Virus genome (UHGV): UHGV-0182470
Direction: 5' to 3' (one strand)
From: a virus
DNA: 36,779 bases
In this document: positions 1 to 36,779 of the stretch, piece by piece
How the letters are laid out: each line of letters opens with the position of its first letter
How positions within the stretch are numbered: the stretch's first letter is position 1
Program-made: the position numbers and the translations under genes
The notes under the pieces: model-generated
What the model was told of the DNA's origin: nothing
The model's input: the letters and a program-made list of their open reading frames with translations, nothing else
Database searches by the model: none

Positions 1-79
1 AATGTAAAGACTGACTAAGCATGTAGTACCGAGGATGTAGGAATTTCGGACGCGGGTTCAACTCCCGCCAGCTCCACCA
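1..79 (+). ncRNA. ssrA: tmRNA (SsrA) 3' portion, partial at left window edge
   Basis: Positions 1-79 read AATGTAAAGACTGACTAAGCATGTAGTACCGAGGATGTAGGAATTTCGGACGCGGGTTCAACTCCCGCCAGCTCCACCA, which I recognise as the 3' end (T-arm/acceptor, CCA) of enterobacterial tmRNA; 5' part lies outside the window. Confidence 0.85.
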
Positions 80-80
80 A
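35..80. repeat. attL core: 46-bp direct repeat shared with attR
   Basis: Sequence 35-80 is identical to 36439-36484 (ATGTAGGAATTTCGGACGCGGGTTCAACTCCCGCCAGCTCCACCAA); flanks diverge immediately outside. Confidence 0.85.
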
Positions 81-89
81 ATAAATCAA

Positions 90-119
90 GGGGTTACGTG
101 AAAGCGTAGCCCCTTTTTC
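90..119 (+). terminator. Rho-independent terminator downstream of tmRNA 3' end
   Basis: GGGGTTACG / CGTAGCCCC stem (G-U wobble) with TGAAAG loop followed by TTTTTC, ~10 nt after the CCA end. Confidence 0.6.
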
Positions 120-202
120 TTTGGTAGTGGCGGCAAAATGGCGACAGACTTTTGCGTCCATCTTGCCTGTCGCCATCTTGAAATCATGCAAAGAGGTTTC
201 AC

Positions 203-685
203 ATGGAAGAACTTCACTTTGTTTACATCAATGCAAATGGTCGTATCGGTGTTCACTCTATACAGAGCATCAGTTATAGCGAAAATCATATACAGGGCAT
301 TTGTAAGAACACCGATCGAATAAAAACCTTCCGAAAAGACCGCATTCTTAAACAGTACGATTCACCAGAACAAGCCATTCAGGAGTGCGCGTCATTCCTC
401 CCCGAAAACTACTCACATCTCACCAAGCAGTCTGGTCCGAAAAAAAATACATTCGATGTGTGTTTCACCGGATTTAAGAAAGCAGATAAAGAAAGATTGG
501 TTGATAAGGCGAATGAACAAGGATTAACGGTAAGAACCTCTGTAACCCAAAGCCTTCAGATGCTCTGTTGCGGTTACAATGCAGGCCCATCAAAAGTATC
601 GGCAGCCAGGATGAAAGGCACAATCATCATAGATGAGCCTGGCTTTATACATTTTCTTGAAACGGGTGAGATCCCAGATGAATAA
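203..685 (+). CDS. Cargo protein with C-terminal BRCT-like domain (N-terminal region ending in a TFRKDRI motif reminiscent of WYL domains)
   Basis: 160-aa ORF with AAGAGG RBS 6 nt upstream; C-terminal segment VCFTGF...GLTV...GYNAGPSKVSAARMKGTIIIDE resembles the BRCT domain at the C-terminus of NAD-dependent DNA ligase; sits between attL and ogr. Confidence 0.55.
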   Translation: MEELHFVYINANGRIGVHSIQSISYSENHIQGICKNTDRIKTFRKDRILKQYDSPEQAIQECASFLPENYSHLTKQSGPKKNTFDVCFTGFKKADKERLVDKANEQGLTVRTSVTQSLQMLCCGYNAGPSKVSAARMKGTIIIDEPGFIHFLETGEIPDE

Positions 686-711
686 AAACCTGCCGTAGCA
701 GGTTCTCTTTC

Positions 712-930
712 TCAAAAATTCATATGCCCCTGACCACCTGGCAATGGATGTGGAGGAGCAGTAGCAATCAGTGCGGGTGTCACAATAAACCGGACCACTG
801 TTTCATGGGTAACAAAAGTGCTCCCGCAGTTAATATTTTGGCACTGGCAGTAACGCTCTTTGGTGCTTTCTGTTACTTGAAAACTGCTCCTTGTGTGCGC
901 CGCATGACCACACTTCGGACAATTCATCAT
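712..930 (-). CDS. ogr: Ogr-type zinc-finger late gene activator (ORF extends to 975; likely start at the internal Met)
   Basis: Translation MMNCPKCGHAAHTRSS...KERYCQCQNINCGSTF...HPLP matches the C4 zinc-finger pattern of P2 Ogr / 186 B; located next to gene D as in P2. Confidence 0.85.
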   Translation of the reverse strand: MMNCPKCGHAAHTRSSFQVTESTKERYCQCQNINCGSTFVTHETVVRFIVTPALIATAPPHPLPGGQGHMNF

Positions 931-998
931 ATCCAGATCCCTACCTTTGCTATCAGAATCATTGTAATGATACACAAAATATCAATATTGAGAACACT

Positions 999-2099
999 TT
1001 ATTCCATTTCAAGATCATCAATCTTCACTTCGAGTTCAATACTGGTTGTAAAACCGTTATCCGGGCTGACGGTATGTGTCAGAGTCGTAATGGTCCATTC
1101 CGCATCATCTATCGGCTGTTTAAAGCCACTGACTTTCACTGGCATTTCCGTGTAGAGATCTGCCCGACCTTCCGCCAGTTGTAGCGAGAATGACGCAACG
1201 CCGCGTTGCAGGCGTTCCCACTGCATTTTCGCTGCCCGTTCAGCGTTGCTTCGGTTGGCATAAGTGCGATTAAGTACCAGCACGTTTTCATCCGTACCCA
1301 CCAGGTAATCGCCCTGCTTCGCTTCTGGCTCTTTCTTCTGCTTCTTAGTTCTGCGCTTACGCTTCACCGTGGTGCTTTCTTTCTTCGCGGGTTCGCGGGT
1401 ATGCAACCAGCTGGCAATTACGCCCGTGTAGGCTCCGCGATCTGCCAGGGTAAAGCGGTGACTGTCGCCGTCCTTGCGTGTGATAGTGATCACCGGCAGT
1501 GGTTTACCAGTGGCGCTTTTGCCCTGTCCCTGCCGGATGAATAACAGATTGCCATTTTTCACCGACGCGATGGCACCGTACTGGCGCGCCAGCCGCATCA
1601 GAAAACTGCCGTCACTCTCATTAGTCTGGTCTATATGCTCCACGGGCTTATCCGACAGGTCTTTACCCAGTGCCATCTTCAGCTTGTGACGCGCGGCTAT
1701 TTCCTTCACCACTTCCCCGACAGTGGTCTTGTGCCACGATTTTTCACGGCGGGTATTCAGCGTTTCCCTAAAATCAGCACTTCGCGCCCGGATAGTCAGG
1801 CGATCCGGTGCGCCAGTGTGTTCAATCTCGTCCACCGTGAATGCCCCTTTCGGGAAAAGCGGCTGCCCCTTCCAGCCCAGCGCCAGCGTGATGACCGCAC
1901 CACGGCGCGGCAGCACGATTTTTCCGTCGGCGTCGTCCAGTTCCAGATCAAGCTGGTCTGCTTCAAAGCCCCGATTGTCCGTCAGCGTCAGACTCATCAG
2001 GCGGTTATCCAGCACAGTGGTGATATCCTTTCCCTCAATACTGATGCTGAATGCGGGAGTTTTGTTGCCTTTGTTAAGCAGTTCAGAGCTGAAATTCAC
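999..2099 (-). CDS. D: Tail protein D (late control gene D family)
   Basis: 366-aa ORF; position (end of tail operon next to ogr) and sequence character match P2 gpD; overlaps stop of U by 4 nt. Confidence 0.85.
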   Translation of the reverse strand: MNFSSELLNKGNKTPAFSISIEGKDITTVLDNRLMSLTLTDNRGFEADQLDLELDDADGKIVLPRRGAVITLALGWKGQPLFPKGAFTVDEIEHTGAPDRLTIRARSADFRETLNTRREKSWHKTTVGEVVKEIAARHKLKMALGKDLSDKPVEHIDQTNESDGSFLMRLARQYGAIASVKNGNLLFIRQGQGKSATGKPLPVITITRKDGDSHRFTLADRGAYTGVIASWLHTREPAKKESTTVKRKRRTKKQKKEPEAKQGDYLVGTDENVLVLNRTYANRSNAERAAKMQWERLQRGVASFSLQLAEGRADLYTEMPVKVSGFKQPIDDAEWTITTLTHTVSPDNGFTTSIELEVKIDDLEME

Positions 2100-2581
2100 G
2101 ACAGCAGCCCTCCCACCGTTTTACTGATATCGCTTAAGGCAGACGTTGCCGTATCCTGCAAATTATTCAGCTGCGCACTGAGATCACCGAACATATCGGA
2201 CAGGGATTCATCCACCCGTTTGAGCGACAGCGTGAACTCAATCCGGCGCGGCATACCATCGCGGAAAAACTCCGTTTTAGTCTGATTCAGTCCCTCAATC
2301 ACATACATGCCGTAAATCGTGCCGCTGCCTTCAATCAGGGGCCATGCTTTTCCCTGTTCTGCCATCTGCTCCAGAGCCAGCAACGACAGCCTGCCGCCCG
2401 TTATCTCCGGCATAAGAACACCAGAAAGCGTCAGCATGTCGTTGTCCGGTCCCAGAAACTGCATGGACGGACGTCGGTTGACCCGGCTGTTTGCCGCATG
2501 TCGCCAGCTGCGTTGATACTGCAGTTCCTGATACGGCACAGTGCGCAGCATAAACACGTACAATCCCAGCACCATCATCAT
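2096..2581 (-). CDS. U: Tail protein U
   Basis: 161-aa ORF between tape measure and D, translationally coupled (ATGA overlaps) as in P2 T-U-D. Confidence 0.85.
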   Translation of the reverse strand: MMMVLGLYVFMLRTVPYQELQYQRSWRHAANSRVNRRPSMQFLGPDNDMLTLSGVLMPEITGGRLSLLALEQMAEQGKAWPLIEGSGTIYGMYVIEGLNQTKTEFFRDGMPRRIEFTLSLKRVDESLSDMFGDLSAQLNNLQDTATSALSDISKTVGGLLS

Positions 2582-5500
2582 GCGTCGTATCCCCCCTGAT
2601 CGCTGTAGTTACTCCTGGCTTTTGCCTTCAGCCTGCGTTCACGTTCATCAAGCTGGCGGGCCACCTCCCGCGCAATATCCTGCGCACTTTGTCCTGGCTG
2701 CGTCTGAATGATGATCTGCGTCGGTGCCTCAATCCGTTGAACGGGCGGCACAGTGGCTGCACGACTCACCATCGCTTCGCCGCCTTTCGAGGGAAGTGCC
2801 AAAGGATGCAACGGTGGAAGCTCTGCAGGCGCGGCAGCAACGCCCATCATTCCGGCAACAACGGCAGCCAGTGAAGCTGTATTTCTCCGGCTGGTCACAT
2901 TTGCCGGGCCGTTAACAATTTCCGGCCCGTTTTCACCGACGATGCCAAACTGCCCGCGCGGGATATAGCCGCCGCTGTCATACATCCCCGCAAAGCCATA
3001 TCCCCATGACGGAAAACCACCCGATGGCATCATCACTTTACCGTCTGCATTCACCGTCGCAGGTTGCTGACGCGTCACGCTTTCCGGCAGTTTCGCCTTT
3101 GCGGCCTCTTTACTGACAATGCCGAGTTTTTCCAGCAACCAGGATACGCCGGATTTCAGGGAGTCCAGCGGATGCATGACCATATTCAGCCCTTCCGCCA
3201 GCGCCTCCCCGAATCGTCGCCCCATTGCCGCTGCGCTCTGCAGTTCGGCAGAAGTCGACTTAACGGGCGTCAGCAAATCAGTAAACCAGCCCCACAGCGC
3301 CTGCACTTTGTCGCCAATCCACTGGAACACAGGCTTAAGCGGTTCGAATGCGGCACTGATGGGTCCTGCCGCCGCTTTGAATCCTTCCACCACGCCACCG
3401 AGAAATGCGGTGATGGGTTGCCAGTATTTCCAGACAACCAGCGCCACGCCCGCCAGTGCAGTAACCACAAGACCTATCGGACTGAGCAGAGCACCTAACA
3501 GACCAGATACGGCATACAGGGCAACGCGCAGCATCGCCAGTGGACCAGATGCCAGTACTCGCAGCACCGTGCCTGCGGCGGCCAGTCCACCGCGCAGTAC
3601 CGCCAGAGGATTCATAAACATCACAGCAGCAGCACGTAAACCGGATAATCCAGACCGGAACAGTGCAACCGGCGCACCTGCTACAGTTTTCAGGACATTC
3701 CCCGTCAGTGATGCCGTGCGACGCAAAGACGACAACGGAGCAGTAAGTAAACCCGCTGCGTTGCCCGATGAAGCAAGCCCGCGTCGCAGCAGTGCCAGTG
3801 GAGCGCCAGCTAACCAGGACAACGCGCTGCTGGTTCGTGTTACTGCTGCGGTAACGGAAGGTAACGTTTTGATACCCAGCACAGAGAATCCCAGACGGAT
3901 GACTGCCAGCGGCCCCAGCACTGCAGCCAGCGCCACCGCTAAGGTGCCGAGGCCTACGGTAACCGCAGCCACAACAGCCGCTACTTTCATCAGTGTGCCT
4001 GTCAGTTCCGGGTTAGCTTCCACCCAGCGGCGCAACGCCCCCGTGATGCTTTTCACCGTGTACAGAATATCCATCAGCGGCTGGCGCAGCGTTTCGCCCA
4101 GGCTGCTGAAGGTGTTCTGCGCTCCGGTTTTGACCAGCAACCACTGAGCAGAAAGTGAGTCTTTGTTGATGTCGGATTCTTTCTGCATGGAACCGAGCGC
4201 ATCATTGCCCGCTGTCAGTTTTAGCTGGCGCTGCAGTTCCGGAAGGTTGTTTGCCAGTTTCGCCGCGTCATCACCAAACTCTTTACCAAACAACATGGTC
4301 ATGGCAGACAGACGCTTGTCCTGCGGCAGTGCGTTCACCTTCTCCAGCACACGCTGGATAGTTCCCATCGCATCCTTCGTCATCTGCTTTTCAATCACTT
4401 CAGGATTGAGTTTCAGCAGATTCATCCCTTCAAAGAAACTCTTGCTTTGCATGGTGGCAATGGACAATTCACGCACCATCGCGTTTGCTGCACTGGCTGC
4501 AACCTCCGGTGCAGCGCCCAGTGTCAGGAAGGTGGAACCCAGCGCCGCCGCTTTACGATAATCCAGACGGTCAGCCACACCGCCCAGACGCTGCATCACA
4601 TCAATGATGTCCGCCCCTTTCGACATGGCGTTATCATCCAGAAAGTTCAGCGCATCACCGAGCTGTTCAATATTGCGGGTTGGTATTTTGTAGAGCTGGG
4701 CGATTTTCCCCAGACTTTCTGACAGTTCATCCGCTGGCAGCTCAAAGGCTGTTGCCGCTTTTGCTGCCGTACTGGCGAAGGCCAGCAGGTCACGTTTCTG
4801 GTCCTCCCAGCTGTCGTCAGGGTTTGCCACATTCATGCGCGCACCACCTTCAACCAGTGCGGCGAAGTCCACAGCACCGTTTTCCATTGGCAGCTGTTCA
4901 CTGGCAGCTTTGATGGCATCCTGCATTTCGTAAAAACGCGCAGTGCGGTTGCCATTATCGTCACGCAGACCATTGACCTGCTTTGCCACACCTTTCATGG
5001 CATCTTCCATGCTGGTATAGCTTTTTACCGCCGCCATCACTGGCGCGCCCATTGCCAGCCCTGCAGCCGTGGTGGTGGCTCCGGCTCCTGCGATGCGATC
5101 GCGCACTTCAAGCCGTCTTGAGTATTGTTCTCTGGCAACGTTCATCCGTGCCTGTTGTTCACCCAGACGTTTAAGTGCTTTTTGCTGGCCCTCCAGTGCC
5201 TGACGAGTTTCTTCGGCATTTTTCTTAAGTTCTCGCTGGGCACTACTGAGTTGTCTGGTATCAATCCCTGATTCTTTAAGTGCCTGACGTTGTCTCTGGA
5301 CCGCCCCCAACAAGCCGTTATAGGTCTGCTGAAGTTCCTGTACTCGTGTTTTGGCCTGACTGAATAACTTTGCTTGCGCGGCGGTTGGCCTGTTAGTGGC
5401 AGCAAATTGTGTGGCGAGTTTTGCCGCCTCTTCGCGGGCTGTGTTCAGGTTGTTGGCTGTTATGGCTAGTTGCGAGCGCGTCTTGCGAAATTCATCAATT

Positions 5501-5655
5501 CTGCCAGCCTGCTTATTCAGTTCTTTGAGGCTGTTTCGGGTATTCTGAATTGCGCCAGCCAGCTCTTTCGAACTGGCCTGTGCAGCACGGAATGGGCGGG
5601 TGAGTTTGTCAACCGCATTAAGAATGACCTGCAGGCGCAGGTTATTATCACTCAT
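2578..5655 (-). CDS. T: Tail tape measure protein
   Basis: 1025-aa ORF, coiled-coil N-terminus, Ala/Gly-rich hydrophobic repeats (LxxxAGxP...) in the middle; position after E/E'. Confidence 0.9.
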   Translation of the reverse strand: MSDNNLRLQVILNAVDKLTRPFRAAQASSKELAGAIQNTRNSLKELNKQAGRIDEFRKTRSQLAITANNLNTAREEAAKLATQFAATNRPTAAQAKLFSQAKTRVQELQQTYNGLLGAVQRQRQALKESGIDTRQLSSAQRELKKNAEETRQALEGQQKALKRLGEQQARMNVAREQYSRRLEVRDRIAGAGATTTAAGLAMGAPVMAAVKSYTSMEDAMKGVAKQVNGLRDDNGNRTARFYEMQDAIKAASEQLPMENGAVDFAALVEGGARMNVANPDDSWEDQKRDLLAFASTAAKAATAFELPADELSESLGKIAQLYKIPTRNIEQLGDALNFLDDNAMSKGADIIDVMQRLGGVADRLDYRKAAALGSTFLTLGAAPEVAASAANAMVRELSIATMQSKSFFEGMNLLKLNPEVIEKQMTKDAMGTIQRVLEKVNALPQDKRLSAMTMLFGKEFGDDAAKLANNLPELQRQLKLTAGNDALGSMQKESDINKDSLSAQWLLVKTGAQNTFSSLGETLRQPLMDILYTVKSITGALRRWVEANPELTGTLMKVAAVVAAVTVGLGTLAVALAAVLGPLAVIRLGFSVLGIKTLPSVTAAVTRTSSALSWLAGAPLALLRRGLASSGNAAGLLTAPLSSLRRTASLTGNVLKTVAGAPVALFRSGLSGLRAAAVMFMNPLAVLRGGLAAAGTVLRVLASGPLAMLRVALYAVSGLLGALLSPIGLVVTALAGVALVVWKYWQPITAFLGGVVEGFKAAAGPISAAFEPLKPVFQWIGDKVQALWGWFTDLLTPVKSTSAELQSAAAMGRRFGEALAEGLNMVMHPLDSLKSGVSWLLEKLGIVSKEAAKAKLPESVTRQQPATVNADGKVMMPSGGFPSWGYGFAGMYDSGGYIPRGQFGIVGENGPEIVNGPANVTSRRNTASLAAVVAGMMGVAAAPAELPPLHPLALPSKGGEAMVSRAATVPPVQRIEAPTQIIIQTQPGQSAQDIAREVARQLDERERRLKAKARSNYSDQGGYDA

Positions 5656-6084
5656 CGTTGGCCCCGCTTCTCTGAATCGCTTTATACCGCCATTCCAGCA
5701 CTTCGGTCAGCGGCATAACGTCAGTAACGGATGGCGGCCAGTGAAAGATGGTGGCGATATCAGCCACCAGATCGTCAACCGTCAGGCTGTCGGTAAACCG
5801 GCAAGCACCGACTTCTTCAACAAAAAAGTGACAACCTCAACCGACATGGCAGTGAGATCTGCCGGGTCCATCTCTGCAATTTCCTGTGCAGTCAGTGCCG
5901 GACTGGAGATGCGGGGGATCACGGTCATCATCGCGTTCACATCCATATCCATAATGGCCTGCAGGCGTGTACCGCGCAGCGCACCGGACTGCGGTTTACG
6001 CAGCACAATTTCGGTGATTTCTGTTTTACCGCGCTTGATGGGGGTATCCAGTTGAATAGTCTTTTCAGTCTGCTTATCGCTCAT
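5649..6084 (-). CDS. E+E': Tail assembly chaperone E+E' (-1 programmed frameshift product)
   Basis: Minus-strand reading ...GTC ACT TTT TTG TTG AAG... (heptamer at 5821-5827 on + coordinates); the -1 frame stays open for ~58 codons (FFVEEVGACRFTDSL...WRYKAIQRSGANDE) and stops at TGA overlapping the T start codon. Confidence 0.8.
5782..6084 (-). CDS. E: Tail assembly chaperone E
   Basis: 100-aa ORF upstream of tape measure; contains slippery heptamer T_TTT_TTG near its 3' end. Confidence 0.85.
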   Translation of the reverse strand: MSDKQTEKTIQLDTPIKRGKTEITEIVLRKPQSGALRGTRLQAIMDMDVNAMMTVIPRISSPALTAQEIAEMDPADLTAMSVEVVTFLLKKSVLAGLPTA

Positions 6085-6138
6085 TTTGCTGTCCTGTAAA
6101 TTGGGTTCTGGCGCGGTATCCCGCGCCGTTCAGATACA

Positions 6139-6654
6139 TCAGAGGCCGAGGGCGTTGCGGTGCGCTTCCATCAGGTCCACACCGTCCACAATTTCCACCA
6201 TGTTGATAAGGTCCACTTCATAGAGCACCTCACCATTTATAGTCAGCTTCGCGTAGCTGTTGGTACTGGTCACTTTGGTGGTGTTGCTTTCGCCCGTCTT
6301 CCACTCGCCGGAATCCACTTCTTTGTGACGTCCACGCACCACAAGCTCCACGGCCTGCACTTCCCCGGTATCGTCACGCTGGATAGAGCCGGTAAAGCGC
6401 AACTGGATACCATCCACCGTGGCTTTGCCCATCTGCTTAAACAGCAGCAGTTCAGTACCACCAATGGAAAATTCCGTATCCAGTGCGCCGTCATCCAGCC
6501 CCAGATCCACATCCACTGCACCCGGCATTCCGCCGCCGCGATACTTCTCATATTTGCGGGTAAATTTCGGCAGCGTCAGCGACTCAACGATCCCCTGCCA
6601 GTTGTTCCCGTCATTAAACAGGTTCAGGTGTTTTAATTTGCGTGGTAAAGCCAT
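6139..6654 (-). CDS. FII: Tail tube protein FII
   Basis: 171-aa ORF; size, position after sheath gene and sequence consistent with P2 gpFII. Confidence 0.9.
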   Translation of the reverse strand: MALPRKLKHLNLFNDGNNWQGIVESLTLPKFTRKYEKYRGGGMPGAVDVDLGLDDGALDTEFSIGGTELLLFKQMGKATVDGIQLRFTGSIQRDDTGEVQAVELVVRGRHKEVDSGEWKTGESNTTKVTSTNSYAKLTINGEVLYEVDLINMVEIVDGVDLMEAHRNALGL

Positions 6655-6663
6655 GTTGTCCCC

Positions 6664-7836
6664 TTACGCGCTGACCTGGCTGGAGAAATTCACCAGGTAC
6701 TGATCGGTGATGCGCTGACGCAGCATCAGGTTTTCAAGTGGCGGCACTGGCGTGTAGTCGTAGTCGATGGTGAGTTTTCCGGCTTTCAGCGTGTCTTTGT
6801 CGTTCACCGACTCATCCAGCCAGCAATCACCACCAATGAGATAGCCCTGACTGACCAGGCTGCGCATTTTGGCGCGGATACCCTCGATAATGTCGCGGGC
6901 CAGCGACGGATTCAGCGGTTTATCCACCGCCCACATGTGCGCTTCTGCCATCGTGTCCGTCAGCACCTGCGCCGTGCGGGTGTAGTTTTCGAAGGCAAAG
7001 AGCGGGTCATCACTCAGGCAGCGGGAACCCCAGAAGCGAAAACCGTCTTTGCGGATAAGGGTGGTGACGTCGTTCTGGTTCAGCAGTCCCGCATCGGTTG
7101 CCGGGTCCTGCAGATCCCAGAACACATCAGCAGAAATTCCGGTGACACCGTTAACGCCCACGTTGGACAGGCTTTTGTGCCATCCGGTCTGCTCGTCAAT
7201 TTTGGCGCGCAGACCAAGCGCACGGGCGGTGGCATAAGCCGTTGCTTCGGCATTCAGCACCGTGTCCCAGCCAGTAAAGTCGGGCCAGATCAGCATTCCT
7301 TCACGCTGACTGAAGTTTTCACGGTAAGTGATTGCTTCCTGCACCGTCTTGCAACCATACGCTGACAGGTAAGCAAATCCACGCAGGCTTTGCGCCACGC
7401 TCAGCAACTCAGTAGCTACCGCCTTCGTGTCGTGACCTGGCACGCCGAGAATGCGCGGTTTAACGCCGAGCTGTGACTGGGCAGATAACAGGGCTTTCAT
7501 GCCTGTTTTTTTACCTTCAGCGGTCACTGCTCCGATGATATTGGTCGTGGTTTCTTCTTCCGTTTCACCCTGCGGCACACGCACAACAACGGTCACGGGT
7601 TTTGCCTGGTCAGCGATGGCATCCAGCGAACGAGCCAGCGTGCCTGACTCACCCGCTTTACCGCTGGCAGTCAGCACATCAGTGATCAGCACGGGTTTAT
7701 TAAGAGGAAACATTTTTGCATCGGCATCATCGCCCGTGCAGACCATACCCACGATGGCGGTGCTCACCGTGGTAATGGATCGGGTGCCTTCGTTGACTTC
7801 AACAACGCGCACCCCGTGGTGGTAATCCTGAGCCAT
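6664..7836 (-). CDS. FI: Tail sheath protein FI
   Basis: 390-aa ORF starting [14 protein letters not shown]..., typical contractile sheath; first gene of F operon. Confidence 0.9.
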
Positions 7837-7912
7837 AGTGGCGAACCTCCTGATTGGATTAGGCTTCGCCCTATGTTGAAGTGATTGTGCCTGACAAACA
7901 GCTAAGCGCAGT

Positions 7913-7930
7913 TGTACCGTTATTCACACA
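7913..7930. promoter_or_regulatory. Ogr/B-type late activator site (TGT-N12-ACA) of the FI-operon late promoter
   Basis: TGTACCGTTATTCACACA ~80-95 bp upstream of FI start codon; shares extended motif TGTACCG-N5-CACACAAA with the site at 21181. Confidence 0.55.
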
Positions 7931-7978
7931 AAATGACGGTATTTGTCTGCTTTCAGGGATAATCAAAATAATGCTGAT

Positions 7979-8551
7979 TCAGGGGGATTCATTACTCTTA
8001 TTTGCCGGAAATTTTCTATAAATTGTGGAAACACCCACATCAAAAATCAGTGCAATACGCTGTCTTGATTCTCCGGCCTCGAGTAAGCGTCCAATCTGTG
8101 CCCACTGTTCGGTAGTCAACTTAGGACGGCGTCCACCTACTCTGCCTTTGGCGCGAGCTGCAGCAAGCCCCGCCCTGGTACGTTCAACTATCAGTTCGCG
8201 TTCCATTTCAGCCAGGGCACCCATGACATGAAAAAAGAAACGGCCCATTGGGGTACTGGTATCAATACTGTCAGTCAGGCTTCGGAAATTCACACCTCGC
8301 TGGCGCAACTCTTCTATCAACGTAACAAGATGCCGCATACTGCGCCCCAACCTGTCCAGCTTCCAGACAACCAGCGTGTCTCCTGCCGATAGTGTCCTGA
8401 GCAGTTTTTTCAGCCCCGGTCTGTTGGACTTAGTGCCACTGATTTTGTCCTCAAAAATCCGCTCACATCCCGCGCAGTTCAGTGCATTACGTTGCAAATC
8501 GGTGTTCTGGTCATTTGTTGACACGCGTACATAGCCAATAAGCATGATCAA
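7979..8551 (-). CDS. Serine recombinase, DNA invertase (Hin/Gin/Cin/Pin family)
   Basis: 190-aa ORF MIMLIGYVRVSTNDQNTDLQ...GDTLVVWKLDRLGRS...C-terminal HTH; catalytic Ser motif YVRVST; lies 50 bp from an invertase crossover-type site. Confidence 0.9.
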   Translation of the reverse strand: MIMLIGYVRVSTNDQNTDLQRNALNCAGCERIFEDKISGTKSNRPGLKKLLRTLSAGDTLVVWKLDRLGRSMRHLVTLIEELRQRGVNFRSLTDSIDTSTPMGRFFFHVMGALAEMERELIVERTRAGLAAARAKGRVGGRRPKLTTEQWAQIGRLLEAGESRQRIALIFDVGVSTIYRKFPANKSNESP

Positions 8552-8600
8552 TCCCCTGAATAAAAACCGGGGATGATGCCAGTTAGCCGTTATCTCTGCA

Positions 8601-8626
8601 TTTTCATAAACGTTGGTTTGGGAGAA
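8601..8626. repeat. Invertase crossover site, left (hix/gix-like)
   Basis: TTTTCATAAACGTTGGTTTGGGAGAA; its reverse complement matches the first 14 nt of the site at 10056-10081 exactly (TTCTCCCAAACCAA). Confidence 0.75.
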
Positions 8627-8956
8627 GCCAGATATGTCATTCAGCGAGGAGCTAATGTCAATGGAGCATGGATACGCTGGTCAGATGGTGCAATAGAAGT
8701 ATTTGGAACTGGTGGTTCCAATGATAATGGGCTGGCTAAAGTCGTTTATCCAATTGCACTACCTAAGCTTTCACGTTTTATCAGCATAGCGGAAAGAATA
8801 AGAACAGATTACGAGGCCACACCTAATAACGTTCACGTTTCAATGATCGTGGATGACCAGGTCAGTAATACAGGTTTTTATGTCCGCTGCCAGATGTACG
8901 ACGGAAGACCATCAACAAGTGCTTTTTCCTGGAGAGTTTATTGTGCGCCTGTTTAA
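8601..8956 (+). CDS. Silent alternative tail-fibre C-terminal segment (no own start; fused to H constant part after inversion)
   Basis: Open frame from the left crossover site (...VGLGEARYVIQRGANVNGAWIRW...RVYCAPV) in the same phase as GLGEA in H. Confidence 0.6.
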
Positions 8957-9140
8957 TCCTGTTACTTTGACTGAAGTAATCCCCGGTCTTCATGACGTGA
9001 CCGGGGCTGTGGAATTACCAGAAGATAACTGGTTTTTTACTGCATCTGAAATCCCTGAAGGAATGGAAATATCTGTTAACGAGAAGGGCGAACCCATTCT
9101 GATTGAGATTAAACCATCTCAGGTGGAACTGGCCAGATAA
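8943..9140 (+). CDS. Alternative small tail-fibre assembly/chaperone-like ORF (silent orientation)
   Basis: GTG start with GGAGAG RBS 6 nt upstream, overlapping the end of the alternative fibre segment; 65 aa; assignment by position only. Confidence 0.4.
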   Translation: MRLFNPVTLTEVIPGLHDVTGAVELPEDNWFFTASEIPEGMEISVNEKGEPILIEIKPSQVELAR

Positions 9141-9375
9141 CCCCCGGCGCGGTGCTGGTATCTGCTTCCATCACCGCGTCGATATTACCAACATCATATT
9201 CAGTCATTTCCGGTTCCGGTGGTGCTATAAACTCTCCGTCAGAATAGAACCAACCGACGCCTGCATCTATATGATCAACATTTATAATTTCGCAATTAGA
9301 GAATAAATCACCCTCTCCATCCCAGATAATAATATTTTTCACCACGCCATGTTCAATCAGAGCAAAATTACTCAT
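9109..9375 (-). CDS. Small tail-fibre assembly/chaperone-like protein (expressed orientation)
   Basis: 88-aa ORF starting at the stop of H (ATGA overlap), inside the invertible segment; assignment by position. Confidence 0.5.
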   Translation of the reverse strand: MSNFALIEHGVVKNIIIWDGEGDLFSNCEIINVDHIDAGVGWFYSDGEFIAPPEPEMTEYDVGNIDAVMEADTSTAPGVIWPVPPEMV

Positions 9376-11117
9376 CAGGCATACTCCTCAACAATAACTA
9401 TTCCCGGGGCACCGTCACCTCCCGATTGAGCCTCACTTCCGGCAGGTGCGCAGGCTCCGCCTCCGCCAGCACCAAAGCCCTCAGCTTTACCACCACCACG
9501 TCCTCTGAATGATGAAGAACTTGCACCACCTATACCGCCTGAACCTAATGGTGTATCCCCCCCGGTACCACCTGCTACAGCTTTAACAGAGATAACCATT
9601 GCTCCTGGTGTTTTTGCACTACAGCGAAATGCTCTTAGTACAGTGCCGGACGATGTCGGACTGGCACCCCATGAAATACCCTGAATATATGATGTGTTTG
9701 CAGATGCTCCCCCCGCGCCACCGCCTGTACCACCAGGTGCAGTTATCATGGAACCGAAATAAGTTGTGCCACCTTCACTACCTGAATTTCTTCCGGCTCC
9801 CCCCCCTTTACCTGCAGCACCGATAATAACGTTGACTTCGAAATCATTATCAACCTCGAAAAATGCTTCAATAAATGCGCCGCTCAATCCAGCTCCGGCT
9901 GTTGCCTGCTGATTTTCTGTTGTTTCAGGAACCCCACCGCCGCCGCCGCCACCACCAGAGGCAATGACCCTTATCTTTTTTGTCCCTGGTGTTGGGATAT
10001 ATTTTCCAGAGCTTTTAAAAATATTCGTGTTTAACAAACGACCAGAGAATCTGGCTTCTCCCAAACCAAGGTATGCGAGAAGACCAGTTACATCCTTTCC
10101 ACTCAAATTAGTCAACGTATTGTCCAGCGGTTGTTTACCTGCCAGCGCATTAAGCATTGTCGTGGCAAAGTTCGGATCATTCCCCAGTGCCGCCGCCAGT
10201 TCGTTCAGTGTATCCAGTGCCGCAGGTGCAGAACCCACCATTGCTGCAATCGCTGATTTCACAAAAGCCGTAGTGGCAATCTGTGTATTGTTGACCGACT
10301 GCGCCGCCGTGGGGGCTGTTGGCGTTCCGGTGAGTACCGGACTCGACAGCGGCGCTTTCAGTGCCAGCGCATTGTTAATGGTGGTACTGAATTTCGGATC
10401 ATTGTTAATGGCTACGGCTATTTCTTTCAGCGTGTCCAGCGTGGCTGGCGCACCATTAATAAGAGCCGTCAGTGCCGCCTGAACAAATGCTGTGGTCGCA
10501 AGCTGCGTGGTATTATTCCCCGCCGCTGGCGTTGGCGCTTTGGGGGTTCCGGTAAACGTCGGACTTTCTTTGGGTGCATACTGTGAATGCGGGTCCGGTG
10601 CGGCAAGATGTTTTGCCATCAGGTCATCCACGTACACCTTCAACTCCAGTGCTTTGTCATCCACATACTTGCGGGTTGCCAGCACTACAGCAGGGTCGAT
10701 TTTCAGGGTGATATTGTCCGTGCTGCTGGTTATCAGCGCCATGCGCACGGTCTGGGTGCGCCCGCTGCCTTCAGCCAGTTGCGGCTTATAGCTTTCCGGG
10801 CAGTTGCCCACGGCAATCAATGCCCCGGACTCATCAAACAGGCCCACTTCACGGATCCACCAACCGCCCTCGTTTTCAGGGATCACCTGTTCGGCAATAA
10901 TCTGGCTGCTGTTCTGCGGGTCGATATAGAGCATATTCAGCGCAGCCCGGCGTTTCTCATTTACCAGTGCAGTCTGCTTTGCGTCCGGCGTTGGCAATCT
11001 TCCGCCGCCATCGCCGACCGCCATATGGGTAATTTTTAACGGCACACCGAGCGCGGCGGCGCTGGCAAGTTTCGCCGCGCCAATATCCGTCAGCAGGGTA
11101 TAAAATTTTGTGCTCAT
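9375..11117 (-). CDS. H: Tail fibre protein H (constant N-terminal part 10082-11117; variable C-terminal part inside invertible segment)
   Basis: 580-aa ORF with repeated QLATTAFV / QIATTAFV motifs and Gly-rich C-terminal region; follows baseplate gene I. Confidence 0.85.
   Translation of the reverse strand: MSTKFYTLLTDIGAAKLASAAALGVPLKITHMAVGDGGGRLPTPDAKQTALVNEKRRAALNMLYIDPQNSSQIIAEQVIPENEGGWWIREVGLFDESGALIAVGNCPESYKPQLAEGSGRTQTVRMALITSSTDNITLKIDPAVVLATRKYVDDKALELKVYVDDLMAKHLAAPDPHSQYAPKESPTFTGTPKAPTPAAGNNTTQLATTAFVQAALTALINGAPATLDTLKEIAVAINNDPKFSTTINNALALKAPLSSPVLTGTPTAPTAAQSVNNTQIATTAFVKSAIAAMVGSAPAALDTLNELAAALGNDPNFATTMLNALAGKQPLDNTLTNLSGKDVTGLLAYLGLGEARFSGRLLNTNIFKSSGKYIPTPGTKKIRVIASGGGGGGGGVPETTENQQATAGAGLSGAFIEAFFEVDNDFEVNVIIGAAGKGGGAGRNSGSEGGTTYFGSMITAPGGTGGGAGGASANTSYIQGISWGASPTSSGTVLRAFRCSAKTPGAMVISVKAVAGGTGGDTPLGSGGIGGASSSSFRGRGGGKAEGFGAGGGGACAPAGSEAQSGGDGAPGIVIVEEYA
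10056..10081. repeat. Invertase crossover site, right (inside tail-fibre gene H)
   Basis: TTCTCCCAAACCAAGGTATGCGAGAA, inverted relative to the 8601 site; encodes the GLGEA peptide shared by H and the silent alternative fibre segment. Confidence 0.75.
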
Positions 11118-11719
11118 GGATTCACTCTCATTGTGTCAATAACATGGACCGCCCCGCCTTCATGCACGGTGCCGCCAGAAATAATTGTTTCGTTGATATA
11201 CGGATAGATCGTGATTTCTTCGCCAAGATAGCTTGCAGCCCCCACCCAATGCGGACCGCTGGTCTGCAGATTGATGGACATGCCGATCATGTGACGGCTA
11301 CATGGTTTGGCATCGCTTATCAGCCGCTCAAGTTCCAGATAGGTATCTTCAGTGATGCCCTGGTCCTGCACGCCGATATCCAGGCGAAACGTGCCCGGTG
11401 TTTCTCCGGTCTGCCACCACTCAATAATGCGGATCAGGAATCCGAACGGTTCCACCACCCGCCGCACGGCACTGGTGGTTCCTTTATGCTGATGAATATA
11501 AAAAGCATCCTTCACTACCTGGCGTTTGACGCTTTCTGTCCAGCCCTCGTCCCAGCGATCCACAGAGAACGCCCAGGCGAGATAAGGCAGGAAGCTGACC
11601 GGACAGGTAGCCGGATTCCACAAATCACGAAGCGGCACCTGCAGATCAGAAATCCCGCTGCAGGTTTGCGCCAGTCGGCGCTCCAGTGGTGTTGAACCCG
11701 GTGGCAGCAGACTATTCAT
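11114..11719 (-). CDS. I: Baseplate/tail protein I
   Basis: 201-aa ORF; position between J and H and sequence consistent with P2 gpI. Confidence 0.85.
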   Translation of the reverse strand: MNSLLPPGSTPLERRLAQTCSGISDLQVPLRDLWNPATCPVSFLPYLAWAFSVDRWDEGWTESVKRQVVKDAFYIHQHKGTTSAVRRVVEPFGFLIRIIEWWQTGETPGTFRLDIGVQDQGITEDTYLELERLISDAKPCSRHMIGMSINLQTSGPHWVGAASYLGEEITIYPYINETIISGGTVHEGGAVHVIDTMRVNP

Positions 11720-12659
11720 CCGTTCCTCCGTTGGTTACGCTCCACTGCGTACATGATGCCGCCTGTGTTTTGTTCAGGACCACATCCGCCAGAGGAGAAG
11801 CCAGCTCCACACGCTGCACACCCTCAACATGCAGGGCGGCAAAGATGGCGCTACGGCGAATATCCCGCCCAAGACGCGTCTGACTGGCGATGTACTTCTG
11901 CAGGCTGGCTTTTGCCGCTGCCATTACCGGCTCTGCTTCCGGTCCCGGATAGAGAAAAATGCTGGCTTCCACGCGATACGGGATGATTTCTGCGCTGCGA
12001 ACCGTCAGACGGTCAGCCACCGGGCGGACGTTCTCACTGTTCAGAGCTTTTTCCACCACGTCCAGCAGGTCTTTTTCTGCAGTTCCGTCGCCTTCGCGAC
12101 TCAGGACAGTCAGCACCACCTCTGCAGGTGCCGGACTGGTTGCACTGGCATCCGCCACCCGACCGTCGGCGCTTCGGGCATGAAATTCATAAGCTGCAGT
12201 TGGCCCCGCAACTGATAGCCCTTCAAAGGCTGCAGCCACACGCAGGCGTAACGCTTCATCACTTTCCATCACAGCCGCGACGGGCGGCACAGCGTCATTA
12301 TCAGCAGGCGTCACCGTCAGGCGTTTCACGTTGTAATTGGCAGCGAGCTGGTCCAGATCGCTCCCTATGGCATAAGCCGCCATCACCGCCTGCGCGGCTT
12401 CGTTAATGCGCTGGCGCAGAAGCAACTCACGATAAGCGTTCTCCTGCAACAATTTGGTGACGGGTTCAGATTCCAGTTCCAGCGTGCGGATCACTGCTTC
12501 CTGCTCATCTTTCGGATGAAGCGCCACAAATTCTGCCTTGCGTTCGGCAAGCAGCGTCTCAAAGTCCGGCACATCCACAATCTGCGGCGCAGGCAACTGC
12601 GAAAGGTCAATCACTGCCATTCTCTGCTCCTGTTGATACGGAAAGGGAAACAGGCACAC
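11712..12659 (-). CDS. J: Baseplate assembly protein J
   Basis: 315-aa ORF between W and I. Confidence 0.85.
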   Translation of the reverse strand: MCLFPFPYQQEQRMAVIDLSQLPAPQIVDVPDFETLLAERKAEFVALHPKDEQEAVIRTLELESEPVTKLLQENAYRELLLRQRINEAAQAVMAAYAIGSDLDQLAANYNVKRLTVTPADNDAVPPVAAVMESDEALRLRVAAAFEGLSVAGPTAAYEFHARSADGRVADASATSPAPAEVVLTVLSREGDGTAEKDLLDVVEKALNSENVRPVADRLTVRSAEIIPYRVEASIFLYPGPEAEPVMAAAKASLQKYIASQTRLGRDIRRSAIFAALHVEGVQRVELASPLADVVLNKTQAASCTQWSVTNGGTDE

Positions 12660-12966
12660 CGTTATTACGCCGCCCGATCAGCTCCACCACCATTGAACCG
12701 TCAAAATTGCTATTGATGGTGATGGAATCCAGCGTCAGCCGTGGCTCCCAGCGACTCAGCGCCACATACACTGCCGACATGACCTGCAGGCGTAATGCCG
12801 GATTTTGTGGCTGGTCTATCAGTGTCGACAGCAGGGAACCATATTCACGACGGGCAATGCGGCTACCCTGCGGTGTCAGTAGAATGTCCCGCACCGACTG
12901 ACGCAGATGGTCAATATCAGTAATGGCTTTACCGCTGGTATTGTTCATCCCGCTATAAAGCGTCAT
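12607..12966 (-). CDS. W: Baseplate protein W (gp25-like)
   Basis: 119-aa ORF, position and size match P2 gpW. Confidence 0.85.
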   Translation of the reverse strand: MTLYSGMNNTSGKAITDIDHLRQSVRDILLTPQGSRIARREYGSLLSTLIDQPQNPALRLQVMSAVYVALSRWEPRLTLDSITINSNFDGSMVVELIGRRNNGVPVSLSVSTGAENGSD

Positions 12967-13541
12967 ACCGGGCCTCCGGTTGTGTCGCCGCCTTTCAGGA
13001 CGCCAGTATGCTGATGTGCATCAACCACAATTCCGTTAGAACTCATTGCACCGCCGCCCTGGGTAACACCACCATTGATCACTACTTCGCTGTTAATGCG
13101 TGTGCGGTCAGCCTCCAGTACAAACTCACTGGTTTTCATGGTGATATTGTCGGCGGTCTCAATGACCATTGATTTGATGCCCCTGACATACCAGCGCCCG
13201 GTGGCGGGTTCGTATTCAAACCAGCCGCCGTCAGGATGCTCTGTCACGCAGGCATCCGCCGACGTCGACGGTGGTGCGAACTGATTCGAATAGATGGCGG
13301 GCAGCGCAAACGCGGTTTCAAGATTTCCGCCCAGACTCAGCAGCACCACCTGCTCACCTTCCGATGGTTTCCACCATGTGCGGGCATTCCCGGCACGCAG
13401 CGTCAGCCAGCTGATCCAGTTGGTTTCGAGGTCGCCAGTTTTCACCCGACACAGCCAGTTTGCCCTGTCCACTTCGGTGACTACACCTGTGCGGATCAGG
13501 TTGGTGATAAGGCGCATGATTTCGGTTAATTGTGCGTTCAT
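12963..13541 (-). CDS. V: Baseplate spike/hub protein V
   Basis: 192-aa ORF MNAQLTEIMRLITNLIRTGVV... resembling P2 gpV. Confidence 0.85.
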   Translation of the reverse strand: MNAQLTEIMRLITNLIRTGVVTEVDRANWLCRVKTGDLETNWISWLTLRAGNARTWWKPSEGEQVVLLSLGGNLETAFALPAIYSNQFAPPSTSADACVTEHPDGGWFEYEPATGRWYVRGIKSMVIETADNITMKTSEFVLEADRTRINSEVVINGGVTQGGGAMSSNGIVVDAHQHTGVLKGGDTTGGPV

Positions 13542-13761
13542 AGGGAAAGGTTGCCATCAATAGCAAGCAGTAGACAGCCTTTGTAATTGTATTAGACATA
13601 GAACAAATGCCTTTCAATGGTCTGCGTTAGAGCATTAATACGTTGCAAAAGGTCGAATGACGTTGCGCAAGTTAAGAAGTTCAATGCTCTTAAAAAAGCA
13701 CTTGAAAGCTACGCCTTTAATTATTAAAAGCCAATTAATTTAGGCAGTTACTATGTTATCT

Positions 13762-13793
13762 TTGACACAAAAGATGTTTATTGACAATATATA
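13762..13793 (+). promoter_or_regulatory. Putative sigma70 promoter of the DUF262 cargo gene
   Basis: TTGACA at 13762-13767 followed ~17-18 bp later by AT-rich -10-like hexamer (CAATAT/AATATA); ATG at 13820 with AAGGAG RBS. Confidence 0.35.
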
Positions 13794-13819
13794 AATTCAA
13801 TCTAACAAGGAGAAAAATT

Positions 13820-15595
13820 ATGCCAAATGAAAATCTTGATATTGACTCAAGGACTACCGAGCAATTATACGAATGGTATTTGCAAGGAAATTTGATAGTC
13901 AATAGACGTTATCAAAGGAAACTTGTATGGTCTCTAGAAGAAAAGACTTCTTTAATATCTTCTATGCTGCAACAATATCCTATTCCGTTATTATTATTTG
14001 TTACCATCAATGAACAAAGAGAAATATTGGATGGAATGCAAAGATTAGAAGCAATTATGAGCTTCATCGAACAGAGATTTTCATTAGATGGACAATATTT
14101 TGATTTGGACTCTATAGCTTTAACAAAACAACTTAAAGATAATGGAACTTTAATTCAGAAAGAACCAATCCTTTCCCGTGATTCTTCAGCAATTATTGCA
14201 CGTTATCGATTTGCAATATCAGAATATAGCTCCACAAATGAAAATATTGACGAAGTATTCAGACGAATAAACTCAAACGGGAAGATTTTATCCAAACAAG
14301 AATTACGTAGTGCAGGAACAGTTAGTAACTTCTCTGAACTGGTCAGATCGATATCAACATCGATCAGAGGTGATACTAGCCATTCTGACATTATGAATCT
14401 CCAGCAAATGCACAAAATTTCAATCAGTAACGATAGATTGGAGTACGGGGTAAATATCGATAACCACTTTTATATAAAACATCATATTTTAACAAGACGA
14501 AGTATTCGTGATTCTGATGACGAGGAATTGATAGCCAATATCCTTGCATATATCAGTCTAGAAGAAAAACCCACATCTGGGTCAACTTCTCTCGACACAT
14601 TCTATGGTCAAGGAAACTCCTCTCATGCTCATGGTGTCAGACAGCAATTAGAGTCTTTCATTCAAACCAATAACGCTGCCACTATTAAGCAGAATTTCAT
14701 AGCTGTATATGAATTAATTACAAGCCTATATGACGGAAAAAATGATACTTTTAGAAGCCATATTTTAGGGGAGGATAATTCATCTCAAGAATGCCCTCGT
14801 TATTATCAAGCTGTGTTTTTGTCTATTTATGAACTTCTTTTCAACCAAAATATGCAATTAATTGATAAAGAAGGTTTATTCTCGCAATTAAAAAACACTG
14901 GCAATACCATAATTATGGTTACCGATGGTGGCCGCTGGGCTGCAAGCACTCGTGAAAAAAGTGTTAATGATCTTGTTGCATTAATAAGTCGCTACTTCCA
15001 ACCTGCTCCTCAAAAGTATGTGAATCATGCTTGGGTAACTGAAATTCGCAATCTATTAACAAATTCTAGAACTGAACAACCAAGTTATGATTTCAAACAG
15101 GGGTTCTTTAATTTATCAGGTAAAAATGAATTTGATGATGAATGTTTAAAAGGAATATTACAAACTTGCGTAGCAATAAATAATATTGGAAAAAGCGCAA
15201 AAGGCTATATTTTAGTTGGTATTGCCGAAAATAAATTAACCGCAGATAGAATTCAACATTTATATGGAGTAAATTCAATTGAGTTCAATGGGTTCTATAT
15301 AAACGGAATTGATCATGAAGCAATGTTAGTCTCTGGTAGCATTGATGGTTACTTTATGTTAATAAAACAAAAAATACAAGGATACAATTTCACTGAAACT
15401 CTAAAACAGCAGATACTTAAGAATATTGAGTTTTGCTCTTACAATGGCTTACACATACTCAAGATAACTATTCAGAGCACAGGTCAAATTTGCGACTTTG
15501 AGAATATGTTTTATATCAGACAAGGCTCATCGACTGATCCAGTTACGGATACACAAAAAATCTCAGCCCTATTTAACTCTTACATGAACAGCTAA
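13820..15595 (+). CDS. DUF262 (ParB/GmrS-like N-terminal domain) protein, candidate defence cargo gene
   Basis: 591 aa from ATG 13820 (AAGGAG RBS; ORF track start 13781 is upstream in frame); N-terminal region ...RRYQRKLVWS...ILDGMQRLEAI matches the DGQQR signature region of DUF262; visibly AT-rich relative to flanking phage genes; opposite strand to S and V. Confidence 0.7.
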   Translation: MPNENLDIDSRTTEQLYEWYLQGNLIVNRRYQRKLVWSLEEKTSLISSMLQQYPIPLLLFVTINEQREILDGMQRLEAIMSFIEQRFSLDGQYFDLDSIALTKQLKDNGTLIQKEPILSRDSSAIIARYRFAISEYSSTNENIDEVFRRINSNGKILSKQELRSAGTVSNFSELVRSISTSIRGDTSHSDIMNLQQMHKISISNDRLEYGVNIDNHFYIKHHILTRRSIRDSDDEELIANILAYISLEEKPTSGSTSLDTFYGQGNSSHAHGVRQQLESFIQTNNAATIKQNFIAVYELITSLYDGKNDTFRSHILGEDNSSQECPRYYQAVFLSIYELLFNQNMQLIDKEGLFSQLKNTGNTIIMVTDGGRWAASTREKSVNDLVALISRYFQPAPQKYVNHAWVTEIRNLLTNSRTEQPSYDFKQGFFNLSGKNEFDDECLKGILQTCVAINNIGKSAKGYILVGIAENKLTADRIQHLYGVNSIEFNGFYINGIDHEAMLVSGSIDGYFMLIKQKIQGYNFTETLKQQILKNIEFCSYNGLHILKITIQSTGQICDFENMFYIRQGSSTDPVTDTQKISALFNSYMNS

Positions 15596-15638
15596 TCAAT
15601 CGCCATCTCCACAGGAGCTGGCTTATGGATAAAAACAA

Positions 15639-15672
15639 AAGACGAGAGGGTTATTTAAACCTCCTCGTCTTT
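15639..15672. terminator. Bidirectional rho-independent terminator between DUF262 gene and S
   Basis: AAGACGAGAGGG ... CCTCCTCGTCTT hairpin flanked by A-tract upstream and TTATTTTG downstream. Confidence 0.6.
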
Positions 15673-16117
15673 ATTTTGATAGCTCCTCCTTTATGCTCAT
15701 AATAATATTTTCTTCTGTTTTATAAGATAAGCCCAATAAAGTACGTTGCGGATATTTCGCGATTAAACCTTTTTTATTTACGCGATCACGCAGACCGTAA
15801 TGGTGAACACGGGCAATGCGCTGTACCTTACCTTCAAACTGTACGCTGGCAGAATCGGCGCTGGCGGCAGTTTTCAGGTATTTTGTGGTGCGCAGCTTTG
15901 CAAACATCTGACGTTTGATACGCCCCTTTTTACTGCGTGCTGTTACCCGTCGCGGTTCATAACTACTGCCATCTGGATTGCGCTGCATCCTGATGTTCTT
16001 CTGTTGTGTCCTGCGCAGTTCCTGCGCCAGTTGGCGCATCATGCGGCTTCTTGCGGCTGGTTCCAGATTCGCCAGCAAGGCACTCAGCCAGTCGTCAACT
16101 TTCTGCAGTTCAGCCAC
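15671..16117 (-). CDS. S: Tail completion protein S
   Basis: 148-aa ORF, position after R; P2 gpS-like. Confidence 0.85.
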   Translation of the reverse strand: MAELQKVDDWLSALLANLEPAARSRMMRQLAQELRRTQQKNIRMQRNPDGSSYEPRRVTARSKKGRIKRQMFAKLRTTKYLKTAASADSASVQFEGKVQRIARVHHYGLRDRVNKKGLIAKYPQRTLLGLSYKTEENIIMSIKEELSK

Positions 16118-16562
16118 GTTTCACCGTCCACATTTCTTCAGGTTCATCAGGTTCCGCTACCGCTTCAACGTTCGACACGCTGCCGTCAGTGCTGACCAGC
16201 ACACGTTCCGTCAGTTGCAGGTTAAGGCTGATATCACAGACATCGTTACGCAGAATATCCACCTCAAAGGTAAATAGTTTTTCCCGTAACGCCGGGTTAT
16301 TGATGGCATCGGGCTGGTTATCCCGCAGCCACAGCAAAACCGGGGCCATCAGCAGATTCTGGTCGCCGCTGAAATCCTCAATCACCGCGTTCAGGGTGTA
16401 ACGGTACTCCCACGACATGGAGCTGGCCCCCGTGGCAACCAGCGAACCGTTATCCACAAACAGATGCAGTTTGTCCGGGTTATTGCGGACATAAGGCACC
16501 GCTTTACTGAGGGCGTGGCGCAGGGATTGTGGTTTGTTCACTGTTTCGCTCCTGACACGCAA
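16110..16562 (-). CDS. R: Tail completion protein R (true start probably internal to the tracked ORF)
   Basis: 150-aa ORF preceding S; overlaps end of lysC. Confidence 0.8.
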   Translation of the reverse strand: MRVRSETVNKPQSLRHALSKAVPYVRNNPDKLHLFVDNGSLVATGASSMSWEYRYTLNAVIEDFSGDQNLLMAPVLLWLRDNQPDAINNPALREKLFTFEVDILRNDVCDISLNLQLTERVLVSTDGSVSNVEAVAEPDEPEEMWTVKRG

Positions 16563-16794
16563 TAATCATGTCCACTTTGTCTGCACAGACCGTCCAGGCG
16601 GCCTCCGTTTCATCCAGCAACGCGTTCAGATCACCGTTAGTGCGCGGCGTTGCCTGAGCCAGCCGACACGGCGTCACTCGCGGACAACCACTGACGGTAA
16701 GCTGTACCTCCGGTGAGTGCCGGACGTTCCCGCAGCCGGATAATGTCAGCAGGCAAAGGAGTATCAGCCCAGCGGCGTAAATCCTCGTTCTCAC
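16504..16794 (-). CDS. lysC: o-spanin LysC (outer-membrane lipoprotein, Rz1-like)
   Basis: Signal peptide with lipobox LTLSGC; ORF starts inside lysB in another frame, as in P2 lysB/lysC. Confidence 0.8.
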   Translation of the reverse strand: MRTRIYAAGLILLCLLTLSGCGNVRHSPEVQLTVSGCPRVTPCRLAQATPRTNGDLNALLDETEAAWTVCADKVDMIIACQERNSEQTTIPAPRPQ

Positions 16795-17065
16795 GTTTCA
16801 GTTCCTCAATCCGGTGTTGTCGTTGTCTCAGCAGCGCGCTGGTCTGTTCTGCTTCGGCATAGAGCCGCGCCTGCTCCCGGTTATTGGTTTCAGTCAGAAT
16901 GGACAGACCGATCAGCTGGCTGTTTTTCTTCGTCAGTTCCTGCGCTTTACTTTTCAGCGCCGTGCGCTGCGTTTCGATGGTGTGGCTGGCGCTGTTAAGC
17001 CGCCACGACTGCCAGCCCAGCGCAACGAGTGCCAGCGCCACCACTACTGCCAGTGCACGCGTCAT
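16637..17065 (-). CDS. lysB: i-spanin LysB (Rz-like)
   Basis: N-terminal TM helix (ALAVVVALALVALGW) followed by coiled-coil region; downstream of endolysin. Confidence 0.8.
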   Translation of the reverse strand: MTRALAVVVALALVALGWQSWRLNSASHTIETQRTALKSKAQELTKKNSQLIGLSILTETNNREQARLYAEAEQTSALLRQRQHRIEELKRENEDLRRWADTPLPADIIRLRERPALTGGTAYRQWLSASDAVSAGSGNAAH

Positions 17066-17577
17066 AGTCCAGCTCCTTTAAGGCACCAGGCCATCTCCCG
17101 CGCACGGCGGTTATCCAGCCCCTGATTAAACACACCTTTTACATAAACCCAGCGCGGCAACTGTCGGCATGCATCCGCCCAGCGCCGCTGATTGAGTAAT
17201 TTCACCAGTGTGGAACTGCAGGCATTGCTAGTTCCCACGTTGAAGGCAAACGACACCACCGAGTCATACACCTTTTGCGGCGGCTGTTGCTTCACACACC
17301 TTTCCAGCACCCGCTCCACACGCAGCACATTAGAGATCAGTCCTTCTGCTGCCTGTCGTTCCGTAATGGTTTTGCCGGGAATGACGCCCGATGTATTACC
17401 AATGCCGTCGGTCCAGACACCCGCGCTGCACTGATACGGCTGCAGACGACAGCCTTCGTAATCGGCAATCAGTTTCACCCCCTCTACGGAGGTGTGAAGC
17501 TGCTGAAAACCCGGCAGAGTGGCAGCAATAGCCAGCACGGTCCCGACAAGGCAACGTTTAACGATTGATGGATTCAT
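17062..17577 (-). CDS. K: Endolysin, SAR-type lysozyme (P21 R-like)
   Basis: N-terminal hydrophobic SAR-like segment (CLVGTVLAIAATLPG), lysozyme core, C-terminal ...LRRWVYVKG...RRAREMAWCL resembling P21 R. Confidence 0.8.
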   Translation of the reverse strand: MNPSIVKRCLVGTVLAIAATLPGFQQLHTSVEGVKLIADYEGCRLQPYQCSAGVWTDGIGNTSGVIPGKTITERQAAEGLISNVLRVERVLERCVKQQPPQKVYDSVVSFAFNVGTSNACSSTLVKLLNQRRWADACRQLPRWVYVKGVFNQGLDNRRAREMAWCLKGAGL

Positions 17578-17773
17578 AATCCTCCCGCGAGATCTGCCCG
17601 TCGCGCAGAAGCTGGTAGGCTTTGTGTTTGTAGTACCAGTTGATAGCCAGCATCAGCACACCAATCATCAGGCCACCCAGCGTTGAGGCATCCTTGATGG
17701 ACAAATCGCCCAGCCAGGCCAGCACGACGGCGATGCAATACGTGATAAAGGCGCTGATTCGCTCAAGCGTCAT
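17558..17773 (-). CDS. Y: Holin (two predicted TM segments)
   Basis: 71-aa ORF with two hydrophobic helices, immediately upstream of endolysin. Confidence 0.7.
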   Translation of the reverse strand: MTLERISAFITYCIAVVLAWLGDLSIKDASTLGGLMIGVLMLAINWYYKHKAYQLLRDGQISREDYESINR

Positions 17774-17776
17774 AAT

Positions 17777-17980
17777 TCAGTCCCATAGCTGGACGGTCTG
17801 CACGGTGGTGGTTGTCGGAATGTCCGGCAGCTCCACCTGCAGCCCGTGAGGTAAAAAGGGGCCGTATTCGGCAAGCCCCGGATTTGCCTTCAGTACCTGC
17901 TCCGTGACACCCTGCGTGCGCCCGTAATGACGCCAGCAAAGTGCGTCCACCGTGTCATACTGATGCGCACGCACTTTCAT
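17777..17980 (-). CDS. X: Tail protein X
   Basis: 67-aa ORF between L and holin, P2 gpX-like. Confidence 0.8.
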   Translation of the reverse strand: MKVRAHQYDTVDALCWRHYGRTQGVTEQVLKANPGLAEYGPFLPHGLQVELPDIPTTTTVQTVQLWD

Positions 17981-18507
17981 CAGATAAGCTCCACTGTGCA
18001 GTGCGGCGCATCCTGCACCCGGCTGATGGCCCAGCGGGCGTCACGCCATAAATCACCGCTTGCTTCCGCCAGTTCCTCGCCTCGCTTCGCACCGGATGCC
18101 GTGGCGTCATAGTCCTGGTAACGTTCGTTGAGCATGGCGCGTGCCCAGCAGTAAACCGCGTTGAAATAGTGCTGAATGCGCTCGCTTTTGCCGTCCAGTT
18201 GTTCCGCCGGGACTTCTGCCAGCGAGGCATACCCCAGCATCTGCTGGCGTCTGCGAAACTCATACAGCTCTGCGTTGACCTCCGAAATTGCCGACAGCGC
18301 AACCTGCTTTAAACGCGGCTGCGTCACTGTGCCGTCAGTGCGCATGACACTGCGAAACTCCGACAGGTCCACATCAGGCCAGAACGGCGTATTTCTGATG
18401 ATTTCCGCCTGTTCCGGTGCCTGTTCTGGCGCAACAAACTTCATGCTGCTTTCTCCTGAAATAGAGGGCGGTGGACGGAGTTTTGATGTGGCTGTGTCTT
18501 TCGCCAC
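17980..18507 (-). CDS. L: Head completion/stabilisation protein L
   Basis: 175-aa ORF following M. Confidence 0.85.
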   Translation of the reverse strand: MAKDTATSKLRPPPSISGESSMKFVAPEQAPEQAEIIRNTPFWPDVDLSEFRSVMRTDGTVTQPRLKQVALSAISEVNAELYEFRRRQQMLGYASLAEVPAEQLDGKSERIQHYFNAVYCWARAMLNERYQDYDATASGAKRGEELAEASGDLWRDARWAISRVQDAPHCTVELI

Positions 18508-18539
18508 CCCGTGCCGCCCGTGCGCGGGGGCACGTTCTG

Positions 18540-19190
18540 TCAGCGGCTGTCATTGCGCAGTCTGCGCTCCAGCTGCTGTTTGTCTTTTTTCACGCCACAG
18601 CGGGGATCGAGCTGTAACGCATGGTTGAGATGATTAAGGGCGGAAGCCGGATTGCTTTCACTCAGGACAGCTCCAATCGCTTTATGCAGACGCGCCCGTG
18701 ACTGGTCCGGCATATCCAGACCGTCTGTCAGCTCCAGCGTCTGCAACAACAGATCGGCATCAAAGCCGGTGGCGGCAAGCATTGCGCTCTGCGCGGCGTC
18801 TGCCATTTCCTCTGCCAGCACGGTCTGCACGTTGCGGTTACCCAGCGGCATCACCCAGCCATGACGCAGGGCATGACGCCCGATCTCCAGCGCCCCGGCA
18901 TAATCTCCGGCATCAATGCGCCACAGCATCACGTACATCAGCACGTCATCCTGTTGAGCGCCTCCGGCAGCCAGGACACCCTCTGCCCAGGCGGCGTACT
19001 TCGGCAGCAGCTCCACCTTGATTTCCGCTTTTTTGACCGTGGACTGAACGCCCTTGAGACGGCGGCGGTCTTCCGCCAGTTGCAGCAGCATCAGGTCATA
19101 GCCCGATGCGTGGCGAACACTGCCGCCCTCGCGGGCGGCCTGTTCAGCCTGAACGCGCAGGCGATGCTGCCGTGCGGGACTCAGGCTCAT
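18540..19190 (-). CDS. M: Terminase small (endonuclease) subunit M
   Basis: 216-aa ORF following N; P2 gpM-like. Confidence 0.85.
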   Translation of the reverse strand: MSLSPARQHRLRVQAEQAAREGGSVRHASGYDLMLLQLAEDRRRLKGVQSTVKKAEIKVELLPKYAAWAEGVLAAGGAQQDDVLMYVMLWRIDAGDYAGALEIGRHALRHGWVMPLGNRNVQTVLAEEMADAAQSAMLAATGFDADLLLQTLELTDGLDMPDQSRARLHKAIGAVLSESNPASALNHLNHALQLDPRCGVKKDKQQLERRLRNDSR

Positions 19191-19193
19191 GGA

Positions 19194-20252
19194 TTACGCT
19201 CCGGTTTCGGCTGCGGCGGCGCTGAAATCACCAATCTGGATGTTTTCCACCAGTGCGGCGCAGCGGTAGTCCTCAACCACATAGGCTTCGTTAACGGATT
19301 CAAAGTTTTCAATCCGGTCACGTTTCGGGTTGTCGATAACTGAACGGCGGCGGGTGTCTTCCTGCCAGTAGATGGACAGGTTATCCAGACGGGTGATCAG
19401 CAGCGCATTCGGCGGGAAGAACGGCGCGCGCACGGCCTGCAGGCCACCCATGCGTTTCTGACTGATGATCATATCGGCAGCCAGTTTTTCACTGTTTTCC
19501 TGCTCTTTGTTGACCAGCGGGAAATACTTGTCAGACAGCAGTTCACGACCGCAAATCACCACCAGATCGTCATCGTCCTGATAGACCACGTCGATAAGCT
19601 CGTTAACGGCATCCATCACCACGGCGTCCAGGTTGGCATATTCGCCCCCTTTCCCGACTTTCACCGCACCCGGTGTGGTTTCACCGCCCGTGGTGGTGCT
19701 GCCCATGACGTGATCCGGTGCATCCTCACGGATTTTCTGCAGCCAGCCTTTATTCACATCCTGCAGTAGCGGGTTTTCGCTACGGTTGGAGGTTTTCGCA
19801 CGCTTCACGCCGTTAAAGCCGATCATGATGCGGTCCAGTGCCTGACGTTTCACGATGGCGTCACGGATACGCACCTGAAAATCCTGAAACTTCGCCCACA
19901 GGTCCAGCTTCGCGTAGGTCAGTACCGTGTCAAAGTTGGTCTGCTCGCATTTATATTCCACATCGACCATCAGCGTCGGATCGACAGGTTCACGCTCTTT
20001 CGCGGTGGTATCAGTGGTTCCGGCAATGGTGCTGCCAACTCCCAACCCCAGCAGCTGACCGGACTGCTCAGTCACTGGCGTGACGTTAATCAGCGTCAGG
20101 AAAGCGGCGGACTGCTGGATCTGGTCTTCCAATGTCTGCTGCACGGACGGCTCTACGGTGAACTTGCTGGACAGTTCTTCAACTGCCACACCGTTCAGAC
20201 GCGCCAGTTGCTGCAGGTAAGCGTTAAAAGCAAAGCGGGTATTCTTCTTCAT
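19194..20252 (-). CDS. N: Major capsid protein N
   Basis: 352-aa ORF following scaffold gene. Confidence 0.9.
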   Translation of the reverse strand: MKKNTRFAFNAYLQQLARLNGVAVEELSSKFTVEPSVQQTLEDQIQQSAAFLTLINVTPVTEQSGQLLGLGVGSTIAGTTDTTAKEREPVDPTLMVDVEYKCEQTNFDTVLTYAKLDLWAKFQDFQVRIRDAIVKRQALDRIMIGFNGVKRAKTSNRSENPLLQDVNKGWLQKIREDAPDHVMGSTTTGGETTPGAVKVGKGGEYANLDAVVMDAVNELIDVVYQDDDDLVVICGRELLSDKYFPLVNKEQENSEKLAADMIISQKRMGGLQAVRAPFFPPNALLITRLDNLSIYWQEDTRRRSVIDNPKRDRIENFESVNEAYVVEDYRCAALVENIQIGDFSAAAAETGA

Positions 20253-20268
20253 CAGGTTTTGTGCTCCA

Positions 20269-21102
20269 TCAGCAATTGGTCAGAGTGTCAGCGGGGGCGT
20301 TACCGCCTGTTGCACGCTGGCGGTAGTCCTGGCGGCTGTCTTCATGGCTCAGCTTGTCCACCAGTTCGTTAAAGGCGGTCTGCTGTGCCTGCAGGGCAGT
20401 CTCCAGCTCAGACAGGCGTTCTTCCTGCTCAGACAGGGATTTTTCGGTGCGCGCACTCAGGTTCTGCTGCTCAGTGGCGACCAGTTCCACGGCCTTATGC
20501 ACATCAGAGAACCGGGCGTCATCGGACTGCTCTTTTTTGGTGAACAGCGCCGTGACACGGGCAAACAGGGACGGCTTGTCCTCCTGGATTTCTTCCAGTT
20601 CGATCACCGTTTCCTCTGCGGCGGTAAAGAGATTGGCGGGATTCTGCTTGCGGTTTGCCAGCGGGTTATGGGCTGCACTGGCGCTGAATGTCAGCATTTC
20701 AGTGCCCAGACTGGCAGGGTCATCAGTGGCAGCCAGGCCGACCAGGTAGGCTTTGCCCGTATCAGCGAACTTCGGGCTGACTTCCATAGAGGTGAATAAT
20801 TTCTGGCCTTTTTTCACCAGTTCCACCAGGGACTCCGTTGGCTCAACGTCAGCATACAGCGCCATCTTGCCTGCCAGCGGACCTTCCGTGATTTCTTCAG
20901 CAAACAGCGCCGTCACCTTGCCGTAGCGGTTAAAGGTGCTGTCCGGCAGATAAGACTTGATGTGCTCAAGGTTAATCAGCGCGGTATACACCGCCGGGTT
21001 ATAGCTGGCTGCCATCTGTTCCAGCCATTCACGCTGGATTTCGCGTCCGTCGGTGGTGGCACCTTCCACCCCGATGCGAAAACGCTTTGCTTTCACTGTC
21101 AT
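20269..21102 (-). CDS. O: Capsid scaffolding protein O
   Basis: 277-aa acidic coiled-coil protein, divergent from P. Confidence 0.85.
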   Translation of the reverse strand: MTVKAKRFRIGVEGATTDGREIQREWLEQMAASYNPAVYTALINLEHIKSYLPDSTFNRYGKVTALFAEEITEGPLAGKMALYADVEPTESLVELVKKGQKLFTSMEVSPKFADTGKAYLVGLAATDDPASLGTEMLTFSASAAHNPLANRKQNPANLFTAAEETVIELEEIQEDKPSLFARVTALFTKKEQSDDARFSDVHKAVELVATEQQNLSARTEKSLSEQEERLSELETALQAQQTAFNELVDKLSHEDSRQDYRQRATGGNAPADTLTNC

Positions 21103-21180
21103 GAGCCGTGCTCCGTTAGAAAAAACTTACTGGAGCCTTATGGTTGCGGTGATGGGGGCAGTGAAACAATGCGCGGTATT

Positions 21181-21198
21181 TGTACCGACAACCACACA
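21181..21198. promoter_or_regulatory. Ogr/B-type late activator site (TGT-N12-ACA) in the divergent O/P promoter region
   Basis: TGTACCGACAACCACACA in the 142-bp O-P intergenic region; extended similarity to the site at 7913. Confidence 0.55.
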
Positions 21199-21244
21199 AA
21201 CCGCAGGCGGGGAAAGCCTTCATTCAAGGCTGTAGGTTTGTGCC

Positions 21245-23011
21245 ATGAACACCACACTGACACCCGCAGATCTCGATCCCCGTCGGCAGGCCATGCTGCT
21301 GTACTTTCAGGGATACCGCGTAGCCCGCATTGCTGAAATGCTGGGCGAGAAAGTTGCAACCGTTCACAGCTGGAAAAAACGCGACAAGTGGGGTGACTAT
21401 GGGCCGCTGGATCAGATGCAGCTCACCACCGCCGCACGCTACTGCCAGCTCATTATGAAGGAGCACAAAGAAGGGAAAGATTTCAAAGAGATTGACCTGC
21501 TGGCGCGCCAGTCTGAGCGCCACGCGCGGATCGGCAAGTTTAACAATGGCGGCAACGAAGCCGACTTAAACCCTAACGTCGCCAACCGCAACAAAGGCCC
21601 GCGCCGTCAGCCGGAAAAGAATGTCTTCACCGATGAACAGATTGAGAAGCTGGAAGAAATCTTCCATTCCTCCATGTTCAACTACCAGCGCCACTGGTGG
21701 GAAGCCGGAAAAACCAACCGCATCCGCAACCTGCTGAAGTCACGCCAGATCGGCGCAACCTTTTACTTTGCCCGTGAAGCCCTGATTGACGCCCTGCTTA
21801 CCGGGCGTAACCAGATTTTCCTTTCCGCCAGTAAGGCACAGGCCCACGTCTTTAAGCAGTACATCATCGACTTCGCCAAAGAAGTCGAAGTGGAGCTGAA
21901 AGGCGATCCGATGGTGCTTCCTAACGGGGCCACGCTTTACTTCCTAGGCACCAATGCCCGCACGGCCCAGAGTTACCACGGCAACCTGTATCTGGATGAA
22001 TATTTCTGGATCCCGAAATTCCAGGAGCTGCGCAAAGTGGCTTCCGGTATGGCTATTCACAAGAAATGGCGACAGACCTATTTTTCCACGCCATCCAGCC
22101 TGACCCACAGTGCTTATCCGTTCTGGTCCGGTGCGCTGTTCAACCGTGGGCGCAACAAAGCCGACAAGGTGGACATCGACCTGTCCCACAGCAATCTGGC
22201 TCCCGGTCTGCTGTGTGCAGACGGGCAATACCGCCAGATAGTCACCGTGGAAGATGCGGTGCGCGGCGGCTGTAACCTGTTCGACCTTGACCAGTTGCGC
22301 ATGGAATACAGCCCGGACGAATACCAGAACCTACTGATGTGTGAGTTCGTGGACGATCTCGCGTCCGTGTTCCCGCTCAGCGAGCTGCAGGCGTGCATGG
22401 TGGACAGCTGGGAAGTCTGGACCGACTTTCATGCACTGGCCCTGCGCCCGTTTGGCTGGCGCGAGGTGTGGATCGGTTATGACCCGGCAAAAGGTACGCA
22501 GAACGGCGACAGTGCCGGATGCGTAGTGGTGGCTCCGCCAGCCGTGCCTGGCGGTAAGTTCCGCATTCTTGAGCGTCACCAGTGGCGCGGGATGGACTTT
22601 CGCGCCCAGGCTGACGCCATCAAAAAACTGACCGAACAGTACAACGTGACATACATAGGTATCGACTCAACCGGCGTCGGTCACGGGGTTTACGAGAACG
22701 TGAAAGCGTTCTTTCCTGCCGTCCGGGAGTTCGTCTACAACCCCAATGTTAAAAACGCCCTGGTACTCAAGGCCTACGACATTATCAGCCACCGCCGTCT
22801 GGAGTTTGACGCCGGATACACCGACATAGCGCAGTCATTTATGGCAATCCGTCGCGCCACCACCGCCAGCGGCAACCGCCCGACCTATGAAGCCAGCCGC
22901 AGCGAAGAAGCCAGCCATGCTGATCTGGCCTGGGCAACGATGCATGCACTGTTTAACGAACCGCTGCAGGGCGAGTCCGCCAATACCAGCAATATTGTGG
23001 AGATTTTTTGA
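21245..23011 (+). CDS. P: Terminase large (ATPase) subunit P
   Basis: 588-aa ORF divergent from O; P2 gpP-like. Confidence 0.9.
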   Translation: MNTTLTPADLDPRRQAMLLYFQGYRVARIAEMLGEKVATVHSWKKRDKWGDYGPLDQMQLTTAARYCQLIMKEHKEGKDFKEIDLLARQSERHARIGKFNNGGNEADLNPNVANRNKGPRRQPEKNVFTDEQIEKLEEIFHSSMFNYQRHWWEAGKTNRIRNLLKSRQIGATFYFAREALIDALLTGRNQIFLSASKAQAHVFKQYIIDFAKEVEVELKGDPMVLPNGATLYFLGTNARTAQSYHGNLYLDEYFWIPKFQELRKVASGMAIHKKWRQTYFSTPSSLTHSAYPFWSGALFNRGRNKADKVDIDLSHSNLAPGLLCADGQYRQIVTVEDAVRGGCNLFDLDQLRMEYSPDEYQNLLMCEFVDDLASVFPLSELQACMVDSWEVWTDFHALALRPFGWREVWIGYDPAKGTQNGDSAGCVVVAPPAVPGGKFRILERHQWRGMDFRAQADAIKKLTEQYNVTYIGIDSTGVGHGVYENVKAFFPAVREFVYNPNVKNALVLKAYDIISHRRLEFDAGYTDIAQSFMAIRRATTASGNRPTYEASRSEEASHADLAWATMHALFNEPLQGESANTSNIVEIF

Positions 23012-24039
23012 TGGGAAAGAGTAAGAAAAACCGCGCTGCGGCGACGAAACAGCTCCAGCTTAAAAACCAGACTACAGCCGAAGCATTCAGCTTCGGCGAT
23101 CCCGTTCCTGTTCTGGACCGCCGAGAACTGCTGGACTATGTGGAATGCGTACAGATGGACCGTTGGTATGAGCCGCCCGTCAGCTTTGACGGACTGGCGC
23201 GCACCTTCCGCGCTGCCGTGCATCACAGTTCCCCGATTGCAGTAAAGTGCAACATTCTGACCAGTACCTATATCCCTCATCCGCTGCTCAGCCAGCAGGC
23301 TTTTTCGCGTTTTGTGCAGGACTATCTGGTATTTGGTAACGCCTACCTGGAGAAACGCACGAACCGATTCGGTGAAGTTATCGCTCTTGAGCCTGCGCTG
23401 GCAAAATACACCCGACGCGGATTAGACCTGGATACCTACTGGTTTGTGCAATACGGTATGACAACCCAGCCGTATCAGTTCACGAAAGGCAGCATTTTTC
23501 ATCTGATGGAACCGGATATTAATCAGGAGATCTACGGCCTGCCCGGTTATCTTTCTGCCATTCCGTCAGCCCTGCTCAACGAGTCCGCCACGCTGTTCCG
23601 CCGGAAGTATTACATTAACGGTAGTCATGCAGGCTTCATCATGTACATGACCGATGCCGCGCAGAACCAGGAGGATGTGAACAACCTCCGCAACGCGATG
23701 AAAAGTGCCAAAGGTCCGGGTAACTTCCGCAACCTGTTTATGTACTCGCCTAACGGCAAAAAAGACGGGCTTCAGATTATCCCGCTATCAGAAGTCGCAG
23801 CGAAGGATGAATTTCTTAACATCAAGAACGTGAGTCGGGATGACATGATGGCAGCGCATCGTGTGCCACCACAAATGATGGGGATAATGCCTAGCAATGT
23901 TGGGGGGTTTGGGGATGTGGAGAAGGCGGCAAATGTGTTTGTGCGAAATGAATTATTACCGTTGCAAAAAAGGATGCGTGAAGTAAATGACTGGTTAGAA
24001 CAAAAAATTTTGCGATTTGAGCCATATTCTTTGGGATGA
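23008..24039 (+). CDS. Q: Portal protein Q
   Basis: 343-aa ORF coupled to P (ATGA overlap). Confidence 0.9.
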   Translation: MMGKSKKNRAAATKQLQLKNQTTAEAFSFGDPVPVLDRRELLDYVECVQMDRWYEPPVSFDGLARTFRAAVHHSSPIAVKCNILTSTYIPHPLLSQQAFSRFVQDYLVFGNAYLEKRTNRFGEVIALEPALAKYTRRGLDLDTYWFVQYGMTTQPYQFTKGSIFHLMEPDINQEIYGLPGYLSAIPSALLNESATLFRRKYYINGSHAGFIMYMTDAAQNQEDVNNLRNAMKSAKGPGNFRNLFMYSPNGKKDGLQIIPLSEVAAKDEFLNIKNVSRDDMMAAHRVPPQMMGIMPSNVGGFGDVEKAANVFVRNELLPLQKRMREVNDWLEQKILRFEPYSLG

Positions 24040-24096
24040 TTTCTCTTGTAAATCAACATGCTTTGCTGTTCGATAGAACAAACCAAAATTTGATTA

Positions 24097-24557
24097 GTGG
24101 GAAAAGTTCATGGTACAGCAAGTATGGTTTTTTTTAAGGCAATTGAGAAAGACGATCTTAGATACTGGGGAAATGATAGTTATCCCGATGACTCATCAGT
24201 TTTCTATCGCTATGACAGTTTTGTAGCGAATCACAAAAATGTAAAAGACGGTGATATTATTATTATTACCAACAGAGAAAATATTTTAGGTATATCTGTT
24301 ATTGAAAAATTAGAAACACAGAGCATTAATAAGAAGCGTAACAAATGTATTAACCTAGACTGCAAAGCAAAAAAATTCTTCAAAGGAAAACTATAAAATC
24401 AGAGTGGCGTTGTGATAATGGCCATGAATTTGATGAACCCAGAGTGGTTTTTGAGCCAGCTAAAGAATTTATAGCATACTGCGGCAACCAGTACCGTAAA
24501 TTATCCAATATTACAATGTCACAACTTATAGATGAAACTCCACGCTACAATGGGTAA
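24097..24557 (+). pseudogene. Zinc-ribbon-containing ORF split by a frameshift in an A7 tract (24097-24396 in frame 0, continuing to 24557 in frame +2)
   Basis: Frame-0 ORF ends ...KCINLDCKAKKFFKGKL; the same region in frame +2 reads ...KKILQRKTIKSEWRCDNGHEFDEP...YCGNQY... One extra A in the A7 run at ~24370-24376 would join them into one ~153-aa protein with a Cys/His zinc-ribbon-like pattern. Confidence 0.45.
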
Positions 24558-25070
24558 ATGTCCATCCAAGAAGTTAACTATCAATGGGCTGTTGCTTTGC
24601 TTACCGCCCAACATACTATTATTCTGGAGCTCAACGCCAGCGAAGCTGATAAAGACACCCCCACTTTAATGGGTGAAGATCAACGGCAAATTGTAGAACG
24701 GCAAATAAAACAACGAAGTGGGCAAAAAACATTTCGCGACCAGCTATTAAAATCAAATCCTACTTGTGCGGTTACGGGCTGTAAGCTTGTTGATATTCTT
24801 GATGCTGCTCACATTAATGTATATCGAAACGATAGTCACAATCATATTAGCAATGGATTATTGCTCAGAAGTGACATTCATACTTTATATGACCTAAATC
24901 TTTGTGCTATAAACCCGATAACAAAAACCATTCATTTTTCAGTGGAAGCCTTGGAAAATGGATATTCGAAATTCGAAGGTTTAAAAATAAATACCCAACA
25001 CAACATAGCAATAAAACCACTATTAACAAGATGGCAGTTATTAAAATCTCAAAACTCTATTGATATATAA
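24558..25070 (+). CDS. HNH endonuclease-domain protein
   Basis: 170 aa; motifs RSGQKTFRDQLL...CAVTGC...LDAAHI...NGLLLRSDIHTLYD fit the HNH (restriction-type) signature; ATG abuts the TAA of the upstream ORF (TAAATG); AT-rich. Confidence 0.7.
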   Translation: MSIQEVNYQWAVALLTAQHTIILELNASEADKDTPTLMGEDQRQIVERQIKQRSGQKTFRDQLLKSNPTCAVTGCKLVDILDAAHINVYRNDSHNHISNGLLLRSDIHTLYDLNLCAINPITKTIHFSVEALENGYSKFEGLKINTQHNIAIKPLLTRWQLLKSQNSIDI

Positions 25071-25085
25071 TAAATAGCGACAACC

Positions 25086-25117
25086 GAAGGGAGCGTTTAT
25101 AATTAAAAGCTCCCTTT
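25086..25117. terminator. Bidirectional hairpin terminator between convergent cargo genes
   Basis: GAAGGGAGC ... GCTCCCTTT stem flanked by A/T-rich sequence. Confidence 0.5.
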
Positions 25118-25126
25118 AGCAGGAAA

Positions 25127-26155
25127 TTAGAGCACTAGGGGATCAGTGACCCATGCTTTATTATGGTTTTCTCGATAACAATCATAAATTAATAAATCCG
25201 TTCTTGTATCCGGTGGAAGTTCAATTTCAGGAATGTAATAACTTGCTGGATTGCTATTATCTAATGAAATTGAAAAGTTTTGATTAACGATCGTTGATAG
25301 AGACGTATTGGCTTCCAATAAGCTAAACGGGCCATATTTTACACAGTACATTACAACACAAGCAGCAACTGCATCCATTACATTTTCTAAAGTGGAAAAG
25401 TGGAATGCTCCTGATCTATCATGTTTAGTTTTATTATATGCATTATACCATGACAAAGATGTTGTAGGGGTACTTGCATTCCACCCATCAAAAGGTTTGA
25501 AATGCCTTAATCCGTCATAATTCAAATATTGAATTTTATATTCAGACAAATAACACTTATCTAATAATTTCACATAATCATTTGTGGAGTATCGACCATT
25601 TGAACGAGATAAATTCGAATTACCAATGATTGACACCCATTGATTTTCAACCTCAGTACAAGCAAGAATTAATAGCTCTCTACATTTATGACTGTAAGAA
25701 ATCAAACCATGGGCACTTGGTTCTACATATAGAAAAATATCATCGAGTTTTTCTATCAAAACTCTTAGAGCTTGCTCTGTTGCTCTTTTTTCAAACTCAT
25801 CGATACCTAATGCTGTTTCTGTATCATTGACATAATATAAGGATGGCCGCCACACTCCCCTAGTTACATGTCCAATTTCATTATCTAAAGGAGATATGTT
25901 CTGAGCCCCAAATACTCTCCGAACCCAATCATTGAGAGTTCCACTTCGTTGCTCAATAACAGTTAACCCAACTGATATTACATTAAATCCCACGTCACGC
26001 CCATACAGATGCACAAAATGACTTGTTGTTTCATAAGCGTAACCGAATTTGTGCTTTTGATGTACTGTTGTTTCAAAATTAGGAATGCGTGTATGAGTGT
26101 TTTCGTACCAGATTCCGTTCATCATCACCTCTAATGAGAGTCGATTATATTTCAA
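25127..26155 (-). CDS. Hypothetical 342-aa AT-rich cargo protein
   Basis: Long uninterrupted ORF on the minus strand in an AT-rich island between Q and the putative cos site; no confident family assignment (contains an RSGAFH, i.e. R-x4-H, motif). Confidence 0.6.
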   Translation of the reverse strand: MKYNRLSLEVMMNGIWYENTHTRIPNFETTVHQKHKFGYAYETTSHFVHLYGRDVGFNVISVGLTVIEQRSGTLNDWVRRVFGAQNISPLDNEIGHVTRGVWRPSLYYVNDTETALGIDEFEKRATEQALRVLIEKLDDIFLYVEPSAHGLISYSHKCRELLILACTEVENQWVSIIGNSNLSRSNGRYSTNDYVKLLDKCYLSEYKIQYLNYDGLRHFKPFDGWNASTPTTSLSWYNAYNKTKHDRSGAFHFSTLENVMDAVAACVVMYCVKYGPFSLLEANTSLSTIVNQNFSISLDNSNPASYYIPEIELPPDTRTDLLIYDCYRENHNKAWVTDPLVL

Positions 26156-26233
26156 TGGATTATATGGATGATACTACACTAAGTTGTACCTATGACAGAT
26201 ACTATTTTAGCCACTTCAGGCATACAGCGCGCG

Positions 26234-26252
26234 CTCGTATCCCCGCCACGCC
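26234..26252. other. Putative cos cohesive-end site (P2/186-like)
   Basis: Reverse complement reads GGCGTGGCGGGGATACGAG; first 13 nt match the 186 cos sequence GGCGTGGCGGGGA as I recall it; GC-rich island in AT-rich surroundings. Confidence 0.4.
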
Positions 26253-26583
26253 TGCTCGCTTTATGTAGTGGTTTTCATGCACCTGCATGACATGAGTAAA
26301 AGCCCGCCAGTTCTGGCAGGTGTCTGCAAAAACGATCCTCAATCGATCATGCGATTTCATGCAGCATAGTCATGCACTGCCAAGGGAAGCGTTAATCCGT
26401 ATCTGATAACCGCTTGAAAAACGAAACATACTGGTTTACAACAATAAAAATCCGCTGTGAGCGAAGAGCAGAAGTTACAGCATAAAAAGCAATATGGTTG
26501 TGTACCATAGAGCTAAACATTTAAACAAGTTATGTGCTGTATCGATATACTGTGACTCAATATCTAAAACATGGAGGGTGAAT

Positions 26584-27057
26584 ATGTCTTCTTCTACATC
26601 ACAACTACAGCATGTTACAACATCGACAACAGTAAACTCGTCAAGTTACTCCCCCGTCAAATTGCAAGATCATGAAGCAGCATCGAATTCTGGACCTGGT
26701 GGACATACAATTAGAAGACATGTTGGCAAGGATGCCAATTACCTGATAGATCGATTAGATCGATTTCCTAAACTCTGTGTAGCTTCAACATTTACAAACT
26801 TATCAGTAGCAGAACTATCAGCTACCGAGTGGTTCAATTCATTTCTTATGGAATTTACAGAGTGGTATAAAGATCCTAATCGCACAGAGGTTAGATTTTC
26901 AAAGGAATTAGACATTGAACAGGATGTAGGCACTTACGTTAAACGCGATAATCCAAACAATATATTGACTGCAAAAAGAATTAATTTAGTCATGAAAATT
27001 GAAAAGTTTAACGGAATGCCTCATTTCATCCTCACTGCATATCCTGTTAAGGGGTGA
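26584..27057 (+). CDS. Hypothetical protein, toxin-like (Ser/Thr-rich N-terminal linker + compact C-terminal domain)
   Basis: ATG 26584 with GGAGGG RBS (track ORF starts upstream at 26494); 158 aa; motif GGHTIRRHVGK; translationally coupled to the next gene. Confidence 0.6.
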   Translation: MSSSTSQLQHVTTSTTVNSSSYSPVKLQDHEAASNSGPGGHTIRRHVGKDANYLIDRLDRFPKLCVASTFTNLSVAELSATEWFNSFLMEFTEWYKDPNRTEVRFSKELDIEQDVGTYVKRDNPNNILTAKRINLVMKIEKFNGMPHFILTAYPVKG

Positions 27058-27061
27058 TAAT

Positions 27062-27721
27062 ATGTCAAAAGAATATACTAAACTAGATAATTTTATACGG
27101 TCCTACTTCAATCAAGATACCGTATGCGAACTTGAGTCAGATGATCTTGGAAAGATTATTGATTTATATCTTTCTGATGTTGGTCAGAATGGCGTAAAAG
27201 AACTTCTAATTGATATTTCAAAGTTTATTAATGATAATAAAAATCAAAGCCTTGATAAATATTTTGAGAATAAGTTCAGCTCTTATCTTGACATAACTCC
27301 AGTTGAAAAATTCATCTCACTCTTGAATTCAAAATATCTCGAAAAATATCCTGAGATAAAATCCACTGCCGTGAAACATTTTGTATTTTCTACTACACCA
27401 AAGAGAACACAGCATAAACCAAGAATAATTAAAAGATTTCCTTCAATGGTTCCAGCACTTAGTTTTGAGTTTTCATCAGAACGAATCGCTGATTCCAATG
27501 CTTTGTTTCGAGGAAAAGTTTTTAAGCGTAACAACATTAAGCGCGGAGCCAGAAAACCATATTATATACTGGTAAACATCAAACCAAAACAAGAGGCGGC
27601 TATAAAGGTTTCTTTATCTAAGAGTAAGAGTCGTCAACGTCTTTACGATTCACTTAAAAAATCCATTGAAGCTACAGATATTGTTTTGCAAAATAATAAA
27701 GTCGAAAAAATGAAATCATAA
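27062..27721 (+). CDS. Hypothetical protein, immunity/partner-like, basic C-terminus
   Basis: ATG 27062 with AAGGGG RBS, 4 nt after stop of upstream gene; 220 aa; Lys/Arg-rich C-terminal third. Confidence 0.6.
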   Translation: MSKEYTKLDNFIRSYFNQDTVCELESDDLGKIIDLYLSDVGQNGVKELLIDISKFINDNKNQSLDKYFENKFSSYLDITPVEKFISLLNSKYLEKYPEIKSTAVKHFVFSTTPKRTQHKPRIIKRFPSMVPALSFEFSSERIADSNALFRGKVFKRNNIKRGARKPYYILVNIKPKQEAAIKVSLSKSKSRQRLYDSLKKSIEATDIVLQNNKVEKMKS

Positions 27722-27730
27722 CGTGAAGAA

Positions 27731-27757
27731 AATAGCCACTCCTAGTGGCTATCTTTA
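27731..27757 (+). terminator. Rho-independent terminator after the two-gene module
   Basis: ATAGCCACT / AGTGGCTAT perfect 9-bp stem, 3-nt loop, followed by CTTTAATT. Confidence 0.6.
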
Positions 27758-27941
27758 ATTGTTATCCCAAAACCATCTCCTAGGGAGGTGGTGATTGATT
27801 TATAAGATAGTTAAAACCAAAAACATTTGACAGTAGTAAAGAGAAAGTTGCGTCCATCAGTTGAAGTCAAAGCATAAAGCGGACGATCACTTATCAAAAT
27901 GGCCGCCCACCTAACTCCTCGTTTCACTCGTGCTAAAACTA

Positions 27942-27971
27942 GCCCCCATCAGAATAAATCCTCCTGGGGGC
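27942..27971 (-). terminator. Rho-independent terminator after dinI-like gene
   Basis: GCCCCC...GGGGGC hairpin immediately downstream (minus strand) of the stop at 27980, followed by a U-rich tract on the minus strand. Confidence 0.5.
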
Positions 27972-27979
27972 AACGTTTC

Positions 27980-28210
27980 TTAATGCAGCCAGCTGTCGTC
28001 TTCCCACACCTTCTGCATAATTTTCATCACTTGTTTTCTTTCTTCGTCCAGTTGCAGTCCGGTCAGTTCCACACCGTTAGAGCTACCTTTGCGGATACGA
28101 ATTACCGTTTTGGGATACAGGGGGCGCAGATTGCGGTAAAGCTCGGATTCAAGGGCGTCCAGTGTAGACTGGCTAACCTTCTGCTCTTTATCGATCATTA
28201 TTTCAATGCG
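27980..28210 (-). CDS. dinI: DinI-family protein (ORF track extends to 28285; start at MRIEIMI)
   Basis: MRIEIMIDKEQKVSQSTLDALESELYRNLRPLYPKTVIRIRKGSSNGVELTG...KIMQKVWEDDSW aligns along its length with E. coli DinI as I recall it. Confidence 0.8.
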   Translation of the reverse strand, partial: RIEIMIDKEQKVSQSTLDALESELYRNLRPLYPKTVIRIRKGSSNGVELTGLQLDEERKQVMKIMQKVWEDDSWLH

Positions 28211-28223
28211 CATAAAAGTCACC

Positions 28224-28412
28224 TCAGCTGATGACATCCATTGAGCGGTTGTATTCGTGGGTTCTGATTTTTGCCATAAGTTCATCTGTCAGTTCAGAAA
28301 CCCACTGCAGGGCCAGCCCCTTCTCTTCATCACTACACTCACTAGCCGCTACAAGCTTAAGAAAAAAATCAATGCGCTGGAGCTTCAAAGACTCCAAAAA
28401 ATAGTCCTGCAT
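28224..28412 (-). CDS. Small acidic hypothetical protein, first gene of LexA-boxed operon (Tum-like antirepressor candidate)
   Basis: 62-aa ORF immediately downstream of a LexA box and upstream of the dinI-like gene; functional assignment is inference only. Confidence 0.4.
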   Translation of the reverse strand: MQDYFLESLKLQRIDFFLKLVAASECSDEEKGLALQWVSELTDELMAKIRTHEYNRSMDVIS

Positions 28413-28454
28413 CTTTCCTCCTATGACACCAAAGCAATACTGTATATATAACCA

Positions 28455-28470
28455 CTGTTTATATTTACAG
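28455..28470. promoter_or_regulatory. LexA (SOS) box
   Basis: CTGTTTATATTTACAG is a perfect CTGT-N8-ACAG palindrome with AT-rich spacer; a second half-site-like CTGTATATATAACCAC lies just upstream. Confidence 0.65.
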
Positions 28471-28564
28471 TATATAATAATCTTACTGATGTAAAACGTT
28501 TTTTTATGCTCATCAGCCTGATATGCCTGGTATTATTAAGAGCACGAATTGTTAACCCGCGTAA

Positions 28565-30979
28565 TTAATACAGGTTTCGCCACTTATCATCTTCCTGCAA
28601 ACGCTGGTTCCGATAGAAGATACGCAGGCCTGCTCCTGATGGAATACTGCCGCCGCGAAGCAGTAAATCGACCTCTTTCTCGCTGCCATCAAATCCCCTG
28701 GACTTCAGTTCATACACGAGCTGCTGTCGCTGATGATCTGTAATTCGCTGTTTGTAGTCTTTACGCCGTTTCGGTTTCACAAGGCGTAACCTTGCTGCCA
28801 GTTCCCGGCGCTCTTTTTTGCTCATACTGTGCAGGTAATCGTGCAACTCCTTGTCATCCATGCGGGTGATATCCGTTCTGGTATCTCCATCAGCTGATTT
28901 GTCTTTCCCTTGTTGGTACAAATTTTCAGCAAGGGGACAGTTATTGCCACGAGTCCAAGGGGCGCAAGCGCCCTGGTCGGCTGCCGCCTCCTGAATGTCA
29001 ACGGCCTTACGAACCATTTTCCACTTCACGGCATGAGTGCAGATCTTGCCCTCTGCAATAGGTGACCAGATGCCATAAATACGAATGCCGTGATCGCCAT
29101 AGGCGGTCGGCTCTTCGTTGATTTCATAAGCAGTTCTGATGAGGTGATATTTGCGGGGAACCAGTACGCCGCCCTGCTTCATGATGTAGGTGGCAAAACA
29201 ACCAGCATCAGCAGCAGCCAGGATTGCATCAAGGCGCGGGTTATCCAGTACCGGCGCACCTGCTTTTTTGTCCCCCTGTTGCCTTGCCGCCTGACCAGCC
29301 AGCAATCGCAGTTCACGGTAAGCCTGACGCCCCGGAATGCCAAAGAAGCGGAATTGCTGAACACGATGCAGAGACGCCCAGGCATTAACGTATTCAGCAT
29401 TATCACGCAGGGATTTCCCCGTTTCCTTGCTGATCTCGCCAGCCAGACCACGCCCGTCAATGTTCTTACTGATGTATTTCGCGATGTAGCTTGTTGGCGT
29501 ACCTTTGCGCGGGTTAATCAACTCAGACTTAAAGCGCGGTCCAGTGTTATTGCCCAGCTCCTCGCGGTCTTCACGGATGGCAAACTTACGCAGTAATGCA
29601 GTGATGGCGCGGCGGTCTTTTTTGCGCATAAAACACAACAGGTGCCAGTGAACTGTACCGTCATGATGCGGCTCAGCCACCCGCACGCCATACCAGCGCA
29701 ATCCGGCTTTGTGCATCGCCTTACGAAATGCAGCAAACATGCCGACCAGATAATCACTACTTTGTCTTACCGTCGCATTTGTCCAGGTTGGGTTGGGCCT
29801 GCCGTTATTTAGCGTGGAATGGAAACGTGACGGACAGGTGATGGTGTAGAAAACGGCGCAGTCACCGCGCATTTCCGCGATAAGCTCCAGACCTTTAACA
29901 CAGGCCATCATCTCATTGCGGCGATGCGCAGGGTTGCTGCTGCTGGCGTTTACCACATCCTCCATGTCCAGCGTGTCGCCGTCTTCGTTCACCAGTTCAT
30001 GAGAACGGAAAAACTCCAGCGACTTACGGCGCTGCTCACGTTTATGCATCACGGCTTCATAGCTGACATAAGGAGATGCTTTTTTGCTAACCAGGCAGAC
30101 AGCGCGCAACTGCTCTTCCCGCCATTCGCAACGCATCTTCCATAATTTCCGATACCACCAGTCAGCGCACAACATACGCGCCAGCGAACCCGGAATGAGT
30201 TCATAGGGCACGGGTTTACGGCGGTTTCTTTTCCGGCGGAGTTGCTCAAACGCAGGCGGGATGACATCCAGACGCAGGGTTTCCGCTGCCACCTTTTCCC
30301 ATGTATTGCGGATTTCTTCTGGCTTAACGTCATCGGTGACATACAAATCGCCACAAGCTGCATCAAGGCACATGCTCATATGCGCAGCGACAAGGGTAGA
30401 CAAGCGTTTCACCTGATCCTGACTCATTTCAGGCAGGATCAGCAGGCCGTCCAGCCCTTCATGGCTTGCCATAAAGCGAAAAGAAGTGGATAGCTGACTG
30501 TCGCGTACATGCTCCAGTCGTTCCAGACATGGCTTAATCGTCTCACGCAAATAGCGGGAATAAGCCTTTGGCCTGCCCAGGCTGCTGAAGTATTCAATAC
30601 GTTGCATCAGCGGCTTGCTGATATGGGAAGGCTGGGCATTGACGTCCGCCAGAATGACCATGTCCGGGTTAAAACGCTGCTGCTCATGCGCCAGCTTTGC
30701 CCGACTAATGAGCTTATCCTGCTCCATTTCGCGCTGGACAGGATCACGGGATTCATTAAAGAAATAACGCTCCCAGACCTGATCACTCAGCGCCTCACGG
30801 CGCAGCTGTTCCTGCTCGTTATCGGCAGCGTACAGAGTGATCAGATTTGAAAGCGCAGAAACCGGCGCAACTTCCGCCGGGTCCAGATAAGGGTTAATGG
30901 CCTTTTTCGGGCTGTTCCATGAGAATGCTGCGGCGACCTCGTTAAAGCCGCTGCAGTTGTTCATATCAGCATGGCTCAT
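28565..30979 (-). CDS. A: Replication initiation endonuclease A (rolling-circle type)
   Basis: 804-aa ORF; size, position and sequence character match P2/186 gpA. Confidence 0.85.
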
Positions 30980-31833
30980 GCACGCACTCCGTACACGGCA
31001 GAACTATCCACGCCACGCGAAGGATCAAATCCCACCCAGCAGCGCGGCCCGGAAACAGCGATGATTTCTGTTGCTGATTTACCCTCGCCAGCTGCCACAC
31101 CGATGCTGCGTTTTACCTTGATATAGTGGTGAGTAAAATTGCGATACAGCGAACGAATCAGGGATGTGTCACTGTTAGAAACAATGACCGGATGTCCTTC
31201 AGATGATCGATGTTCAAGAACGGATGCCAGGTGATACTGGTCATCTTCAGTGAAACCATCAGTGTGATAGCCGGAAAACGTACCGTCATACGGCGGATCG
31301 CAATACACCACATCCCCCGCCTTCAACATCGCCAGCGTTTCATCAAAGCTGGTGCAGATAAACGTTGCCCGCTGGGCTTTTTCTGCAAATGCGCGAATTT
31401 CTTTTTCAGGGAAATACGGATTTTTATAATTACCGTAGGGAATGTTGAAATGCCCGCTCTTGTTATAGCGACATAAACCACGGTAACCGTGACGATTGAG
31501 ATACAGGAAATATACCGCTTTCATGAAATCAGTAATTTCAGTTGAGTAATTAAACTCCTGCCTTATGTTGTAATAAGCTACCTCCCTGTTTGCGATCTCA
31601 AATAAAACTCTGGCGCGAGATATAAACGATTCACAATCAGCGGCAACCTTTTTATAGAGGTTGATTAAATCAGGATTAATATCCGCAACCAGATAGCTGG
31701 GGTAATCCGTCTCCATCATCACAGCACAAGAACCCGCGAAAGGTTCAACCAGTCGCGGGCCAGCAGGAAGATGTTTTTTCAGTTCGGACATTATGGCAGT
31801 TTTATTTCCCGCCCATTTCAGGATGGTGCTCAT
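30976..31833 (-). CDS. dam: DNA adenine methyltransferase (Dam-like)
   Basis: From internal Met [11 protein letters not shown]...[10 protein letters not shown]...DPPY; motifs I and IV of Dam-type MTases; overlaps A start (ATGA). Confidence 0.85.
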
Positions 31834-32057
31834 ACAGCACCTCCGTTGTAATGTTTGCCTTTCAGCTCTGCGATTTCCTGACAGGTAATGCAAAGCTGCA
31901 CACCCGGAATGGCACGGCGGCGTGCTGGCGGAATTGGCGCTTCACACTCAATGCAAAGCACGCGGGACACGCCCGGCGTTTTGGCACGGGCAGCACGGAT
32001 ATGGCGTTGGCGTTCTTCTTCAACGCGCTGCTGTACGAGATCCATTGCATCAGCCAT
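31830..32057 (-). CDS. TraR/DksA-family C4 zinc-finger protein
   Basis: 75 aa with CIECEAPIP...CITCQ spacing typical of TraR/DksA phage proteins. Confidence 0.7.
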   Translation of the reverse strand: MADAMDLVQQRVEEERQRHIRAARAKTPGVSRVLCIECEAPIPPARRRAIPGVQLCITCQEIAELKGKHYNGGAV

Positions 32058-32296
32058 TAGTGGATCTCCTGCGCTTCGTTCTGGATTGCTTCAGCAGTCA
32101 CACGAAGCAGTTCTGCCGCTTCGACGTGGGTTAGCTGGCGGGATGTGATATGACACGCCAGGCTATCAAGGCGAGCTGCCATTGCTTCAGCCCTTGCCCG
32201 GCGTTCTTCCAGACGAGCCTCTGTCAGTAAAATATTAAGCCCTGCGTCATCCGGTCCGGTTTTGGTCGAGAGGGTTTCAATATTACGCATAATCAA
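32057..32296 (-). CDS. Hypothetical early protein
   Basis: 79-aa ORF in the early operon, coupled to neighbours. Confidence 0.5.
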   Translation of the reverse strand: MIMRNIETLSTKTGPDDAGLNILLTEARLEERRARAEAMAARLDSLACHITSRQLTHVEAAELLRVTAEAIQNEAQEIH

Positions 32297-32357
32297 TTCT
32301 CCTAAATTTAGATAAAGGGATGCCCGGCGGGTTTACGCCATTAATTTCATTAGTTGG

Positions 32358-32699
32358 TTAATTCGGCATGGTTAGCCGTCTGGGAAATAAGCTCACCACT
32401 GCACGAAAATGATTCATTGCTTTAATCAACTCCCGCTTTTCGTCAGTGGTCAGCTCATTAATGCTGATGCTATGACGTTCAGCTGGAATTTTTGCCATAA
32501 AGAATATGGCAGCCAGTGCCCGTTTATTTTGTTCGCTATTAATATCCCGTGGATTACGCATATCTTTAATAAACTGCTCAAGCTCTGACTCAATATTCAG
32601 GCCAAAAACTTTCGCTCTTAACTCCGCAATATGATTAAGTCCATTCAGGCGCTCACCGGGGCTTAATGGAACAGTTGCTGCAGCGCCATTAATTGCCAT
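32358..32699 (-). CDS. Hypothetical early protein
   Basis: 113-aa ORF in the early operon. Confidence 0.5.
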   Translation of the reverse strand: MAINGAAATVPLSPGERLNGLNHIAELRAKVFGLNIESELEQFIKDMRNPRDINSEQNKRALAAIFFMAKIPAERHSISINELTTDEKRELIKAMNHFRAVVSLFPRRLTMPN

Positions 32700-32721
32700 A
32701 CTTCATATCCCCCAAACGCAG

Positions 32722-32946
32722 CTATCGTTCTTTGTTCTTACGGTAACGCTCAAGAGGAGATACATTTTTTCGTATCGTCTCTTTAACCTGCTCTCCCCGT
32801 AAAAACGTCCCATCCTTTAACGTGAAAAAGTAACTGCCATCGCCCGACAATGACGGATAGCAACAGAGCAAATCATCTTCAGGTACTGAATAACTCTCCC
32901 CTCTGTAACGAAACTGATAAACCACTTCACTTTCTGCCGCATACAT
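32722..32946 (-). CDS. Hypothetical early protein
   Basis: 74-aa ORF with ACGGAG RBS-like sequence upstream. Confidence 0.5.
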   Translation of the reverse strand: MYAAESEVVYQFRYRGESYSVPEDDLLCCYPSLSGDGSYFFTLKDGTFLRGEQVKETIRKNVSPLERYRKNKER

Positions 32947-33113
32947 TTGGACTTTCTCCGTTTCCTCGTGGTCAATTCAGACAGCAATTCATCTTGTGAA
33001 TGACATGGATGCCAGCGTTTTCCATCCTCACCCGTGATCCAGCCGTGACCGTAGTGCATTGCCGGACTTTGTTTTACCAGCAGCGACGCAAATGATGGTT
33101 CTTTCGTCAGCAT
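32817..33113 (-). CDS. Hypothetical small early protein (3' extent uncertain; overlaps next ORF in another frame)
   Basis: ATG at 33113 with GAGGTG RBS; N-terminal ~55 aa look protein-like, the remainder overlaps the 32722-32946 ORF. Confidence 0.3.
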   Translation of the reverse strand: MLTKEPSFASLLVKQSPAMHYGHGWITGEDGKRWHPCHSQDELLSELTTRKRRKSKCMRQKVKWFISFVTEGRVIQYLKMICSVAIRHCRAMAVTFSR

Positions 33114-33120
33114 AAGCACC

Positions 33121-33630
33121 TCACAGCAAACCGAATGAAGCACCGAGGCCAGTCACAGTATCAACTGCACTCGCCATCGCAGGGTTAGCCTGTAAACGGG
33201 CCTGCAATGAAACAGCCGCCAGCGCCATCAGTCGTGTTACAGAATTAATGCTGCTGATGGCATCACGACGACCGGCACTGGTTTTTACATCGCCAGATAC
33301 CGCACCTGCAGCAACACGCCCGATCTCTGCGGTTGCACTCATGACGTAATGCGGCAGTTTCTCTTTTGCTACCTCATTAATCGGTACACATGGCAGGCAG
33401 TGAATCTGTGCCAGAAAACCATCTATCAGCGTTGAATCTTCAGTCAGATCGGTAAGCAGCCAGATTTCTGGCGCATTGAGCTGATGCGGTTGATCTGGGT
33501 TGAGTTTGTTTCGCAGAGTCTGGACATTCATTCCTGCACGTTCTGCCAGCTTCGCCATATTGTGACGAAGTGCAAAAGCTCTACAGGCTTCATCAAAATG
33601 CGGGTGTTTGGAAATCTTATAATCAAACAT
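33121..33630 (-). CDS. cII: CII-like lysogeny establishment regulator (186 CII family)
   Basis: MFDYKISKHPHFDEACRAFALRHNMAKLAERAGMNVQTLRNKLNPDQPHQ... aligns closely with phage 186 CII as I recall it. Confidence 0.85.
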   Translation of the reverse strand: MFDYKISKHPHFDEACRAFALRHNMAKLAERAGMNVQTLRNKLNPDQPHQLNAPEIWLLTDLTEDSTLIDGFLAQIHCLPCVPINEVAKEKLPHYVMSATAEIGRVAAGAVSGDVKTSAGRRDAISSINSVTRLMALAAVSLQARLQANPAMASAVDTVTGLGASFGLL

Positions 33631-33662
33631 GCTACCCCCTTAGAAAGTTCTCATAATTGAAC

Positions 33663-33905
33663 TTACTTACCAACAATGACGCGGAAGTTGGAATGACCGA
33701 GGGATTCACGGACCTGATCGGTTTTGTACATTAAATAACGCAGGCTTACGCGGCCTTTGTTTTTTTCCTTCTTGACCATGTATTTAGCAAGCTGACCATG
33801 GTGAATTTTTTGATACACAGAGCCGCGGGAGATACCTTCCCATTCAGCGAACTCAGCAGGCGTTGCCATCTCTTTTGGTACACGAATTGAAATATCAGTA
33901 CTCAT
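33663..33905 (-). CDS. apl: Apl/Cox-like excisionase and lytic-switch regulator
   Basis: 80-aa HTH-like protein, first gene of the lytic operon, divergent from cI. Confidence 0.65.
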   Translation of the reverse strand: MSTDISIRVPKEMATPAEFAEWEGISRGSVYQKIHHGQLAKYMVKKEKNKGRVSLRYLMYKTDQVRESLGHSNFRVIVGK

Positions 33906-34021
33906 AGTGCAGTATCTCTTAGTTTGGTTTCGTTTTATCTTGTTTTATGTGGTTTGGTTTTGCTTTTCAAACCATGAATGGATATTAAGATCACTTTTTA
34001 TATACGTCAAGAGGTTTGATT
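33906..34021. promoter_or_regulatory. Lysis/lysogeny switch region (divergent/face-to-face promoters and operators)
   Basis: 116-bp intergenic region between apl and cI with repeated GTTTGGTTT elements and an inverted GGTTTG...CAAACC pair. Confidence 0.5.
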
Positions 34022-34654
34022 ATGAGTTTAATCAAAGCGGGAAATGATAGTGGTGGGCGCGATGCAATTAACAGGCTTATTAAGGCTTACAACTTCAGCT
34101 CACGACAGCAGCTCTGCGAACATCTGGAAGTATCCAAAAGCACTATGGCTAACAGATACTTAAGGGATAGCTTTCCTGCCGAATGGGTAATTCAATGTGC
34201 CCTTGAAACAGGAGCTTCCCTTCTATGGCTGGCTACTGGTCAAGGAGATATGTATGCGTGTGAGAACGAAGAAACAAATCTCAAAAATGAACCTCCCGTC
34301 ACTGTAAGACCACTTTCTAAGATCGTTGCTCCTAGCATCAAACGTGTTGAACTGAAGAACGGCGAACTGCAGGCAAGTGATGAAATTCTTCTTGATAGCA
34401 GCCTGCTCGATGGTGACTCATCCAACGCTTTATTTGTTAAAACAGCTAATAATAGCTTTGTAGTGGATACGTCCGTTAAACAAGTCAGTAATGGCTTCTG
34501 GTTAGTCGATATGGACGGAGTTAAAAGCATCGTCAAAATTGCGCGCATACCCGGAAACAAAATAGTAGTTAGCCAAGATGACACTTCATTTGAATGTTCT
34601 GTAGATGATGTGGAAGTCGTAGGACGTGCAGTCAAAGTAATCAAGAACCTCTAA
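34022..34654 (+). CDS. cI: CI immunity repressor (186 type)
   Basis: ATG 34022 with AAGAGG RBS (track start 34016 is a TTG); N-terminal HTH region; immediately upstream of int. Confidence 0.8.
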   Translation: MSLIKAGNDSGGRDAINRLIKAYNFSSRQQLCEHLEVSKSTMANRYLRDSFPAEWVIQCALETGASLLWLATGQGDMYACENEETNLKNEPPVTVRPLSKIVAPSIKRVELKNGELQASDEILLDSSLLDGDSSNALFVKTANNSFVVDTSVKQVSNGFWLVDMDGVKSIVKIARIPGNKIVVSQDDTSFECSVDDVEVVGRAVKVIKNL

Positions 34655-34657
34655 CTT

Positions 34658-35674
34658 ATGACCATCAGAAAACAGCCGAACGGAAAATGGTTGTGTGAGT
34701 GCTATCCCAATGGACGCAATGGTAAGCGCGTGCGTAAGCAATTTGCTACCAAAGGCGAAGCCATTGCATTTGAAAGCTTCACAATGGAAGAAGTGAACAA
34801 AAAACCGTGGTTAGGAGAAAAGGATGATCGGCGACACCTATCAGAATTAATTGAGCTTTGGTATTCCCTGTATGGTCAGACACTCGCAGACCCCAAGCGC
34901 CTCATGGCGAAACTTAGAATTATCTGTAATGGTCTAGGCGACCCCATCGCCTCAGAACTGACAGCCGGTGACTTTACGAAATACCGCGAAGCACGGTTAA
35001 AAGGTGAAGTACGAAATGAAGATGGCACGTTTATGTCGCCCGTTAAGCCCCGCACGGTAAACCTTGAACAGCGCAATCTATCATCTGTTTTTGGTACGCT
35101 GAAAAAGCTGGGCCACTGGTCAGCCCCCAACCCGCTTGCTGGGCTGCCAACATTTAAAATTGCTGAGAGTGAATTGGCGTTCCTGACCCCGGAAGAAATT
35201 AAACGTCTGCTGGATGCCTGCGCCGATTCTCAAAGCTCCAGCCTGCTTTTGATTGCAAAAATATGCCTGGCCACCGGCGCACGCTGGAGCGAAGCCGAAA
35301 ACCTGCAGAGTCATCAGGTATCAAAATACCGTATCACTTATACCAAGACCAAAGGCAAGAAAAACCGAACTGTGCCTATTTCTAAGGATTTATATGAAGA
35401 ACTGCCTAAGAATAGGGGGAAGTTATTCACCCCATGCAGAAAAGCCTTTGAGCGTGCAGTAAAGCGGGCTGGTATCGATCTGCCAGAGGGTCAATGTACT
35501 CACGTTCTGCGTCATACATTCGCTAGCCATTTTATGATGAATGGTGGAAACATATTGGTTTTGCGGGATATCCTAGGACATTCAGATATAAAAATGACCA
35601 TGGTCTATGCACACTTCGCCCCAGACCATTTAGAAGATGCCGTAACTAAAAATCCTTTATTTAATTTGAGGTAA
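34658..35674 (+). CDS. int: Tyrosine integrase
   Basis: 338 aa; C-terminal catalytic region HVLRHTFASHFMMNGG...LGHSDIKMTMVYAH with R..H..R..Y signature. Confidence 0.9.
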   Translation: MTIRKQPNGKWLCECYPNGRNGKRVRKQFATKGEAIAFESFTMEEVNKKPWLGEKDDRRHLSELIELWYSLYGQTLADPKRLMAKLRIICNGLGDPIASELTAGDFTKYREARLKGEVRNEDGTFMSPVKPRTVNLEQRNLSSVFGTLKKLGHWSAPNPLAGLPTFKIAESELAFLTPEEIKRLLDACADSQSSSLLLIAKICLATGARWSEAENLQSHQVSKYRITYTKTKGKKNRTVPISKDLYEELPKNRGKLFTPCRKAFERAVKRAGIDLPEGQCTHVLRHTFASHFMMNGGNILVLRDILGHSDIKMTMVYAHFAPDHLEDAVTKNPLFNLR

Positions 35675-35684
35675 GTAGTAATTT

Positions 35685-36353
35685 ATGAATAGCGAACTAG
35701 AGTTACTTATAAAAATATTATTCCCTTCCCTATCTGCCATTATATCCTTATTAGGGCTTAAAACAGGGTGGACTTATAAAAAAGATAAACTATTCACATC
35801 ACGTAAAAACATTAGCGAATTTTCATATCAGATGTATAAAAGCAGTGAAGATCCGACCTTCAAAAAACTGGCGGAAGATTACGGCATTGCTGCATTAACC
35901 AAAGATAACACATTGACAAAAAAACAAAGACTAATATTACTCAACACAACAAACCCCGTTAGCGATATAGATAATTATTCCAAATGTCAAAGTCTAATTT
36001 CCATTACCACCCATAAAGAAATATTCGCATGGAATAAAAAAAGATATAAATACAGCATATATAGAAAATTAATAAAAATCATAACAACTCTAATTTACTT
36101 CATGAGCAGTCTCATCGTAGCACTTCCTTTCAGTTATTCTGTTGTAGTAAGTGCTAAGATGATGGAGAAGATAAACCATCTAACTACTTGGCAATACTTT
36201 GGTTTAAGCAGCTATTTTGTGGTATCGGGAGTAGCAATATGCTTTATCTGCCTAGATAAGCTCTCCAAGATTAAGATCGCCGAGAGATTAATCGTTTCGA
36301 ATAGGCGTTTAGGCGACAAATGCAGTGGCGGCACTTTGGCGGCAGAAAGTTAA
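35685..36353 (+). CDS. AT-rich cargo membrane protein (two predicted TM helices)
   Basis: 222-aa ORF between int and attR; hydrophobic segments IKIITTLIYFMSSLIVALPF and YFGLSSYFVVSGVAICFICL. Confidence 0.6.
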   Translation: MNSELELLIKILFPSLSAIISLLGLKTGWTYKKDKLFTSRKNISEFSYQMYKSSEDPTFKKLAEDYGIAALTKDNTLTKKQRLILLNTTNPVSDIDNYSKCQSLISITTHKEIFAWNKKRYKYSIYRKLIKIITTLIYFMSSLIVALPFSYSVVVSAKMMEKINHLTTWQYFGLSSYFVVSGVAICFICLDKLSKIKIAERLIVSNRRLGDKCSGGTLAAES

Positions 36354-36438
36354 AAACCCATAAAACGGACAGACACCGCATAAATCTAACCAACTGAAAA
36401 TCAAAGCAAATCATTGTTTTTACAGACATTGAAATGCT

Positions 36439-36484
36439 ATGTAGGAATTTCGGACGCGGGTTCAACTCCCGCCAGCTCCACCAA
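36439..36484. repeat. attR core: 46-bp direct repeat (displaced ssrA 3' end copy)
   Basis: Identical to 35-80; preceded by non-ssrA sequence, so this is the partial duplicate. Confidence 0.85.
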
Positions 36485-36611
36485 TCATGATTGGACGGTA
36501 TAAGGACAACACCAATAAAAACAGGAAGTTAGCAGTCTCAGCAGGACACCGACCAGACGGTGAAGAGACATAAAAGGATACGCAAAGGAGCCGCGGCTCC
36601 TGGTGACATGA

Positions 36612-36635
36612 AAGCCCACAGATGTGGGCTTTTTC
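36612..36635. terminator. Rho-independent terminator in host flank
   Basis: AGCCCACA GAT TGTGGGCT hairpin followed by TTTTT. Confidence 0.6.
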
Positions 36636-36643
36636 GTTGATGG

Positions 36644-36779
36644 TCAGAACGACCAGTTCACACCAGCTACCCCGTTCCACGGGGATTCCACACCGGCACC
36701 ATGGCTATACCCCACCCCAAGATGCCCGCTTAACGTACTGCTGAATGAGGCTTTAATACCTGCCTGGTATATTCCACGT
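36644..36779 (-). CDS. Host gene 3' end, beta-barrel outer-membrane-protein-like C-terminus (partial)
   Basis: Minus-strand frame open to the window edge, ending ...GVGYSHGAGVESPWNGVAGVNWSF-stop; aromatic-X-Phe terminus typical of beta-barrel proteins. Confidence 0.4.
   Translation of the reverse strand, partial: RGIYQAGIKASFSSTLSGHLGVGYSHGAGVESPWNGVAGVNWSF

Follow-up and report, generated by a model that had tools for sequence, protein, structure and literature searches.

A Fels-2-like prophage in the Escherichia coli ssrA gene, with a duplicated 46-bp core and a phage-borne terminator

The window, by which we mean the whole stretch of DNA analyzed here (UHGV-0182470; 36,779 nt, one strand), is best explained as a temperate Peduoviridae phage of the Fels-2/186-like group integrated in the E. 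coli ssrA (tmRNA) gene, a reading to which we assign a probability of about 95% on the strength of the sequence. The arrangement has every appearance of a textbook Campbell integration into ssrA with a 46-bp common core. Integration of the Fels-2 type at the 3′ end of ssrA is well documented and already known; ssrA is a favored integration site, and phages of the P2 family carry its 3′ end, with the host tmRNA staying functional.

The window opens within ssrA. Positions 1–79 match the Rfam tmRNA model (RF00023) on the plus strand with 76.2 bits, above the gathering score of 47; the match spans model positions 292–374 of 374, its 5′ end cut by the window edge, and takes in the T-arm, the 3′ strand of the acceptor stem, and the CCA at the end. 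E. coli VCSW8 is 100% identical to window positions 1–240, and there the same sequence closes a complete 363-nt ssrA (295.8 bits, model positions 1–374), of which window positions 1–79 are nucleotides 285–363. A preliminary description of this DNA had taken the left end for the authentic 3′ end of ssrA and proposed aligning positions 1–79 to the host gene; both the Rfam match and the 100% identity with the VCSW8 ssrA end bear it out. ARAGORN reported no tmRNA in the window because the gene is truncated at its edge.

The longest repeat within the window is an exact 46-nt direct repeat at positions 35–80 and 36439–36484, both on the plus strand and spaced 36,404 bp apart. Our repeat analysis agrees with the description on the exactness and direct orientation of the two copies. 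The description had called the repeat the last 46 nt of ssrA; the copy is indeed exact, but the mature tmRNA ends with the CCA at position 79, and the repeat covers the final 45 nt of ssrA and the base that follows. By our own arithmetic, about 1e-19 exact 46-mer repeats are expected by chance in 36.8 kb, and independent complete genomes show the same architecture. We therefore regard a chance repeat or an assembly artifact as having a practically negligible probability.

We aligned four sequences at the site: the empty attB of E. coli CH4797, the attP of Cartapus (an isolated Escherichia phage), and the attL and attR of the window. The core is the same in all four, at 35–80 in attL and, as a displaced partial ssrA 3′ end, at 36439–36484 in attR. 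To the left of the core, attL equals the CH4797 attB, and to its right, the Cartapus attP; attR resembles the Cartapus attP on its left and equals the CH4797 attB on its right. The two junctions are reciprocal, each combining one flank of an empty attB with one flank of a free-phage attP, and direct repeats stand at both ends with the gene-side copy completing ssrA, as Campbell integration of a prophage predicts. The alignment thus upholds the earlier claim of a prophage in the tmRNA gene with a 46-bp duplicated core, and it supplies in silico counterparts to two checks proposed with that claim: an unoccupied ssrA site is present in CH4797, and an attP, as would be sought in excised circles, is present in Cartapus. 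Since the attL and attR cores are identical, the crossover is not placeable within the 46 bp. For annotation, the prophage boundaries are now exact, at 81–36438 plus one core.

The phage copy of the core being identical to that of the host, attL, as read from the sequence, regenerates a full-length ssrA. The rebuilt gene is seen to end at a predicted phage-borne intrinsic terminator 9 nt past the CCA (88–122, plus strand, from a terminator scan and folding). Its 12-bp stem at 88–115 closes on a GAAA loop, folds with −19.8 kcal/mol (z = −4.6), and is followed by a T-run to about 122. The hairpin is contiguous with the core in the free attP of Cartapus and in the attP of Fels-2 (obtained by rejoining the record ends), and the terminator is therefore phage DNA; a single change from U-G to U-A keeps the pairing. 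The exact A-tract and stem also occur after ssrA cores with two unrelated classes of arm repeat, and in distant taxa they follow the 3′ ends of ordinary tRNAs, where every case has a pair of arm repeats of its own. The preliminary description had correctly placed a hairpin terminator on the phage side of the left core, but its limits of 90–119 give way to the stem at 88–115 and the T-run to about 122. It had also stated that phage DNA supplies both the tmRNA 3′ end and the terminator; this stands for the terminator, but for the 3′ end only 3′ of the crossover. Because the two core copies are identical, the origin of the ssrA 3′ end is without sequence consequence, and the real change to ssrA upon integration is the swap of its terminator.

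At the other end, attR amounts, by all appearances, to a dead 45-nt ssrA fragment ahead of the old host flank and the native hairpin. This hairpin (36610–36638, identical in CH4797) has a 10-bp stem at 36610–36633 and a T-rich tail and folds with −16.8 kcal/mol (z = −3.2). In empty-site strains it is the first terminator-like structure past ssrA. It also faces the convergent host gene for a ypjA/EhaD-like autotransporter, whose 3′ end occupies 36645–36779 on the minus strand (annotated in CH4797, 2012EL-2448, and VCSW8).

The integrase gene lies at 34658–35674 on the plus strand and encodes a P2/HP1-family tyrosine integrase of the Fels-2 subgroup (Pfam Int_N and Phage_integrase), with 92.3% identity to the Fels-2 Int and 94% to the Cartapus Int. 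Its Phage_integrase domain (PF00589, PF24624) contains the Arg, His-x-x-Arg, His, and Tyr of tyrosine recombinases, and in the comparison with the catalytic domain of the HP1 integrase (1AIH; 2.5e-67) the ARWSE, HVLRH, GHS, and YAH motifs are conserved. The gene had been described as sitting at the far (attR) end beside the displaced core copy; the attR end is correct and agrees with Fels-2, but an ORF of 222 aa separates int from the core. Both arms of the site contain repeats of the motif TGGCGRCA. On the P′ arm there are three copies, two direct (128–135 and 139–146) and one inverted (168–175), and on the P arm there are two direct copies of TGGCGGCA 11 nt apart (36326–36344, plus strand). 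The motif occurs 13 times in the window against 3.9 expected, and 5 of the 13 fall within about 115 nt of the cores. The arm repeats are kept in Fels-2 and Cartapus while their flanks diverge, and other lineages likewise have a repeat pair at the P′ arm position. We infer that the paired repeats on both arms are arm-type sites for Int.

The right core copy might in principle derive from another element, if more than one ssrA-targeting element had inserted here in tandem or as a composite. Tandem arrays at ssrA exist, and at several other loci a short, T-deleted ssrA fragment precedes a Fels-2-type arm. The window, however, holds a single integrase, a single cos, and a single phage gene set; no third core copy or second integrase was found between 81 and 36438; and the DNA preceding the attR core, paired repeats included, has its homolog in the left attP arm of Cartapus and of Fels-2. 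An array is accordingly very improbable, and we rejected it in favor of one integrated phage. A P4-like satellite or CP4-57-type island was also rejected, as neither the family nor the position of the integrase fits. In such islands the integrase gene directly follows ssrA, and a short core is paired with a defective distal copy; here 34.6 kb separate ssrA from Int at the far end, and a core of 46 bp has an intact distal copy.

The genome between the repeats had been described as a complete P2/186-type genome, and the gene content confirms this. When 46 Cartapus proteins were searched against the window (tblastn), 37 backbone genes matched at full or near-full length with 57–100% identity (most 88–100%), 2 tail-fiber genes matched in part, and 7 accessory genes had no match. 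The late genes form a P2-type set in P2-type order (Q P / O N M L X, lysis, R S V W J I H, FI FII E T U D, ogr). On the minus strand, ogr and the tail genes D, U, T, E/E′, FII, and FI occupy 712–7836 (98–100% to Cartapus by tblastn, full length; named by PGAP in VCSW8), followed by a Gin/Cin-type DNA invertase at 7979–8551 (99.5% to Cartapus gp23). The region from the invertase to H (7979–11117) contains an invertible tail-fiber segment with 33-nt inverted repeats at 8601–8633 and 10049–10081 and, at 9375–11117 (minus), the tail-fiber gene H. Baseplate genes I, J, W, and V (11114–13541, minus) are 96–99% identical to those of Cartapus, and 15671–24039 holds gpS, gpR, the lysis cassette, X, L, M, N, and O on the minus strand and terminase P and portal Q on the plus strand (89–100%). 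The cos region (26226–26377) lies between Q and A, as in Peduoviridae, with the cohesive-end junction near 26283/26284. It was placed by its 89% identity to the joined ends of the Cartapus linear genome, which carry a P2-like cos annotation; an exact copy of the 19-mer of the P2 cos is absent from the window.

The control region has, by its sequence, a 186-type CI/Apl/CII switch and a predicted SOS-controlled antirepressor. The sole LexA-box match in the window, CTGTTTATATTTACAG at 28455–28470, is just upstream of an operon of a DinI/Tum-like gene (27983–28213) and a 62-aa ORF (28227–28412), the whole unit spanning 27983–28470 on the minus strand. The early operon (28565–33905, minus; 88–100% to Cartapus) encodes the gpA replication endonuclease, Dam, a DksA-like protein, DUF2732, DUF5347, Fil, CII, and, as its end member at 33663–33905, the Apl/Cox excisionase-repressor. 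The 186-type CI immunity repressor (34022–34654, plus; Pfam Phage_CI_repr 8e-33, Phage_CI_C 2.5e-40) is 57% identical to the Cartapus CI, and the immunity type is therefore different.

Taken with its att sites, the prophage appears intact and looks viable. It could instead be a defective, cryptic prophage, fixed like CP4-57 as a genomic island that neither excises nor forms particles; one cargo gene, for an HNH endonuclease, has both a frameshift and a nonsense codon, and the genome exceeds that of the closest isolated phage by about 3 kb. However, the broken gene is accessory, and records of 35.5–37.4 kb stand in the same group of the phage collection. Every backbone gene shared with an isolated, plaque-forming relative is matched over all or nearly all of its length, mostly at 88–100% identity; we find cos, int, apl/cox, cI, and the LexA-box operon intact; and the att cores are identical. 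We consider a cryptic element unlikely and retain the reading of an integrated temperate phage.

An accessory ORF of 160 aa lies between attL and ogr (203–685, plus; phrog_2561, 2e-77) and has a BRCT/ligase-C-terminal-like domain by a weak BRCT match; it is 98.8% identical to Cartapus gp32, and Fels-2 has no counterpart. Four AT-rich cargo insertions sit in known P2 accessory-gene hotspots. The first, between gpV and gpS (13781–15595, plus; 35% GC), encodes a protein with GmrSD_N (DUF262) and Schlafen AlbA_2 domains (Pfam 1.7e-17 and 5e-6; PADLOC NsnA 2.9e-23) and is missing from Cartapus and from strain 2012EL-2448. The second, on the portal side of cos (24097–26155), comprises the broken HNH endonuclease gene (24097–25070; HNH_2 4e-9), in which a frameshift and an in-frame TAA at 24555–24557 split phrog_21425 across two ORFs, and an ORF of 342 aa (25127–26155, minus; phrog_19461). 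The third, on the gpA side of cos (26494–27721, plus), encodes a stand-alone RNase A-like toxin of the CdiA-CT type (PF18431, 6.6e-20) with a CdiI_2 immunity protein (PF18593, 2e-9). This pair was found in 12 of 5426 E. coli genomes, and another P2-like prophage has it at the equivalent position; a tblastn search of 50,697 phage records gave no match to the toxin. The fourth is the 222-aa ORF between int and attR (35685–36353, plus; phrog_21256, 7e-155), which had no match in a Pfam search and shows hydrophobic stretches in its translation by eye. Sequence searches of the PDB gave no match for the toxin or the 342-aa ORF and only a marginal one for the GmrSD protein. The four mapped cargo slots hold candidate anti-phage genes, and the rare toxin/immunity pair may merit testing as a defense system.

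The attL junction recurs in 174 of 5426 complete E. coli genomes, and a near-identical prophage occupies ssrA in at least 9 E. coli genomes. In 2012EL-2448 the attR end matches at 100%, yet the element is a shorter relative without the GmrSD insert.

In the life cycle that these features suggest, the P2/HP1-family integrase would recombine the 46-bp copy in attP with the 3′ end of ssrA, strands being exchanged within the 46 bp; the symmetric T-arm GCGGG-TTCAACT-CCCGC is a plausible place. SOS induction would release the LexA-controlled Tum/DinI-like antirepressor, whereupon Apl/Cox and Int would excise the prophage; because both cores are identical, excision would restore wild-type ssrA. A more tentative and rather doubtful idea is that the core-adjacent hairpin is more than an incidental terminator and forms a conserved, portable module of attP. 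In the free phage it would terminate the cI-int-cargo transcript; after integration it would pass to ssrA, and the int operon would run through the ssrA fragment to the native hairpin. If so, the swap could make the expression of int or cargo differ between prophage and free phage, in the manner of lambda sib-like retroregulation, and could also alter tmRNA 3′ processing, and the promoter-less ORF at 203–685 might be expressed by read-through from the strong ssrA promoter in lysogens only.

Among known systems, Fels-2 (Felsduovirus Fels2, NC_010463; S. Typhimurium LT2) likewise lies in the 3′ end of ssrA, with the same core, hairpin, and TGGCGRCA arms and the shared order of ssrA, ogr, late genes, cos, early genes, cI, int, and attR. 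It differs in its accessory genes, having no gene in either the attL–ogr or the int–attR interval, whereas the window has an E. coli host, the GmrSD/Schlafen insert between gpV and gpS, and other cos-proximal cargo. A passage in PMC3448106, citing Pelludat 2003, places both Fels-2 and its relative SopEPhi in ssrA, and a table in PMC10107115, citing Williams 2003, gives the distal copy as intact for P2-type integrases at ssrA. Cartapus (Peduoviridae, Elveevirus; NC_070909) has late genes about 97% identical in DNA to those of the window, and its attP core, hairpin, and P′ arm are identical to those of the window. It carries other genes in all four cargo positions (RES protein, DUF4145, gp46/47, and gp14), the spot between int and attR being taken by the RES-domain gene in place of the 222-aa ORF; its tail-fiber C-terminal cassettes differ, and its genome measures 33,368 bp against 36,404 bp for the prophage. 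With coliphage 186 and Haemophilus phage HP1 the phage has in common the integrase family, the 186-type CI/Apl/CII/Fil switch, and a LexA-controlled antirepressor-like gene; these two phages target tRNA genes (tRNA-Leu for HP1), whereas the window phage targets ssrA. The target of 186 is tRNA-Ile, and a long core rebuilds the RNA gene in 186/HP1-type phages (PMC3448106). The cryptic prophage CP4-57 of E. coli K-12 likewise sits in the 3′ end of ssrA and provides the DNA that follows the gene. Its integrase gene, intA, is of a different family and adjoins ssrA directly. The distal copy of CP4-57 is defective, lacking T357, so that excision inactivates tmRNA (PMC10107115); the copies in the window are identical, and its annotation can predict that excision, unlike that of CP4-57, should return ssrA to the wild type.

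The first 79 bases of the window match the Rfam tmRNA model on the plus strand (76.2 bits, model positions 292–374 of 374), a match shortened solely by the window edge; ARAGORN called no tmRNA gene in the window because the gene is cut there. Bases 1–240 are identical to the sequence of VCSW8, an E. coli strain carrying a matching prophage, in which, downstream of smpB, the bases corresponding to 1–79 close a complete 363-nt ssrA gene (295.8 bits, full model). Both matches bear out the claim of the preliminary description that the window opens in the 3′ end of ssrA. Its second claim, that 46 nt recur in direct orientation at 35–80 (attL core) and 36439–36484 (attR core), proved exact. This is the longest repeat of the window, and by our own arithmetic the chance expectation for an exact 46-mer repeat in 36.8 kb is ∼1e-19. 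The repeat had been read entirely as the end of ssrA, which holds for 45 nt; the mature tmRNA ends at base 79, and the repeat therefore comprises the last 45 nt of the gene and a single base beyond it.

We aligned both window junctions with the empty site (attB) of E. coli CH4797, where a ypjA-like flank directly follows ssrA, and with the attP of free Cartapus, an isolated Escherichia phage of the Peduoviridae (NC_070909). The junctions were reciprocal: attL joins the left side of attB to the right side of attP, attR joins the left side of attP to the right side of attB, and the four sequences share exactly 46 bp. The record of the Salmonella phage Fels-2 (NC_010463) is in prophage order with the same core at both ends, which its annotators join into attP. 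Identity of the two cores keeps the crossover point from being read in the sequence; the obvious candidate is the symmetric T-arm GCGGG-TTCAACT-CCCGC. Since both copies of the ssrA end are identical, excision should restore wild-type ssrA. The observation of a prophage in the tmRNA gene is confirmed and its interpretation supported, with minor corrections only.

Megablast against phage records placed the DNA between the repeats in the Peduoviridae, with Cartapus as the best match (81% of the first 25 kb at 96.7% identity) and many Klebsiella and Salmonella Fels-2–like records matching as well. When 46 annotated Cartapus proteins were used as queries against the window, 37 were backbone genes matched at full or near-full length, most of them 88–100% identical (ogr, D, U, T, E/E′, FII, FI, invertase, I, J, W, V, S, R, lysis genes, X, L, M, N, O, P, Q, A, Dam, CII, Apl/Cox, and Int). 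Two tail-fiber genes matched just partially, and seven Cartapus accessory genes had no match in the window. The linear Cartapus genome has ends annotated as a P2-like cos, and when joined, these ends match positions 26226–26377. CI (with both Pfam CI domains), Apl, CII, and Fil make up a set of regulatory genes of the 186 type. CI is only 57% identical to that of Cartapus and therefore represents a different immunity type. A perfect LexA box, CTGTTTATATTTACAG (28455–28470), the sole LexA-box match in the window, immediately precedes a 62-aa ORF and a DinI/Tum-like gene, which suggests that derepression is SOS inducible, as it is in phage 186. Together, the backbone genes, cos, regulatory switch, and LexA box make the 36,404-bp element an apparently complete P2/186-type genome, as had been proposed, and one that is probably SOS inducible. 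At 7979–11117, a Gin/Cin-type invertase accompanies a 1.4-kb segment flanked by 33-nt inverted repeats (8601–8633 and 10049–10081), an arrangement that looks like an invertible host-range switch. The segment beside the invertase carries alternative tail-fiber C termini.

The integrase (34658–35674; Int_N and Phage_integrase domains) is 92.3% identical to that of Fels-2 and aligns to the catalytic domain of HP1 integrase (PDB ID code 1AIH, 2.5e-67) with the ARWSE, HVLRH, GHS, and YAH motifs retained. It lies at the attR end, as described, and reads toward attR; Fels-2 is laid out exactly alike, and this is the normal P2-type arrangement rather than an oddity. It does not adjoin the displaced core copy, however, as had been stated: a 222-aa ORF (35685–36353) separates the two. 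The octamer TGGCGRCA occurs 13 times in the window against 3.9 expected, with a cluster of five next to the cores. The P arm has two in direct orientation, 11 nt apart (36326 and 36337), and the P′ arm has two direct (128 and 139) and one inverted (168). These core-flanking copies are kept in Fels-2 and Cartapus while adjacent sequence diverges, from which we infer that they are arm-type sites for Int.

Nine nucleotides past the ssrA CCA begins a hairpin (88–115; −19.8 kcal/mol, z = −4.6) with a 12-bp stem, a GAAA loop, and a following T-run. Core and hairpin are contiguous in free Cartapus and in Fels-2, and the single stem change in Fels-2 (U-G to U-A) preserves pairing; the hairpin is therefore phage DNA, as the preliminary description had it when placing a phage-supplied terminator on the prophage side of the core. 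Strains with an empty site have their first comparable hairpin ∼126 nt downstream of ssrA, at the equivalent of 36610–36633; it faces the convergent autotransporter gene. Integration therefore swaps terminators, and in the integrated state, the phage hairpin goes to ssrA. No plus-strand terminator-like site was called from 35600 to the window end, so that the cI–int–ORF222 transcript would pass through the displaced ssrA copy in the direction of the native hairpin. The sequence itself shows this topology, and the swap may have a regulatory effect.

Four AT-rich inserts (∼35% GC) interrupt a backbone of 54–60% GC. Between baseplate gpV and tail-completion gpS, 13781–15595 (35% GC) encodes a 604-aa protein with GmrSD_N (DUF262) and Schlafen AlbA_2 domains (PADLOC NsnA-like, 2.9e-23); the insert is absent from Cartapus, Fels-2, and E. 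coli 2012EL-2448, which carries a shorter relative. On the portal side of cos are an HNH endonuclease gene (24097–25070; phrog_21425, 319-aa profile), which a frameshift after 24396 and the in-frame stop TAA (24555–24557) split into pieces, and an AT-rich 342-aa ORF on the minus strand (25127–26155). The VCSW8 HNH locus is likewise annotated as two separate coding sequences at the same positions. The 342-aa ORF and the AT-rich, plus-strand 222-aa ORF between int and attR belong to PHROG families of unknown function and had no Pfam or PDB match; the slot of the latter is a minor P2 cargo slot. On the gpA side of cos (26494–27721), a stand-alone RNase A-like toxin (CdiA-CT type, PF18431) is paired with a CdiI_2 immunity gene. 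The pair was found in only 12 of 5,426 complete E. coli genomes and in 0 of 50,697 phage records, and another P2-like prophage has a copy, 92% identical, in this slot as well; the pair is possibly a toxin/immunity-type defense or addiction module. Directly behind the ssrA terminator, in ssrA orientation, a 160-aa BRCT/NAD-ligase-C-terminal–like ORF (203–685) has a good ribosome binding site, judged by eye, but no sigma-70 promoter match upstream or elsewhere in 1–800. Its expression could depend on read-through, in the prophage from ssrA or, in free phage, from the operon of int. These cargo positions agree with described P2 accessory and defense hotspots, namely gpA–portal next to cos (PMC9122126) and the int–att and within-late-gene sites (bioRxiv 10.64898/2026.02.27.708500).

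A search elsewhere for the exact string of core end, A-tract, and 5′ half-stem gave matches in 33 species-representative genomes and, among viral contigs, in at least 120, the majority of copies coming after ssrA. The hairpin is nearly always followed by two direct repeats ∼11 nt apart, which fall into three groups: TGGCGRCA (101 loci), with P2-like late genes downstream where checked in species-representative genomes; GTCCAC (34 loci), with no such genes found downstream at the genome loci checked; and eight cases in distant taxa in which the hairpin lies behind the 3′ end of an ordinary tRNA and every case has a repeat pair of its own. Elements targeting ssrA with either of two unrelated repeat classes, TGGCGRCA and GTCCAC, have the same A-tract and hairpin (window 77–122). 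Conservation of the 5′ stem is by construction, since the search pattern fixes it; the diversity of cores and arm repeats that accompany this one hairpin is not, and suggests a shared attP module. That diversity also supports the assignment of the window repeats as Int arm sites. At several loci, short ssrA fragments without one T (CGCCAGC-CCACCA) directly precede a Fels-2–type hairpin and arm. They indicate that a second element entered the attL ssrA copy of a resident Fels-2–like prophage, giving a putative tandem array; the window has no such fragment.

The attL junction (window 1–200) occurs in 174 of 5,426 complete E. coli genomes, and a 99.9%-identical prophage sits at ssrA in at least nine; E. 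coli VCSW8 and C21 are carrier strains. According to the account in PMC3448106 (citing Pelludat 2003), Fels-2 and SopEPhi integrate into ssrA, and a table of ssrA-targeting elements in PMC10107115 (citing Williams 2003) associates P2-type integrases with an intact distal copy. Given these published cases, the finding is correct but already known, and elements of this kind are well described. The element differs from CP4-57, whose excision is described in PMC10107115 as deleting T357 and inactivating tmRNA, whereas the identical copies flanking the window prophage lead us to expect wild-type ssrA.

What the first reader, a model, noticed from the sequence alone, without database searches (positions are those of the whole stretch)
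203..685. BRCT-domain cargo gene wedged between attL and ogr
In P2-type genomes ogr is essentially the last gene before the attachment site. Here a 160-aa ORF with a good RBS intervenes; its C-terminal half resembles the BRCT domain of NAD-dependent DNA ligases and its N-terminal half ends in a TFRKDRI motif like that closing WYL domains. BRCT domains bind phosphorylated or nicked DNA substrates, so a small phage-borne BRCT protein could be a DNA-repair or defence modulator.
Basis: inference. Interest (0 to 1): 0.5.

Follow-up and report, generated by a model that had tools for sequence, protein, structure and literature searches.

The report
Prophage WYL–BRCT protein beside attL
The ORF is a real, well-conserved gene for a small two-domain DNA-sensing protein (WYL plus BRCT) that temperate phages carry in or next to their repressor/integrase module, so it is probably made in lysogens to act on DNA ends of competing phages, though its function has never been tested.

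Summary
Window 203-685(+) is an intact 160-aa gene with an RBS and its own terminator. It lies between attL (a 46-bp core inside ssrA) and ogr of a P2/186-like prophage.

"Random cargo" is only partly right. The gene belongs to a large family (PHROG 2561, misnamed "DNA ligase") with at least 197 clusters at 50% identity. It is under purifying selection. In other prophages it sits directly downstream of the repressor gene, and this holds for three unrelated repressor types. Here it lies just across attP from cI-int, in the same direction.

About 30% of relatives carry transmembrane anchors, and some lie beside Abi or restriction genes. There is no catalytic domain.

My best reading (about 0.4) is a lysogen-expressed exclusion or defence factor that binds ssDNA together with 5'-phosphate ends or nicks. 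Expression and function are untested. I found no paper on the family in the searched library.

The parts
35..80 (.). attL core: the 3' end of host ssrA (tmRNA), duplicated at attR 36439-36484
   Evidence: 46-bp perfect direct repeat. ssrA and smpB are annotated upstream in the 98.6%-identical record of phage 500465-1.
88..115 (+). Phage-supplied intrinsic terminator that restores the ssrA terminator; it stands between ssrA (or int, in the circular form) and the WYL-BRCT gene
   Evidence: 12-bp stem followed by a T run. Conserved, with paired changes in the stem, in all ssrA-integrating relatives.
126..145 (+). Conserved direct repeat TGGCGGCA-AAA-TGGCGACA, probably integrase arm-type sites of attP (inference)
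   Evidence: It is the only block conserved upstream of the gene in all relatives, including those that integrate at other att sites.
190..196 (+). Shine-Dalgarno AAAGAGG, 6 nt before the ATG
   Evidence: Sequence. An AAAGG/GAGG motif is kept in relatives.
203..685 (+). WYL-BRCT protein gene (160 aa plus stop)
203..361 (+). WYL domain (residues 1-53, five-stranded Sm/SH3-like barrel) including TFRKDRI at nt 326-346; two helices follow (residues 55-73)
455..664 (+). BRCT domain (residues 85-154) with T89-G90 (nt 467-472) and K131 (nt 593-595)
687..704 (.). Hairpin between the convergent WYL-BRCT and ogr genes (likely a terminator)
   Evidence: Terminator scan.
712..930 (-). ogr (late-gene activator), convergent neighbour
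   Evidence: Pfam Ogr_Delta 1.5e-20. 219-nt CDS annotated in phage 500465-1.
34016..35674 (+). cI (34016-34654) and int (34658-35674): the lysogenic operon that points at attP and the WYL-BRCT gene in the circular genome
   Evidence: Pfam Phage_CI_repr plus Phage_CI_C; Int_N plus Phage_integrase.
36439..36484 (.). attR core

Best explanation
The gene encodes a small non-enzymatic nucleic-acid-binding protein. A WYL domain is the kind of module that senses single-stranded DNA in DriD, PafBC and CapW. It is joined by a flexible linker to an RFC1/LigA-class BRCT domain whose phosphate pocket is intact, the kind that binds 5'-phosphorylated recessed ends and nicks. The gene belongs to the lysogeny (repressor/integrase/attP) module of temperate phages and is most likely made in the lysogen, like lambda rexAB, K139 glo or streptococcal ltp.

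I propose that it recognises DNA with a 5'-phosphate end or nick next to single-stranded DNA. Examples are the cohesive ends of an incoming phage genome and nicked or gapped replication intermediates. By occupying these it would block end-joining by LigA or further replication, which excludes superinfecting or competing phages. Membrane-anchored relatives would do this at the DNA entry site.

Shown: the gene is real, conserved and under purifying selection; the two folds; the conserved pocket residues; linkage to repressor genes; membrane-anchored relatives; some defence-type neighbourhoods. Inferred: expression in lysogens, the DNA ligands, and the exclusion phenotype.
For: Domains and pockets.

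WYL domains bind ssDNA in CapW, DriD and PafBC (PMC11662680, PMC10853764, PMC11804915). The RFC1 BRCT domain binds recessed 5'-P DNA (PMC9293004 citing Kobayashi 2006/2010).

Lysogeny-module position:
- 186-type CI -> gene -> Int with gaps of 2-35 nt in L085 and L145.
- Mannheimia PHL101: CI ORF35 -> ORF34, 3-nt gap, RBS inside the end of cI.
- Vibrio PV94 and Burkholderia phages.
- HTH_3 plus Peptidase_S24 repressors upstream, directly in L121 and one small ORF away in L129 and L131, in Pseudomonas prophages.
- cI hits ending just before the gene in L094, L096, L109-L111 and L137.
- In this phage type: cI-int-attP-gene.

Outside prophages the gene is flanked by AbiGi-like and AbiTii genes (L103), McrB_N-HNH (L122) and Mrr_cat plus a methylase (L084).

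45 of the 150 best cluster representatives have predicted TM helices outside the module.

Purifying selection. Low GC (42-43% against 52-59% in the tail genes), typical of accessory genes.

Precedent for exclusion genes inside lysogeny modules: ltp and glo (PMC3952083).
Against: No experiment or paper on this family was found.

The protein has no effector domain and, in this window, no TM segment.

No sigma-70 promoter is detectable in the 87 nt between the ssrA-type terminator and the ATG. Expression in the lysogen would therefore need read-through from ssrA, or from int in the circular form, and is unproven.

PADLOC gives only a domain-level BRCT match to candidate PDC-S48.

Of the CapW ssDNA-contact residues, only the arginines of the FRxDRI motif are recognisable. 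The RWHVR arginines are not (HIQGIC here), so ssDNA binding is not assured.

Many non-prophage contexts are uninformative.
Confidence: 0.4

Rival explanations
1. It serves the prophage's own life cycle. It would be an ssDNA (DNA-damage) sensor that modulates CI, Int or excision, for instance by coupling damage to induction or by helping recombination at attP.
For: The gene is always next to cI, int or attP in P2-like phages. Characterised WYL proteins are ssDNA-sensing regulators of damage responses. Here the start codon is only about 55 nt from the conserved putative Int arm repeats.
Against: There is no HTH or WCX domain. The family occurs with three unrelated repressor types, and also outside prophages beside Abi or restriction genes. 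30% of relatives are membrane-anchored. Close relatives such as Fels-2 manage without it.
Confidence: 0.2
2. It is a DNA-joining or repair helper. It would be a stand-alone BRCT adaptor that brings host LigA or the replisome to phage nicks or cos ends, or protects the phage's own ends. This would resemble the BRCT-bearing B subunit of T5-type split NAD-ligases.
Against: The match to ligase models covers the BRCT part only, with scores far below their cut-offs. E. coli LigA has its own BRCT domain (established knowledge). The gene lies in the lysogenic module, not the early or replication module. No ligase-like gene was noticed in the parts of the window that were annotated; the window was not scanned systematically for one.
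Confidence: 0.12
3. It is a counter-defence decoy. It would soak up ssDNA or 5'-P ends produced on induction or infection, so that host WYL-controlled defences (CapW-CBASS, BrxR-BREX) or end-sensing nucleases are not triggered.
For: CapW senses ssDNA through its WYL domain, and CBASS thereby blocks lambda prophage induction (PMC11662680). A protein made from the lysogenic operon would already be present when induction starts. Similar small BRCT and WYL proteins occur in lytic phages too.
Against: This is purely an analogy. The neighbourhoods beside Abi and restriction genes, and the membrane anchoring of relatives, fit a host-protective role better.
Confidence: 0.1
4. It is a decaying or functionless passenger ORF.
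For: One of 82 copies carries a stop (L049). No promoter was detected.
Against: dN/dS is about 0.05-0.13 among close alleles. The gene keeps its full length from 100% down to about 30% identity across many genera, and pocket residues are 98-100% conserved.
Confidence: 0.03

Closest known systems
wHTH-WYL-WCX regulators (CapW, BrxR, DriD, PafBC)
   Different: There is no DNA-binding wHTH and no WCX dimerisation domain; the WYL domain is fused to a BRCT domain instead. The RWHVR arginines that contact ssDNA in CapW are not conserved. It therefore cannot be a transcription factor of this type.
BRCT domains of RFC1 (p140) and bacterial NAD-dependent ligase LigA
   Same: These are the best profile matches (2.6e-5 and 5.9e-5). 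The T-G ... K phosphate-pocket positions are aligned and invariant. This BRCT class binds 5'-P recessed ends or nicks.
   Different: Here the BRCT domain stands with only a WYL domain; there are no clamp-loader or ligase catalytic modules.
Lysogeny-module exclusion genes: lambda rexAB, K139 glo, S. thermophilus ltp, lactococcal sie2009
   Same: The genomic logic is the same: a non-essential gene co-oriented with, and next to, the repressor and integrase genes. In the known cases it is transcribed in the prophage and blocks other phages (PMC3952083; rexAB and sie2009 from established knowledge).
   Different: There is no sequence or fold relationship. The known examples are membrane or periplasmic proteins, whereas this copy is soluble (30% of relatives are anchored). 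An exclusion phenotype is untested.
PHROG 2561 ('DNA ligase') / NCBI 'BRCT domain-containing protein'
   Same: Full-length match, 2.2e-77, so this is the same family. PGAP labels some E. coli copies 'BRCT domain-containing protein'.
   Different: The PHROG functional label is not supported, because only the BRCT part resembles ligases.
WYL-BRCT fusion listed by Makarova et al. 2014
   Same: That survey mentions BRCT among the domains fused to WYL (PMC4012209).
   Different: It is a one-line mention with no description of family, context or function.

Membership tests
BRCT domain (Pfam PF00533) | Sequence score above Pfam's gathering cut-off | tested here: inconclusive
   The query scores 19.5 bits against a cut-off of 21.3. 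27 of 35 homologues match at E<0.01 and some relatives score well above the cut-off (P0129 46.3 bits, P0132 54.3 bits). The family profile hits RFC1 and LigA BRCT in PDB at 2.6e-5 and 5.9e-5.
BRCT domain (Pfam PF00533) | Beta-alpha-beta-beta-alpha-beta-alpha fold | tested here: met
BRCT domain (Pfam PF00533) | Phosphate-binding pocket (S/T-G after beta1, K at the start of alpha2) | tested here: met
   T89 98%, G90 100%, K131 100% in 235 aligned sequences, aligned to the FTG and GPxK of Rfc1. Actual ligand binding was not tested.
WYL domain (Pfam PF13280) | Sequence score above Pfam's gathering cut-off | tested here: inconclusive
   The query itself gives no hit. Homologues P0097 (25.4 bits) and P0100 (23.1 bits) pass the 21.8 cut-off, and 4 of 35 match at E<0.01.
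WYL domain (Pfam PF13280) | Sm/SH3-like five-stranded barrel superposable on solved WYL domains | tested here: met
WYL domain (Pfam PF13280) | Conserved ssDNA-contact residues (CapW S144, R164, R168, R184) | tested here: inconclusive
   The FRKDRI arginines R44 and R47 are 82% and 91% conserved. The strand equivalent to RWHVR reads HIQGIC, without arginines. No residue-level structural superposition was available.
wHTH-WYL-WCX transcription regulators | N-terminal winged HTH and C-terminal WCX domain | tested here: not met
   The WYL domain starts at residue 3 and is followed by a linker and a BRCT domain.
NAD-dependent DNA ligase LigA (database label 'DNA ligase') | Adenylation, OB, Zn-finger and HhH domains | tested here: not met
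   160 aa. NCBIfam LigA models match only their last ~70-100 positions, at 11-20 bits against cut-offs of 369-1051.
DEDDh exonuclease (Cartapus label 'putative exonuclease') | DEDDh exonuclease domain | tested here: not met
   NF004719 matches only profile positions 229-307 of 331 (its BRCT tail), 26 bits against a cut-off of 389.
T5-type split ligase, subunit B | A partner catalytic subunit A encoded in the same genome | not tested
Lysogeny-module superinfection-exclusion genes (functional class) | Located in the lysogeny module and co-oriented with repressor and integrase | tested here: met
   Directly after the repressor gene in relatives. In this phage: cI-int-attP-gene in the circular form.
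Lysogeny-module superinfection-exclusion genes (functional class) | Transcribed in the prophage state | not testable with these tools
   No promoter found. RNA-seq or 5'-RACE of a lysogen is needed.
Lysogeny-module superinfection-exclusion genes (functional class) | Confers resistance to other phages | not testable with these tools
   Needs plaque assays.
PADLOC candidate system PDC-S48 | Full-length match to the model | tested here: not met
   Only residues 83-153 match model positions 335-406 of 411 (1.8e-7), which is the shared BRCT domain.

The most novel reading that the evidence does not exclude
WYL-BRCT proteins, soluble or membrane-anchored, are a widespread and unrecognised class of single-protein prophage immunity factors. 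They would read a DNA structure, ssDNA next to a 5'-phosphate end or nick (for example cohesive ends), and block circularisation or replication of incoming phages by steric capping and competition with LigA, without any enzymatic effector. A further twist specific to this phage type: the gene sits across attP, so integration places it directly downstream of the very strongly transcribed host ssrA gene. Its expression could therefore depend on integration.
Probability: 0.25. Interest if true: 0.7.

Novelty: new variant of a known kind. Interest (0 to 1): 0.5.

Why it matters
If the protein is a lysogen-expressed exclusion factor, it would add an effector-less, DNA-structure-reading mechanism to prophage-encoded immunity.

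It would also be the first function assigned to a WYL domain that is not attached to a transcription factor, helicase or nuclease, and to a free bacterial or phage BRCT domain.

The family is common. It is in 176 of 5,426 complete E. coli genomes and in P2-like prophages of at least a dozen genera. It is mis-annotated as a ligase or exonuclease, so correcting the label has practical value.

The repressor-adjacent position is a simple rule for finding further lysogen-expressed accessory genes.

Tried and rejected
1. A two-gene system with the neighbouring membrane protein orf222 (35685-36353). The two genes are adjacent across attP, and 37%-identical homologues follow the WYL-BRCT gene in L094 and L096. 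However, orf222 is in only 29 E. coli genomes against 176, and it is absent from the phage collection, including phages 500465-1, Cartapus and MLG42 that carry the WYL-BRCT gene. I rejected it as an obligate partner.
2. An own sigma-70 promoter or an Ogr-type late promoter upstream. The scan found nothing, the alignment of relatives shows no conserved -35/-10, and no TGT-N12-ACA motif was found by eye.
3. Extra domains in longer relatives as a clue to an effector. Pfam found nothing beyond BRCT and WYL. The extensions are TM helices with low-complexity linkers, or second WYL-BRCT copies.
4. A PDB sequence search with the N-domain profile gave only a marginal hit (8bnv, E 0.5, over the FRxDRI motif).
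5. Literature searches (BRCT with WYL, phage, anti-phage, P2-like, or defense system; PHL101 with ligase) found nothing on the family beyond one line in PMC4012209.
6. The AFDB50 fold library was unavailable.
7. ARAGORN finds no tmRNA in the window because only the last ~80 nt of ssrA are included.

Full report
**What is there**

The window begins inside the host tmRNA gene ssrA. A 46-bp stretch (35-80) is repeated exactly at 36439-36484. This bounds a ~36.4-kb P2/186-like prophage. It is 98.6% identical over its first kilobase to Escherichia phage 500465-1 (Wadgaonvirus) and 97.7% identical to phage Cartapus. In the 500465-1 record, smpB and ssrA lie just upstream.

The order after the core is as follows:
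- A hairpin plus T-run (88-115) that restores the ssrA terminator.
- A conserved direct repeat TGGCGGCA-AAA-TGGCGACA (126-145).
- A Shine-Dalgarno AAAGAGG (190-196).
- The 160-codon ORF 203-685.
- A second hairpin (687-704).
- ogr on the other strand (712-930; Pfam Ogr_Delta 1.5e-20), followed by tail genes D and U.

Fels-2, which uses the same att site, has ogr 139 nt from its att end and nothing in between.

**Is it a real gene?**

Yes.
- There are 122 homologues at E<1e-3, almost all 155-185 aa long. They come from Escherichia, Citrobacter, Klebsiella, Enterobacter, Pantoea, Pectobacterium, Yersinia, Serratia, Xenorhabdus and beyond.
- A profile search of 1.84 billion cluster representatives gives 2,617 hits, 197 of them below 1e-30.
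- Close alleles that carry amino-acid changes differ mostly at synonymous sites (dN/dS about 0.05-0.13), and only one of 82 copies has a stop.
- The gene is in 176 of 5,426 complete E. coli genomes.
- GC content is 42-43%, against 52-59% in the adjacent tail genes. That is usual for accessory genes.

**What the protein is**

AlphaFold2 with a 35-sequence alignment gives a confident model (pLDDT 91.8). The low pTM (0.52) fits two domains on a flexible linker.

*BRCT domain, residues 85-154.*
- The family profile hits the BRCT domains of Rfc1 (2.6e-5) and LigA (5.9e-5).
- Pfam BRCT is just under its cut-off for this sequence (19.5 against 21.3 bits). It matches 27 of 35 homologues.
- T89 and G90 after strand 1, and K131 at the start of helix 2, are 98%, 100% and 100% conserved in 235 aligned sequences. 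They align with the FTG and GPxK of Rfc1. In BRCT domains these positions form the phosphate pocket (established knowledge).
- The isolated RFC1 BRCT region binds recessed 5'-phosphate DNA tightly (PMC9293004, citing Kobayashi 2006/2010).

*WYL domain, residues 3-52.*
- These residues form a five-stranded barrel. Modelled alone it reaches pLDDT 93.
- Two homologues pass Pfam's WYL cut-off.
T42 is 95% conserved, R44 82% and R47 91%.
- WYL domains of CapW, DriD and PafBC bind ssDNA.
- The arginines of CapW's RWHVR strand are not conserved here, so the ligand is plausible but not established.

There is no catalytic domain. Matches to LigA and to a DEDDh exonuclease model cover only their BRCT tails and fall far below their cut-offs. 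The database names 'DNA ligase' (PHROG 2561, 500465-1, PHL101) and 'putative exonuclease' (Cartapus) are therefore wrong.

**Where the family lives**

This is the most informative result.

*Same arrangement as the window.* All 80 relatives in viral contigs, from 100% down to 59% identity, have the gene convergent with ogr, and all but two have gpD beyond it. The gene diverges together with ogr and gpD. In the circular genome of Yersinia phage MLG42 the order is cI-int-[attP]-gene, then ogr facing it. The window has the same order with one extra ORF after int.

*Directly after the repressor in more distant P2-like prophages.*
- L085: CI 5411-5998, gene 6001-6486, Int 6501-7529.
- Xenorhabdus L145: CI, gene, Int.
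- Serratia L086.
- Mannheimia PHL101: CI ORF35, then ORF34 after a 3-nt gap.
- Vibrio PV94.
- Burkholderia phages: HTH, hydrolase, gene, then D facing it.
- tblastn shows cI hits ending just before the gene in L094, L096, L109-L111 and L137.

*Pseudomonas prophages.* The nearest annotated upstream gene is an HTH_3 plus Peptidase_S24 (LexA-like) repressor. It is directly upstream in L121 and separated by one small ORF in L129 and L131.

The gene therefore accompanies three unrelated repressor types and is always co-directional with them. This is the position of lambda rexAB, K139 glo and streptococcal ltp, which are expressed in lysogens and exclude other phages (PMC3952083; rexAB from established knowledge).

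*Outside recognisable prophages.* Some copies lie between AbiGi-like and AbiTii genes (L103), after a McrB_N-HNH gene (L122), or next to Mrr_cat and a methylase on an integrative element (L084). Others are in uninformative neighbourhoods.

*Architectures.* Of the 150 best cluster representatives, 86 are soluble stand-alone proteins. 45 have predicted transmembrane helices outside the module, mostly N-terminal followed by a low-complexity linker. Six have tandem WYL-BRCT copies.

*Mosaic boundary in E. coli.* About 1,300 genomes carry a closely related gpD. Homology breaks exactly at the gpD stop. Only 185 genomes have this ogr allele, and 176 have the gene. So att-gene-ogr, together with int in the circular form, is one mosaic module.

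**Expression**

This is the weak point. I found no sigma-70 promoter in the 87 nt between the ssrA-type terminator and the ATG. Relatives conserve only the direct repeat, which is probably a pair of Int arm sites, and the RBS.

In repressor-adjacent relatives the gene can simply ride on the repressor transcript. Here it would need read-through of the terminator, from ssrA in the prophage or from cI-int in the circular form. This is inference.

It does raise an interesting possibility. Integration places the gene behind one of the strongest host promoters. The same orientation is seen behind a tRNA-Met gene in L075 and behind ssrA in L090.

**Mechanism**

The main model (confidence about 0.4) is a lysogen-expressed, effector-less DNA-structure binder. 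The WYL domain would hold ssDNA and the BRCT domain a 5'-phosphate end or nick. It would occupy cohesive ends or nicked and gapped intermediates of incoming phages, and so prevent LigA-dependent circularisation or replication. Anchored relatives would act at the membrane entry site.

The rivals are as follows:
- A damage sensor that modulates the prophage's own CI or Int (0.2). The lack of an HTH, the three different repressor partners, the non-prophage copies and the membrane anchors argue against it.
- A ligation or repair helper, like the BRCT-bearing B subunit of T5-type split ligases (0.12). The position in the lysogenic module and the fact that E. coli LigA has its own BRCT domain argue against it, and I noticed no ligase-like gene in the annotated parts of the window.
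- An ssDNA or end decoy that stops CapW- or BrxR-controlled defences from firing on induction (0.1). This rests on analogy only.
- A functionless passenger (0.03). Purifying selection contradicts it.

**Known or new?**

The family exists in PHROGs (2.2e-77 to phrog_2561) and in RefSeq as 'BRCT domain-containing protein'. Makarova et al. 2014 list BRCT among the fusion partners of WYL (PMC4012209).

I found no functional or structural study of the family. It fails the membership tests for ligase, exonuclease, wHTH-WYL-WCX regulators and PADLOC PDC-S48. It is best described as an uncharacterised variant within the known class of lysogeny-module accessory genes.

**Verdict**

Interest is moderate (0.5). 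The anatomy is clean, the family is large and mis-annotated, and the context gives a sharp hypothesis that is cheap to test. Nothing yet shows an unusual mechanism.

Noticed in passing
window 35685-36353 (+): A 222-aa ORF with three predicted TM helices and no Pfam match lies between int and attR. It is therefore adjacent to the WYL-BRCT gene across attP in the circular genome. It is present in only 29 of 5,426 E. coli genomes and absent from the phage collection. Homologues at 37% identity directly follow the WYL-BRCT gene in L094 and L096. The int-attP gap looks like a second variable cargo site.
   Followed up: partly
window 13781-15595 (+): A 604-aa protein with GmrSD_N and Schlafen AlbA_2 domains. 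PADLOC gives NsnA 2.9e-23 and PD-T4-2_A 1.3e-17. It is a likely anti-phage defence gene, on the opposite strand to the surrounding tail and baseplate genes.
   Followed up: partly
window 26494-27721 (+): A CdiA-CT RNase A-like toxin domain protein (26494-27057) overlaps a CdiI_2 immunity-like protein (26999-27721). This is a toxin/immunity pair in the accessory region beyond the portal/terminase genes. An HNH_2 protein (24558-25070) and an unannotated 342-aa ORF (25127-26155, minus strand) are nearby.
   Followed up: partly
window 7979-8551 (-): A resolvase/invertase gene (Resolvase plus HTH_7, 2.8e-53) lies next to the tail-fibre region. It suggests an invertible host-range switch.
   Followed up: no
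window 158-165 and 173-180: An 8-bp direct repeat CCATCTTG, 15 bp apart, lies just upstream of the WYL-BRCT RBS. It is present only in the E. coli version of this region, not in the 72%-identity relatives. Its function is unknown.
   Followed up: no
L076 843-2096 (-): In a Pantoea-type relative, a YcaO cyclodehydratase gene (Pfam 2.6e-32) is inserted between the WYL-BRCT gene and ogr. L078-L080 also have about 1 kb inserted there. The interval can therefore take further cargo.
   Followed up: partly
window ~999-1001: Homology to about 1,100 other E. coli P2-like prophages stops exactly at the stop codon of gene D. The att-WYL/BRCT-ogr segment is a separate mosaic module.
   Followed up: partly

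Follow-up and report, generated by a model that had tools for sequence, protein, structure and literature searches.

The E / E+E' tail assembly chaperone pair of a Fels-2-like prophage and its predicted programmed -1 frameshift

The stretch of DNA analysed here and called the window below (UHGV virus genome UHGV-0182470, 36,779 nucleotides) is a Fels-2-like prophage (Felsduovirus, Peduoviridae), and its gene E and the overlapping E' frame encode, with high probability, the paired tail assembly chaperones E and E+E' of a P2-like prophage of the Fels-2 type (Peduoviridae), which are produced by means of programmed -1 ribosomal frameshifting. What was observed directly is the anatomy of the sequence, homology in two frames, a syntenic gene order, a conserved slip site and a -1 frame under purifying selection. 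The frameshift site is real but ordinary; it is of a kind already described and adds no new biology.

Gene E, the slip site and the E' frame

The elements of the locus are as follows.

6084..5782, minus strand: gene E, the 0-frame product and predicted tail assembly chaperone (ORF with an ATG start, 100 aa, about 10.9 kDa)
5827..5821, minus strand: slippery heptamer T_TTT_TTG, the predicted -1 shift site (from its position and phase)
5648..5824, minus strand: E' reading frame, -1 relative to E (from translation; 58 sense codons, then TGA at 5650..5648)
5648..6084, minus strand: whole E+E' coding span (predicted 145-aa fusion, about 16.1 kDa)
5782..5821, minus strand: dual-coding overlap from the heptamer to the E stop (frame 0 encodes the C-terminal tail of E, frame -1 the start of E')

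The sequence-only reading of this DNA had placed a slippery heptamer T_TTT_TTG in gene E in the correct phase, and it is indeed there at 5827..5821. It begins with the T that ends codon 86, so that the codons ACT TTT TTG give the X_XXY_YYZ phase, and on the minus strand it stands in the context GTT GAG GTT GTC ACT TTT TTG TTG AAG AAG. TTTTTTG is the sole in-phase X_XXY_YYZ heptamer within gene E, whose stop codon occupies 5784..5782 of the minus strand, and it falls within the 55 nt (5836..5782) where slipping would lead into E'. In the -1 frame a stop at 5839..5837 is followed by an open stretch that begins at 5836, 9 nt upstream of the heptamer, and, counted from TTT 5824..5822, runs for the 58 codons that had been claimed for it (57 of them past the heptamer) to the TGA at 5650..5648. 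The predicted fusion would thus consist of residues 1-87 read in frame 0, residue 88, and residues 89-145 read in frame -1. Residue 88 is predicted to be Leu if UUG is decoded before the slip and Phe otherwise; Leu would mean tandem ribosomal slippage after UUG decoding, and Phe either a slip made while the A site was empty or a transcript carrying an extra U. The predicted junction peptide, ISSPALTAQEIAEMDPADLTAMSVEVVTF-X-VEEVGACR, has a computed mass of 3994.5 Da with X=Leu and of 4028.5 Da with X=Phe.

Some details of the earlier description have to be corrected. The length of about 142 aa proposed for the fusion is that of the P2 protein, the one encoded here having 145 aa; the end of the feature is at 5648 instead of 5649; and the TGA at 5650..5648, described as overlapping the start codon of the tape measure gene, in fact lies 2 nt after this ATG (5655..5653). 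This TGA spans the boundary between the second and third codons of gene T (ATG AGT GAT), and the E+E' and T ORFs share 8 nt. Another TGA, contained in the ATGA at the start of T, belongs to a frame different from that of the E+E' stop.

A heptamer followed by an open frame was rejected as evidence by itself. TTTTTTG occurs 22 times in the window, and a scan for in-phase XXXYYYZ heptamers in those ORFs of the window that have at least 80 aa showed that 11 of 62 precede at least 58 open -1 codons. Heptamers with so long an open -1 frame were mostly found at overlaps of spurious ORFs with real genes. The absence of a -1 stop directly after the heptamer, which the sequence-only reading had pointed out and which is borne out by the 57 further open codons, is for the same reason a weak test, since heptamers with a long open -1 frame are common. 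It is by its -1-frame homology, by synteny and by conservation that the site stands out far above chance.

Homology in both frames and the tail operon

Gene E, which is named 'phage tail assembly protein' in RefSeq, matches PF10109 (Phage_TAC_7, tail assembly chaperone E/41/14) with its residues 9-88 at 1e-18 (67.5 bits versus a curated cut-off of 25) and the PHROG tail family phrog_103 at 4e-44. The -1 extension matches PF06528 (Phage_P2_GpE) over the full profile, 1-37, at 2.6e-18 (65.6 bits versus a curated cut-off of 23), and the PHROG tail families phrog_1756 (1.8e-22) and phrog_6416 (3.3e-21). Alignment of the -1 translation to E+E' of P2, which had been proposed as a check, bore out the expectation: in BLASTP the fusion aligns with the P2 protein over 139 aa with 0 gaps across the junction, that is, ungapped through the slip site, with 49% identity and E = 1e-51. 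In addition, a tblastn search with the fusion matched 424 phage records, in two segments lying in different frames. The NCBIfam scan gave no match for E or for the fusion, and the profile search against solved structures yielded nothing meaningful, its best hit (E = 0.052) being an unrelated protease. The Pfam scan of the fusion at E <= 0.01 returned PF10109 and PF06528 only, and homology to gpG/gpGT of lambda was not encountered in it. The locus had been called the myovirus equivalent of lambda G/GT; this holds for function and position but not for sequence, for which no match to the lambda family was seen.

The neighbouring tail genes are the following.

6664..7836, minus strand: tail sheath gene FI, first gene of the F operon (PF04984, PF17482, PF22671)
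6139..6654, minus strand: tail tube gene FII, directly upstream of E (PF04985 at 6e-60)
2578..5655, minus strand: tape measure gene T, 1025 aa (PF10145 at 6e-17; length equal to that of the RefSeq homologue)
2096..2581, minus strand: gene U, at the end of the FETUD-type operon (PF06995 at 1.9e-44; RefSeq length)
999..2099, minus strand: gene D, at the end of the FETUD-type operon (PF05954 at 2.5e-27; RefSeq length)

E/E' is thus situated between the tube gene FII and the tape measure gene T, in the order FI-FII-E-T-U-D known from P2, and the position between tube and tape measure is the conserved site of frameshifts of the lambda G/GT type (PMC3091744, PMC5009743). The feature belongs to the class of Xu et al. 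2004, as it consists of overlapping ORFs in a -1 relation with a slippery site, located between the major tail and tape measure genes.

The slip site had also been regarded as evidence that the tail operon is intact. It is such evidence in an indirect way; stronger support comes from FI, FII, E, T, U and D, each of which is as long as its RefSeq counterpart. The state of the operon bears on the possibility that we deal with an inert relic, i.e., that the heptamer and the open frame were inherited by a defective prophage in which the site has fallen out of use. Related copies do decay, as is exemplified by NZ_CP019275 with its frameshifted replication and invertase genes. However, all ORFs of the F operon are full length in the window, the E/E' DNA recurs at 100% identity in many genomes and at 99.4% identity in the record of Escherichia phage Cartapus, and the -1 frame is under purifying selection among relatives (see below), all of which makes a relic hardly credible, the least probable of the explanations that we considered.

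Conservation, selection and other routes to E'

The slip site had been called conserved, and it proved to be so. We surveyed 80 loci (74 distinct sequences) fetched from among 596 confirmed relatives in a viral contig collection, and all 80 have an in-phase TTTTTTG (73/80) or TTTTTTA (7/80), in every case inside the -1 ORF. TTTTTTG in phase is also found in P2, Fels-2, SEN8, ENT90, KS14, FSL SP-004, Midge, Dobby, RSA1 and ST11-VIM1phi8.4, while the in-phase variants TTTTTTT (seven T) and TTTTTTC occur in Smp131 and in a Vibrio phage, respectively. Three distant relatives carry GGGAAAG, CCCTTTC and AAATTTT, again in phase, inside the -1 ORF and near the end of E, which fits tandem tRNA slippage. 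Gene positions 255-262 are invariant among 66 distinct relatives.

The pattern of variation in the same 66 sequences indicates that the -1 frame is under purifying selection. Variable sites located past the E stop are distributed as 17, 8 and 32 over the first, second and third codon positions of the -1 frame; in the E'-only segment pairwise amino-acid identity averages 0.90 for the -1 frame versus 0.77 and 0.75 for the other frames, and these other two frames carry stops in 66/66 sequences. Among close relatives, the DNA of the dual-coding overlap (5821..5782) is more conserved than the E-only part (identity of 0.92 versus 0.85). Within the 12-codon overlap, frame 0 is conserved at 0.91 versus 0.84 for frame -1 in these relatives; the overlap being slightly better conserved in frame 0, it does not by itself single out the -1 frame. 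In distant relatives the length of the E tail varies, with the stop 25-73 nt after the heptamer (in relatives with TTTTTTN), and the -1 frame aligns.

These comparisons also allow us to weigh two other ways in which the E' sequence could come to be expressed. According to the first of them, E' is a gene of its own, started at GTG 5767 and yielding a free 39-aa protein of the GpE family without any frameshift.

5648..5767, minus strand: stand-alone 39-aa ORF starting with GTG 5767, RefSeq/PGAP 'GpE family phage tail protein'

Such a free-standing protein is annotated by RefSeq and in several phage records, and the residue equivalent to GTG 5767 is Met or Val in 11 of 14 diverse relatives. The start codon is nevertheless not conserved, the corresponding residue being Ala in RSA1, Trp in MAR and Ile in a Mannheimia phage, and GTG 5767 lacks an upstream Shine-Dalgarno match (-2.5 kcal/mol versus -7.0 before the start of T). 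Moreover, the -1-frame similarity to E+E' of P2 continues ungapped from GTG 5767 back to the heptamer (VEEVGACRFTDSLTVDDL versus VAELGAVTFPKNLSVDDL), the -1 frame is open from the heptamer in 17/17 compared loci and in 80/80 viral loci, and the P2 record gives the product as a -1 frameshift fusion sharing the N-terminus of gpE. A separate E' gene is consequently highly unlikely, and the annotation of the 39-aa ORF is most likely a by-product of not modelling the frameshift.

According to the second, the RNA polymerase stutters on the run of six T and adds one U to some of the mRNAs, from which E+E' is then made by normal translation. The site is in fact a run of six T (of seven in Smp131), and one extra U would shift reading into the -1 frame and yield a product just as long; the two routes cannot be told apart from sequence alone. 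On the other hand, the mixed-base heptamers of the three distant relatives mentioned above would be poor templates for polymerase stuttering, and the codon phase of the heptamer is kept in 80/80 loci, phase being needed for ribosomal slippage and not for slippage of the polymerase. It also counts against the latter that bacterial transcriptional slippage usually needs longer runs. We consider this route very unlikely and prefer slippage of the ribosome.

Mechanism, known systems and significance

The ribosomal shift, its frequency and the chaperone role in this prophage are proposed by homology to P2 and lambda, and the course of events may be pictured as follows. Most ribosomes would read gene E to the stop at 5784..5782 and produce the 100-aa E. 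A minority would pause while the P site holds tRNA-Phe, paired to UUU (5826..5824), and the A site tRNA-Leu, paired to UUG (5823..5821); the two tRNAs would slip back by one base, onto UUU UUU, and reading would resume in the -1 frame at GUU (5821..5819), to continue for 57 codons and end at UGA 5650..5648. The product should be the 145-aa E+E', in which an N-terminal E domain is followed by a C-terminal GpE domain (PF06528). If the analogy with E/E+E' of P2 and G/GT of lambda holds, E and E+E' in a fixed ratio would act on the tape measure protein T, whose gene comes next downstream, in the assembly of the tail.

As to the elements that could stimulate the shift, a downstream RNA structure was sought in two ways. 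The 108 nt from the heptamer onward fold no better than shuffled sequences (MFE z = -1.21), and the alignment fold of 11 diverse relatives gave -0.59 kcal/mol with only 4 pairs, all of them far downstream, and no conserved helix near the site. A local GTCGGT...ACCGAC hairpin was rejected, being broken without compensation in several close relatives. In P2-like phages no downstream structure was found either (PMC3091744). There is, upstream, one candidate stimulator.

5834..5838, minus strand: Shine-Dalgarno-like GAGGT, 6 nt upstream of the heptamer (match to the anti-SD sequence)

This GAGGT could pair with 16S rRNA and act as a stimulator of the dnaX type. In 7 of the 11 diverse relatives the best anti-SD match within gene E includes this motif, its GAG codon has an invariant third base in 75 distinct relatives, and the upstream GAGGT(G) has counterparts 6-7 nt from the heptamer in P2 (AAGGTGG) and RSA1 (GAGGTGA). 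Resampling of synonymous codons revealed no excess of GAGGT over what the protein sequence dictates (P = 0.26 for the window; Fisher P = 0.21 for 9 lineages): the Glu/Lys-Val-Val residues by themselves produce such a motif with similar frequency. A stimulatory role of GAGGT is accordingly improbable in our estimation; if real, it would help to explain how frameshifting of the P2 type can be 2- to 3-fold more efficient than that of lambda (PMC5009743) without a downstream structure.

Among the closest known systems, Fels-2 (Felsduovirus; STM2699 / STM2697.1) and its relatives SEN8, SopEPhi and Escherichia phage Cartapus belong to the same genus-level lineage. Over the 541 nt surrounding the site, DNA identity is 100% to many E. 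coli records, 99.4% to Cartapus and 86% to Fels-2, and about 1000 of 5426 complete E. coli genomes carry this DNA. The architecture of the Fels-2 group is identical to the one described here (a 100-aa E, the heptamer at the same codon and a 145-aa fusion). Fels-2 itself differs by point substitutions only, with 90% amino-acid identity of the fusion, and its -1 frame is open further upstream (123 codons versus 62 here); its record already notes that gpE+E' is made by translational slippage. Joined coding sequences are also annotated in the records of KS14, Smp131 and Midge.

The tau and gamma products of E. coli dnaX arise around a -1 shift on A AAA AAG, with a Shine-Dalgarno-like element upstream and a hairpin downstream. 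The tail locus resembles dnaX in the -1 tandem slippage predicted for it, in the homopolymeric heptamer of the X_XXX_XXZ type, in the enterobacterial host and in the upstream GAGGT. It differs from dnaX in that no downstream hairpin was found and the GAGGT can be accounted for by Glu-Val codons; besides, the shift would lengthen the protein here and not truncate it.

The heptamer of lambda is G GGA AAG and thus differs from T_TTT_TTG. The G/GT pair of lambda and the conserved tail frameshift of long-tailed dsDNA phages were reportedly described by Levin et al. in 1993 and by Xu, Hendrix and Duda in 2004. The phage considered here also differs from lambda in being contractile-tailed (myovirus-type). 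The two systems are alike in that one start is shared by both products, the -1 shift lies near the end of the upstream ORF, the locus is placed between the genes of the major tail subunit and the tape measure, and the fusion is the minor product (PMC5009743, PMC3091744). In lambda the tape measure protein is bound by G and GT, recruitment of the major tail protein falls to the T part, and both proteins are absent from the virion; the G:GT ratio of about 30:1 is crucial to tail assembly (PMC5009743).

In P2, a -1 shift at TTTTTTG allows a single start codon to serve both E (91 aa) and E+E' (142 aa), according to PMC3091744, which cites Christie et al. 2002 and Xu et al. 2004. The mechanism was demonstrated for this phage in 2002 and has since been recognised across long-tailed phages. 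P2 (NC_001895; Christie et al. 2002, J Bacteriol 184:6522) thus shares with the window the heptamer TTTTTTG, its phase and its place close to the 3' end of E; its record annotates a -1 frameshift at this heptamer and calls both products 'essential tail protein'. The -1 extension of 57 codons past the heptamer, the 8-nt overlap of E+E' and T and the gene order FI-FII-E-E'-T-U-D are likewise the same. The differences concern the length of E (100 aa here versus 91 aa in P2) and of the fusion (145 versus 142 aa), the distance of the E stop from the first base of the heptamer (43 nt versus 25 nt) and the stop codon, which is TGA here and TAA in P2. At the DNA level the similarity to P2 is too low for a match by blastn.

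The value of the finding is mostly that for annotation: RefSeq splits off a free 39-aa E', whereas the likely product is the 145-aa frameshift fusion. Taken with the full-length genes FI-FII-E-T-U-D, the intact slip site suggests that the tail module of this prophage is still functional, and the state of the tail module is useful when the inducibility of a prophage is to be judged.

Annotation of E' in sequence records

In the RefSeq records of E. coli, E', the -1-frame extension of gene E, is annotated by PGAP as a 39-aa CDS of its own, starting from GTG (WP_000763311.1), and not as a frameshifted join; an example is NZ_CP033250, where the separate CDS occupies 1874..1993 (window 5767..5648). 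Several phage records likewise carry a separate E' CDS, and those of P2, KS14, Smp131 and Midge give it as a join.

Putative cargo genes

Features of the variable cargo region and of the left end of the window
Portal gene (23008..24039) to replication gene A (28565..30979): variable cargo region
25127..26155, minus strand: ORF without Pfam match, cargo region
26494..27057, plus strand: 187-aa ORF, bacterial CdiA-CT RNase A toxin domain (PF18431, 6.6e-20)
26999..27721, plus strand: ORF with CdiI_2 immunity domain (PF18593, 2.1e-9)
27899..28231, plus strand: ORF without Pfam match, cargo region
203..685, plus strand: ORF without Pfam match, left end of the window past gene D

The immunity-domain ORF comes next after the toxin-domain ORF and overlaps it, both lying within the variable cargo region of the prophage. 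These ORFs (26494..27721) look like a stand-alone toxin/immunity pair; none of the PADLOC defence models matched them. The Pfam search returned no match for any of the three remaining ORFs, and that at 203..685 weakly matched the PADLOC candidate family PDC-S48 (1.8e-7).

A further ORF is located among the tail and baseplate genes:
13781..15595, plus strand: 604-aa ORF, GmrSD_N (DUF262) restriction-endonuclease N-terminal domain and Schlafen AlbA_2 domain

Its neighbours (12963..13541 and 15671..16117) are late tail/baseplate genes on the opposite strand. The corresponding place in the related prophage copy of NZ_CP019275 holds no gene, and the ORF looks like a cargo insertion of a putative defence type.

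HNH_2 endonuclease ORF and the upstream A-run

24097..24396, plus strand: 99-aa ORF upstream of the HNH_2 ORF
24558..25070, plus strand: ORF with an HNH_2 endonuclease domain match

The window-wide scan for in-phase heptamers revealed AAAAAAA at 24369, within the 99-aa ORF and flanked on both sides by Cys/His motifs. From there the -1 frame runs through 61 open codons as far as a TAA, which is directly in frame with the start of the HNH ORF. The stretch 24097..25070 may be a single gene that a frameshift plus a stop codon has split, or else may contain a further recoding site; its arrangement occurs in identical form in only 12 of 5426 complete E. coli genomes.

Integration site and tail fibre segment

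ARAGORN found no tmRNA or tRNA genes within the window. Since the prophage copy of NZ_CP019275 adjoins ssrA, the window copy may be integrated at another place, or its attachment site may lie outside the window.

7979..8551, minus strand: intact serine DNA invertase (Resolvase and HTH_7 domains)
9375..11117: tail fibre gene

The invertase gene has the sheath gene on one side and the tail fibre genes on the other (region 7979..11117); its counterpart in NZ_CP019275 is frameshifted. Inverted repeats of 33 nt (8601-8633 and 10049-10081; 85% complementary) enclose about 1.4 kb, and one of their arms falls within the fibre gene, which suggests that the segment they bound is invertible, its predicted inversion exchanging the C-terminal glycine-rich domain (PF21722) of the fibre.

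Follow-up and report, generated by a model that had tools for sequence, protein, structure and literature searches.

A P2-type late circuit in an E. coli prophage: a predicted Ogr-dependent promoter upstream of V, its activator dyad probably exchanged together with cargo DNA

Results and discussion

The stretch of DNA analysed here (36,779 nucleotides in all, hereafter the window) is an E. coli prophage of the P2-like type (Peduoviridae). Its late genes most probably (our rough estimate is 0.85) obey a standard P2-type circuit, in which operon V-W-J-I-H would be driven by its own Ogr-dependent promoter, the activator dyad of which would have been swapped in together with a block of cargo DNA. 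The original prediction had recorded no comparable site upstream of V and had asked how this operon is driven. Closer scanning uncovered a canonical, perfect TGT-N12-ACA dyad (TGTATTAGACATAGAACA) at 13588-13605. Since this dyad displays the geometry of the pV site of phage P2, the question of what drives V-W-J-I-H dissolves.

Late-gene organization and the Ogr activator

A complete P2-like late region was recognized by tblastn with P2 proteins, and the nearest phages were Klebsiella and E. coli Peduoviridae (e.g. phage 500465-1 and KP12). Minus-strand genes were ordered in three blocks: ogr (712-930), D, U, T, E, FII and FI (6664-7836); then H, I, J, W and V (12963-13541); and finally S (15671-16117), R, the lysis genes, X, L, M, N and O (20269-21102). 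P (21245-23011) and Q occupied the plus strand. The F operon begins with FI (tail sheath, 68% identical to its P2 counterpart), the O operon with O (capsid scaffold, assigned by tblastn with P2 proteins), the P-Q operon with P (large terminase, with an N-terminus collinear with P2 gpP) and the V-W-J-I-H operon with V (baseplate), upstream of which no Shine-Dalgarno sequence was found.

The assignment of the late-gene activator ogr to positions 712-930 (minus strand) was borne out. Its product matched Pfam family Ogr_Delta (PF04606) with a score above the curated cut-off (E-value 9.2e-21) and displayed the zinc-finger motif CX2CX22CX4C (C4-X2-C7-X22-C30-X4-C35). It was 56% identical to P2 Ogr, and the gene is a genuine member of the Ogr/Delta zinc-finger family.

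Each late operon was preceded by a TGT-N12-ACA dyad, located at 7913-7930 (FI), 21181-21198 (common to O and P) and 13588-13605 (V). Dyad centres were separated from the ATG by 85.5 bp for FI, 87.5 bp for O and 55.5 bp for both P and V. As a bare motif, TGT-N12-ACA was not enriched in the window (9 matches for 9.6 expected), so that its count is useless as evidence and the information is carried by position. The -10-like hexamers were CATAGG for pF, CATAAG for pO, TAGGTT for pP and CAACCT for pV, and a pattern scan of the transcribed strand found no sigma-70 consensus promoter at pF or pV.

Read together, the sequences, positions and conservation of these elements and the identity of Ogr suggest the following circuit. 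Ogr would bind the three dyads about 55-59 bp upstream of four late starts, the dyad at 7913-7930 serving pF, that at 21181-21198 serving pO and pP jointly and that at 13588-13605 serving pV. It would thereby recruit RNA polymerase to promoters with a weak -10 and no -35 element. The V-W-J-I-H transcript would begin at the V ATG or within 1-2 nt of it, from an Ogr-dependent promoter of its own. This promoter would have survived the arrival of cargo because the 3' end of S, the cargo and the dyad were exchanged as one block, with one crossover between dyad and -10, so that the incoming block would have supplied a dyad at the correct spacing.

Reference geometry

Late promoters of the P2 type are characterized by dependence on Ogr and on the alpha subunit of RNA polymerase (rpoA109 sensitivity). 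The geometry used for comparison was taken from the feature tables of the P2 (RefSeq) and 186 records. Four Ogr-dependent late promoters with the consensus TGT-N12-ACA are described for P2 (PMC3931495). In the P2 record, an activator site at 3057-3087 is common to pP (start 3016) and pO (start 3127). The pV site occupies 10239-10266 and the V-operon start (10308) is the first base of the V coding sequence, while the pF site (17555-17583) is followed by starts at 17626-17628, 24-26 nt ahead of FI. Site centres are thus found 55-59 bp from the measured starts (57-59 bp at pF). The 186 record contains a single B-protein site between the divergent promoters of the P and O homologues.

The annotated sites of P2 are not strict TGT-N12-ACA dyads: they read TGT-N12-CCA at pF and at pO/pP, and TGT-N11-ACA at pV, which indicates that the requirement on the core is less strict than the consensus implies. 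Sites in 186 and PSP3 read TGG-N12-ACA.

Predicted activator sites of pF and of pO/pP

A shared pattern TGTACCG-N5-CACACAAA had been announced for the FI and O/P regions and was indeed present in both. It was found upstream of FI at 7913-7932 (TGTACCGTTATTCACACAAA, which contains TGT-N12-ACA at 7913-7930) and in the O/P intergenic region at 21181-21200 (TGTACCGACAACCACACAAA, with TGT-N12-ACA at 21181-21198). With its 15 specified bases, the pattern matched only these two places in the window, even when 3 mismatches were allowed; by arithmetic, an exact second copy would arise by chance about 7e-5 times per window, a value to be read with caution since the pattern was derived from these two sites themselves.

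The proposal that both dyads are Ogr sites was supported by their position relative to the annotated sites and starts of P2 and 186, and by their universal presence in relatives (see below). The FI dyad is located 85.5 bp from the ATG (83 bp in P2) and the O/P dyad lies between divergent genes, which designates them as the predicted pF site and the predicted common pO/pP site, respectively. The former, on the minus strand, reads TTTGTGTGAATAACGGTACAA in the direction of FI, whose ATG is at 7836. A -10-like hexamer CATAGG was read from the sequence at 7870-7875 (minus strand), the AACATAGG block being kept in relatives. We predict the pF start close to 7864, some 57 bp away from the centre of the dyad; the leader would then measure about 27 nt and include an AGGAGG ribosome-binding site.

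The 142-bp O-P intergenic region contained one strong dyad between the ATGs of O (21102, minus strand) and P (21245, plus strand). Its position was fixed in 22 distinct relatives. The -10-like hexamer of pO, CATAAG, was read at 21137-21142 (minus strand), with a predicted start near 21130-21134.

Next to the pF region, a Hin/Gin-type serine invertase gene (7979-8551, Resolvase and HTH_7 domains) was recognized within 7979-10081. It adjoins a probable invertible tail-fibre segment flanked by a pair of 33-nt inverted repeats (8601-8633 and 10049-10081), of which the second lies within H.

Predicted activator site of pV

The V dyad reads TTTGTTCTATGTCTAATACAAT in the direction of V (minus strand), and the 55.5 bp between its centre and the A of the V ATG (13541) equal the distance between the P2 pV site and the annotated V start. 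The original prediction was right in stating that the native sequence upstream of V had been replaced: homology to cargo-less relatives ended at 13559, 18 bp before the ATG. These retained 18 bp lack a Shine-Dalgarno sequence and include a predicted extended -10, TGgCAACCT (13548-13556, minus strand), at -15 to -7 from the A of the ATG. As in the P2 annotation, the V transcript is predicted to be leaderless, beginning at the ATG or within 1-2 nt of it. The cargo-less relative NC_049342 displayed a palindromic dyad of its own (TTGTATCAGTGCTGATACAA), likewise 55.5 bp from the V ATG.

A dyad of this type occurs at chance frequency in the window, and the V dyad sits in an intergenic region common to V and the cargo gene. 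It might then be a chance match or an operator of the divergent cargo gene rather than an element of pV. This reading is extremely unlikely, given that a chance match at the exact P2 spacing has a likelihood of about 1/4000 (arithmetic) and that the same spacing recurred in 13 unrelated sequences beside different cargo, one of which was co-oriented with V.

These sequences came from a sample of 80 viral contigs coding for V proteins 96-100% identical to that of the window. All 26 distinct 110-nt sequences upstream of V contained TGT-N12-ACA at 54.5-57.5 bp from the ATG, mostly at 55.5 bp. At least 13 of the versions were mutually unrelated (13 remained after removal of similar sequences) and adjoined different cargo ORFs. 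The chance of a dyad falling in a 4-position window is about 0.001 per sequence (arithmetic), which makes its occurrence in 13 of 13 unrelated sequences decisive. When these 13 were aligned on the dyad, a yAwnnT motif appeared at columns 53-58 (A in 12/13, T in 11/13), and the V ATG was at column 65 in eight of them and 1-2 positions later in the others. A -10 element is thus found in unrelated sequences at a fixed distance from the dyad and seven bases ahead of the V start codon, from which a leaderless or nearly leaderless V transcript is predicted.

Cargo found in the slot between S and V beside near-identical V genes included DUF6216, an AAA_15/AAA_21 ATPase with a partner gene, SIR2_2 and several genes lacking a Pfam match. 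Contigs with such slots (L005, L007, L009, L011, L032, L033, L040, L044, L055, L066 and L076) each displayed their own dyad at the fixed distance.

Conservation was equally complete for the other two sites. Among 80 related contigs, all 62 distinct FI-upstream sequences contained a dyad at 78.5-85.5 bp from the ATG and the AACATAGG block, and the 22 distinct O-upstream sequences all had theirs at 87.5 bp. The pF site too is located at the edge of a variable (Z/fun-type) region. In four contigs (L084, L091, L095 and L118) with FI 98-99% identical, the upstream DNA differed wholly from 7837-7978 of the window and contained its own dyad at 84.5 bp; in the first three, a terminator-like GC hairpin occupied the place of the invertase end.

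Cargo module between S and V

BLAST boundaries against NC_049342 and GC content delimited an exchanged module at 13560-15779, which comprises the pV dyad, the cargo gene, a terminator and the last ~36 codons of S. It is 2.2 kb long with 33.6% GC, as against 55% in the adjoining late genes. Homology to cargo-less NC_049342 ended at 13559 and returned at 15780, inside S, so that the module takes the place of 159 bp in cargo-less relatives. The last ~36 codons of S are diverged yet homologous, and S remains 148 amino acids long. The simplest history is that everything from the 3' end of S through the cargo to the pV dyad was exchanged in one piece with another AT-rich phage of the P2-like group, rather than inserted into the intergenic region, which would explain how a correctly spaced dyad came along with the cargo.

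The cargo gene (13820-15595, plus strand) is divergent from V and codes for a protein with an N-terminal GmrSD_N (DUF262) domain, in agreement with RefSeq product names (GmrSD/DUF262). Its C-terminus displays a Schlafen/AlbA_2 domain in place of the usual DUF1524 nuclease domain. The gene probably serves in anti-phage defence.

A bidirectional intrinsic terminator, overlapping the S stop codon, was located at 15631-15677 between the cargo gene and S (hairpin 15641-15669, with T/U runs on both strands). It was missed by the pattern scanner, whose terminator and sigma-70 scans around pV and pF yielded nothing beyond chance, and confirmed by folding (-20.7 and -19.5 kcal/mol, with z-scores of -3.3 and -2.5).

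With native DNA replaced from 13560 onwards, the cargo could have removed the native pV, leaving V deprived of an Ogr site and expressed by read-through or from a sigma-70 promoter brought by the cargo. One sigma-70-like match, TTGGCA-16-TAGATT (minus strand, 13826 to 13799), does point at V; however, sigma-70-like matches near V were at chance level (8 for 9.6 expected). Read-through from the S/O operon into V would be blocked, since it meets the bidirectional terminator and a convergent gene of 1.8 kb. A perfect dyad occupies the pV position, as in every cargo variant compared. Loss of pV to the cargo is consequently very unlikely, and an Ogr-dependent pV carried by the exchanged block is retained as the preferred reading.

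The cargo-bearing locus was 99.5-100% identical in 28 complete E. coli genomes. At blastn sensitivity, the module had no match in the phage collection and matched only E. coli chromosomes. In two E. coli sequences (NZ_CP031134 and NZ_CP195467), an IS1 element was found inside the V-cargo-S locus.

Extended flanks and strength of the sites

A position weight matrix (PWM) was built from 29 non-redundant sites, those of the window being excluded; its consensus was a-TTGT-G-y-C-A-t ... y-r-r-y-ACA-A. The FI, O/P and V dyads were nevertheless among its top matches in the window. The FI dyad scored best (7910-7933, 22.8 bits), followed by the O/P dyad (21178-21201, 19.7 bits), a dyad overlapping the P ATG (21236-21259, 17.4 bits) and the V dyad (13585-13608, 16.1 bits). 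Maxima in shuffled windows averaged 13.1 bits, with a 95th percentile of 17.0. Two near-dyads were rejected as having no supporting geometry, namely 1177-1200 (TTGC...ACAA, inside D) and 13752-13769 (TAT-N12-ACA, upstream of the cargo gene).

The V dyad was weak. Its 16.1 bits in the best orientation (11.9 in the orientation of transcription) fell below the 95th percentile of the shuffled-window maximum and are not significant genome-wide when taken alone. Only two of 30 sites scored lower, and the value falls towards the bottom of the range spanned by the 29 reference sites (12.1-26.1 bits). Support for this dyad comes from its position and from relatives, not from its PWM score. Such a weak match raises the hypothesis that pV may be the weakest late promoter of the prophage.

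Late promoters were originally thought to share extended flanks around the core. This held in part: the FI and O/P sites were alike at 12 of 18 non-core positions, within the top 5% of unrelated site pairs (mean 8.7, s.d. 1.7), but the extension was not common to late promoters, the V site resembling either of them at only 6 of 18. Much of the extension was family consensus (TTGTGyCA...ACAA). Relative to genes FI and O, the FI and O/P sites are oriented alike, and the pF and pO sites of P2 are likewise similar beyond the core.

The likeness of the FI and O/P sites and the low score of the V dyad would also be expected if the specificity of Ogr had narrowed so as to need TTGTGTG and CGGTACAA half-sites. 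The V dyad would then be poor or non-functional, and expression of the V operon low or in need of help. This operon encodes tail parts that are indispensable and required at levels comparable to those of other late proteins, which counts against such a narrowing. Furthermore, relatives with near-identical late genes displayed very different pV and pF flanks (TTGTATCAGCACTGATACAA, TTGTGCCATTTTTCATACAA and others), a variety that argues for an activator tolerating variation outside TTGT/ACAA. Narrowed specificity is accordingly judged unlikely, and a functional pV remains the favoured interpretation.

Start of P

The P ORF has its earliest possible start codon at 21245. A leaderless P transcript is predicted in the window since the common dyad is centred only 55.5 bp upstream of this ATG, a predicted -10 hexamer TAGGTT (21233-21238, plus strand) is located at -12 to -7 from its A, and no Shine-Dalgarno sequence precedes it. 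The same arrangement was observed in Klebsiella phage ST15-OXA48phi14.1 (55.5 bp, TATGTT) and Yersinia phage vB_YenM_31.17 (56.5 bp, TAGCCT), TAnnnT thus occurring at -12 to -7 of P in two other Peduoviridae genera. P2, 186 and PSP3, by contrast, have 78.5-79 bp between dyad and P ATG, together with a GAGG ribosome-binding site. From these arrangements we infer that the P mRNA would be leaderless in the clade of the window, unlike that of P2 and 186.

A second dyad (TTTGTGCCATGAACACCACAC, 21239-21256) overlaps both the P start codon and the predicted pP start, and corresponds to the 17.4-bit match mentioned above. It was kept in close relatives and absent from Gegavirus and the Yersinia phage. 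It was rejected as a second promoter site, being not conserved in the latter two, devoid of a -10 at the right distance and partly coding, and it is probably a chance match.

Implications

P2 late regulation is hereby found again in one more prophage; this biology is well known and the finding itself is minor. What is mildly new is that activator sites appear to travel with cargo alleles at a fixed spacing, and that P as well as V appears leaderless. On balance, we favour a more general view in which the pV (and pF) activator sites would belong to exchangeable cargo alleles (in the S-V orf30 and G-FI Z/fun hot spots). Each block would bring its own dyad and often its own -10, at 55.5 +/- 1-2 bp from the V ATG, with breakpoints inside the promoter; V and P would be leaderless, P in this respect departing from P2 and 186.

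A useful correction ensues: the baseplate/tail-fibre operon is not orphaned by cargo in the S-V hot spot, since a dyad at the right spacing comes with each cargo allele. For annotation, a dyad centred some 55 bp ahead of the V ATG can be used to locate both pV and the right-hand limit of a defence-gene hot spot. The many unrelated but functional-looking promoters also form a natural mutagenesis series, in which the constrained positions are TTGT(G/A)yCA...ACAA, yAwnnT at a fixed distance and a predicted start at the ATG.

Comparison with known systems

The activator family and the dyad type are also those of the Delta-activated promoters of satellite P4 (Psid and PLL) and of other Ogr/Delta-family activators (PSP3 Pag and phiR73 Delta). 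The window apparently contains no P4-like element.

Horizontally acquired genes are commonly found in three regions of P2-like phages, among them the S-V (orf30) locus (PMC3091744). The window resembles the P2 orf30 locus in having cargo between S and V that is divergent from V, and differs from it in that the exchanged module extends over the 3' end of S and the pV dyad, both of which it replaces. The cargo itself is a GmrSD_N/Schlafen gene in the window and orf30 in P2.

For phage 186, whose B-dependent late promoters include p12/pV, the likeness consists in one annotated site between divergent promoters of the P and O homologues and in the activator family. The 186 site differs in reading TGG-N12-ACA, in lying 78.5 bp from the ATG of the P homologue and in the GAGG ribosome-binding site of its leader.

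The closest parallel is with the P2 late promoters pP, pO, pV and pF: gene order is the same, as are the four operons and the single common pO/pP site, and an Ogr/Delta zinc-finger activator is encoded after D. Dyads are found about 55-59 bp from the starts (predicted in the window), the V start of P2 being the V ATG. Yet the dyads of the window are perfect TGT-N12-ACA, in contrast to TGT-N12-CCA or TGT-N11-ACA in P2, and its Ogr is only 56% identical to that of P2. Spacings differ as well, the O-P intergenic region measuring 142 bp in the window and 173 bp in P2, and the distances from dyad to ATG being 55.5 versus 79 bp for P and 85.5 versus 83 bp for FI.

Follow-up and report, generated by a model that had tools for sequence, protein, structure and literature searches.

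Tail-fibre switches of the Gin/Cin type have belonged to textbook knowledge since the 1980s. Invertible fibre segments have already been published for P2-like prophages as well: in those of EPEC, inversion and the coexistence of both orientations were shown by sequencing (PMC4272514), and the Z/fun hotspot of P2 often contains an invertase (10.1101/2024.10.15.618418). In this study, the window (the whole stretch of 36,779 nucleotides of the virus genome UHGV-0182470) was analysed around its invertase gene and its tail-fibre gene H. The switch described here is another example of such a segment; it is very probably a Gin/Cin-type (Din family) site-specific inversion switch of tail-fibre specificity, carried by a P2-like prophage. 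The features of the locus are listed in Table 1.

Results

The invertase gene and its surroundings

The invertase ORF is intact. It matched the Pfam families Resolvase (2.8e-53) and HTH_7 (1.4e-15) and PHROG 125 'DNA invertase' (8.5e-101), and the Gin structure 3uj3 was aligned without gaps to residues 1-184 (E 3.9e-92); the matches in an NCBIfam search were sub-threshold only. The amino acid identity was 79% to P1 Cin and 74% to Mu Gin. The start codon is preceded by GGGGA, and the RefSeq CDS is identical (567 nt). Ser9 and Arg42 are retained. The residues specific to Fis/enhancer-dependent invertases have been described for Hin as K47, K/R48, and K/R51 in helix B and Q151, R154, and L155 in helix 1 of the DNA-binding domain (PMC3798978); the window invertase has K46, K47, and R50 and Q150, R153, and L154 at the corresponding positions. 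As judged from its sequence, this serine invertase is a full-length member of the Gin/Cin/Hin group of the Din family.

An earlier note, made from the sequence of the window, had placed the gene 50 bp from a 26-bp site at 8601-8626. The site was found as described, but the distance is 55 bp when the true ATG at 8545 is taken. The same note had assigned the gene to the slot held by Z/fun in P2, which agrees with the position of fun(Z) between G and FI in that phage. The hairpin between the segment and the invertase start may, with low confidence, mark the end of the V-W-J-I-H operon; in P2, the corresponding position downstream of G holds a terminator. A tRNA scan of the window found none.

Table 1. 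Features of the invertible tail-fibre locus (positions in the window).
Feature	Position	Strand	Remarks
DNA invertase gene	7979..8545	-	188 aa, ATG at 8545, Ser9 nucleophile; Pfam, PHROG, structure match, RefSeq
Presumed Fis-dependent recombinational enhancer	8456..8527	-	invertase nt 19-90; homology to the P1 cin enhancer
Candidate Fis cores	8510-8524; 8461-8475	-	GTGTCAACAAATGAC; GCGCGGGATGTGAGC, the second 14/15 identical to that of P1
Weak terminator-like hairpin and T-run (candidate)	8565..8584	-	consensus scan only
Invertase-proximal 26-bp crossover site	8601..8626	+	TTTTCATAAACG-TT-GGTTTGGGAGAA, central dinucleotide 8613-8614; repeat and pattern searches
Distal 26-bp crossover site inside H	10056..10081	+	TTCTCCCAAACC-AA-GGTATGCGAGAA, central dinucleotide 10068-10069, within the Leu350 codon; repeat and pattern searches
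Invertible segment	8613..10069		1457 bp between crossover dinucleotides 8613/14 and 10068/69; unique part 8634-10048
Silent alternative tip Hv'	8615..8956	+	start-less, GLGEAR + 107 aa; inversion fuses Hv' to Hc, giving a 463-aa fibre
65-aa ORF coupled to Hv'	8943..9140	+	GTG start, GGAG 7 nt upstream, 14-nt overlap with the Hv' stop; RefSeq WP_001236016.1
88-aa ORF coupled to the expressed tip	9109..9375	-	ATGA overlap with the H stop; RefSeq 'phage tail protein' WP_000064420.1
Expressed fibre tip Hv	9375..10067	-	aa 351-580 of H; TNF-like and glycine-rich domain
Constant part of tail-fibre gene H, outside the segment	10068..11117	-	aa 1-350; Pfam Phage_tail_fib N-terminal domain 9.7e-65

The crossover sites

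The two sites lie in an inverted repeat (8601-8633 / 10049-10081) of 33 nt, which is 85% complementary and whose arms are 1415 nt apart. Its exact 21-nt core, TTGGTTTGGGAGAAGCCAGAT, occurred only at 8613-8633 on the plus strand and at 10049-10069 on the minus strand, with none expected in 100 shuffles. Both 26-mers matched the hix/gix/cix-type pattern TTCTCNNAAACCNNGGTTTNNGAGAA, with 2 and 1 mismatches, respectively, and they were the sole two matches in 36.8 kb, where 0 were expected. When the degenerate 26-bp pattern was searched window-wide for the extra crossover sites of a shufflon, allowing up to 3 mismatches, none was detected beyond these two.

The reverse complement of the proximal site, TTCTCCCAAACCAACGTTTATGAAAA, agrees with the distal site, TTCTCCCAAACCAAGGTATGCGAGAA, over the first 14 nt, as had been claimed, and 20 of the 26 positions are identical. 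Given the inverted orientation of the sites, the central dinucleotides TT and AA are complementary. The half-sites are close to those of P1 cixR (TTCTCTTAAACC-AA-GGTATTGGATAA), and the central AA is the same. The peptide GLGEA, which both sites had been said to encode, was indeed read in H (...AYLGLGEARFSG) and in the start-less plus-strand ORF (...NVGLGEARYVIQ). Moreover, the spacing of the proximal site, 81 nt upstream of the invertase start, was kept in nearly all of 80 IMG/VR relatives.

Two alternative fibre tips

The segment holds two convergent cassettes, each composed of a fibre tip and a small coupled ORF. The tip expressed in the window, Hv, is a Pam3-like TNF/glycine-rich tip paired with the 88-aa ORF, and the tip silent in the window, Hv', is a gp53/R-pyocin-like foot paired with the 65-aa ORF. 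Both tips have receptor-binding folds, and the two are structurally unrelated. The constant part of H showed 92-97% nucleotide identity in most IMG/VR relatives, regardless of the cassette that they carried.

When the segment was flipped in silico, the 350 constant codons of H were joined in frame to the silent tip via GLGEAR, and the fibre became 463 aa long instead of 580 aa. The 463-aa fibre is annotated by RefSeq in the flipped genomes, and both fibre products are present in RefSeq. The proposed exchange of the fibre C-terminus is thereby supported. On the receptor-binding folds of the tips and the precedent of Mu and P1, the alternative tips may change the host range.

A sequence search against PDB chains gave no match for the glycine-rich tip and chance-level matches only for Hv'. 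No match to the glycine-rich tip was obtained by tblastn against 50,697 phage records, a search in which the low-complexity filter may hide matches. Neither the fibre parts nor the small ORFs matched an NCBIfam family. The glycine-rich cassette was found in only 35 of the 5426 complete E. coli genomes.

The small coupled ORFs

The small genes had been described as chaperone-like. The 88-aa ORF resembles a canonical 201-aa tail fibre assembly protein (Tfa) at its C-terminus only, where the final 23 aa show 83% identity; it also matched PHROG 14370, of unknown function (2.1e-8), and its homologues formed 5 near-identical E. coli clusters only, which are too shallow to model. The 65-aa ORF, which accompanies the Hv' cassette at the same size in the DG strains, matched PHROG 5400 with its N-terminal half (4.7e-23) and, weakly, PHROG 188 'tail fiber assembly' (0.0039). 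No similarity was detected by BLASTP between the 65-aa ORF and either P2 G or a 201-aa Tfa, and neither ORF matched the Tfa models of Pfam and NCBIfam. The description is supported in part: the Tfa-like end of the 88-aa ORF and the weak PHROG 188 match of the 65-aa ORF speak for it, but neither is a canonical Tfa. We infer from these similarities that the two ORFs may act as chaperones.

A presumed Fis enhancer in the invertase gene

In the P1 record, the enhancer is annotated at nt 19-90 of cin, and the homologous stretch of the window occupies the same nucleotides of the invertase gene. This stretch had 78% nucleotide identity to P1, against 69% for the remainder of the gene. Among 15 invertase genes, synonymous diversity was 0.31 in the enhancer stretch and 0.46 elsewhere (8th lowest of 157 windows), a modest difference that coding constraint confounds. 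At third codon positions, the stretch was not clearly more similar to P1 and Mu than the rest of the invertase gene. A Fis-dependent enhancer may lie within the 5' part of the gene, in view of this homology and the two candidate cores.

Both orientations among near-identical prophages

The earlier note had named a single orientation across deep sequencing, together with an inactivated invertase or a lost crossover site, as the finding that would speak against a switch. Instead, both orientations occur among near-identical prophages, including the sister isolates LR1 and LR4 and strain 214-4. Among the complete E. coli genomes covering 100% of the query, 15 had the window arrangement and 9 the flipped one. 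LR1 and LR4 were identical over 9361 bp except that 8634-10048 was exactly reverse-complemented, with 0 mismatches. In the assembly of strain 214-4, the locus (98.9% identical) was present twice, in an untrimmed end overlap and once per orientation; the second copy has the segment reversed, and the flanks are 99.97-99.98% identical. Similarly, UC4224 and UC4316 were opposite in orientation to UC4315, and DG342-2, DG343-1, and DG351-2 were opposite to DG341-1. Among the IMG/VR copies, one (L013) was 100% identical and flipped, and two others (L012 and L043) had the orientation opposite to that of L029. The orientation breakpoints fall inside the repeats.

It can be asked whether the window copy is a frozen relic, which no longer inverts and makes the glycine-rich fibre only, for instance since the invertase is not expressed or its enhancer is weakened. 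Two observations are in line with this: a consensus scan of the 55-bp gap found no sigma-70-like promoter for the invertase, the site counts being not above those of shuffles, and the proximal Fis core has G at position -3, where nearly all relatives have A. Nevertheless, the invertase gene, the enhancer stretch, and the sites of LR1 and LR4 are identical to those of the window, yet the two isolates differ in orientation, and the 214-4 assembly holds both states of its closely related locus. A relic is thus very unlikely, and the window copy itself probably still switches, as judged from its identical relatives.

The orientation differences could also be attributed to RecA-dependent recombination between the inverted repeats of 21-33 nt, or to assembly artefacts. 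Since the breakpoints can be placed only to within the identical 21-nt core, sequence alone cannot separate the mechanisms. For RecA, a stretch of 21 identical nucleotides is very short. Flips have occurred independently in many lineages, in every case beside an intact Cin-like invertase and cix-like sites, and the flipped copies come from finished genomes of independent projects. Furthermore, PCR confirmed the same behaviour in e14, and read mapping did so in P2-like prophages (PMC4272514). In view of these points, recombination by RecA or assembly artefacts appear highly improbable, and site-specific inversion by the adjacent invertase is preferred.

Invertases of the Din family do cross-complement, and Kutsukake and colleagues reportedly found in 2006 that the Fin invertase of Fels-2 can flip the Salmonella H segment. 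Nevertheless, that the window invertase mainly acts in trans, on the segments of other prophages or on a phase-variation locus of the host, the fibre segment being incidental, can hardly be credited: the 36.8-kb window has two sites only, one on either side of the fibre cassettes, hundreds of relatives keep the distance between gene and site, and an action in trans would be an addition rather than an alternative.

Discussion

Proposed mechanism of the switch

The constant 350 codons of H and the late promoter of H lie outside the 1457-bp segment. Recombination by the Din family depends on Fis and negative supercoiling, and the site centre is cut with a 2-bp stagger. In the inversion proposed here, the invertase presumably binds both cix-like sites and would be activated by host Fis bound to the presumed enhancer at invertase nt 19-90. 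Cleavage would then take place at the central AA/TT dinucleotides and be followed by strand exchange through subunit rotation. After the reversal of the segment, H would end in the alternative tip, with co-translation of the small ORF that belongs to it. A lysogen population would thus release two types of virion binding different receptors.

Significance

The switch changes no concept, and its value lies in annotation and phage engineering. In RefSeq, the parts of the locus carry no more specific labels than 'recombinase family protein', 'phage tail protein', and 'hypothetical protein'. Because the silent tip appears there as a spurious ORF of 126-244 aa, the host range of a prophage predicted from one assembly is half the picture. 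Assemblies can also break or duplicate at invertible loci. With the glycine-rich cassette, the range of the Pam3 gp24-type tip now includes enterobacterial P2-like phages, and efforts to retarget P2-like phages or tailocins could draw on the locus as a compact two-tip module.

A tentative and rather doubtful proposal concerns the two unrelated tips and their miniature accessory proteins (88 and 65 aa, as opposed to 175-200 aa for Tfa). The 88-aa protein might represent a minimal chaperone or fibre-binding module, and the conserved convergent junction of 50-75 nt, together with the crossover sites, may anchor swaps of single cassettes between P2-like phages.

Comparison with known systems

The Salmonella Hin invertase is homologous, uses 26-bp hix sites with a central AA, and has the Fis-contact and helix-B residues found in the window invertase; its Fis-dependent enhancer is located in the 5' portion of the gene, where one is also presumed for the window. 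However, Hin inverts a promoter and is itself encoded within the segment, whereas the window invertase lies outside and coding 3' ends are exchanged. The Pin/P system of the defective prophage e14 of E. coli K-12 likewise has a Din-family invertase next to a short segment for the fibre tip, and its two orientations coexist in cultures (PMC4272514); as described, e14 differs in being a lambdoid remnant with a different fibre gene (stfE/ycfK). The Min system of p15B, with six sites, is a shufflon, whereas the window has two sites only.

The order of the Mu G segment, S-[Sv U U' S'v]-gin, corresponds to Hc-[tip, small ORF / small ORF, tip]-invertase in the window, with the invertase on the same strand. 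Mu and the window also share the 26-bp sites, the location of one crossover site upstream of the invertase start (55-67 bp; 55 in the window), and an enhancer inside the invertase gene, which is presumed for the window. The Mu segment, however, is 3 kb long and encodes the 175-aa chaperones U and U', compared with 1.46 kb and accessory ORFs of 88 and 65 aa here. Moreover, the Mu tips S and S' are related and the Mu sites have a GA/TC centre, whereas the window tips are structurally unrelated and the centre is AA/TT. The P1 C/Cin system has the closest invertase (79% aa) and the closest sites, cixR corresponding to the distal site of the window. Nevertheless, P1 cin is transcribed towards its segment of 4.2 kb, and cixL overlaps the 3' end of cin.

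By phage family and by the slot between the fibre genes and FI, the locus is like those of the P2-like prophages (EPEC E2348/69, Fels-2 Fin, Cartapus, KP12, 500465-1, and pro483). The P2-like phage records share the flanks only (58% of the query), and their cassettes carry canonical Tfa genes. In KP12, the invertase is 98.9% identical to that of the window and is annotated as a DNA invertase, and it is accompanied by two tail-fibre assembly genes.

Crossover sites and invertase

As the earlier note had claimed, the two crossover sites form an inverted repeat, whose 33-nt arms (8601-8633 and 10049-10081) are 85% complementary, and each site encodes the peptide GLGEA. A 21-nt exact core was present in two copies in the window (shuffles predict 0), and the hix/gix/cix-type pattern TTCTCNNAAACCNNGGTTTNNGAGAA fitted both 26-mers. 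Since there was no other match in the 36.8 kb, the fibre switch is a two-site system, not a multi-site shufflon. In silent-tip homologues from six genera, the conserved region starts exactly at GLGEA. With each site presumed to be cut at its central dinucleotide (8613/14 and 10068/69), the 1457-bp segment was reversed in silico. The product joined codons 1-350 of the tail-fibre gene H in frame to the silent plus-strand ORF, giving a 463-aa fibre, exactly the one annotated by RefSeq in genomes of the flipped arrangement.

The invertase ORF is intact (188 aa, Resolvase and HTH_7 domains). The correct start codon is an ATG at position 8545, preceded by a GGGGA Shine-Dalgarno; the gene thus adjoins the proximal site as proposed, but at 55 bp rather than 50 bp. 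The Gin crystal-structure sequence aligned without gaps to residues 1-184 (E 3.9e-92); P1 Cin and Mu Gin are 79% and 74% identical to the invertase. Six positions are conserved in Fis/enhancer-dependent invertases only (McLean et al., PMC3798978): in Hin, these are K47, K/R48 and K/R51 of helix B, plus Q151, R154 and L155 of DBD helix 1. All six equivalents (K46, K47, R50, Q150, R153, L154) are kept, as are Ser9 and Arg42, and the invertase is presumably Fis dependent. A consensus scan of the 55-bp gap found no invertase promoter.

The P1 record annotates an enhancer at cin nt 19-90. The homologous stretch of the window is 78% identical to P1, versus 69% in the remaining gene, and contains a Fis-like core, GCGCGGGATGTGAGC, identical to the P1 core at 14 of 15 positions, together with the invariant block TCAACAAATGACCAGAACAC. 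Among 15 diverse invertase genes, synonymous diversity was minimal at the 5' end (0.31 vs 0.46), the presumed enhancer ranking 8th lowest of 157 windows, although these sequences are related. Because this signal is suggestive yet confounded by relatedness, we infer, from sequence, a putative Fis-dependent enhancer in the 5' part of the gene. The fifth G of the core (position -3) is A in P1, Mu and nearly all relatives, a synonymous GCA>GCG change; the window shares the GCG variant with the LR1/LR4 group, where both orientations still occur.

Both orientations occur in nature

Among 5426 complete E. coli genomes, the window arrangement had 15 full-length single-piece matches and the in-silico flipped arrangement had 9. 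LR1 and LR4, isolates of one chicken-farm project, were identical over 9361 bp save that window 8634-10048, precisely the stretch lying between the 21-nt cores, is perfectly reverse-complemented in one relative to the other. Neither isolate differs from the window in its invertase gene or sites. Likewise, UC4315 was oriented opposite to UC4224 and UC4316, and DG341-1 opposite to DG342-2, DG343-1 and DG351-2, the four DG genomes having the same length and a different second cassette.

In the 214-4 assembly, the prophage is present twice because of an untrimmed terminal overlap, which includes the host genes rimK-nfsA-grxA. The two segments are oppositely oriented between flanks 99.97-99.98% identical, which points to a mixed population within one culture. 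The copies lie at 5109149-5136509 and 5511-32871 of the "complete" chromosome NZ_CP025840.1; comparison of these 27.4-kb stretches put the overlap at at least 27 kb. The duplicated stretch carries indel-type frameshifts, and the duplication is an assembly artefact recording population heterogeneity.

Close invertase relatives are encoded at at least 598 IMG/VR loci; in the best 80 of these, the proximal site nearly always lies at a fixed distance from the invertase gene and the segment measures ~1.1 to 2 kb. One locus (L013) is 100% identical to the window, yet flipped, and L029 is oriented opposite to L012 and L043. A single orientation together with a dead invertase would have refuted the earlier note; relatives occur in both orientations and the ORF is intact. 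The note's observation is confirmed and its interpretation supported.

Several IMG/VR contigs either begin exactly 49 nt ahead of a crossover site (at position 50 in L032, L040 and L059) or have their sites duplicated or mirrored (3-4 sites in L027, L033 and L059), as expected if an assembler splits or folds a segment that exists both ways round. In L033 and L084, a further copy of the invertase lies on the other strand.

The two cassettes

The two tips are unrelated folds of receptor-binding type, and would presumably recognise different receptors. Behind each tip a small ORF is translationally coupled: the start of the 88-aa ORF overlaps the H stop as ATGA, and that of the 65-aa ORF is a GTG preceded by GGAG. 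Neither qualified as a canonical tail fibre assembly protein (Tfa) by Pfam and NCBIfam models or, for the 65-aa ORF, by BLASTP against P2 G and a 201-aa Tfa. Over its final 23 aa, the 88-aa ORF is 83% identical to a Tfa C-terminus, and the 65-aa ORF weakly matches a PHROG annotated "tail fiber assembly". Because this resemblance is partial, the proposed chaperone-like role is plausible but unproven. The glycine-rich cassette was found in only 35 of the 5426 E. coli genomes, and tblastn of 50,697 deposited phage records, with a low-complexity filter that may hide matches, returned none.

The sole cassette part conserved across most relatives is a ~53-75-nt Tfa C-terminus stretch (DAVMxxDTSTAPxVIWPVPPExV), mid-segment in most IMG/VR loci (e.g. 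L011 2869-2921); the convergent 65-aa ORF has its 3' end antisense to it. This stretch may anchor cassette exchange by homologous recombination. Gene callers treat silent tips as proteins in their own right, labelled "hypothetical" or "glycine-rich domain-containing" and 126-127 aa or 243-244 aa long (flipped genomes have the 243-aa ORF), and give them spurious starts that precede the crossover site; such entries form large database clusters (e.g. P0006, n=291; P0126, n=112).

Prophage context

The whole window is essentially a single complete P2-like prophage; beyond V come the genes for lysis, head and replication, then an integrase, and gene content matches the RefSeq annotation of an E. 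coli locus 99.9% identical.

Positions of features in the window
Feature	Position	Strand	Remark
D, U, T, E	2578-5655 (T)	minus	
FII	6139-6654	minus	
FI	6664-7836	minus	next, invertase/segment region
Presumed enhancer	8456-8527		
Presumed proximal Fis core	8461-8475		invertase nt 71-85
Weak terminator-like hairpin	8565-8584		between segment and invertase
Silent-tip call	8573-8956	plus	
Conserved Tfa C-terminus stretch	9109-9183		
H	9375-11117	minus	then I, J, W
V	12963-13541	minus	
604-aa cargo gene	13781-15595	plus	between V and S (P2 orf30 slot)
Cargo hotspot	24558-28231		between portal gene Q and replication gene A
HNH_2 endonuclease, 170 aa	in hotspot		
342-aa ORF	in hotspot	minus	unknown
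Bacterial CdiA-CT RNase A-like toxin domain protein, 187 aa	in hotspot		6.6e-20
CdiI_2 immunity-like ORF	in hotspot		overlapping
110-aa ORF	in hotspot		unknown

The 604-aa cargo gene encodes a GmrSD_N (DUF262) domain followed, at the C-terminus, by Schlafen AlbA_2; it matched NsnA (2.9e-23) and PD-T4-2_A (1.3e-17) in PADLOC and is probably an anti-phage defence gene; the related 214-4 prophage is without it. Together, the CdiA-CT toxin and CdiI_2 immunity-like ORFs may form a module for toxin/immunity or defence.

Comparison with known systems

The P2 record has fun(Z) where the window has the invertase, as the earlier note had placed it, and a recent survey describes invertases as common in this P2 hotspot (10.1101/2024.10.15.618418). 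In EPEC P2-like prophages, inversion was shown by sequencing, a three-repeat shufflon included (PMC4272514). Mu has the same arrangement, in which the constant part of the fibre gene, tip and small ORF, opposing small ORF and tip, and invertase follow one another on one strand with a site just upstream of the invertase. P1 Cin/cix is closest to the window's invertase and sites, cix being nearest in its half-sites and central AA/TT. Annotated phages, KP12 for example, carry an invertase 98.9% identical to the window's with other cassettes. The switch is thus of an already well-known kind, and what is particular to the window is its cassette content.

Follow-up and report, generated by a model that had tools for sequence, protein, structure and literature searches.

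Perez Taboada et al. (Nat Microbiol 2026; PMC13056530) defined the Ex4(E/D)xK motif of prokaryotic Schlafen proteins together with a DUF262-Slfn class, pSlfn7, which makes up 1.8% of 5,930 prokaryotic Schlafens. With a member from E. coli UC4224, EcoSlfn7, driven by its native promoter, the plating of a wide variety of phages drops, by 538-fold for T7 (PMC13056530); in the preprint, T3 and T7 are the best-blocked phages. RorSlfn5, from Raoultella ornithinolytica, is a phage-activated tRNase that cuts in the anticodon arm, and its E15A/D20A mutant is dead (PMC13056530). As for the DUF262 side, a "ParBDB" DNA-binding domain comes after DUF262 in NsnA, SspE and GmrSD (PMC12065111).

Three loci, orf30, TO and Z, have been named as sites for foreign genes in P2-like phages (PMC3091744). 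Recent papers on P2 hotspots describe the old/tin, Z/fun and tail-cI loci, the S-V slot not being among them. In the P2 record, the S-V interval holds the gene of Orf30, a non-essential 261-aa protein encoded on the opposite strand with a GC content of 0.35. The S terminator lies on one side of this gene and the pV activator binding site on the other. The centre of this site is about 55 bp from V, on its upstream side; transcription of the V operon begins with the first nucleotide of the V coding sequence, and V is leaderless. Here we describe a locus in the same place that encodes a DUF262-Schlafen protein.

An AT-rich gene on the opposite strand between S and V

The window (the whole stretch of DNA that was analysed, 36,779 nucleotides of the virus genome UHGV-0182470) shows a sharp drop in GC content, from 0.55-0.59 on either side to 0.31-0.37 across positions 13501-15500 in 500-nt windows (about 0.57 and 0.33, respectively). 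This block contains a lone long open reading frame, on the plus strand, between gpV and gpS, which are both on the minus strand. Its start codon is the ATG at 13820 and its stop codon lies at 15593-15595; an identical CDS exists in RefSeq (WP_073461753.1). The first-pass annotation had described an AT-rich block with a single gene on the opposite strand between S and V, and we confirm this, both the list of open reading frames and RefSeq giving a single gene in the interval. The genes and signals are as follows.

12963-13541, minus strand: gpV, baseplate assembly protein V (list of open reading frames; RefSeq "phage baseplate assembly protein V"; Pfam Phage_base_V on homologous genes)
13762-13790, plus strand: putative sigma-70 promoter of the cargo gene (by eye; tentative)
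13807-13812, plus strand: Shine-Dalgarno sequence AAGGAG, 7 nt upstream of the cargo ATG (sequence)
13820-15595, plus strand: DUF262-Schlafen (pSlfn7-type) gene, 591 aa and stop (open reading frame; RefSeq WP_073461753.1; Pfam PF03235 and PF04326; PADLOC; structure model)
15638-15672, no single strand: bidirectional intrinsic terminator (inverted-repeat search and RNA folding; T-runs flanking it on both strands)
15671-16117, minus strand: gpS, tail completion/virion morphogenesis protein (open reading frame; RefSeq; Pfam Phage_tail_S on homologous genes)

The gene is thus preceded by the strong ribosome-binding site that had been noticed at first reading. The promoter-like sequence noticed with it fared less well. 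By eye, TTGACA (13762-13767) is followed by a 17-nt spacer that ends in TGA (extended -10) and by CAATAT (13785-13790), and TTGACA and TGA are kept in a diverged Enterobacter cassette, where the -10 hexamer is CAACAT. A consensus promoter scan, however, returned no plus-strand site upstream of 13820, and no excess over shuffled sequences for the whole region. The cargo promoter is therefore given here as non-consensus and weakly supported. The proposed bidirectional terminator is borne out by a hairpin with a 14-bp stem which adjoins the S stop codon (-30.8 kcal/mol over a 105-nt stretch; z = -3.74 against shuffles). It was missed by a terminator scan and found instead by repeat search and folding. 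This terminator is common to the cargo gene, on the plus strand, and to the late operon ending in S, on the minus strand; the P2 record has an annotated terminator at the equivalent place.

Domains and motifs of the 591-aa protein

The protein consists of three parts.

13838-14314, plus strand: ParB/sulfiredoxin-like DUF262 domain, aa 7-165
14315-15031, plus strand: middle helical region, aa 166-404 (PADLOC NsnA match reaching aa 348; helical model; conservation profile)
15032-15592, plus strand: Schlafen/AlbA_2 nuclease domain, aa 405-591

The DUF262 domain and a likeness to AlbA_2/Schlafen domains had both been suggested from the peptides RRYQRKLVWS, DGMQRLEAI and LKGILQTCVAINNIGKSAKGYILVGIAEN, all of which are found in the translation. 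Pfam recovers the two domains, GmrSD_N/DUF262 (PF03235; E = 1.7e-17, aa 26-165) and SLFN_AlbA_2 (PF04326; 27.5 bits for a cut-off of 25.3). At E <= 1, the only other Pfam match is a sub-threshold DUF7602. The Schlafen score just clears its threshold. A search of the protein against NCBIfam gave no match, while the PADLOC models for NsnA (3.3e-23, aa 9-348) and PD-T4-2_A (1.4e-17, aa 10-181) matched. In a confident AlphaFold model (pLDDT 86.8, pTM 0.83), the N-terminal part resembles BrxU and SspE and the C-terminal part resembles SLFN12, SLFN11 and the AlbA_2 domain of SAMD9; the C-terminal 190 residues are predicted to adopt a Schlafen/AlbA_2 fold. The top structural match of this domain is 7ksp, deposited as "SAMD9 DBD with DNA". 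From sequence-only searches of the PDB, the full-length profile gave only a weak match to the BrxU N-terminus, and the C-terminal profile gave no Schlafen, only chance matches (a blue-light photoreceptor, GRASP). For this reason, the link to Schlafens rests on the Pfam model, the motif and the fold together.

The motifs were compared in an alignment of 36 homologues with 37-89% identity, from Enterobacterales, Vibrio, cyanobacteria, Paenibacillus and Pseudomonas. The first-pass annotation recognised no nuclease motif in the middle and C-terminal parts; in fact, the catalytic motif Ex4(E/D)xK is present as E419-QPSY-D424-F-K426 (nt 15074-15097) and is invariant in all 36 homologues. Residue 470 is always acidic (D or E) and E500 is invariant. 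In the DUF262 domain, the invariant motifs are QRxxxW (Q32, R33, W37), DGxQR (D71-R75; nt 14030-14044) and FxxxNxxG (F147, N151, G154); QRxxxW and DGxQR are, like the nuclease motif, unchanged across the whole alignment. DUF262 is also the best-conserved part of the protein, with 57% pairwise identity vs. 42%. The middle region has an invariant D234-E235-E236 and otherwise includes the lowest conservation of the protein, at aa 261-320 and 341-400. Given the place of "ParBDB" in related proteins, part of aa 166-404 is probably such a DNA-binding domain.

The S-V slot and its exchangeable cassettes

The host element is a 186/P2-family prophage of E. coli, and the AT-rich block is a cargo cassette of the orf30 slot. 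The gene is flanked by the S terminator and the pV site, runs in the opposite direction to S and V, is AT-rich and is missing in close relatives. At first reading, S and V had been taken as adjacent in canonical P2 and the position as lying outside the classic P2 accessory loci. Neither statement holds, since P2 itself has Orf30 between the two genes and orf30 is one of the three named loci.

The limits of the cassette were set by blastn of an empty-site locus (L010) against the window, with homology only at 12842-13559 and 15780-16300. The empty-site prophage carries, at the position of the cassette, 159 bp without homology to it. Two further features result.

13560-15779, no strand: exchangeable cassette, 2,220 bp (blastn against the empty-site locus)
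13588-13605, no strand: TGT-N12-ACA dyad TGTATTAGACATAGAACA, centred 55 bp upstream of the V ATG

The pV activator site, the promoter region and coding sequence of the cargo, the common terminator and the 3' end of S all fall within the cassette. Because homology stops at 13559 and resumes only at 15780, the last ~36 codons of S, which are AT-rich, are specific to the cassette, and each cassette type has its own S C-terminal tail. The exchanged unit is therefore larger than the intergenic block: gpV is the conserved left anchor of the slot and gpS its right anchor, with a 3' part (15671-15779) that is AT-rich and belongs to the cassette. We looked for flanking direct or inverted repeats as signs of transposition or site-specific insertion, and none was convincing. 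The boundaries inside S and beside V point to swapping by homologous recombination in the flanking genes.

On the V side, exactly one TGT-N12-ACA dyad was found 54-57 bp upstream of V in 14 out of 14 junction variants, with unrelated surroundings. The dyad at 13588-13605 is presumed to be the Ogr/Delta-type activator site of the late promoter pV. S-V cassettes appear to be swapped as complete units, in which the cargo travels with an S tail, a bidirectional terminator and the cassette's own pV activator site.

Among 157 related prophage loci, the slot is empty (66-68 bp) in 111, in agreement with the earlier view of the gene as single-gene cargo. It is filled in the other 46, where PARIS, Pycsar, a SIR2-like protein and PADLOC candidate systems are among the cargo, which comprises at least 20 families. 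More than half of the scanned slot cargo families have no PADLOC match. On this evidence, small defence systems may profitably be sought at the orf30 locus, which has been little mined so far.

Homologues in prophages and plasmids

More than 1,750 homologues were retrieved, and the best-scoring among the matches listed are mostly full length (about 590-600 aa). The gene is present in 28 of 5,426 complete E. coli genomes, in the S-V slot in every case, and IS1 interrupts two of these 28 prophage copies. An Enterobacter homologue with 89% identity also occupies the S-V slot. More distant homologues are found elsewhere. A P2-like prophage of Serratia has one (68%) in its cos-adjacent portal-gpA hotspot, a Vibrio prophage has one (59%) flanked by integrase and cI, and IncFII plasmids carry one (about 66%) adjacent to pemIK. 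The plasmid paralogue (847 records) is truncated by insertion sequences in most plasmids. In E. coli there are at least two lineages, one borne by prophages and one by IncF plasmids, about 66% identical to each other. The gene was seen in prophages and plasmids only, and neither megablast nor tblastn detected a homologue in 50,697 deposited phage genomes. One gene family travels among several phage hotspots and the common IncF resistance plasmids of E. coli.

Proposed function and alternative explanations

We conclude that the cassette probably encodes a one-protein anti-phage defence of the DUF262-Schlafen (pSlfn7) class, housed in the orf30 slot of a 186/P2-family prophage. This conclusion draws on the identity of the domains, the intact invariant motifs, the status of the gene as cargo and its recurrent residence in phage and plasmid defence hotspots. 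Moreover, others have demonstrated anti-phage activity for an E. coli protein of equal architecture, and the earlier proposal of a candidate defence gene agrees with these experiments (PMC13056530). At most two DUF262-Slfn picks were tested and one was reported active, so one cannot count on any particular homologue to act against any particular set of phages.

In a lysogen, the cargo gene would be transcribed from its own promoter, convergently with S. The ParB-like DUF262 NTPase and the adjoining helical region would act as the infection sensor and switch, and analogy with SspE, GmrSD/BrxU and Menshen NsnA suggests that the cue is most likely either some property of the incoming phage DNA or a nucleotide. 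Sensing would then free the C-terminal Schlafen nuclease (E419, D424, K426 and the acidic residue 470) to cut RNA, most likely in the tRNA anticodon arm as do RorSlfn5 and human Schlafens. The resulting stop of translation would reduce the burst of the superinfecting phage and so protect the lysogen, hence the prophage. In the case of the 591-aa protein, its trigger, its switching by an NTPase and its action on tRNA are all inferred.

Going by its RefSeq name, "GmrSD restriction endonuclease domain-containing protein", the product would instead be a type IV restriction enzyme similar to GmrSD, BrxU or SspE, in which DUF262 would sense modified phage DNA (hmC, glucosyl-hmC, phosphorothioate) and the C-terminal domain would cut it. 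The stress laid on modification sensing in the first-pass annotation is not supported. We consider a type IV enzyme very unlikely: the Pfam search at E <= 1 returned no DUF1524 or HNH domain, the C-terminal 190 residues combine the modelled Schlafen/AlbA_2 fold with the Schlafen RNase motif, and the tested E. coli DUF262-Slfn is strongest against T7 (T3 and T7 in the preprint). Neither T7 nor T3 is known to carry hypermodified DNA. It is also rather unlikely, although less so, that the protein serves in defence with an AlbA_2 domain that is not a tRNase, but either binds or cuts DNA or other RNA or is a mere nucleic-acid-binding module, toxicity then arising from the ParB-like domain, through NTP depletion or DNA clamping. 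Since the deposited name of 7ksp, the top structural match, is that of a DNA-binding domain, the protein may act on DNA or on another RNA; the AlbA_2 domain of SAMD9 was, however, reportedly found later to be a tRNA-Phe anticodon nuclease. Related fragments carry the NCBI names "AlbA family DNA-binding" and "RNA-binding domain-containing", and the phage-triggered tRNA cleavage shown in PMC13056530 is that of RorSlfn5. Conversely, the invariance of E-x4-D-x-K and of the acidic residue 470 over large evolutionary distances argues for catalysis over binding alone, and the characterised prokaryotic Schlafen and human Schlafens cleave tRNA (PMC13056530).

The gene might also be selfish or neutral cargo, either an addiction module stabilising prophage or plasmid or a decaying passenger. 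The plasmid paralogue does lie beside the pemIK addiction module and is mostly truncated, IS1 has entered two of the 28 prophage copies, and defence genes are absent from the neighbourhood of about 30% of prokaryotic Schlafen genes (PMC13056530). We nevertheless give this explanation hardly any credence. The listed full-length homologues are similar in length and their motifs are invariant across phyla, a pattern suggestive of purifying selection on an active enzyme. Furthermore, the gene recurs in four known hotspot types, the cassette holds no antitoxin-like partner gene, and anti-phage activity has been published for the DUF262-Schlafen architecture (PMC13056530).

A bacterial Schlafen, related to the antiviral tRNases of humans, is thus found as ready-made cargo on a prophage of the well-studied P2/186 family. 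In this protein, a ParB-type NTPase that senses DNA, a module otherwise met in type IV restriction and Menshen, may answer phage DNA by tRNA cleavage. We know of no system for which this pairing of a ParB-type DNA sensor with a tRNA-cleaving effector has been shown; if true, detection of phage DNA would be answered by cleavage of tRNA rather than of DNA. The broader joint proposal, that the S-V slot is a full fourth defence hotspot of the P2 family and that pSlfn7 couples a ParB-type DNA sensor to a translation-shutoff RNase, is one we advance only tentatively and would not yet bet on. The gene is a convenient natural system for asking what DUF262 senses and how the Schlafen nuclease is switched on, two questions left open by the 2026 paper.

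Comparison with known systems

The closest described protein is EcoSlfn7, which has in common with the cargo protein the two Pfam domains in one polypeptide, Ex4(E/D)xK, an E. coli host and a single gene with its own promoter. The likeness is one of architecture. UC4224 (assembly GCA_025369975.1) was found neither among the 28 listed near-identical genomes nor in the part of the 847 plasmid-paralogue records that was listed, 60 in number. The EcoSlfn7 paper gives neither a P2 S-V location nor a mechanism for pSlfn7. RorSlfn5 resembles the cargo protein in its Schlafen nuclease effector, its E-x4-D spacing and the logic of sensor and effector in one protein. In RorSlfn5, however, the nuclease is N-terminal and a C-terminal Ig-like sensor recognises the T5 tail assembly chaperone, whereas the cargo protein has its nuclease at the C-terminus and a ParB-like NTPase as its presumed sensor. 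The conservation pattern of pSlfn5 is likewise the reverse of that of the cargo family, in which the DUF262 end is best conserved.

GmrSD, BrxU and SspE are also single-polypeptide defence proteins with an N-terminal ParB-like DUF262 domain carrying the NTPase motif DGxQR (DGQQR-type), followed by a helical domain. Their effector is an HNH-type DUF1524 DNase, in place of which the cargo protein has a Schlafen RNase-type domain. Membership of the GmrSD family was rejected, the defining DUF1524 domain being absent (Pfam, E <= 1) and the C-terminus having a predicted Schlafen/AlbA_2 fold. The best PADLOC matches, Menshen NsnA and protein A of PD-T4-2, have the ParB-DUF262 and helical sensor module in common with the cargo protein, but NsnA, whose match ends at aa 348, is without the extra nuclease domain of the cargo protein. 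Menshen needs the neighbouring NsnB ATPase and NsnC effector, and PD-T4-2 depends on a second gene, whereas in the cargo protein sensor module and effector form one polypeptide. Membership of Menshen (NsnABC) and of PD-T4-2 was rejected on the absence of the partner genes, with only one gene between S and V.

The 261-aa Orf30 of P2 is unrelated, has hydrophobic segments and gave no PADLOC match, but its gene has the identical slot and layout: S, a bidirectional terminator, an AT-rich non-essential gene on the opposite strand, the pV site and a leaderless V. The domain combination, called unusual by the first-pass annotation, was so once and is now that of a named class. The 591-aa protein is therefore a clear example of this known class, pSlfn7, and no new kind of system.

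An accessory gene in the orf30 slot

The prophage in the window belongs to the 186 type of the P2 family; it has CI, CII, Fil and DinI-like genes and is integrated beside ssrA in E. coli. The chromosome of strain VCSW8 is 100% identical to it across the queried 2.1-kb block. Between gpV and gpS, the GC content is 0.31-0.37 (0.55-0.59 in the surroundings), with the following features in this region:

12963-13541, minus strand: gpV
13588-13605: TGT-N12-ACA dyad, its position agreeing with the annotated pV activator site of P2
13762-13790: putative promoter read from the sequence (TTGACA, 17-nt spacer with extended-10 TGA, weak -10 hexamer CAATAT), tentative
13820-15595, plus strand: single long ORF of 591 aa (the cargo gene), AAGGAG upstream, coinciding with RefSeq CDS WP_073461753.1
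15638-15672: hairpin with a 14-bp stem and T-runs on both strands, adjoining the S stop codon (z = -3.74)
15671-16117, minus strand: gpS

The GC profile, the ORF, the AAGGAG and the hairpin agree with the first-pass annotation, which had described an AT-rich block carrying an opposite-strand gene with a ribosome-binding site and a terminator. The promoter-like sequence it also reported can be read at the position listed, but a consensus scan found no promoter for the cargo gene. TTGACA and TGA are common to the window cassette and a diverged Enterobacter cassette.

The same annotation had S and V as neighbouring genes in P2 and the site as lying outside the classic P2 accessory loci; neither statement stands. 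The P2 reference record gives the order S, rho-independent terminator, Orf30, pV activator binding site, V. Orf30 (261 aa) is non-essential and lies on the opposite strand, and the 940-bp S-V spacer has a GC of 0.35 vs. 0.57 in its flanks. Lynch et al. list the orf30, TO and Z regions as the three common foreign-gene sites in P2-like phages (PMC3091744), and in phage R18C another ORF occupies the orf30 position. From the P2 layout and Lynch et al., the DUF262-Schlafen (DUF262-Slfn) gene therefore sits in the classic orf30 slot, with the same orientation and the same surrounding signals as Orf30.

Content of the slot in related prophages

We then compared S-V junctions across P2-like prophages, as had been proposed, using 80 IMG/VR loci selected by the window gpV (96-100% identity) and 80 further loci selected by P2 gpV (94-100% identity).

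Occupancy of the S-V slot in the two sets
186-type gpV set: 79 evaluable; 59 empty (68-bp spacer); 20 occupied; 12 unrelated AT-rich cassettes of 0.6-2.3 kb
P2 gpV set: 78 evaluable; 52 empty (66-bp spacer); 26 occupied; P2-type orf30 in 16, other cargo in 10

Nearly all cassettes of the 186-type set are on the opposite strand. PADLOC identified PARIS (AriA, 7.6e-39; AriB, 4.1e-22), a SIR2-like protein (LmuA/ThsA models, 8e-22), a complete Pycsar (PycC, 1.3e-128; PycTM, 7.6e-29), two PDC-S59-like ATPases and one PDC-S33-like protein, while more than half of the scanned cargo families had no PADLOC match. PARIS, also complete, lies at 505-2803 of comparison locus L040, Pycsar in a 2018-bp junction among loci L098-L177, and the SIR2-like cargo at 4617-6001 of L066. 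Several membrane proteins and ATPases without an assigned defence function are also found in this slot. Recent hotspot papers cover the old/tin, Z/fun and tail-cI loci of P2-like phages and the S-V slot is absent from them, so its use as a defence hotspot seems under-reported; the variability of the slot is itself old knowledge.

Compared with an empty-site prophage, homology of the window stops at 13559 and restarts at 15780, and the exchanged unit therefore takes in the last ~36 codons of S. The S tail differs by cargo type, with divergence beginning past a conserved LLG, which places a recombination boundary within an essential tail gene; the gpS C-terminus accommodates great sequence variation. 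In the 3' end of S (15671-15779), the last ~20-36 gpS codons are AT-rich and cassette-specific. Exactly one TGT-N12-ACA dyad was found in 14 out of 14 junction variants (the empty one included) in otherwise unrelated surroundings, its centre 54-57 bp before the ATG of V. A Shine-Dalgarno sequence is missing in front of V, and in the P2 record V-operon transcription begins with the opening nucleotide of the CDS; the V operon mRNA therefore appears to be leaderless family-wide. No flanking repeats pointing to transposition were found around the cassette. Given the boundaries in S, the kept dyad and this lack of repeats, the cassettes look like units exchanged by recombination inside S and at the V start, each apparently retaining the S-operon terminator and the V-operon late promoter.

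Domains and conserved motifs of the cargo protein

The first-pass annotation had proposed an HMM search for DUF262 and AlbA_2, and both Pfam matches were obtained: GmrSD_N/DUF262 (aa 26-165, E 1.7e-17) and SLFN_AlbA_2 (aa 419-575, 27.5 bits vs. a cut-off of 25.3). PADLOC matched Menshen NsnA (aa 9-348, 3.3e-23) and PD-T4-2_A (1.4e-17); an NCBIfam scan gave no match. In structural comparisons, the N-terminal part resembles BrxU (9.0), SspE (7.7), DndI (5.9) and sulfiredoxin/ParB folds (5-6).

Across 36 aligned homologues (37-89% identity), the DUF262 motifs QRxxxW (Q32, R33, W37), DGxQR (D71-R75) and FxxxNxxG are invariant, as are the DEE triplet 234-236 and residues E419, D424, K426 and E500; position 470 is D or E throughout. 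E419, D424 and K426 are a precise match to Ex4(E/D)xK, which Perez Taboada et al. (PMC13056530) define as the catalytic motif of Schlafens, so the earlier statement that no nuclease motif could be recognised was wrong. The DUF262 domain has the highest mean pairwise identity (57%, with 42% in both the middle and the Schlafen part), and variability within the family peaks at residues 261-320 and 341-400. The best account of the helical middle region is a putative 'ParBDB' DNA-binding domain, which comes after DUF262 in NsnA, SspE and GmrSD (PMC12065111).

Distribution of the gene family

The cargo gene was found at 98.5% identity or more in 28 of 5,426 complete E. coli genomes, always on the chromosome; IS1 interrupts two copies. 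The exact protein is in the S-V slot every time, including in a degraded prophage. In this E. coli prophage (L096, 1844-2722), a V-D fusion ORF remains and the whole baseplate/tail-fibre/sheath region is lost, and yet the DUF262-Slfn gene is intact. Enterobacter and Cronobacter have homologues of 88-89% identity, and the one Enterobacter homologue inspected is also in the S-V slot. In Serratia, a homologue (68%) is found at the cos-adjacent hotspot of Rousset et al., with the portal gene on one side and gpA on the other, and in Vibrio one (59%) is found at their Vibrionaceae hotspot, between the integrase and cI genes.

A paralogue (~66% protein and ~69% DNA identity) is carried downstream of pemIK on IncFII plasmids (L002, 4289-6061; L003, 4001-5311). 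It occurs in ~800 of the 5,426 genomes; only ~105 have it full-length, with 80% or more of the gene aligned, and in ~700 it is truncated. In the truncated copy examined, IS1/IS26-bounded resistance regions end the gene after about codon 430, and the Schlafen domain is lost. In total there were over 1,750 homologues, of which the best-scoring are mostly 590-600 aa long and come from several phyla; deposited phage genomes yielded none.

Other loci in the window

A second AT-rich block (24000-28000, GC 0.32-0.42) sits between the portal gene and the DinI-like gene/gpA, at the known cos-adjacent P2 hotspot. Features of this block and of a recombinase locus are:

7979-8545: serine recombinase (Cin/Gin-type invertase)
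24097-24396: 99-aa protein, no assigned function
24558-25070: HNH_2 endonuclease
25127-26125, minus strand: 332-aa protein, no assigned function
26584-27057: orphan CdiA-CT RNase A-like toxin domain (PF18431, 4.9e-20)
27062-27721: CdiI_2 immunity protein, directly after the toxin domain

The CdiA-CT domain and CdiI_2 make up a toxin-immunity pair that lacks a delivery domain and has no PADLOC match. On both strands beside the invertase (~8576-9375) are short ORFs for tail fibres and tail-fibre assembly, presumably forming with it an invertible host-range segment. A 160-aa hypothetical protein (203-685), encoded between ogr and the attachment end at ssrA, has a weak PADLOC match to the candidate PDC-S48 (1.8e-07) and no match in a Pfam scan.

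Proposed function and comparison with known Schlafen systems

A one-protein sensor-effector defence system is the best-supported reading of the cargo gene. The observations made here concern the fold and motifs of the protein, its status as cargo and its residence in hotspots. For its trigger, switch and substrate, we infer the following. Infection would be sensed by the ParB-like DUF262 NTPase together with the helical domain that follows it, the cue most probably being a phage DNA feature or a nucleotide, by analogy with SspE, GmrSD and NsnA. Sensing would free the Schlafen nuclease; tRNA would then be cleaved and translation halted.

Three rival readings are considered much less likely. The protein could be a GmrSD-like DNase; it carries no DUF1524/HNH domain, and the RefSeq name 'GmrSD restriction endonuclease domain-containing protein' thus describes its N-terminal half only. 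The AlbA_2 domain could have a role other than that of a tRNase, and the gene could be selfish cargo; data of others show tRNA cleavage by another bacterial Schlafen and anti-phage activity of an E. coli DUF262-Slfn (PMC13056530).

These data come from Perez Taboada et al. (Nat Microbiol 2026; preprint July 2025; PMC13056530), whose catalogue of prokaryotic Schlafens runs to 5,930 proteins; DUF262 fusions form its pSlfn7 class (1.8%). Enterobacterales representatives were assayed in MG1655 under native promoters, and EcoSlfn7, the DUF262-Slfn of E. coli UC4224, reduced plating for a broad range of phages (538-fold for T7); the preprint names T3 and T7. Mechanistic dissection was done on RorSlfn5, of another class, a tRNase switched on by phage that cleaves the anticodon arm and whose activity is abolished by E15A/D20A. 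E15/D20 of RorSlfn5 and E419/D424 of the cargo protein have the same E-x4-D spacing, and EcoSlfn7, which may be the cargo protein itself or a paralogue of it, is likened to it here by domain architecture. The defence function guessed in the first-pass annotation was therefore a good one, but its 'unusual domain combination' has been a named, experimentally supported class since 2025-2026: the cargo protein belongs to the already known DUF262-Schlafen class, and the domain pairing is not new.

Follow-up and report, generated by a model that had tools for sequence, protein, structure and literature searches.

Organisation of the region between portal gene Q and cos

The window, by which is meant the whole stretch of 36,779 nucleotides that was analysed (UHGV virus genome UHGV-0182470), is an E. 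coli P2-like prophage and is 100% identical to strain C21 across the region of the locus described here. Between its portal gene Q and cos there is an AT-rich block, with a GC content of 35% downstream of Q against 54% in the P and Q genes. The block and its surroundings contain the following features:

21245-23011: terminase gene P
23008-24039: portal gene Q
24097-24396, plus strand: ORF of 99 aa in frame 1, ending in ...KCINLDCKAKKFFKGKL and a stop
24369-24375, plus strand: A7 homopolymer, exactly seven A
24558-25070, plus strand: ORF of 170 aa comprising a linker and an HNH_2 nuclease domain (Pfam HNH_2 match, alignment)
25086-25117: stable hairpin (fold -16.6 kcal/mol) between the convergent HNH gene and 342-aa ORF
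25127-26155: ORF of 342 aa, convergent to the HNH gene
26234-26252: 19-nt cos sequence, the same as the cos annotated in phage SEN8

An earlier, sequence-only reading of this DNA had described, between Q and cos, a zinc-ribbon ORF split at an A7 tract and a TAA abutting the ATG of an HNH ORF, and this arrangement is present exactly where it had been placed. Frame 0 is open from 24354 to the TAA at 24555-24557, and reads ...KKILQRKTIKSEWRCDNGHEF...AYCGNQY...RYNG up to that stop; the ATG at 24558 directly abuts the TAA in the same frame and opens the 170-aa ORF. The sole ORF in this middle, frame 0 stretch is one of 37 aa with a GTG start. Insertion of one A at the A7 tract joins frames 1 and 0, as had been proposed, but deletion of a single A, offered as an equivalent repair, does not. 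The hairpin at 25086-25117 has a z-score of -3.8 (none of 200 shuffles was equally stable) and is likely to be a transcription terminator; it was not listed by a consensus terminator scan. No convincing sigma-70 promoter was found by a consensus scan upstream of 24110, a scan that is uninformative here, with 6 matches to the consensus against 10.7 in shuffled sequences.

Intact relatives encode one uninterrupted protein

The same locus is found in Salmonella phage SEN8 at 92.6% DNA identity, where an A8 tract, a CAA codon and the sequence TCCTTT are accommodated in a single uninterrupted ORF of 319 aa. A protein search with this 319-aa sequence returned 1153 homologues, from Salmonella, Citrobacter, Klebsiella, Enterobacter, Serratia, Leclercia and others. 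Of the 120 homologues listed, almost all measure 312-335 aa; two are shorter (263 and 279 aa), a few reach 336-364 aa, and the truncated E. coli form is the remaining exception. An uninterrupted protein of 312-335 aa is encoded in more than 100 homologue clusters of the Enterobacterales; intact copies are present on more than 1000 Salmonella contigs and also in Citrobacter, Klebsiella, Enterobacter and Serratia. Neither a frameshift nor a stop was seen in the other 11 related loci whose DNA was compared (one of which, L010, has an internal run of N), and intact relatives retain the A8 in frame at identities as low as about 70%. An intact homologue of 78% identity, P0011, bears an E. coli name in NCBI and is found in P4-like satellites. 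In SEN8 and in nearly all of the 120 listed homologues the reader domain and the HNH domain described below reside in one polypeptide, and in the window copy they do not. Alignment with intact homologues, which had been suggested as a check on the sequence-only reading, therefore gives single fused proteins of 312-335 aa, the opposite of the consistently separate small genes that it had considered.

Three lesions spread the gene over three frames

Alignment to the intact relatives allows three lesions to be mapped in the window, as a result of which the ancestral gene is spread over three frames: frame 2 as far as a T8 tract, frame 1 as far as the A7 tract, and frame 0 as far as the TAA, after which the HNH part follows.

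24097-24109, plus strand: SD-like purine-rich stretch GTGGGAAAAG and spacer (5'-end alignment with intact relatives)
24110-24135, plus strand: authentic start ATG 24110 in frame 2, first codons MVQQVW, and lesion 1 (5'-end alignment)
24128-24135, plus strand: lesion 1, T8 tract replacing ancestral TCCTTT, a +2 nt frameshift
24136-24368, plus strand: body of the predicted PUA-like reader domain and first zinc-ribbon knuckle, frame 1, lying within the called ORF 24097-24396 (alignment, invariant C79/C84, fold)
24346-24348 (TGT) and 24361-24363 (TGC), plus strand: Cys codons of the first knuckle
24369-24375, plus strand: lesion 2, A7 where intact relatives have an in-frame A8, a -1 nt frameshift
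24376-24554, plus strand: second zinc-ribbon knuckle and end of the predicted reader domain, frame 0, including derived Y124C
24411-24413 (Cys) and 24423-24425 (His), plus strand: codons of the second knuckle
24555-24557, plus strand: lesion 3, a CAA codon (Gln149, the same in all of 40 homologues) changed to the stop TAA

All intact relatives have the N-terminus (V/M)VQQAWSFKAIE, and in the 5'-end alignment their start codon, equivalent to 24110, is preceded by GGGAAAAG, GAGGGG or AGGA. The 99-aa ORF opens with a GTG at 24097, which falls within the SD-like stretch of the window and is not the family start codon. Lesion 1 lies at a position where all intact relatives have TCCTTT or TCCTTC, and it cuts the authentic start off from the body of the gene, so that the authentic-start frame (ORF 24110-24226) stops after 38 aa. 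At lesion 2, the A8 of intact relatives reads GCA AAA AAA ATC (AKKI). The A tract is located exactly between the two knuckles of the zinc ribbon, which is why the Cys-rich end of the 99-aa ORF seems to continue in another frame. At lesion 3, CAA is retained in SEN8 and in the ET665 and FORC_081 alleles discussed below, and the ATG at 24558 is the internal Met150 of the ancestral protein.

The best explanation of these results, and very probably the right one, is that positions 24110-25070 are the pseudogene of a single 319-aa reader/zinc-ribbon/HNH_2 gene that is dead in the Escherichia lineage, with a function that can be proposed by analogy. The 99-aa and 170-aa ORFs called by annotation pipelines are fragments, not genes, and the window copy, judged by its sequence, is a pseudogene of a family member rather than a member. 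Among the readings offered earlier, that of a single sensor-HNH enzyme killed by frameshift and nonsense mutation is the one upheld by the fused homologues, with the addition of the 5' frameshift, which had been overlooked.

The alternative is that the pieces form a real multi-gene system, in which fragments carrying the reader and the zinc ribbon act jointly with an HNH nuclease that stands alone, and a two-gene nuclease system had indeed been entertained. The NCBI RefSeq records list the 99-aa and 170-aa ORFs as ordinary CDSs and not as pseudogenes, the same split is present on about 95 contigs, and the abutment of TAA and ATG resembles translational coupling. However, those contigs are copies of one allele lineage and are not independent, and outside this dead Escherichia allele lineage every homologue is fused and none is split in these frames. 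The split, moreover, runs through one predicted domain and between the zinc-ribbon halves C-x4-C and C-x3-H; the 99-aa ORF is without the conserved family N-terminus and has no SD-like sequence visible upstream of its start; and the middle piece offers only its 37-aa GTG ORF. Joint action of separate gene products is, on this evidence, very improbable indeed.

All alleles seen in the Escherichia lineage are disrupted

The locus is held, at 99% identity or more, by 12 of 5426 complete E. coli genomes, and all 12 copies are disrupted. Ten of them have the exact arrangement of the window (A7 and TAA), most with the same two RefSeq accessions; the FORC_081 allele has A7, CAA instead of TAA, and a 3-bp deletion, while the ET665 allele has A6 and CAA. 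The T8 tract is common to all three E. coli alleles. In an E. albertii allele the invariant Cys224 is lost (C224Y). The Escherichia allele lineage as a whole comprises about 250 contigs in addition to the 12 complete genomes, every member seen being disrupted; the clade traces to one inactivated ancestor, and it counts as a single event and not as repeated evidence. An A8 allele is absent from the 12 complete genomes and from the truncated Escherichia cluster members. A megablast search of all complete E. coli genomes with the P4-borne homologue likewise found no intact E. coli copy, its matches being confined to the 12 disrupted loci already described.

Long-read assemblies typically err at homopolymer runs, where two of the three lesions are located, and a sequencing or assembly artefact overlying a gene that is in reality intact had to be considered. 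Against this, the arrangement is identical in the ten complete genomes, which come from different laboratories, hosts and countries, and the 170-aa and 99-aa products recur on 94 and 96 contigs respectively; TAA is a substitution, and not a homopolymer error; T8 and TCCTTT differ by substitutions as well as in length; and numerous amino-acid replacements alongside mark a distinct decayed allele. Because ten independent genomes and about 95 contigs agree, and the TAA is a substitution, homopolymer error is excluded, and the chance that the real gene is intact is vanishingly small.

Slippage is very unlikely to account for the arrangement

A different way of saving the gene would be production of the full protein through ribosomal -1 frameshifting or transcriptional slippage, or use of the A tract as a phase switch that is on at A8 and off at A7. 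There is something to recommend this. Read in the zero frame, the A7 tract gives GCA AAA AAA, with an in-phase A_AAA_AAA heptamer (24369-24375, frame 1), and the T8 tract, read from the authentic start, gives T_TTT_TTA (24130-24136, frame 2); a -1 slip at each tract would restore the ancestral frame, the slip at the A tract giving the SEN8 sequence ...CKAKKIL.... Tract length also differs among alleles (A8, A7 and A6), and A8 has been retained in frame by relatives as distant as those described above, although such retention would be expected from AT-rich codon use (AAA for Lys, GCA for Ala). The likeness to dnaX-type -1 sites (A_AAA_AAG and related) lies in the in-phase A_AAA_AAA, of which the -1 product is the ancestral protein; unlike those sites, the window has no stimulatory element, its arrangement is not conserved in homologues, and it carries two further lesions. 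No stimulatory structure was found 3' of either tract (z = -0.69 and +0.08, no better than shuffles), nor is an SD-like element visible upstream of the A tract, and the homologues outside this allele lineage are all in one frame. Of the hallmarks of a programmed -1 frameshift, then, the slippery heptamer is present, and a stimulator and a conserved two-frame arrangement are not. Two successive low-efficiency slips followed by read-through of the TAA would be needed, the yield of which would be negligible. As for phase variation, which had also been proposed, the Escherichia alleles have A7 or A6 and never an A8 'on' state, and T8 and TAA are additional lesions that slippage of the A tract cannot reverse. 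The gene also bears replacements at invariant residues, as expected of one that is free of selection, and control by slippage is accordingly considered very unlikely.

Decay beyond the lesions

The window sequence was repaired in silico, and the Pseudescherichia locus (L009) served as outgroup for polarising changes. This assigned to the window lineage 18 synonymous changes and 28 that are non-synonymous, and to the SEN8 lineage 7 synonymous and 5 non-synonymous ones, a contrast that by itself is not statistically significant. None of the changes in the SEN8 lineage is at an invariant column, the invariant columns being those defined by 40 homologues of 52-91% identity, but the window lineage has changed at such columns by A5V, G23S, P97S, Y124C, Q149stop and R203S. 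A further replacement at an invariant column, E231D, was detected by comparison with intact relatives, and brings the invariant positions replaced in the window lineage to seven. At each such position the ancestral residue is found in the 319-aa protein P0130 of Citrobacter amalonaticus, the closest intact relative, which belongs to the same 90% cluster.

Two features that had been taken at face value are products of this decay. The motif RSGQK, listed earlier among restriction-type HNH motifs, is a mutated form (R203S) of the invariant RRGQ. The zinc-ribbon reading holds for C79, C84, C101 and H105, but the Cys of YCGNQY has no part in it, being derived (Y124C) and not a zinc ligand. The 170-aa ORF retains the catalytic AAH...N...H residues but, at positions that are invariant or almost so, carries R203S, E231D and A237V; residual expression of it may occur by re-initiation at the ATG right after the stop.

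Domain architecture and proposed function of the intact protein

The C-terminal part of the protein gives a Pfam HNH_2 match above the gathering score both in the window ORF (E = 4e-9) and in SEN8 (E = 1e-9). Its sole PDB match is to VcaM4I (PDB 6yex; E = 7e-9), in agreement with the earlier suggestion that the HNH domain is of the kind found in type IV enzymes. The window retains H234, N248 and H257, residues that are invariant among 40 homologues. C79, C84, C101 and H105 are likewise invariant, as conserved ligands of a C-x4-C...C-x3-H zinc ribbon. The N-terminal 150 aa, by contrast with the HNH part, to which the PADLOC models are confined, gave nothing above noise in Pfam, PADLOC or NCBIfam; PHROGs has a full-length profile of 319 positions for the family, with its function listed as unknown.

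An AF2 model was built from 40 homologues. Over residues 1-165 the block-mean pLDDT lies for the most part at 75-94 but falls to 62-72 in places near the N-terminus; the HNH part is poorly modelled (pLDDT about 40). By fold comparison of this model the N-terminal domain resembles the PUA superfamily (EVE/ASCH/YTH-like), and Foldseek gave the same families more weakly (E about 0.02 for ASCH and VcaM4I). In the model, the zinc ribbon is a beta-hairpin excursion between two long strands of the reader domain. The N-terminal domain thus folds, as modelled, like a modified-base reader of the PUA superfamily, and the earlier proposal of such a reader gains support from the predicted structure.

This architecture is shared with the modification-dependent PUA-HNH restriction enzymes of Lutz et al. 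(PMC6765204) and Pastor et al. (PMC7897488), the closest known systems. VcaM4I (PDB 6yex), TspA15I and CmeDI are similarly single chains, about 300 aa long, in which a PUA-superfamily reader at the N-terminus precedes a C-terminal HNH_2 domain. They share with the present family the motifs RRGQxxFR...C..TG...AAHI...NGLLL...H, and have no cognate methylase beside the gene; correspondingly, no protective methyltransferase is found in the cassette here, the neighbours in the window, in SEN8 and in the P4-like loci being without a methylase domain. The two groups differ in that their N-terminal domains have no detectable sequence similarity, and in that the present family has its C-x4-C...C-x3-H zinc ribbon between two long beta-strands of the reader; the window copy differs from the VcaM4I group also in being dead. 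VcaM4I is not known to have such an inserted zinc ribbon. The word 'zinc' is absent from the text of PMC6765204.

By analogy with these enzymes, the intact protein is most likely a single-chain modification-dependent (type IV) restriction endonuclease. CMoRE / PD-T4-3, which combines a GIY-YIG nuclease with a 5hmC-sensing domain (PDB 9u75, PMC12923530), is likewise a single-gene type IV defence system in E. coli, but it has GIY-YIG in place of HNH, the opposite domain order and no zinc ribbon, and the structural match is much weaker. The END nuclease (PMC12191111) is a different family.

A variable cargo of the P2 and P4 hotspots

Two cos-proximal defence hotspots, P2 gpA-gpQ and P4 psu-int, were defined by Rousset et al. 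in 2022 (PMC9122126). In P2-like prophages of five genera the gene studied here occupies the interval from Q to gpA, where both orientations are found. Of the loci compared, L004 and L009-L013 belong to the P2 gpA-gpQ hotspot and L005-L008 to the P4 satellite hotspot, in which the copy of 78% identity stands beside psu, delta and alpha; the P4-borne copy has a 64-aa remnant of portal gene Q upstream. In its position (from portal gene Q to cos or gpA, or by psu and delta in P4), in its AT-rich, swappable character and in its varying neighbours the block resembles other cargo of these hotspots. The term 'HNH' is absent from the text both of PMC9122126 and of a 2026 survey (PMC13586616). According to that survey, defence pseudogenes that can still be recognised are rare in the hotspots, in contrast to the pseudogene described here, which persists in about 250 Escherichia contigs.

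The gene next to the HNH gene varies: the 342-aa ORF is present in 3 of 12 loci, an unrelated ORF of 291 aa is present in the P4 copies, and neither is found elsewhere. An obligate partner gene was considered and rejected, since the 342-aa and 291-aa neighbours have no similarity (E = 0.13) and the former is so sparsely distributed; because its neighbours vary, the HNH gene looks like a single-gene system. An HNH protein of the HK97 type, assisting terminase in packaging, was also considered, since the gene adjoins portal and cos. It too was rejected: the domain is a restriction-type HNH_2 fused to a reader, and the gene is accessory (12 of 5426 genomes) and occurs also in P4 satellites and in non-phage contexts.

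As far as sequence allows, the locus can be read as a decayed modification-dependent (type IV-like) restriction gene in a known cos-proximal defence hotspot of P2. [quoted passage not shown] If VcaM4I and TspA15I are a guide, the DNA of an invading phage would be recognised through a modified base bound by the reader, and cleaved close by through the HNH domain. In the Escherichia lineage the gene was then inactivated by frameshifts at two homopolymers, where TCCTTT became T8 (+2 nt) and A8 became A7 (-1 nt); the nonsense mutation CAA to TAA came after these, in the sub-lineage of the window; and replacements at otherwise invariant residues have accumulated following inactivation.

Was the loss selected?

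A further reading is that inactivation was itself selected, because the intact enzyme was autoimmune in Escherichia or against the phage's own methylated DNA, and that loss alleles swept. The genus split is in keeping with this, the gene being intact on more than 1000 Salmonella contigs and disrupted on the Escherichia-lineage contigs and in the 12 genomes, even if the intact P0011 is labelled E. coli. Toxicity in Dcm+ E. coli has been reported for several PUA/SRA-HNH enzymes (PMC6765204). The prophage, in addition, encodes a D12-class adenine methylase (30976-31893), about 6 kb away in the replication module, and self-targeting through this methylase had been put forward as the pressure for inactivation. 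That suggestion is weakened by SEN8, which pairs an intact enzyme with an orthologous D12-class methylase (73% identity) at the same position, and by the many intact Salmonella copies. Salmonella is also Dam+ and Dcm+. The T8 tract and a shortened A tract are found in all Escherichia alleles, which points to one event, and a founder effect explains the distribution equally well; the intact P0011, moreover, carries its E. coli label in one source and occurs in P4-like satellites. Selected loss is for these reasons regarded as unlikely. Slightly less likely still is its more specific form, in which the enzyme would read a modification made in Escherichia hosts, or by the phage's Escherichia lineage, and not in Salmonella, so that knock-outs were selected and kept. 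If this were true, the specificity of the family would differ from that of the 5hmC-directed VcaM4I group, and the division by genus into intact and dead copies would preserve a natural record of defence-system incompatibility.

Implications

For annotation, the consequence of reading 24110-25070 as one pseudogene is that the RefSeq 'hypothetical protein' WP_139289628.1 and 'HNH endonuclease' WP_077625619.1 are corrected to fragments of one dead gene. The findings add to the cargo of the P2/P4 hotspots an uncharacterised family in which a zinc-ribbon-bearing PUA-like reader is joined to an HNH nuclease, and provide a clear case of the in-place decay of a likely defence gene where pseudogenes have been reported to be rare (PMC13586616). 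Its points of interest are the zinc ribbon inserted in the reader, the contrast between intact copies in Salmonella and dead ones in the Escherichia lineage, and the survival of a defence-type pseudogene. The intact homologues, for example SEN8 gp02, are candidates for new type IV restriction enzymes.

Genes and signals flanking the HNH pseudogene

The HNH pseudogene, a decayed gene for a PUA-like reader, zinc ribbon and HNH_2 domain, is represented in RefSeq by records that match positions 24097-25070 of the window and present its fragments as normal proteins, namely WP_139289628.1, named 'hypothetical protein', and WP_077625619.1, named 'HNH endonuclease'; none of these fragment records carries a pseudogene mark, and 208-aa forms of the fragments are recorded from other strains. 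The features around it, and one from a related locus, are as follows.

Features near the HNH pseudogene and in the related locus L006
25086-25117, stable GC-rich hairpin of 9 bp in the gap where the HNH gene and the 342-aa gene converge
25127-26155, minus strand, intact 342-aa ORF between portal gene Q and cos, convergent with the HNH pseudogene
26234-26252, cos, 19 nt identical to the annotated putative cos of Salmonella phage SEN8
26494-27721, plus strand, CdiA-CT RNase A-like toxin domain, then CdiI_2 immunity protein (PF18431, PF18593)
30976-31893, minus strand, D12-class N6-adenine DNA methyltransferase (PF02086, E 4e-76)
L006 5717-5908 (CP016952.1), 64-aa remnant of Q, the P2 portal protein (62% identity)

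The hairpin (-16.6 kcal/mol, z -3.8) is kept in SEN8, where the HNH gene is intact, with compensatory-looking changes; it was not called by a consensus terminator scan. The 342-aa ORF (332 aa counted from the RefSeq start) is 91% identical to SEN8 gp01, and has thus been kept intact while the adjoining HNH gene decays. It has no match in Pfam, PADLOC or NCBIfam and belongs to phrog_19461, annotated in PHROG as of unknown function, and it may be an uncharacterised cargo or defence gene of the hotspot.

The 19-nt identity to the SEN8 site establishes where cos lies in the window. Beyond cos, towards gpA, the same P2 hotspot houses a free-standing 187-aa toxin domain (PF18431, E 7e-20) with the CdiI_2 gene 3' of it. 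The CdiA delivery region is absent from this locus, which looks like a toxin-immunity pair serving as phage cargo. The methyltransferase gene lies directly upstream of replication gene A, the position also occupied by the SEN8 methylase (73% identity). As mechanically listed, its ORF begins at a TTG 20 codons upstream of the Met at about 31833, the residue that aligns with the SEN8 start.

Possible exchange with P4-like satellites

L006 is a P4-like satellite, with psu, delta and alpha, and its Q remnant is situated directly upstream of an intact HNH gene. This arrangement suggests a transfer of the HNH cassette, along with a piece of Q, between a P2-like phage and a satellite of this kind.

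Follow-up and report, generated by a model that had tools for sequence, protein, structure and literature searches.

A conserved orphan gene beside cos in a P2-like prophage of Escherichia coli encodes a protein with a predicted HEPN-like core

The sequence considered here (36,779 nt, virus genome UHGV-0182470, the whole of which is referred to as the window) contains a minus-strand open reading frame at 25127..26155, with a TTG start and a length of 342 aa. The question that it raises is what this frame, here called the orphan gene, encodes, and why a P2-like prophage should carry it. An initial annotation, made from the sequence by itself, described a long minus-strand frame within an AT-rich island between the portal gene Q and cos. 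This description is borne out: the frame is present, and its GC content is 35.3%, compared with 54.5% for P and Q together and about 54% for the core genes.

Genomic setting

The window is a P2-like prophage of E. coli. Ten complete E. coli chromosomes match its region 24000-28600 at 99.9% identity. In these chromosomes the annotated genes follow the order terminase, portal, hypothetical/HNH, hypothetical, RNase A-like, CdiI-type immunity, DinI-like and replication endonuclease. The positions of the main features are collected in Table 1. The cos 19-mer has the same sequence as the 'putative cos site' annotated in Salmonella phage SEN8, an isolated temperate phage of the Peduoviridae, in which the homologue of the orphan gene is gp01, the first gene after cos.

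Table 1 Positions and properties of features in the window. Residues are numbered on the 332-aa form of the orphan protein.
Feature	Position	Strand	Remarks
Terminase P	21245-23011
Portal Q	23008-24039
AT-rich island	24040 to about 28500		GC 36.9%
HNH_2 endonuclease gene, inactivated	24097..25070	+	Frameshift 24368, nonsense 24555-24557; context, not functional partner
Intergenic hairpin	25086..25117	.	dG -16.6 / -16.8 kcal/mol on the two strands, z about -3.6
Orphan coding sequence (331 aa)	25127..26122	-	MNGI starts, dN/dS, PHROG 19461
HEPN-like helical core, residues 99-270	25316..25831	-	Predicted structure
R237-S-G-A-F-H242, residues 237-242	25400..25417	-	Arg conserved, His not
Motif W226-Y227-x-A-Y230-N231-x-x-K234-H235-x-R237, end of helix 3	25415..25450	-	Candidate active site
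Helix-2 motif H146-K-x-R149-E-L-L-I-L-A-C-T-E158-V-E160	25646..25690	-	Conservation
N-terminal beta-rich domain, residues 1-98	25832..26125	-
Putative expression signals	26126..26149	-	TATAAT 26149-26144; GAGGTG Shine-Dalgarno 26131-26126
cos cohesive-end 19-mer GGCGTGGCGGGGATACGAG	26252-26234		112 bp upstream of the orphan start codon
Replication gene A	28565-30979	-

The orphan gene is situated in the gpQ-gpA cos-proximal hotspot, on the Q side of cos. In P2 itself, old and tin are found at this hotspot, and several cassettes cloned from the locus give phage resistance; its cargo is not purely defensive, partition systems and toxins also being mentioned (PMC9122126). The orphan gene resembles the known cargo of the hotspot (old, tin, DUF4238, DprA-PRTase, 3-HP and TIR; PMC9122126) in its locus, in its AT-rich, swappable cassette and in being a short system. 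Unlike the RNase A/CdiI, P-loop NTPase and DarTG cassettes, which are on the A side of cos, it occupies the Q side. Its arrangement appears in Table S5A of Rousset et al. 2022 (PMC9122126), and the term HNH is absent from the table of evaluated systems in the same paper.

The cassette lies by cos between gpQ and gpA and varies between similar prophages, as expected for hotspot cargo. Of the 1,263 E. coli genomes with matching flanks, only 12 have the orphan gene at ≥99% identity. The HNH and orphan cassette is paired with different A-side cassettes: in this prophage with RNase A/CdiI, in E. coli ET665 and FORC_081 with a P-loop NTPase. The two sides of cos (24000-26226 and 26226-28600) behave as separate cargo slots, so that the Q side is swapped independently of the better-known A side. 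In many other genomes the A-side flank carries DarTG or restriction-enzyme plus ASCH cassettes.

The coding sequence and its HNH neighbour

The orphan frame is a real gene under purifying selection. At this AT-rich composition, a frame of 342 codons would stay open by chance with a probability of about 3e-11. Comparison with the SEN8 copy gives a dN/dS of 0.14, and comparison with a 74%-identical copy in E. coli CS18F one of 0.07. The start codon is most likely the ATG at 26122, giving 331 aa, on the basis of the MNGI N-terminus of the homologues, the GAGGTG sequence placed just upstream, and a TATAAT sequence lying downstream of the TTG. The alternative is the ATG at 26125 (332 aa), which is the start annotated by PGAP and the form used here for residue numbering throughout; the TTG at 26155 is unlikely to be the true start. 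The TATAAT hexamer is invariant across six phage copies and has a weak -35. A scan for consensus promoters did not yield a full sigma-70 match on the strand of the gene, and the promoter is therefore only putative.

Downstream, the gene converges tail-to-tail with an HNH_2 frame at 24558-25070 (+). The convergence was recognised in the initial annotation, and stands; the neighbour turns out to be a pseudogene. Relative to SEN8 gp02, which is intact at 319 aa, it has lost one A from a run (A8 to A7) at 24368 and has a CAA to TAA change at the nonsense codon. The HNH gene is also split in other E. coli copies, and is intact in the Salmonella-type and Pseudescherichia copies. Among the E. coli copies in which it has decayed, the orphan gene remains 99.7-100% conserved.

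The hairpin between the two genes had been taken for a terminator. A stable hairpin is certainly there, but it is not among the results of a terminator scan and the sequence behind it has no clean T-run, and hence it is not a canonical intrinsic terminator.

As regards the HNH protein itself, the intact form comprises an N-terminal domain, a segment rich in Cys (C-x4-C ... C-x3-H) that may be a zinc ribbon, and a C-terminal HNH domain. It gives weak matches to a model for phosphorothioate-DNA-dependent restriction endonucleases and to PADLOC models for HNH and type II restriction enzymes, and on these grounds it may once have been a modification-dependent restriction enzyme.

Family and distribution

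The only named-database match is PHROG 19461 (E=1.9e-222, residues 12-342 of the 342-aa frame against profile positions 1-331). This family is annotated as 'unknown function', and membership is therefore uninformative on function. Pfam, NCBIfam and PADLOC give no match for the orphan protein, nor for the sets of 34, 10 and 42 relatives that were searched likewise; the set of ten comprises more distant family members, in which no Pfam domain is found. A sequence search of the PDB with two profiles returned nothing meaningful. As to individual abortive-infection families, Abi_2 (PF07751) has no match in the window protein, in the 34 alignment members or in the 10 distant relatives, and for AbiV, AbiD and Abi_2 (AbiD/AbiF) the sole PADLOC or Pfam match is to AbiD, at E=0.022, in one distant relative. 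The initial annotation had considered an R-x4-H motif of the protein compatible with HEPN/Abi-type RNases, though far from diagnostic of them. Membership in any Pfam or PADLOC family of HEPN or Abi type is unsupported by these searches.

The same annotation named no homology, which is correct for named families only, because homologues are numerous. A word-index search found 811 of them at 48-93% identity, nearly all 330-333 aa long and called hypothetical, in Enterobacterales, Vibrio, Acinetobacter, Bacteroidota, Verrucomicrobiota and others. When 1.84 billion representatives were searched with a profile, 2,605 clusters matched at E<=0.001, and 677 of these at E<=1e-30. A genome scan added relatives in Planctomycetota, Bacillota, Cyanobacteria, Spirochaetes, Alphaproteobacteria, Actinobacteria, candidate phyla radiation bacteria and more. 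The length of about 331 aa is kept across phyla. Within a species the gene is rare, being present in 16 of 5,426 complete E. coli genomes. The family is thus large, unannotated and patchily spread over many phyla.

No paper was found that mentions the accessions or the PHROG identifier, and no experimental test of the family was found in the literature. The sequences AYNKTKH and ELLILACTEVE and two family accessions do not occur in the part of the DefensePredictor supplementary text considered here (PMC13092281). Bandua, Aernus, Toga, Reve, Crouga and Hailong, described in 2026 from P4/P2 hotspots (PMC13586616), were considered as identities for the orphan gene, and none fits.

Predicted structure

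AlphaFold2, run with the 34-sequence alignment, generated a confident model for the whole protein, with a pLDDT of 92.8 and a pTM of 0.91. The model consists of a beta-rich N-terminal domain, a helical core and a C-terminal beta segment. When it was compared with the PDB using Foldseek no match was significant (E>0.3), and the matches that recurred were HEPN toxins. Structure prediction had been recommended as a check in the initial annotation; it yields a HEPN-like core, at these Foldseek values.

HEPN is a fold of metal-independent RNases, such as the HepT toxins, AbiV, Csm6 and Cas13. The HEPN layout is of two alpha-hairpins, with a frequent insert between helices 2 and 3 and a conserved acidic residue on helix 2, often as E-x3-[KR] (Anantharaman et al. 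2013, PMC3710099). In the model, helix 1 covers residues 110-131, helix 2 146-167, helix 3 225-235(243) and helix 4 246-264, with an insert of 57 residues (168-224) between helices 2 and 3. The structure comparison shows a four-helix core of two alpha-hairpins, and both the insert and the conserved acidic residue of helix 2 are found (E160 invariant, E158 in 41 of 42 diverse relatives). A conserved R-x4-6-H at the end of helix 3 is absent: no R..H column pair exceeds 50% anywhere in the alignments. Searches of Pfam, NCBIfam, PADLOC and the PDB with profiles found no similarity to any established HEPN family. On the strength of the predicted model, the central domain is HEPN-like in its fold.

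The N-terminal domain is strongly conserved in close relatives and variable in distant ones, and no known fold was matched to it. We propose that it is a sensor or specificity module.

Two HEPN proteins were tried as relatives using hhalign against the family profile, each as a single sequence, and were rejected: the DUF4145 (Apea-like HEPN) protein encoded beside one family member had a probability of 0.1%, and the E. coli HEPN nuclease WP_000528930 one of 1.4%. The latter alignment paired HKxRELLILACTEVE with HKMRNSVAHFCVQVE. Contrary to the published topology, such a pairing would move R-x4-H to helix 2, where a long unbroken helix begins, and its His would be a Leu; the alignment is therefore attributed to chance.

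Conserved residues and a candidate active site

Conservation was assessed in 34 close relatives and in 42 diverse relatives, the latter having 26-59% identity to the window protein. The residues invariant in all 42 diverse relatives are E160, W215, W226, Y227, Y230, K234 and H235. R149, E158 and N231 are each present in 41 of the 42, and R237 in 39; others at ≥90% are G85, R93, P136, T181, Y184 and a few more. Most of the invariant residues fall within the two motifs listed in Table 1, on helix 2 and at the end of helix 3. The pattern E160-x3-[KR] occurs in 25 of the 42 diverse and 6 of the 34 close relatives, and is absent in the window protein, which has V164.

The initial annotation drew attention to an R-x4-H motif, RSGAFH. 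The motif is present in the window protein, but it is not conserved as a motif. In most sequences the column of H242 contains Ser, Glu, Asn, Asp or other residues, and R237 and H242 occur together in 4 of 34 close and 5 of 42 diverse sequences. The conserved His is H235, two residues before R237. N231 lies at position -4 from H235, as does the Asn of the HEPN motif R-N-x3-H. From the model and the alignment, where residues are mapped onto HEPN by secondary structure and conservation, we infer that the family has N-x3-H at the position of R-N-x3-H, with Tyr replacing Arg.

Departures from the canonical motif have precedents. Some HEPN families keep His without Arg, for example Parep1/8, while AbiV and AF0298 show the converse (PMC3710099). 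Parep1/8 of HEPN-T, compared here by description only, is like the orphan family in that His is kept and Arg lost, with other basic residues proposed as substitutes (PMC3710099). AbiV has lost the His and kept a basic residue, and the orphan family is the opposite. In the HepT/MNT HEPN toxins (PDB 8xdj, 7ae2, 5yep) the motif is R-x4-H-x-Y, whereas in the orphan family it is Y-x4-H-x-R. The orphan protein has no sequence similarity to these toxins and no adjacent MNT nucleotidyltransferase. It is also 2.5 times larger than HepT, having the extra N-terminal domain, the insert and the C-terminal beta segment. DS-11 (CBS+HEPN) and the other systems of one or two genes with a HEPN component that were validated with DefensePredictor (PMC13092281) provide a likeness of another kind, a HEPN nuclease in the E. 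coli accessory genome fused to a regulatory domain, and defence by systems of the DS-11 type depends on the HEPN catalytic residues (PMC13092281). DS-11 has a CBS domain, which the orphan protein lacks.

Genomic contexts of relatives

Outside P2-like phages, the gene occurs without an HNH neighbour in all contexts examined, and these are diverse. In a Pectobacterium ICE the relative adjoins type IV secretion genes, and in a conjugative element it is near an MmeI-type enzyme, a restriction-modification gene. In an Acinetobacter island it lies directly behind a gene for DUF4238, a validated single-gene defence (PMC9122126). In an E. coli island it adjoins a DUF4145 gene, in Mucilaginibacter it is found with AIPR and a methylase, and on a Chryseobacterium plasmid it is beside Gabija-type genes for an AAA-ATPase and a UvrD helicase. 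Another E. coli prophage also carries a family member, and on a Klebsiella IncF plasmid the relative is near umuDC.

It is worth adding that one branch, at 60% identity, recurrently adjoins translesion polymerase genes of the umuDC type or their remnants. In the E. coli TB06052 prophage (locus L011, 5799-6794) the neighbours are a SOS-response-associated peptidase and a DUF4113 fragment, and on the Klebsiella IncF plasmid pE16KP0218-2 (locus L110, 7001-7999) they are umuD and umuC.

Across the 149 ORFs that flank the gene in 52 diverse genomes, the top recurring Pfam family, Phage_integrase, is seen at most four times, and the remainder are a mixture of mobile-element, defence-type and housekeeping genes, many of them housekeeping. 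With no family recurring more than four times, the orphan gene has no conserved partner. The genes upstream of two loci of Bacteroidota type are unrelated to one another. An MNT nucleotidyltransferase antitoxin is absent next to the gene, both among the 149 flanking ORFs and in the window, where cos, 112 bp upstream, and on the downstream side the hairpin with the HNH gene leave no room for one.

Proposed function

The orphan protein can be described as a single-gene candidate of the HEPN type whose motif is non-canonical and whose fused domain is uncharacterised, and it is a plausible candidate for phage defence. As such it is a good and cheap target for experiment, and no surprise for the field. 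We propose a more specific role, which we consider to have an even chance of being correct: that it is a stand-alone HEPN-fold effector, carried as hotspot cargo, which would act as an infection-triggered RNase to exclude competing phages. The suggestion of an abortive-infection or exclusion gene made in the initial annotation fits the hotspot location (PMC9122126), and the role itself is what we infer.

The mechanism would be as follows. The gene would be one of the exchangeable cargo items that occupy the cos-proximal hotspot in a P2-like prophage. The active site of the protein would be formed by E160, with R149 and E158, on helix 2 together with Y230-N231-x-x-K234-H235-x-R237 at the end of helix 3; H235 may serve as general base, and K234, R237 or R149 may stand in for the canonical Arg, at whose position this family has Tyr. 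The N-terminal domain would keep the enzyme inactive and detect an incoming phage. The triggered protein would then cut RNA, leading to growth arrest or death of the cell, and this would exclude competing phages and protect the population of lysogens and the resident prophage. In favour of an effector that acts by itself, the HNH neighbour has decayed while the orphan gene is intact, and relatives are found on P2-like phages, ICE, conjugative plasmids and islands, some of them by defence-type genes.

Other explanations need to be weighed against this one. It is unlikely, in our view, that the protein has a HEPN fold but is not an RNase, being instead a nucleotide or nucleic-acid binder, another enzyme, or an addiction toxin that stabilises the element, with any link to defence absent or indirect. 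The missing canonical Arg and the lack of a sequence link to catalytic HEPN families are compatible with this; HEPN domains without the motif are known as substrate-binding domains (PMC3710099), and the four invariant aromatics (W215, W226, Y227, Y230) would suit base stacking with a ligand. On the other hand, the invariant E160, K234 and H235 and the near-invariant R149, E158, N231 and R237 look catalytic, across relatives at 26-59% identity, and a conserved antitoxin-like neighbour is absent. Distinctly unlikely is a benefit to the mobile element by another route, in which the protein would be a counter-defence factor or an early-expressed helper of establishment and would not defend the host cell. 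Its position as the first gene at the cos end in SEN8 (gp01) could be read in this way, as could the relatives beside conjugation genes in ICE and conjugative plasmids, sites that are also home to anti-defence genes, and the non-defence cargo of the hotspots (partition systems, toxins; PMC9122126). Yet the predicted fold is like that of defence and toxin-antitoxin effectors and toxins and unlike known anti-defence proteins, and some copies of the gene are at chromosomal sites where the ORFs on either side include neither phage nor conjugation genes.

It is highly improbable that the orphan protein and the convergent HNH endonuclease form a two-gene system, for instance a modification-dependent restriction module and its accessory protein. 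The two genes do co-occur in every P2-like copy found (E. coli, Salmonella SEN8, Pseudescherichia), and the combination 'HNH_2 + hypothetical' recurs in Table S5A of PMC9122126, where the hypotheticals were matched by label alone. However, the genes are tail-to-tail and form no operon, the HNH gene is disrupted here and split in other E. coli copies while the orphan gene is conserved, and in the non-P2 contexts the orphan gene has no HNH neighbour. These observations together argue against such a system. Finally, the idea that the frame arose by chance, or is a decaying remnant that has no function, can practically be dismissed. The absence of a full promoter match and the rarity of the gene in E. 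coli could be cited for it, but the low chance probability, the dN/dS values of 0.07-0.14, the length of about 331 aa kept across phyla and the high-confidence model all speak against it, and the conservation data already refute it.

If the orphan protein is an infection-triggered RNase, it would represent a widespread family of single-gene defences to which current annotation tools are blind. A further implication would be that Tyr can replace the hallmark Arg in a working HEPN active site, which would widen the sequence pattern used in searches for such nucleases. More tentatively, and with somewhat less confidence than we have in the role of the orphan protein itself, the family as a whole (at least 2,605 clusters at 50% identity) may form a large superfamily of single-protein immune effectors with a rewired HEPN centre (Y-N-x-x-K-H-x-R plus E160 and R149) and a sensor domain of no known fold. 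The orphan gene would then be a founding, phage-borne member and a new anti-phage system of one gene, missed by Pfam, PADLOC and hotspot screens. If the protein is inactive or unrelated to defence, it is just another conserved hypothetical prophage protein. The gene is easy to test, since it is 1 kb long and self-contained, and present on the inducible phage SEN8.

Other cargo in the prophage

On the A side of cos, the window contains an RNase A-like gene at 26494-27057 (+; PGAP start 26584), encoding a stand-alone CdiA-CT RNase A domain (PF18431, E=6.6e-20). It is followed by a CdiI_2-type immunity gene at 27062-27721 (+; PF18593, E=2.1e-9). PADLOC matches neither protein, and the pair may be a second RNase-based cargo module of the hotspot. 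Between the RNase A gene and cos there are two terminator-like hairpins with T-runs on the minus strand (26303-26320 and 26451-26465), which may stop leftward transcription from the A/DinI side ahead of cos and the orphan gene. The interval 27980-28412 (-), between the cargo island and gene A, holds a DinI-like gene (PF06183, E=1.3e-22) and a 62-aa ORF, and both are kept in most of the P2-like prophages that match the A-side flank.

A second AT-rich island is found at about 13500-15700 (GC 33-37%), within the region of the tail genes. It includes an ORF of 604 aa at 13781-15595 (+), which PADLOC matches to NsnA (E=2.9e-23) and to PD-T4-2_A (E=1.3e-17). On the basis of these matches, it is likely to be a defence gene at the other cargo locus of P2 (Z/fun).
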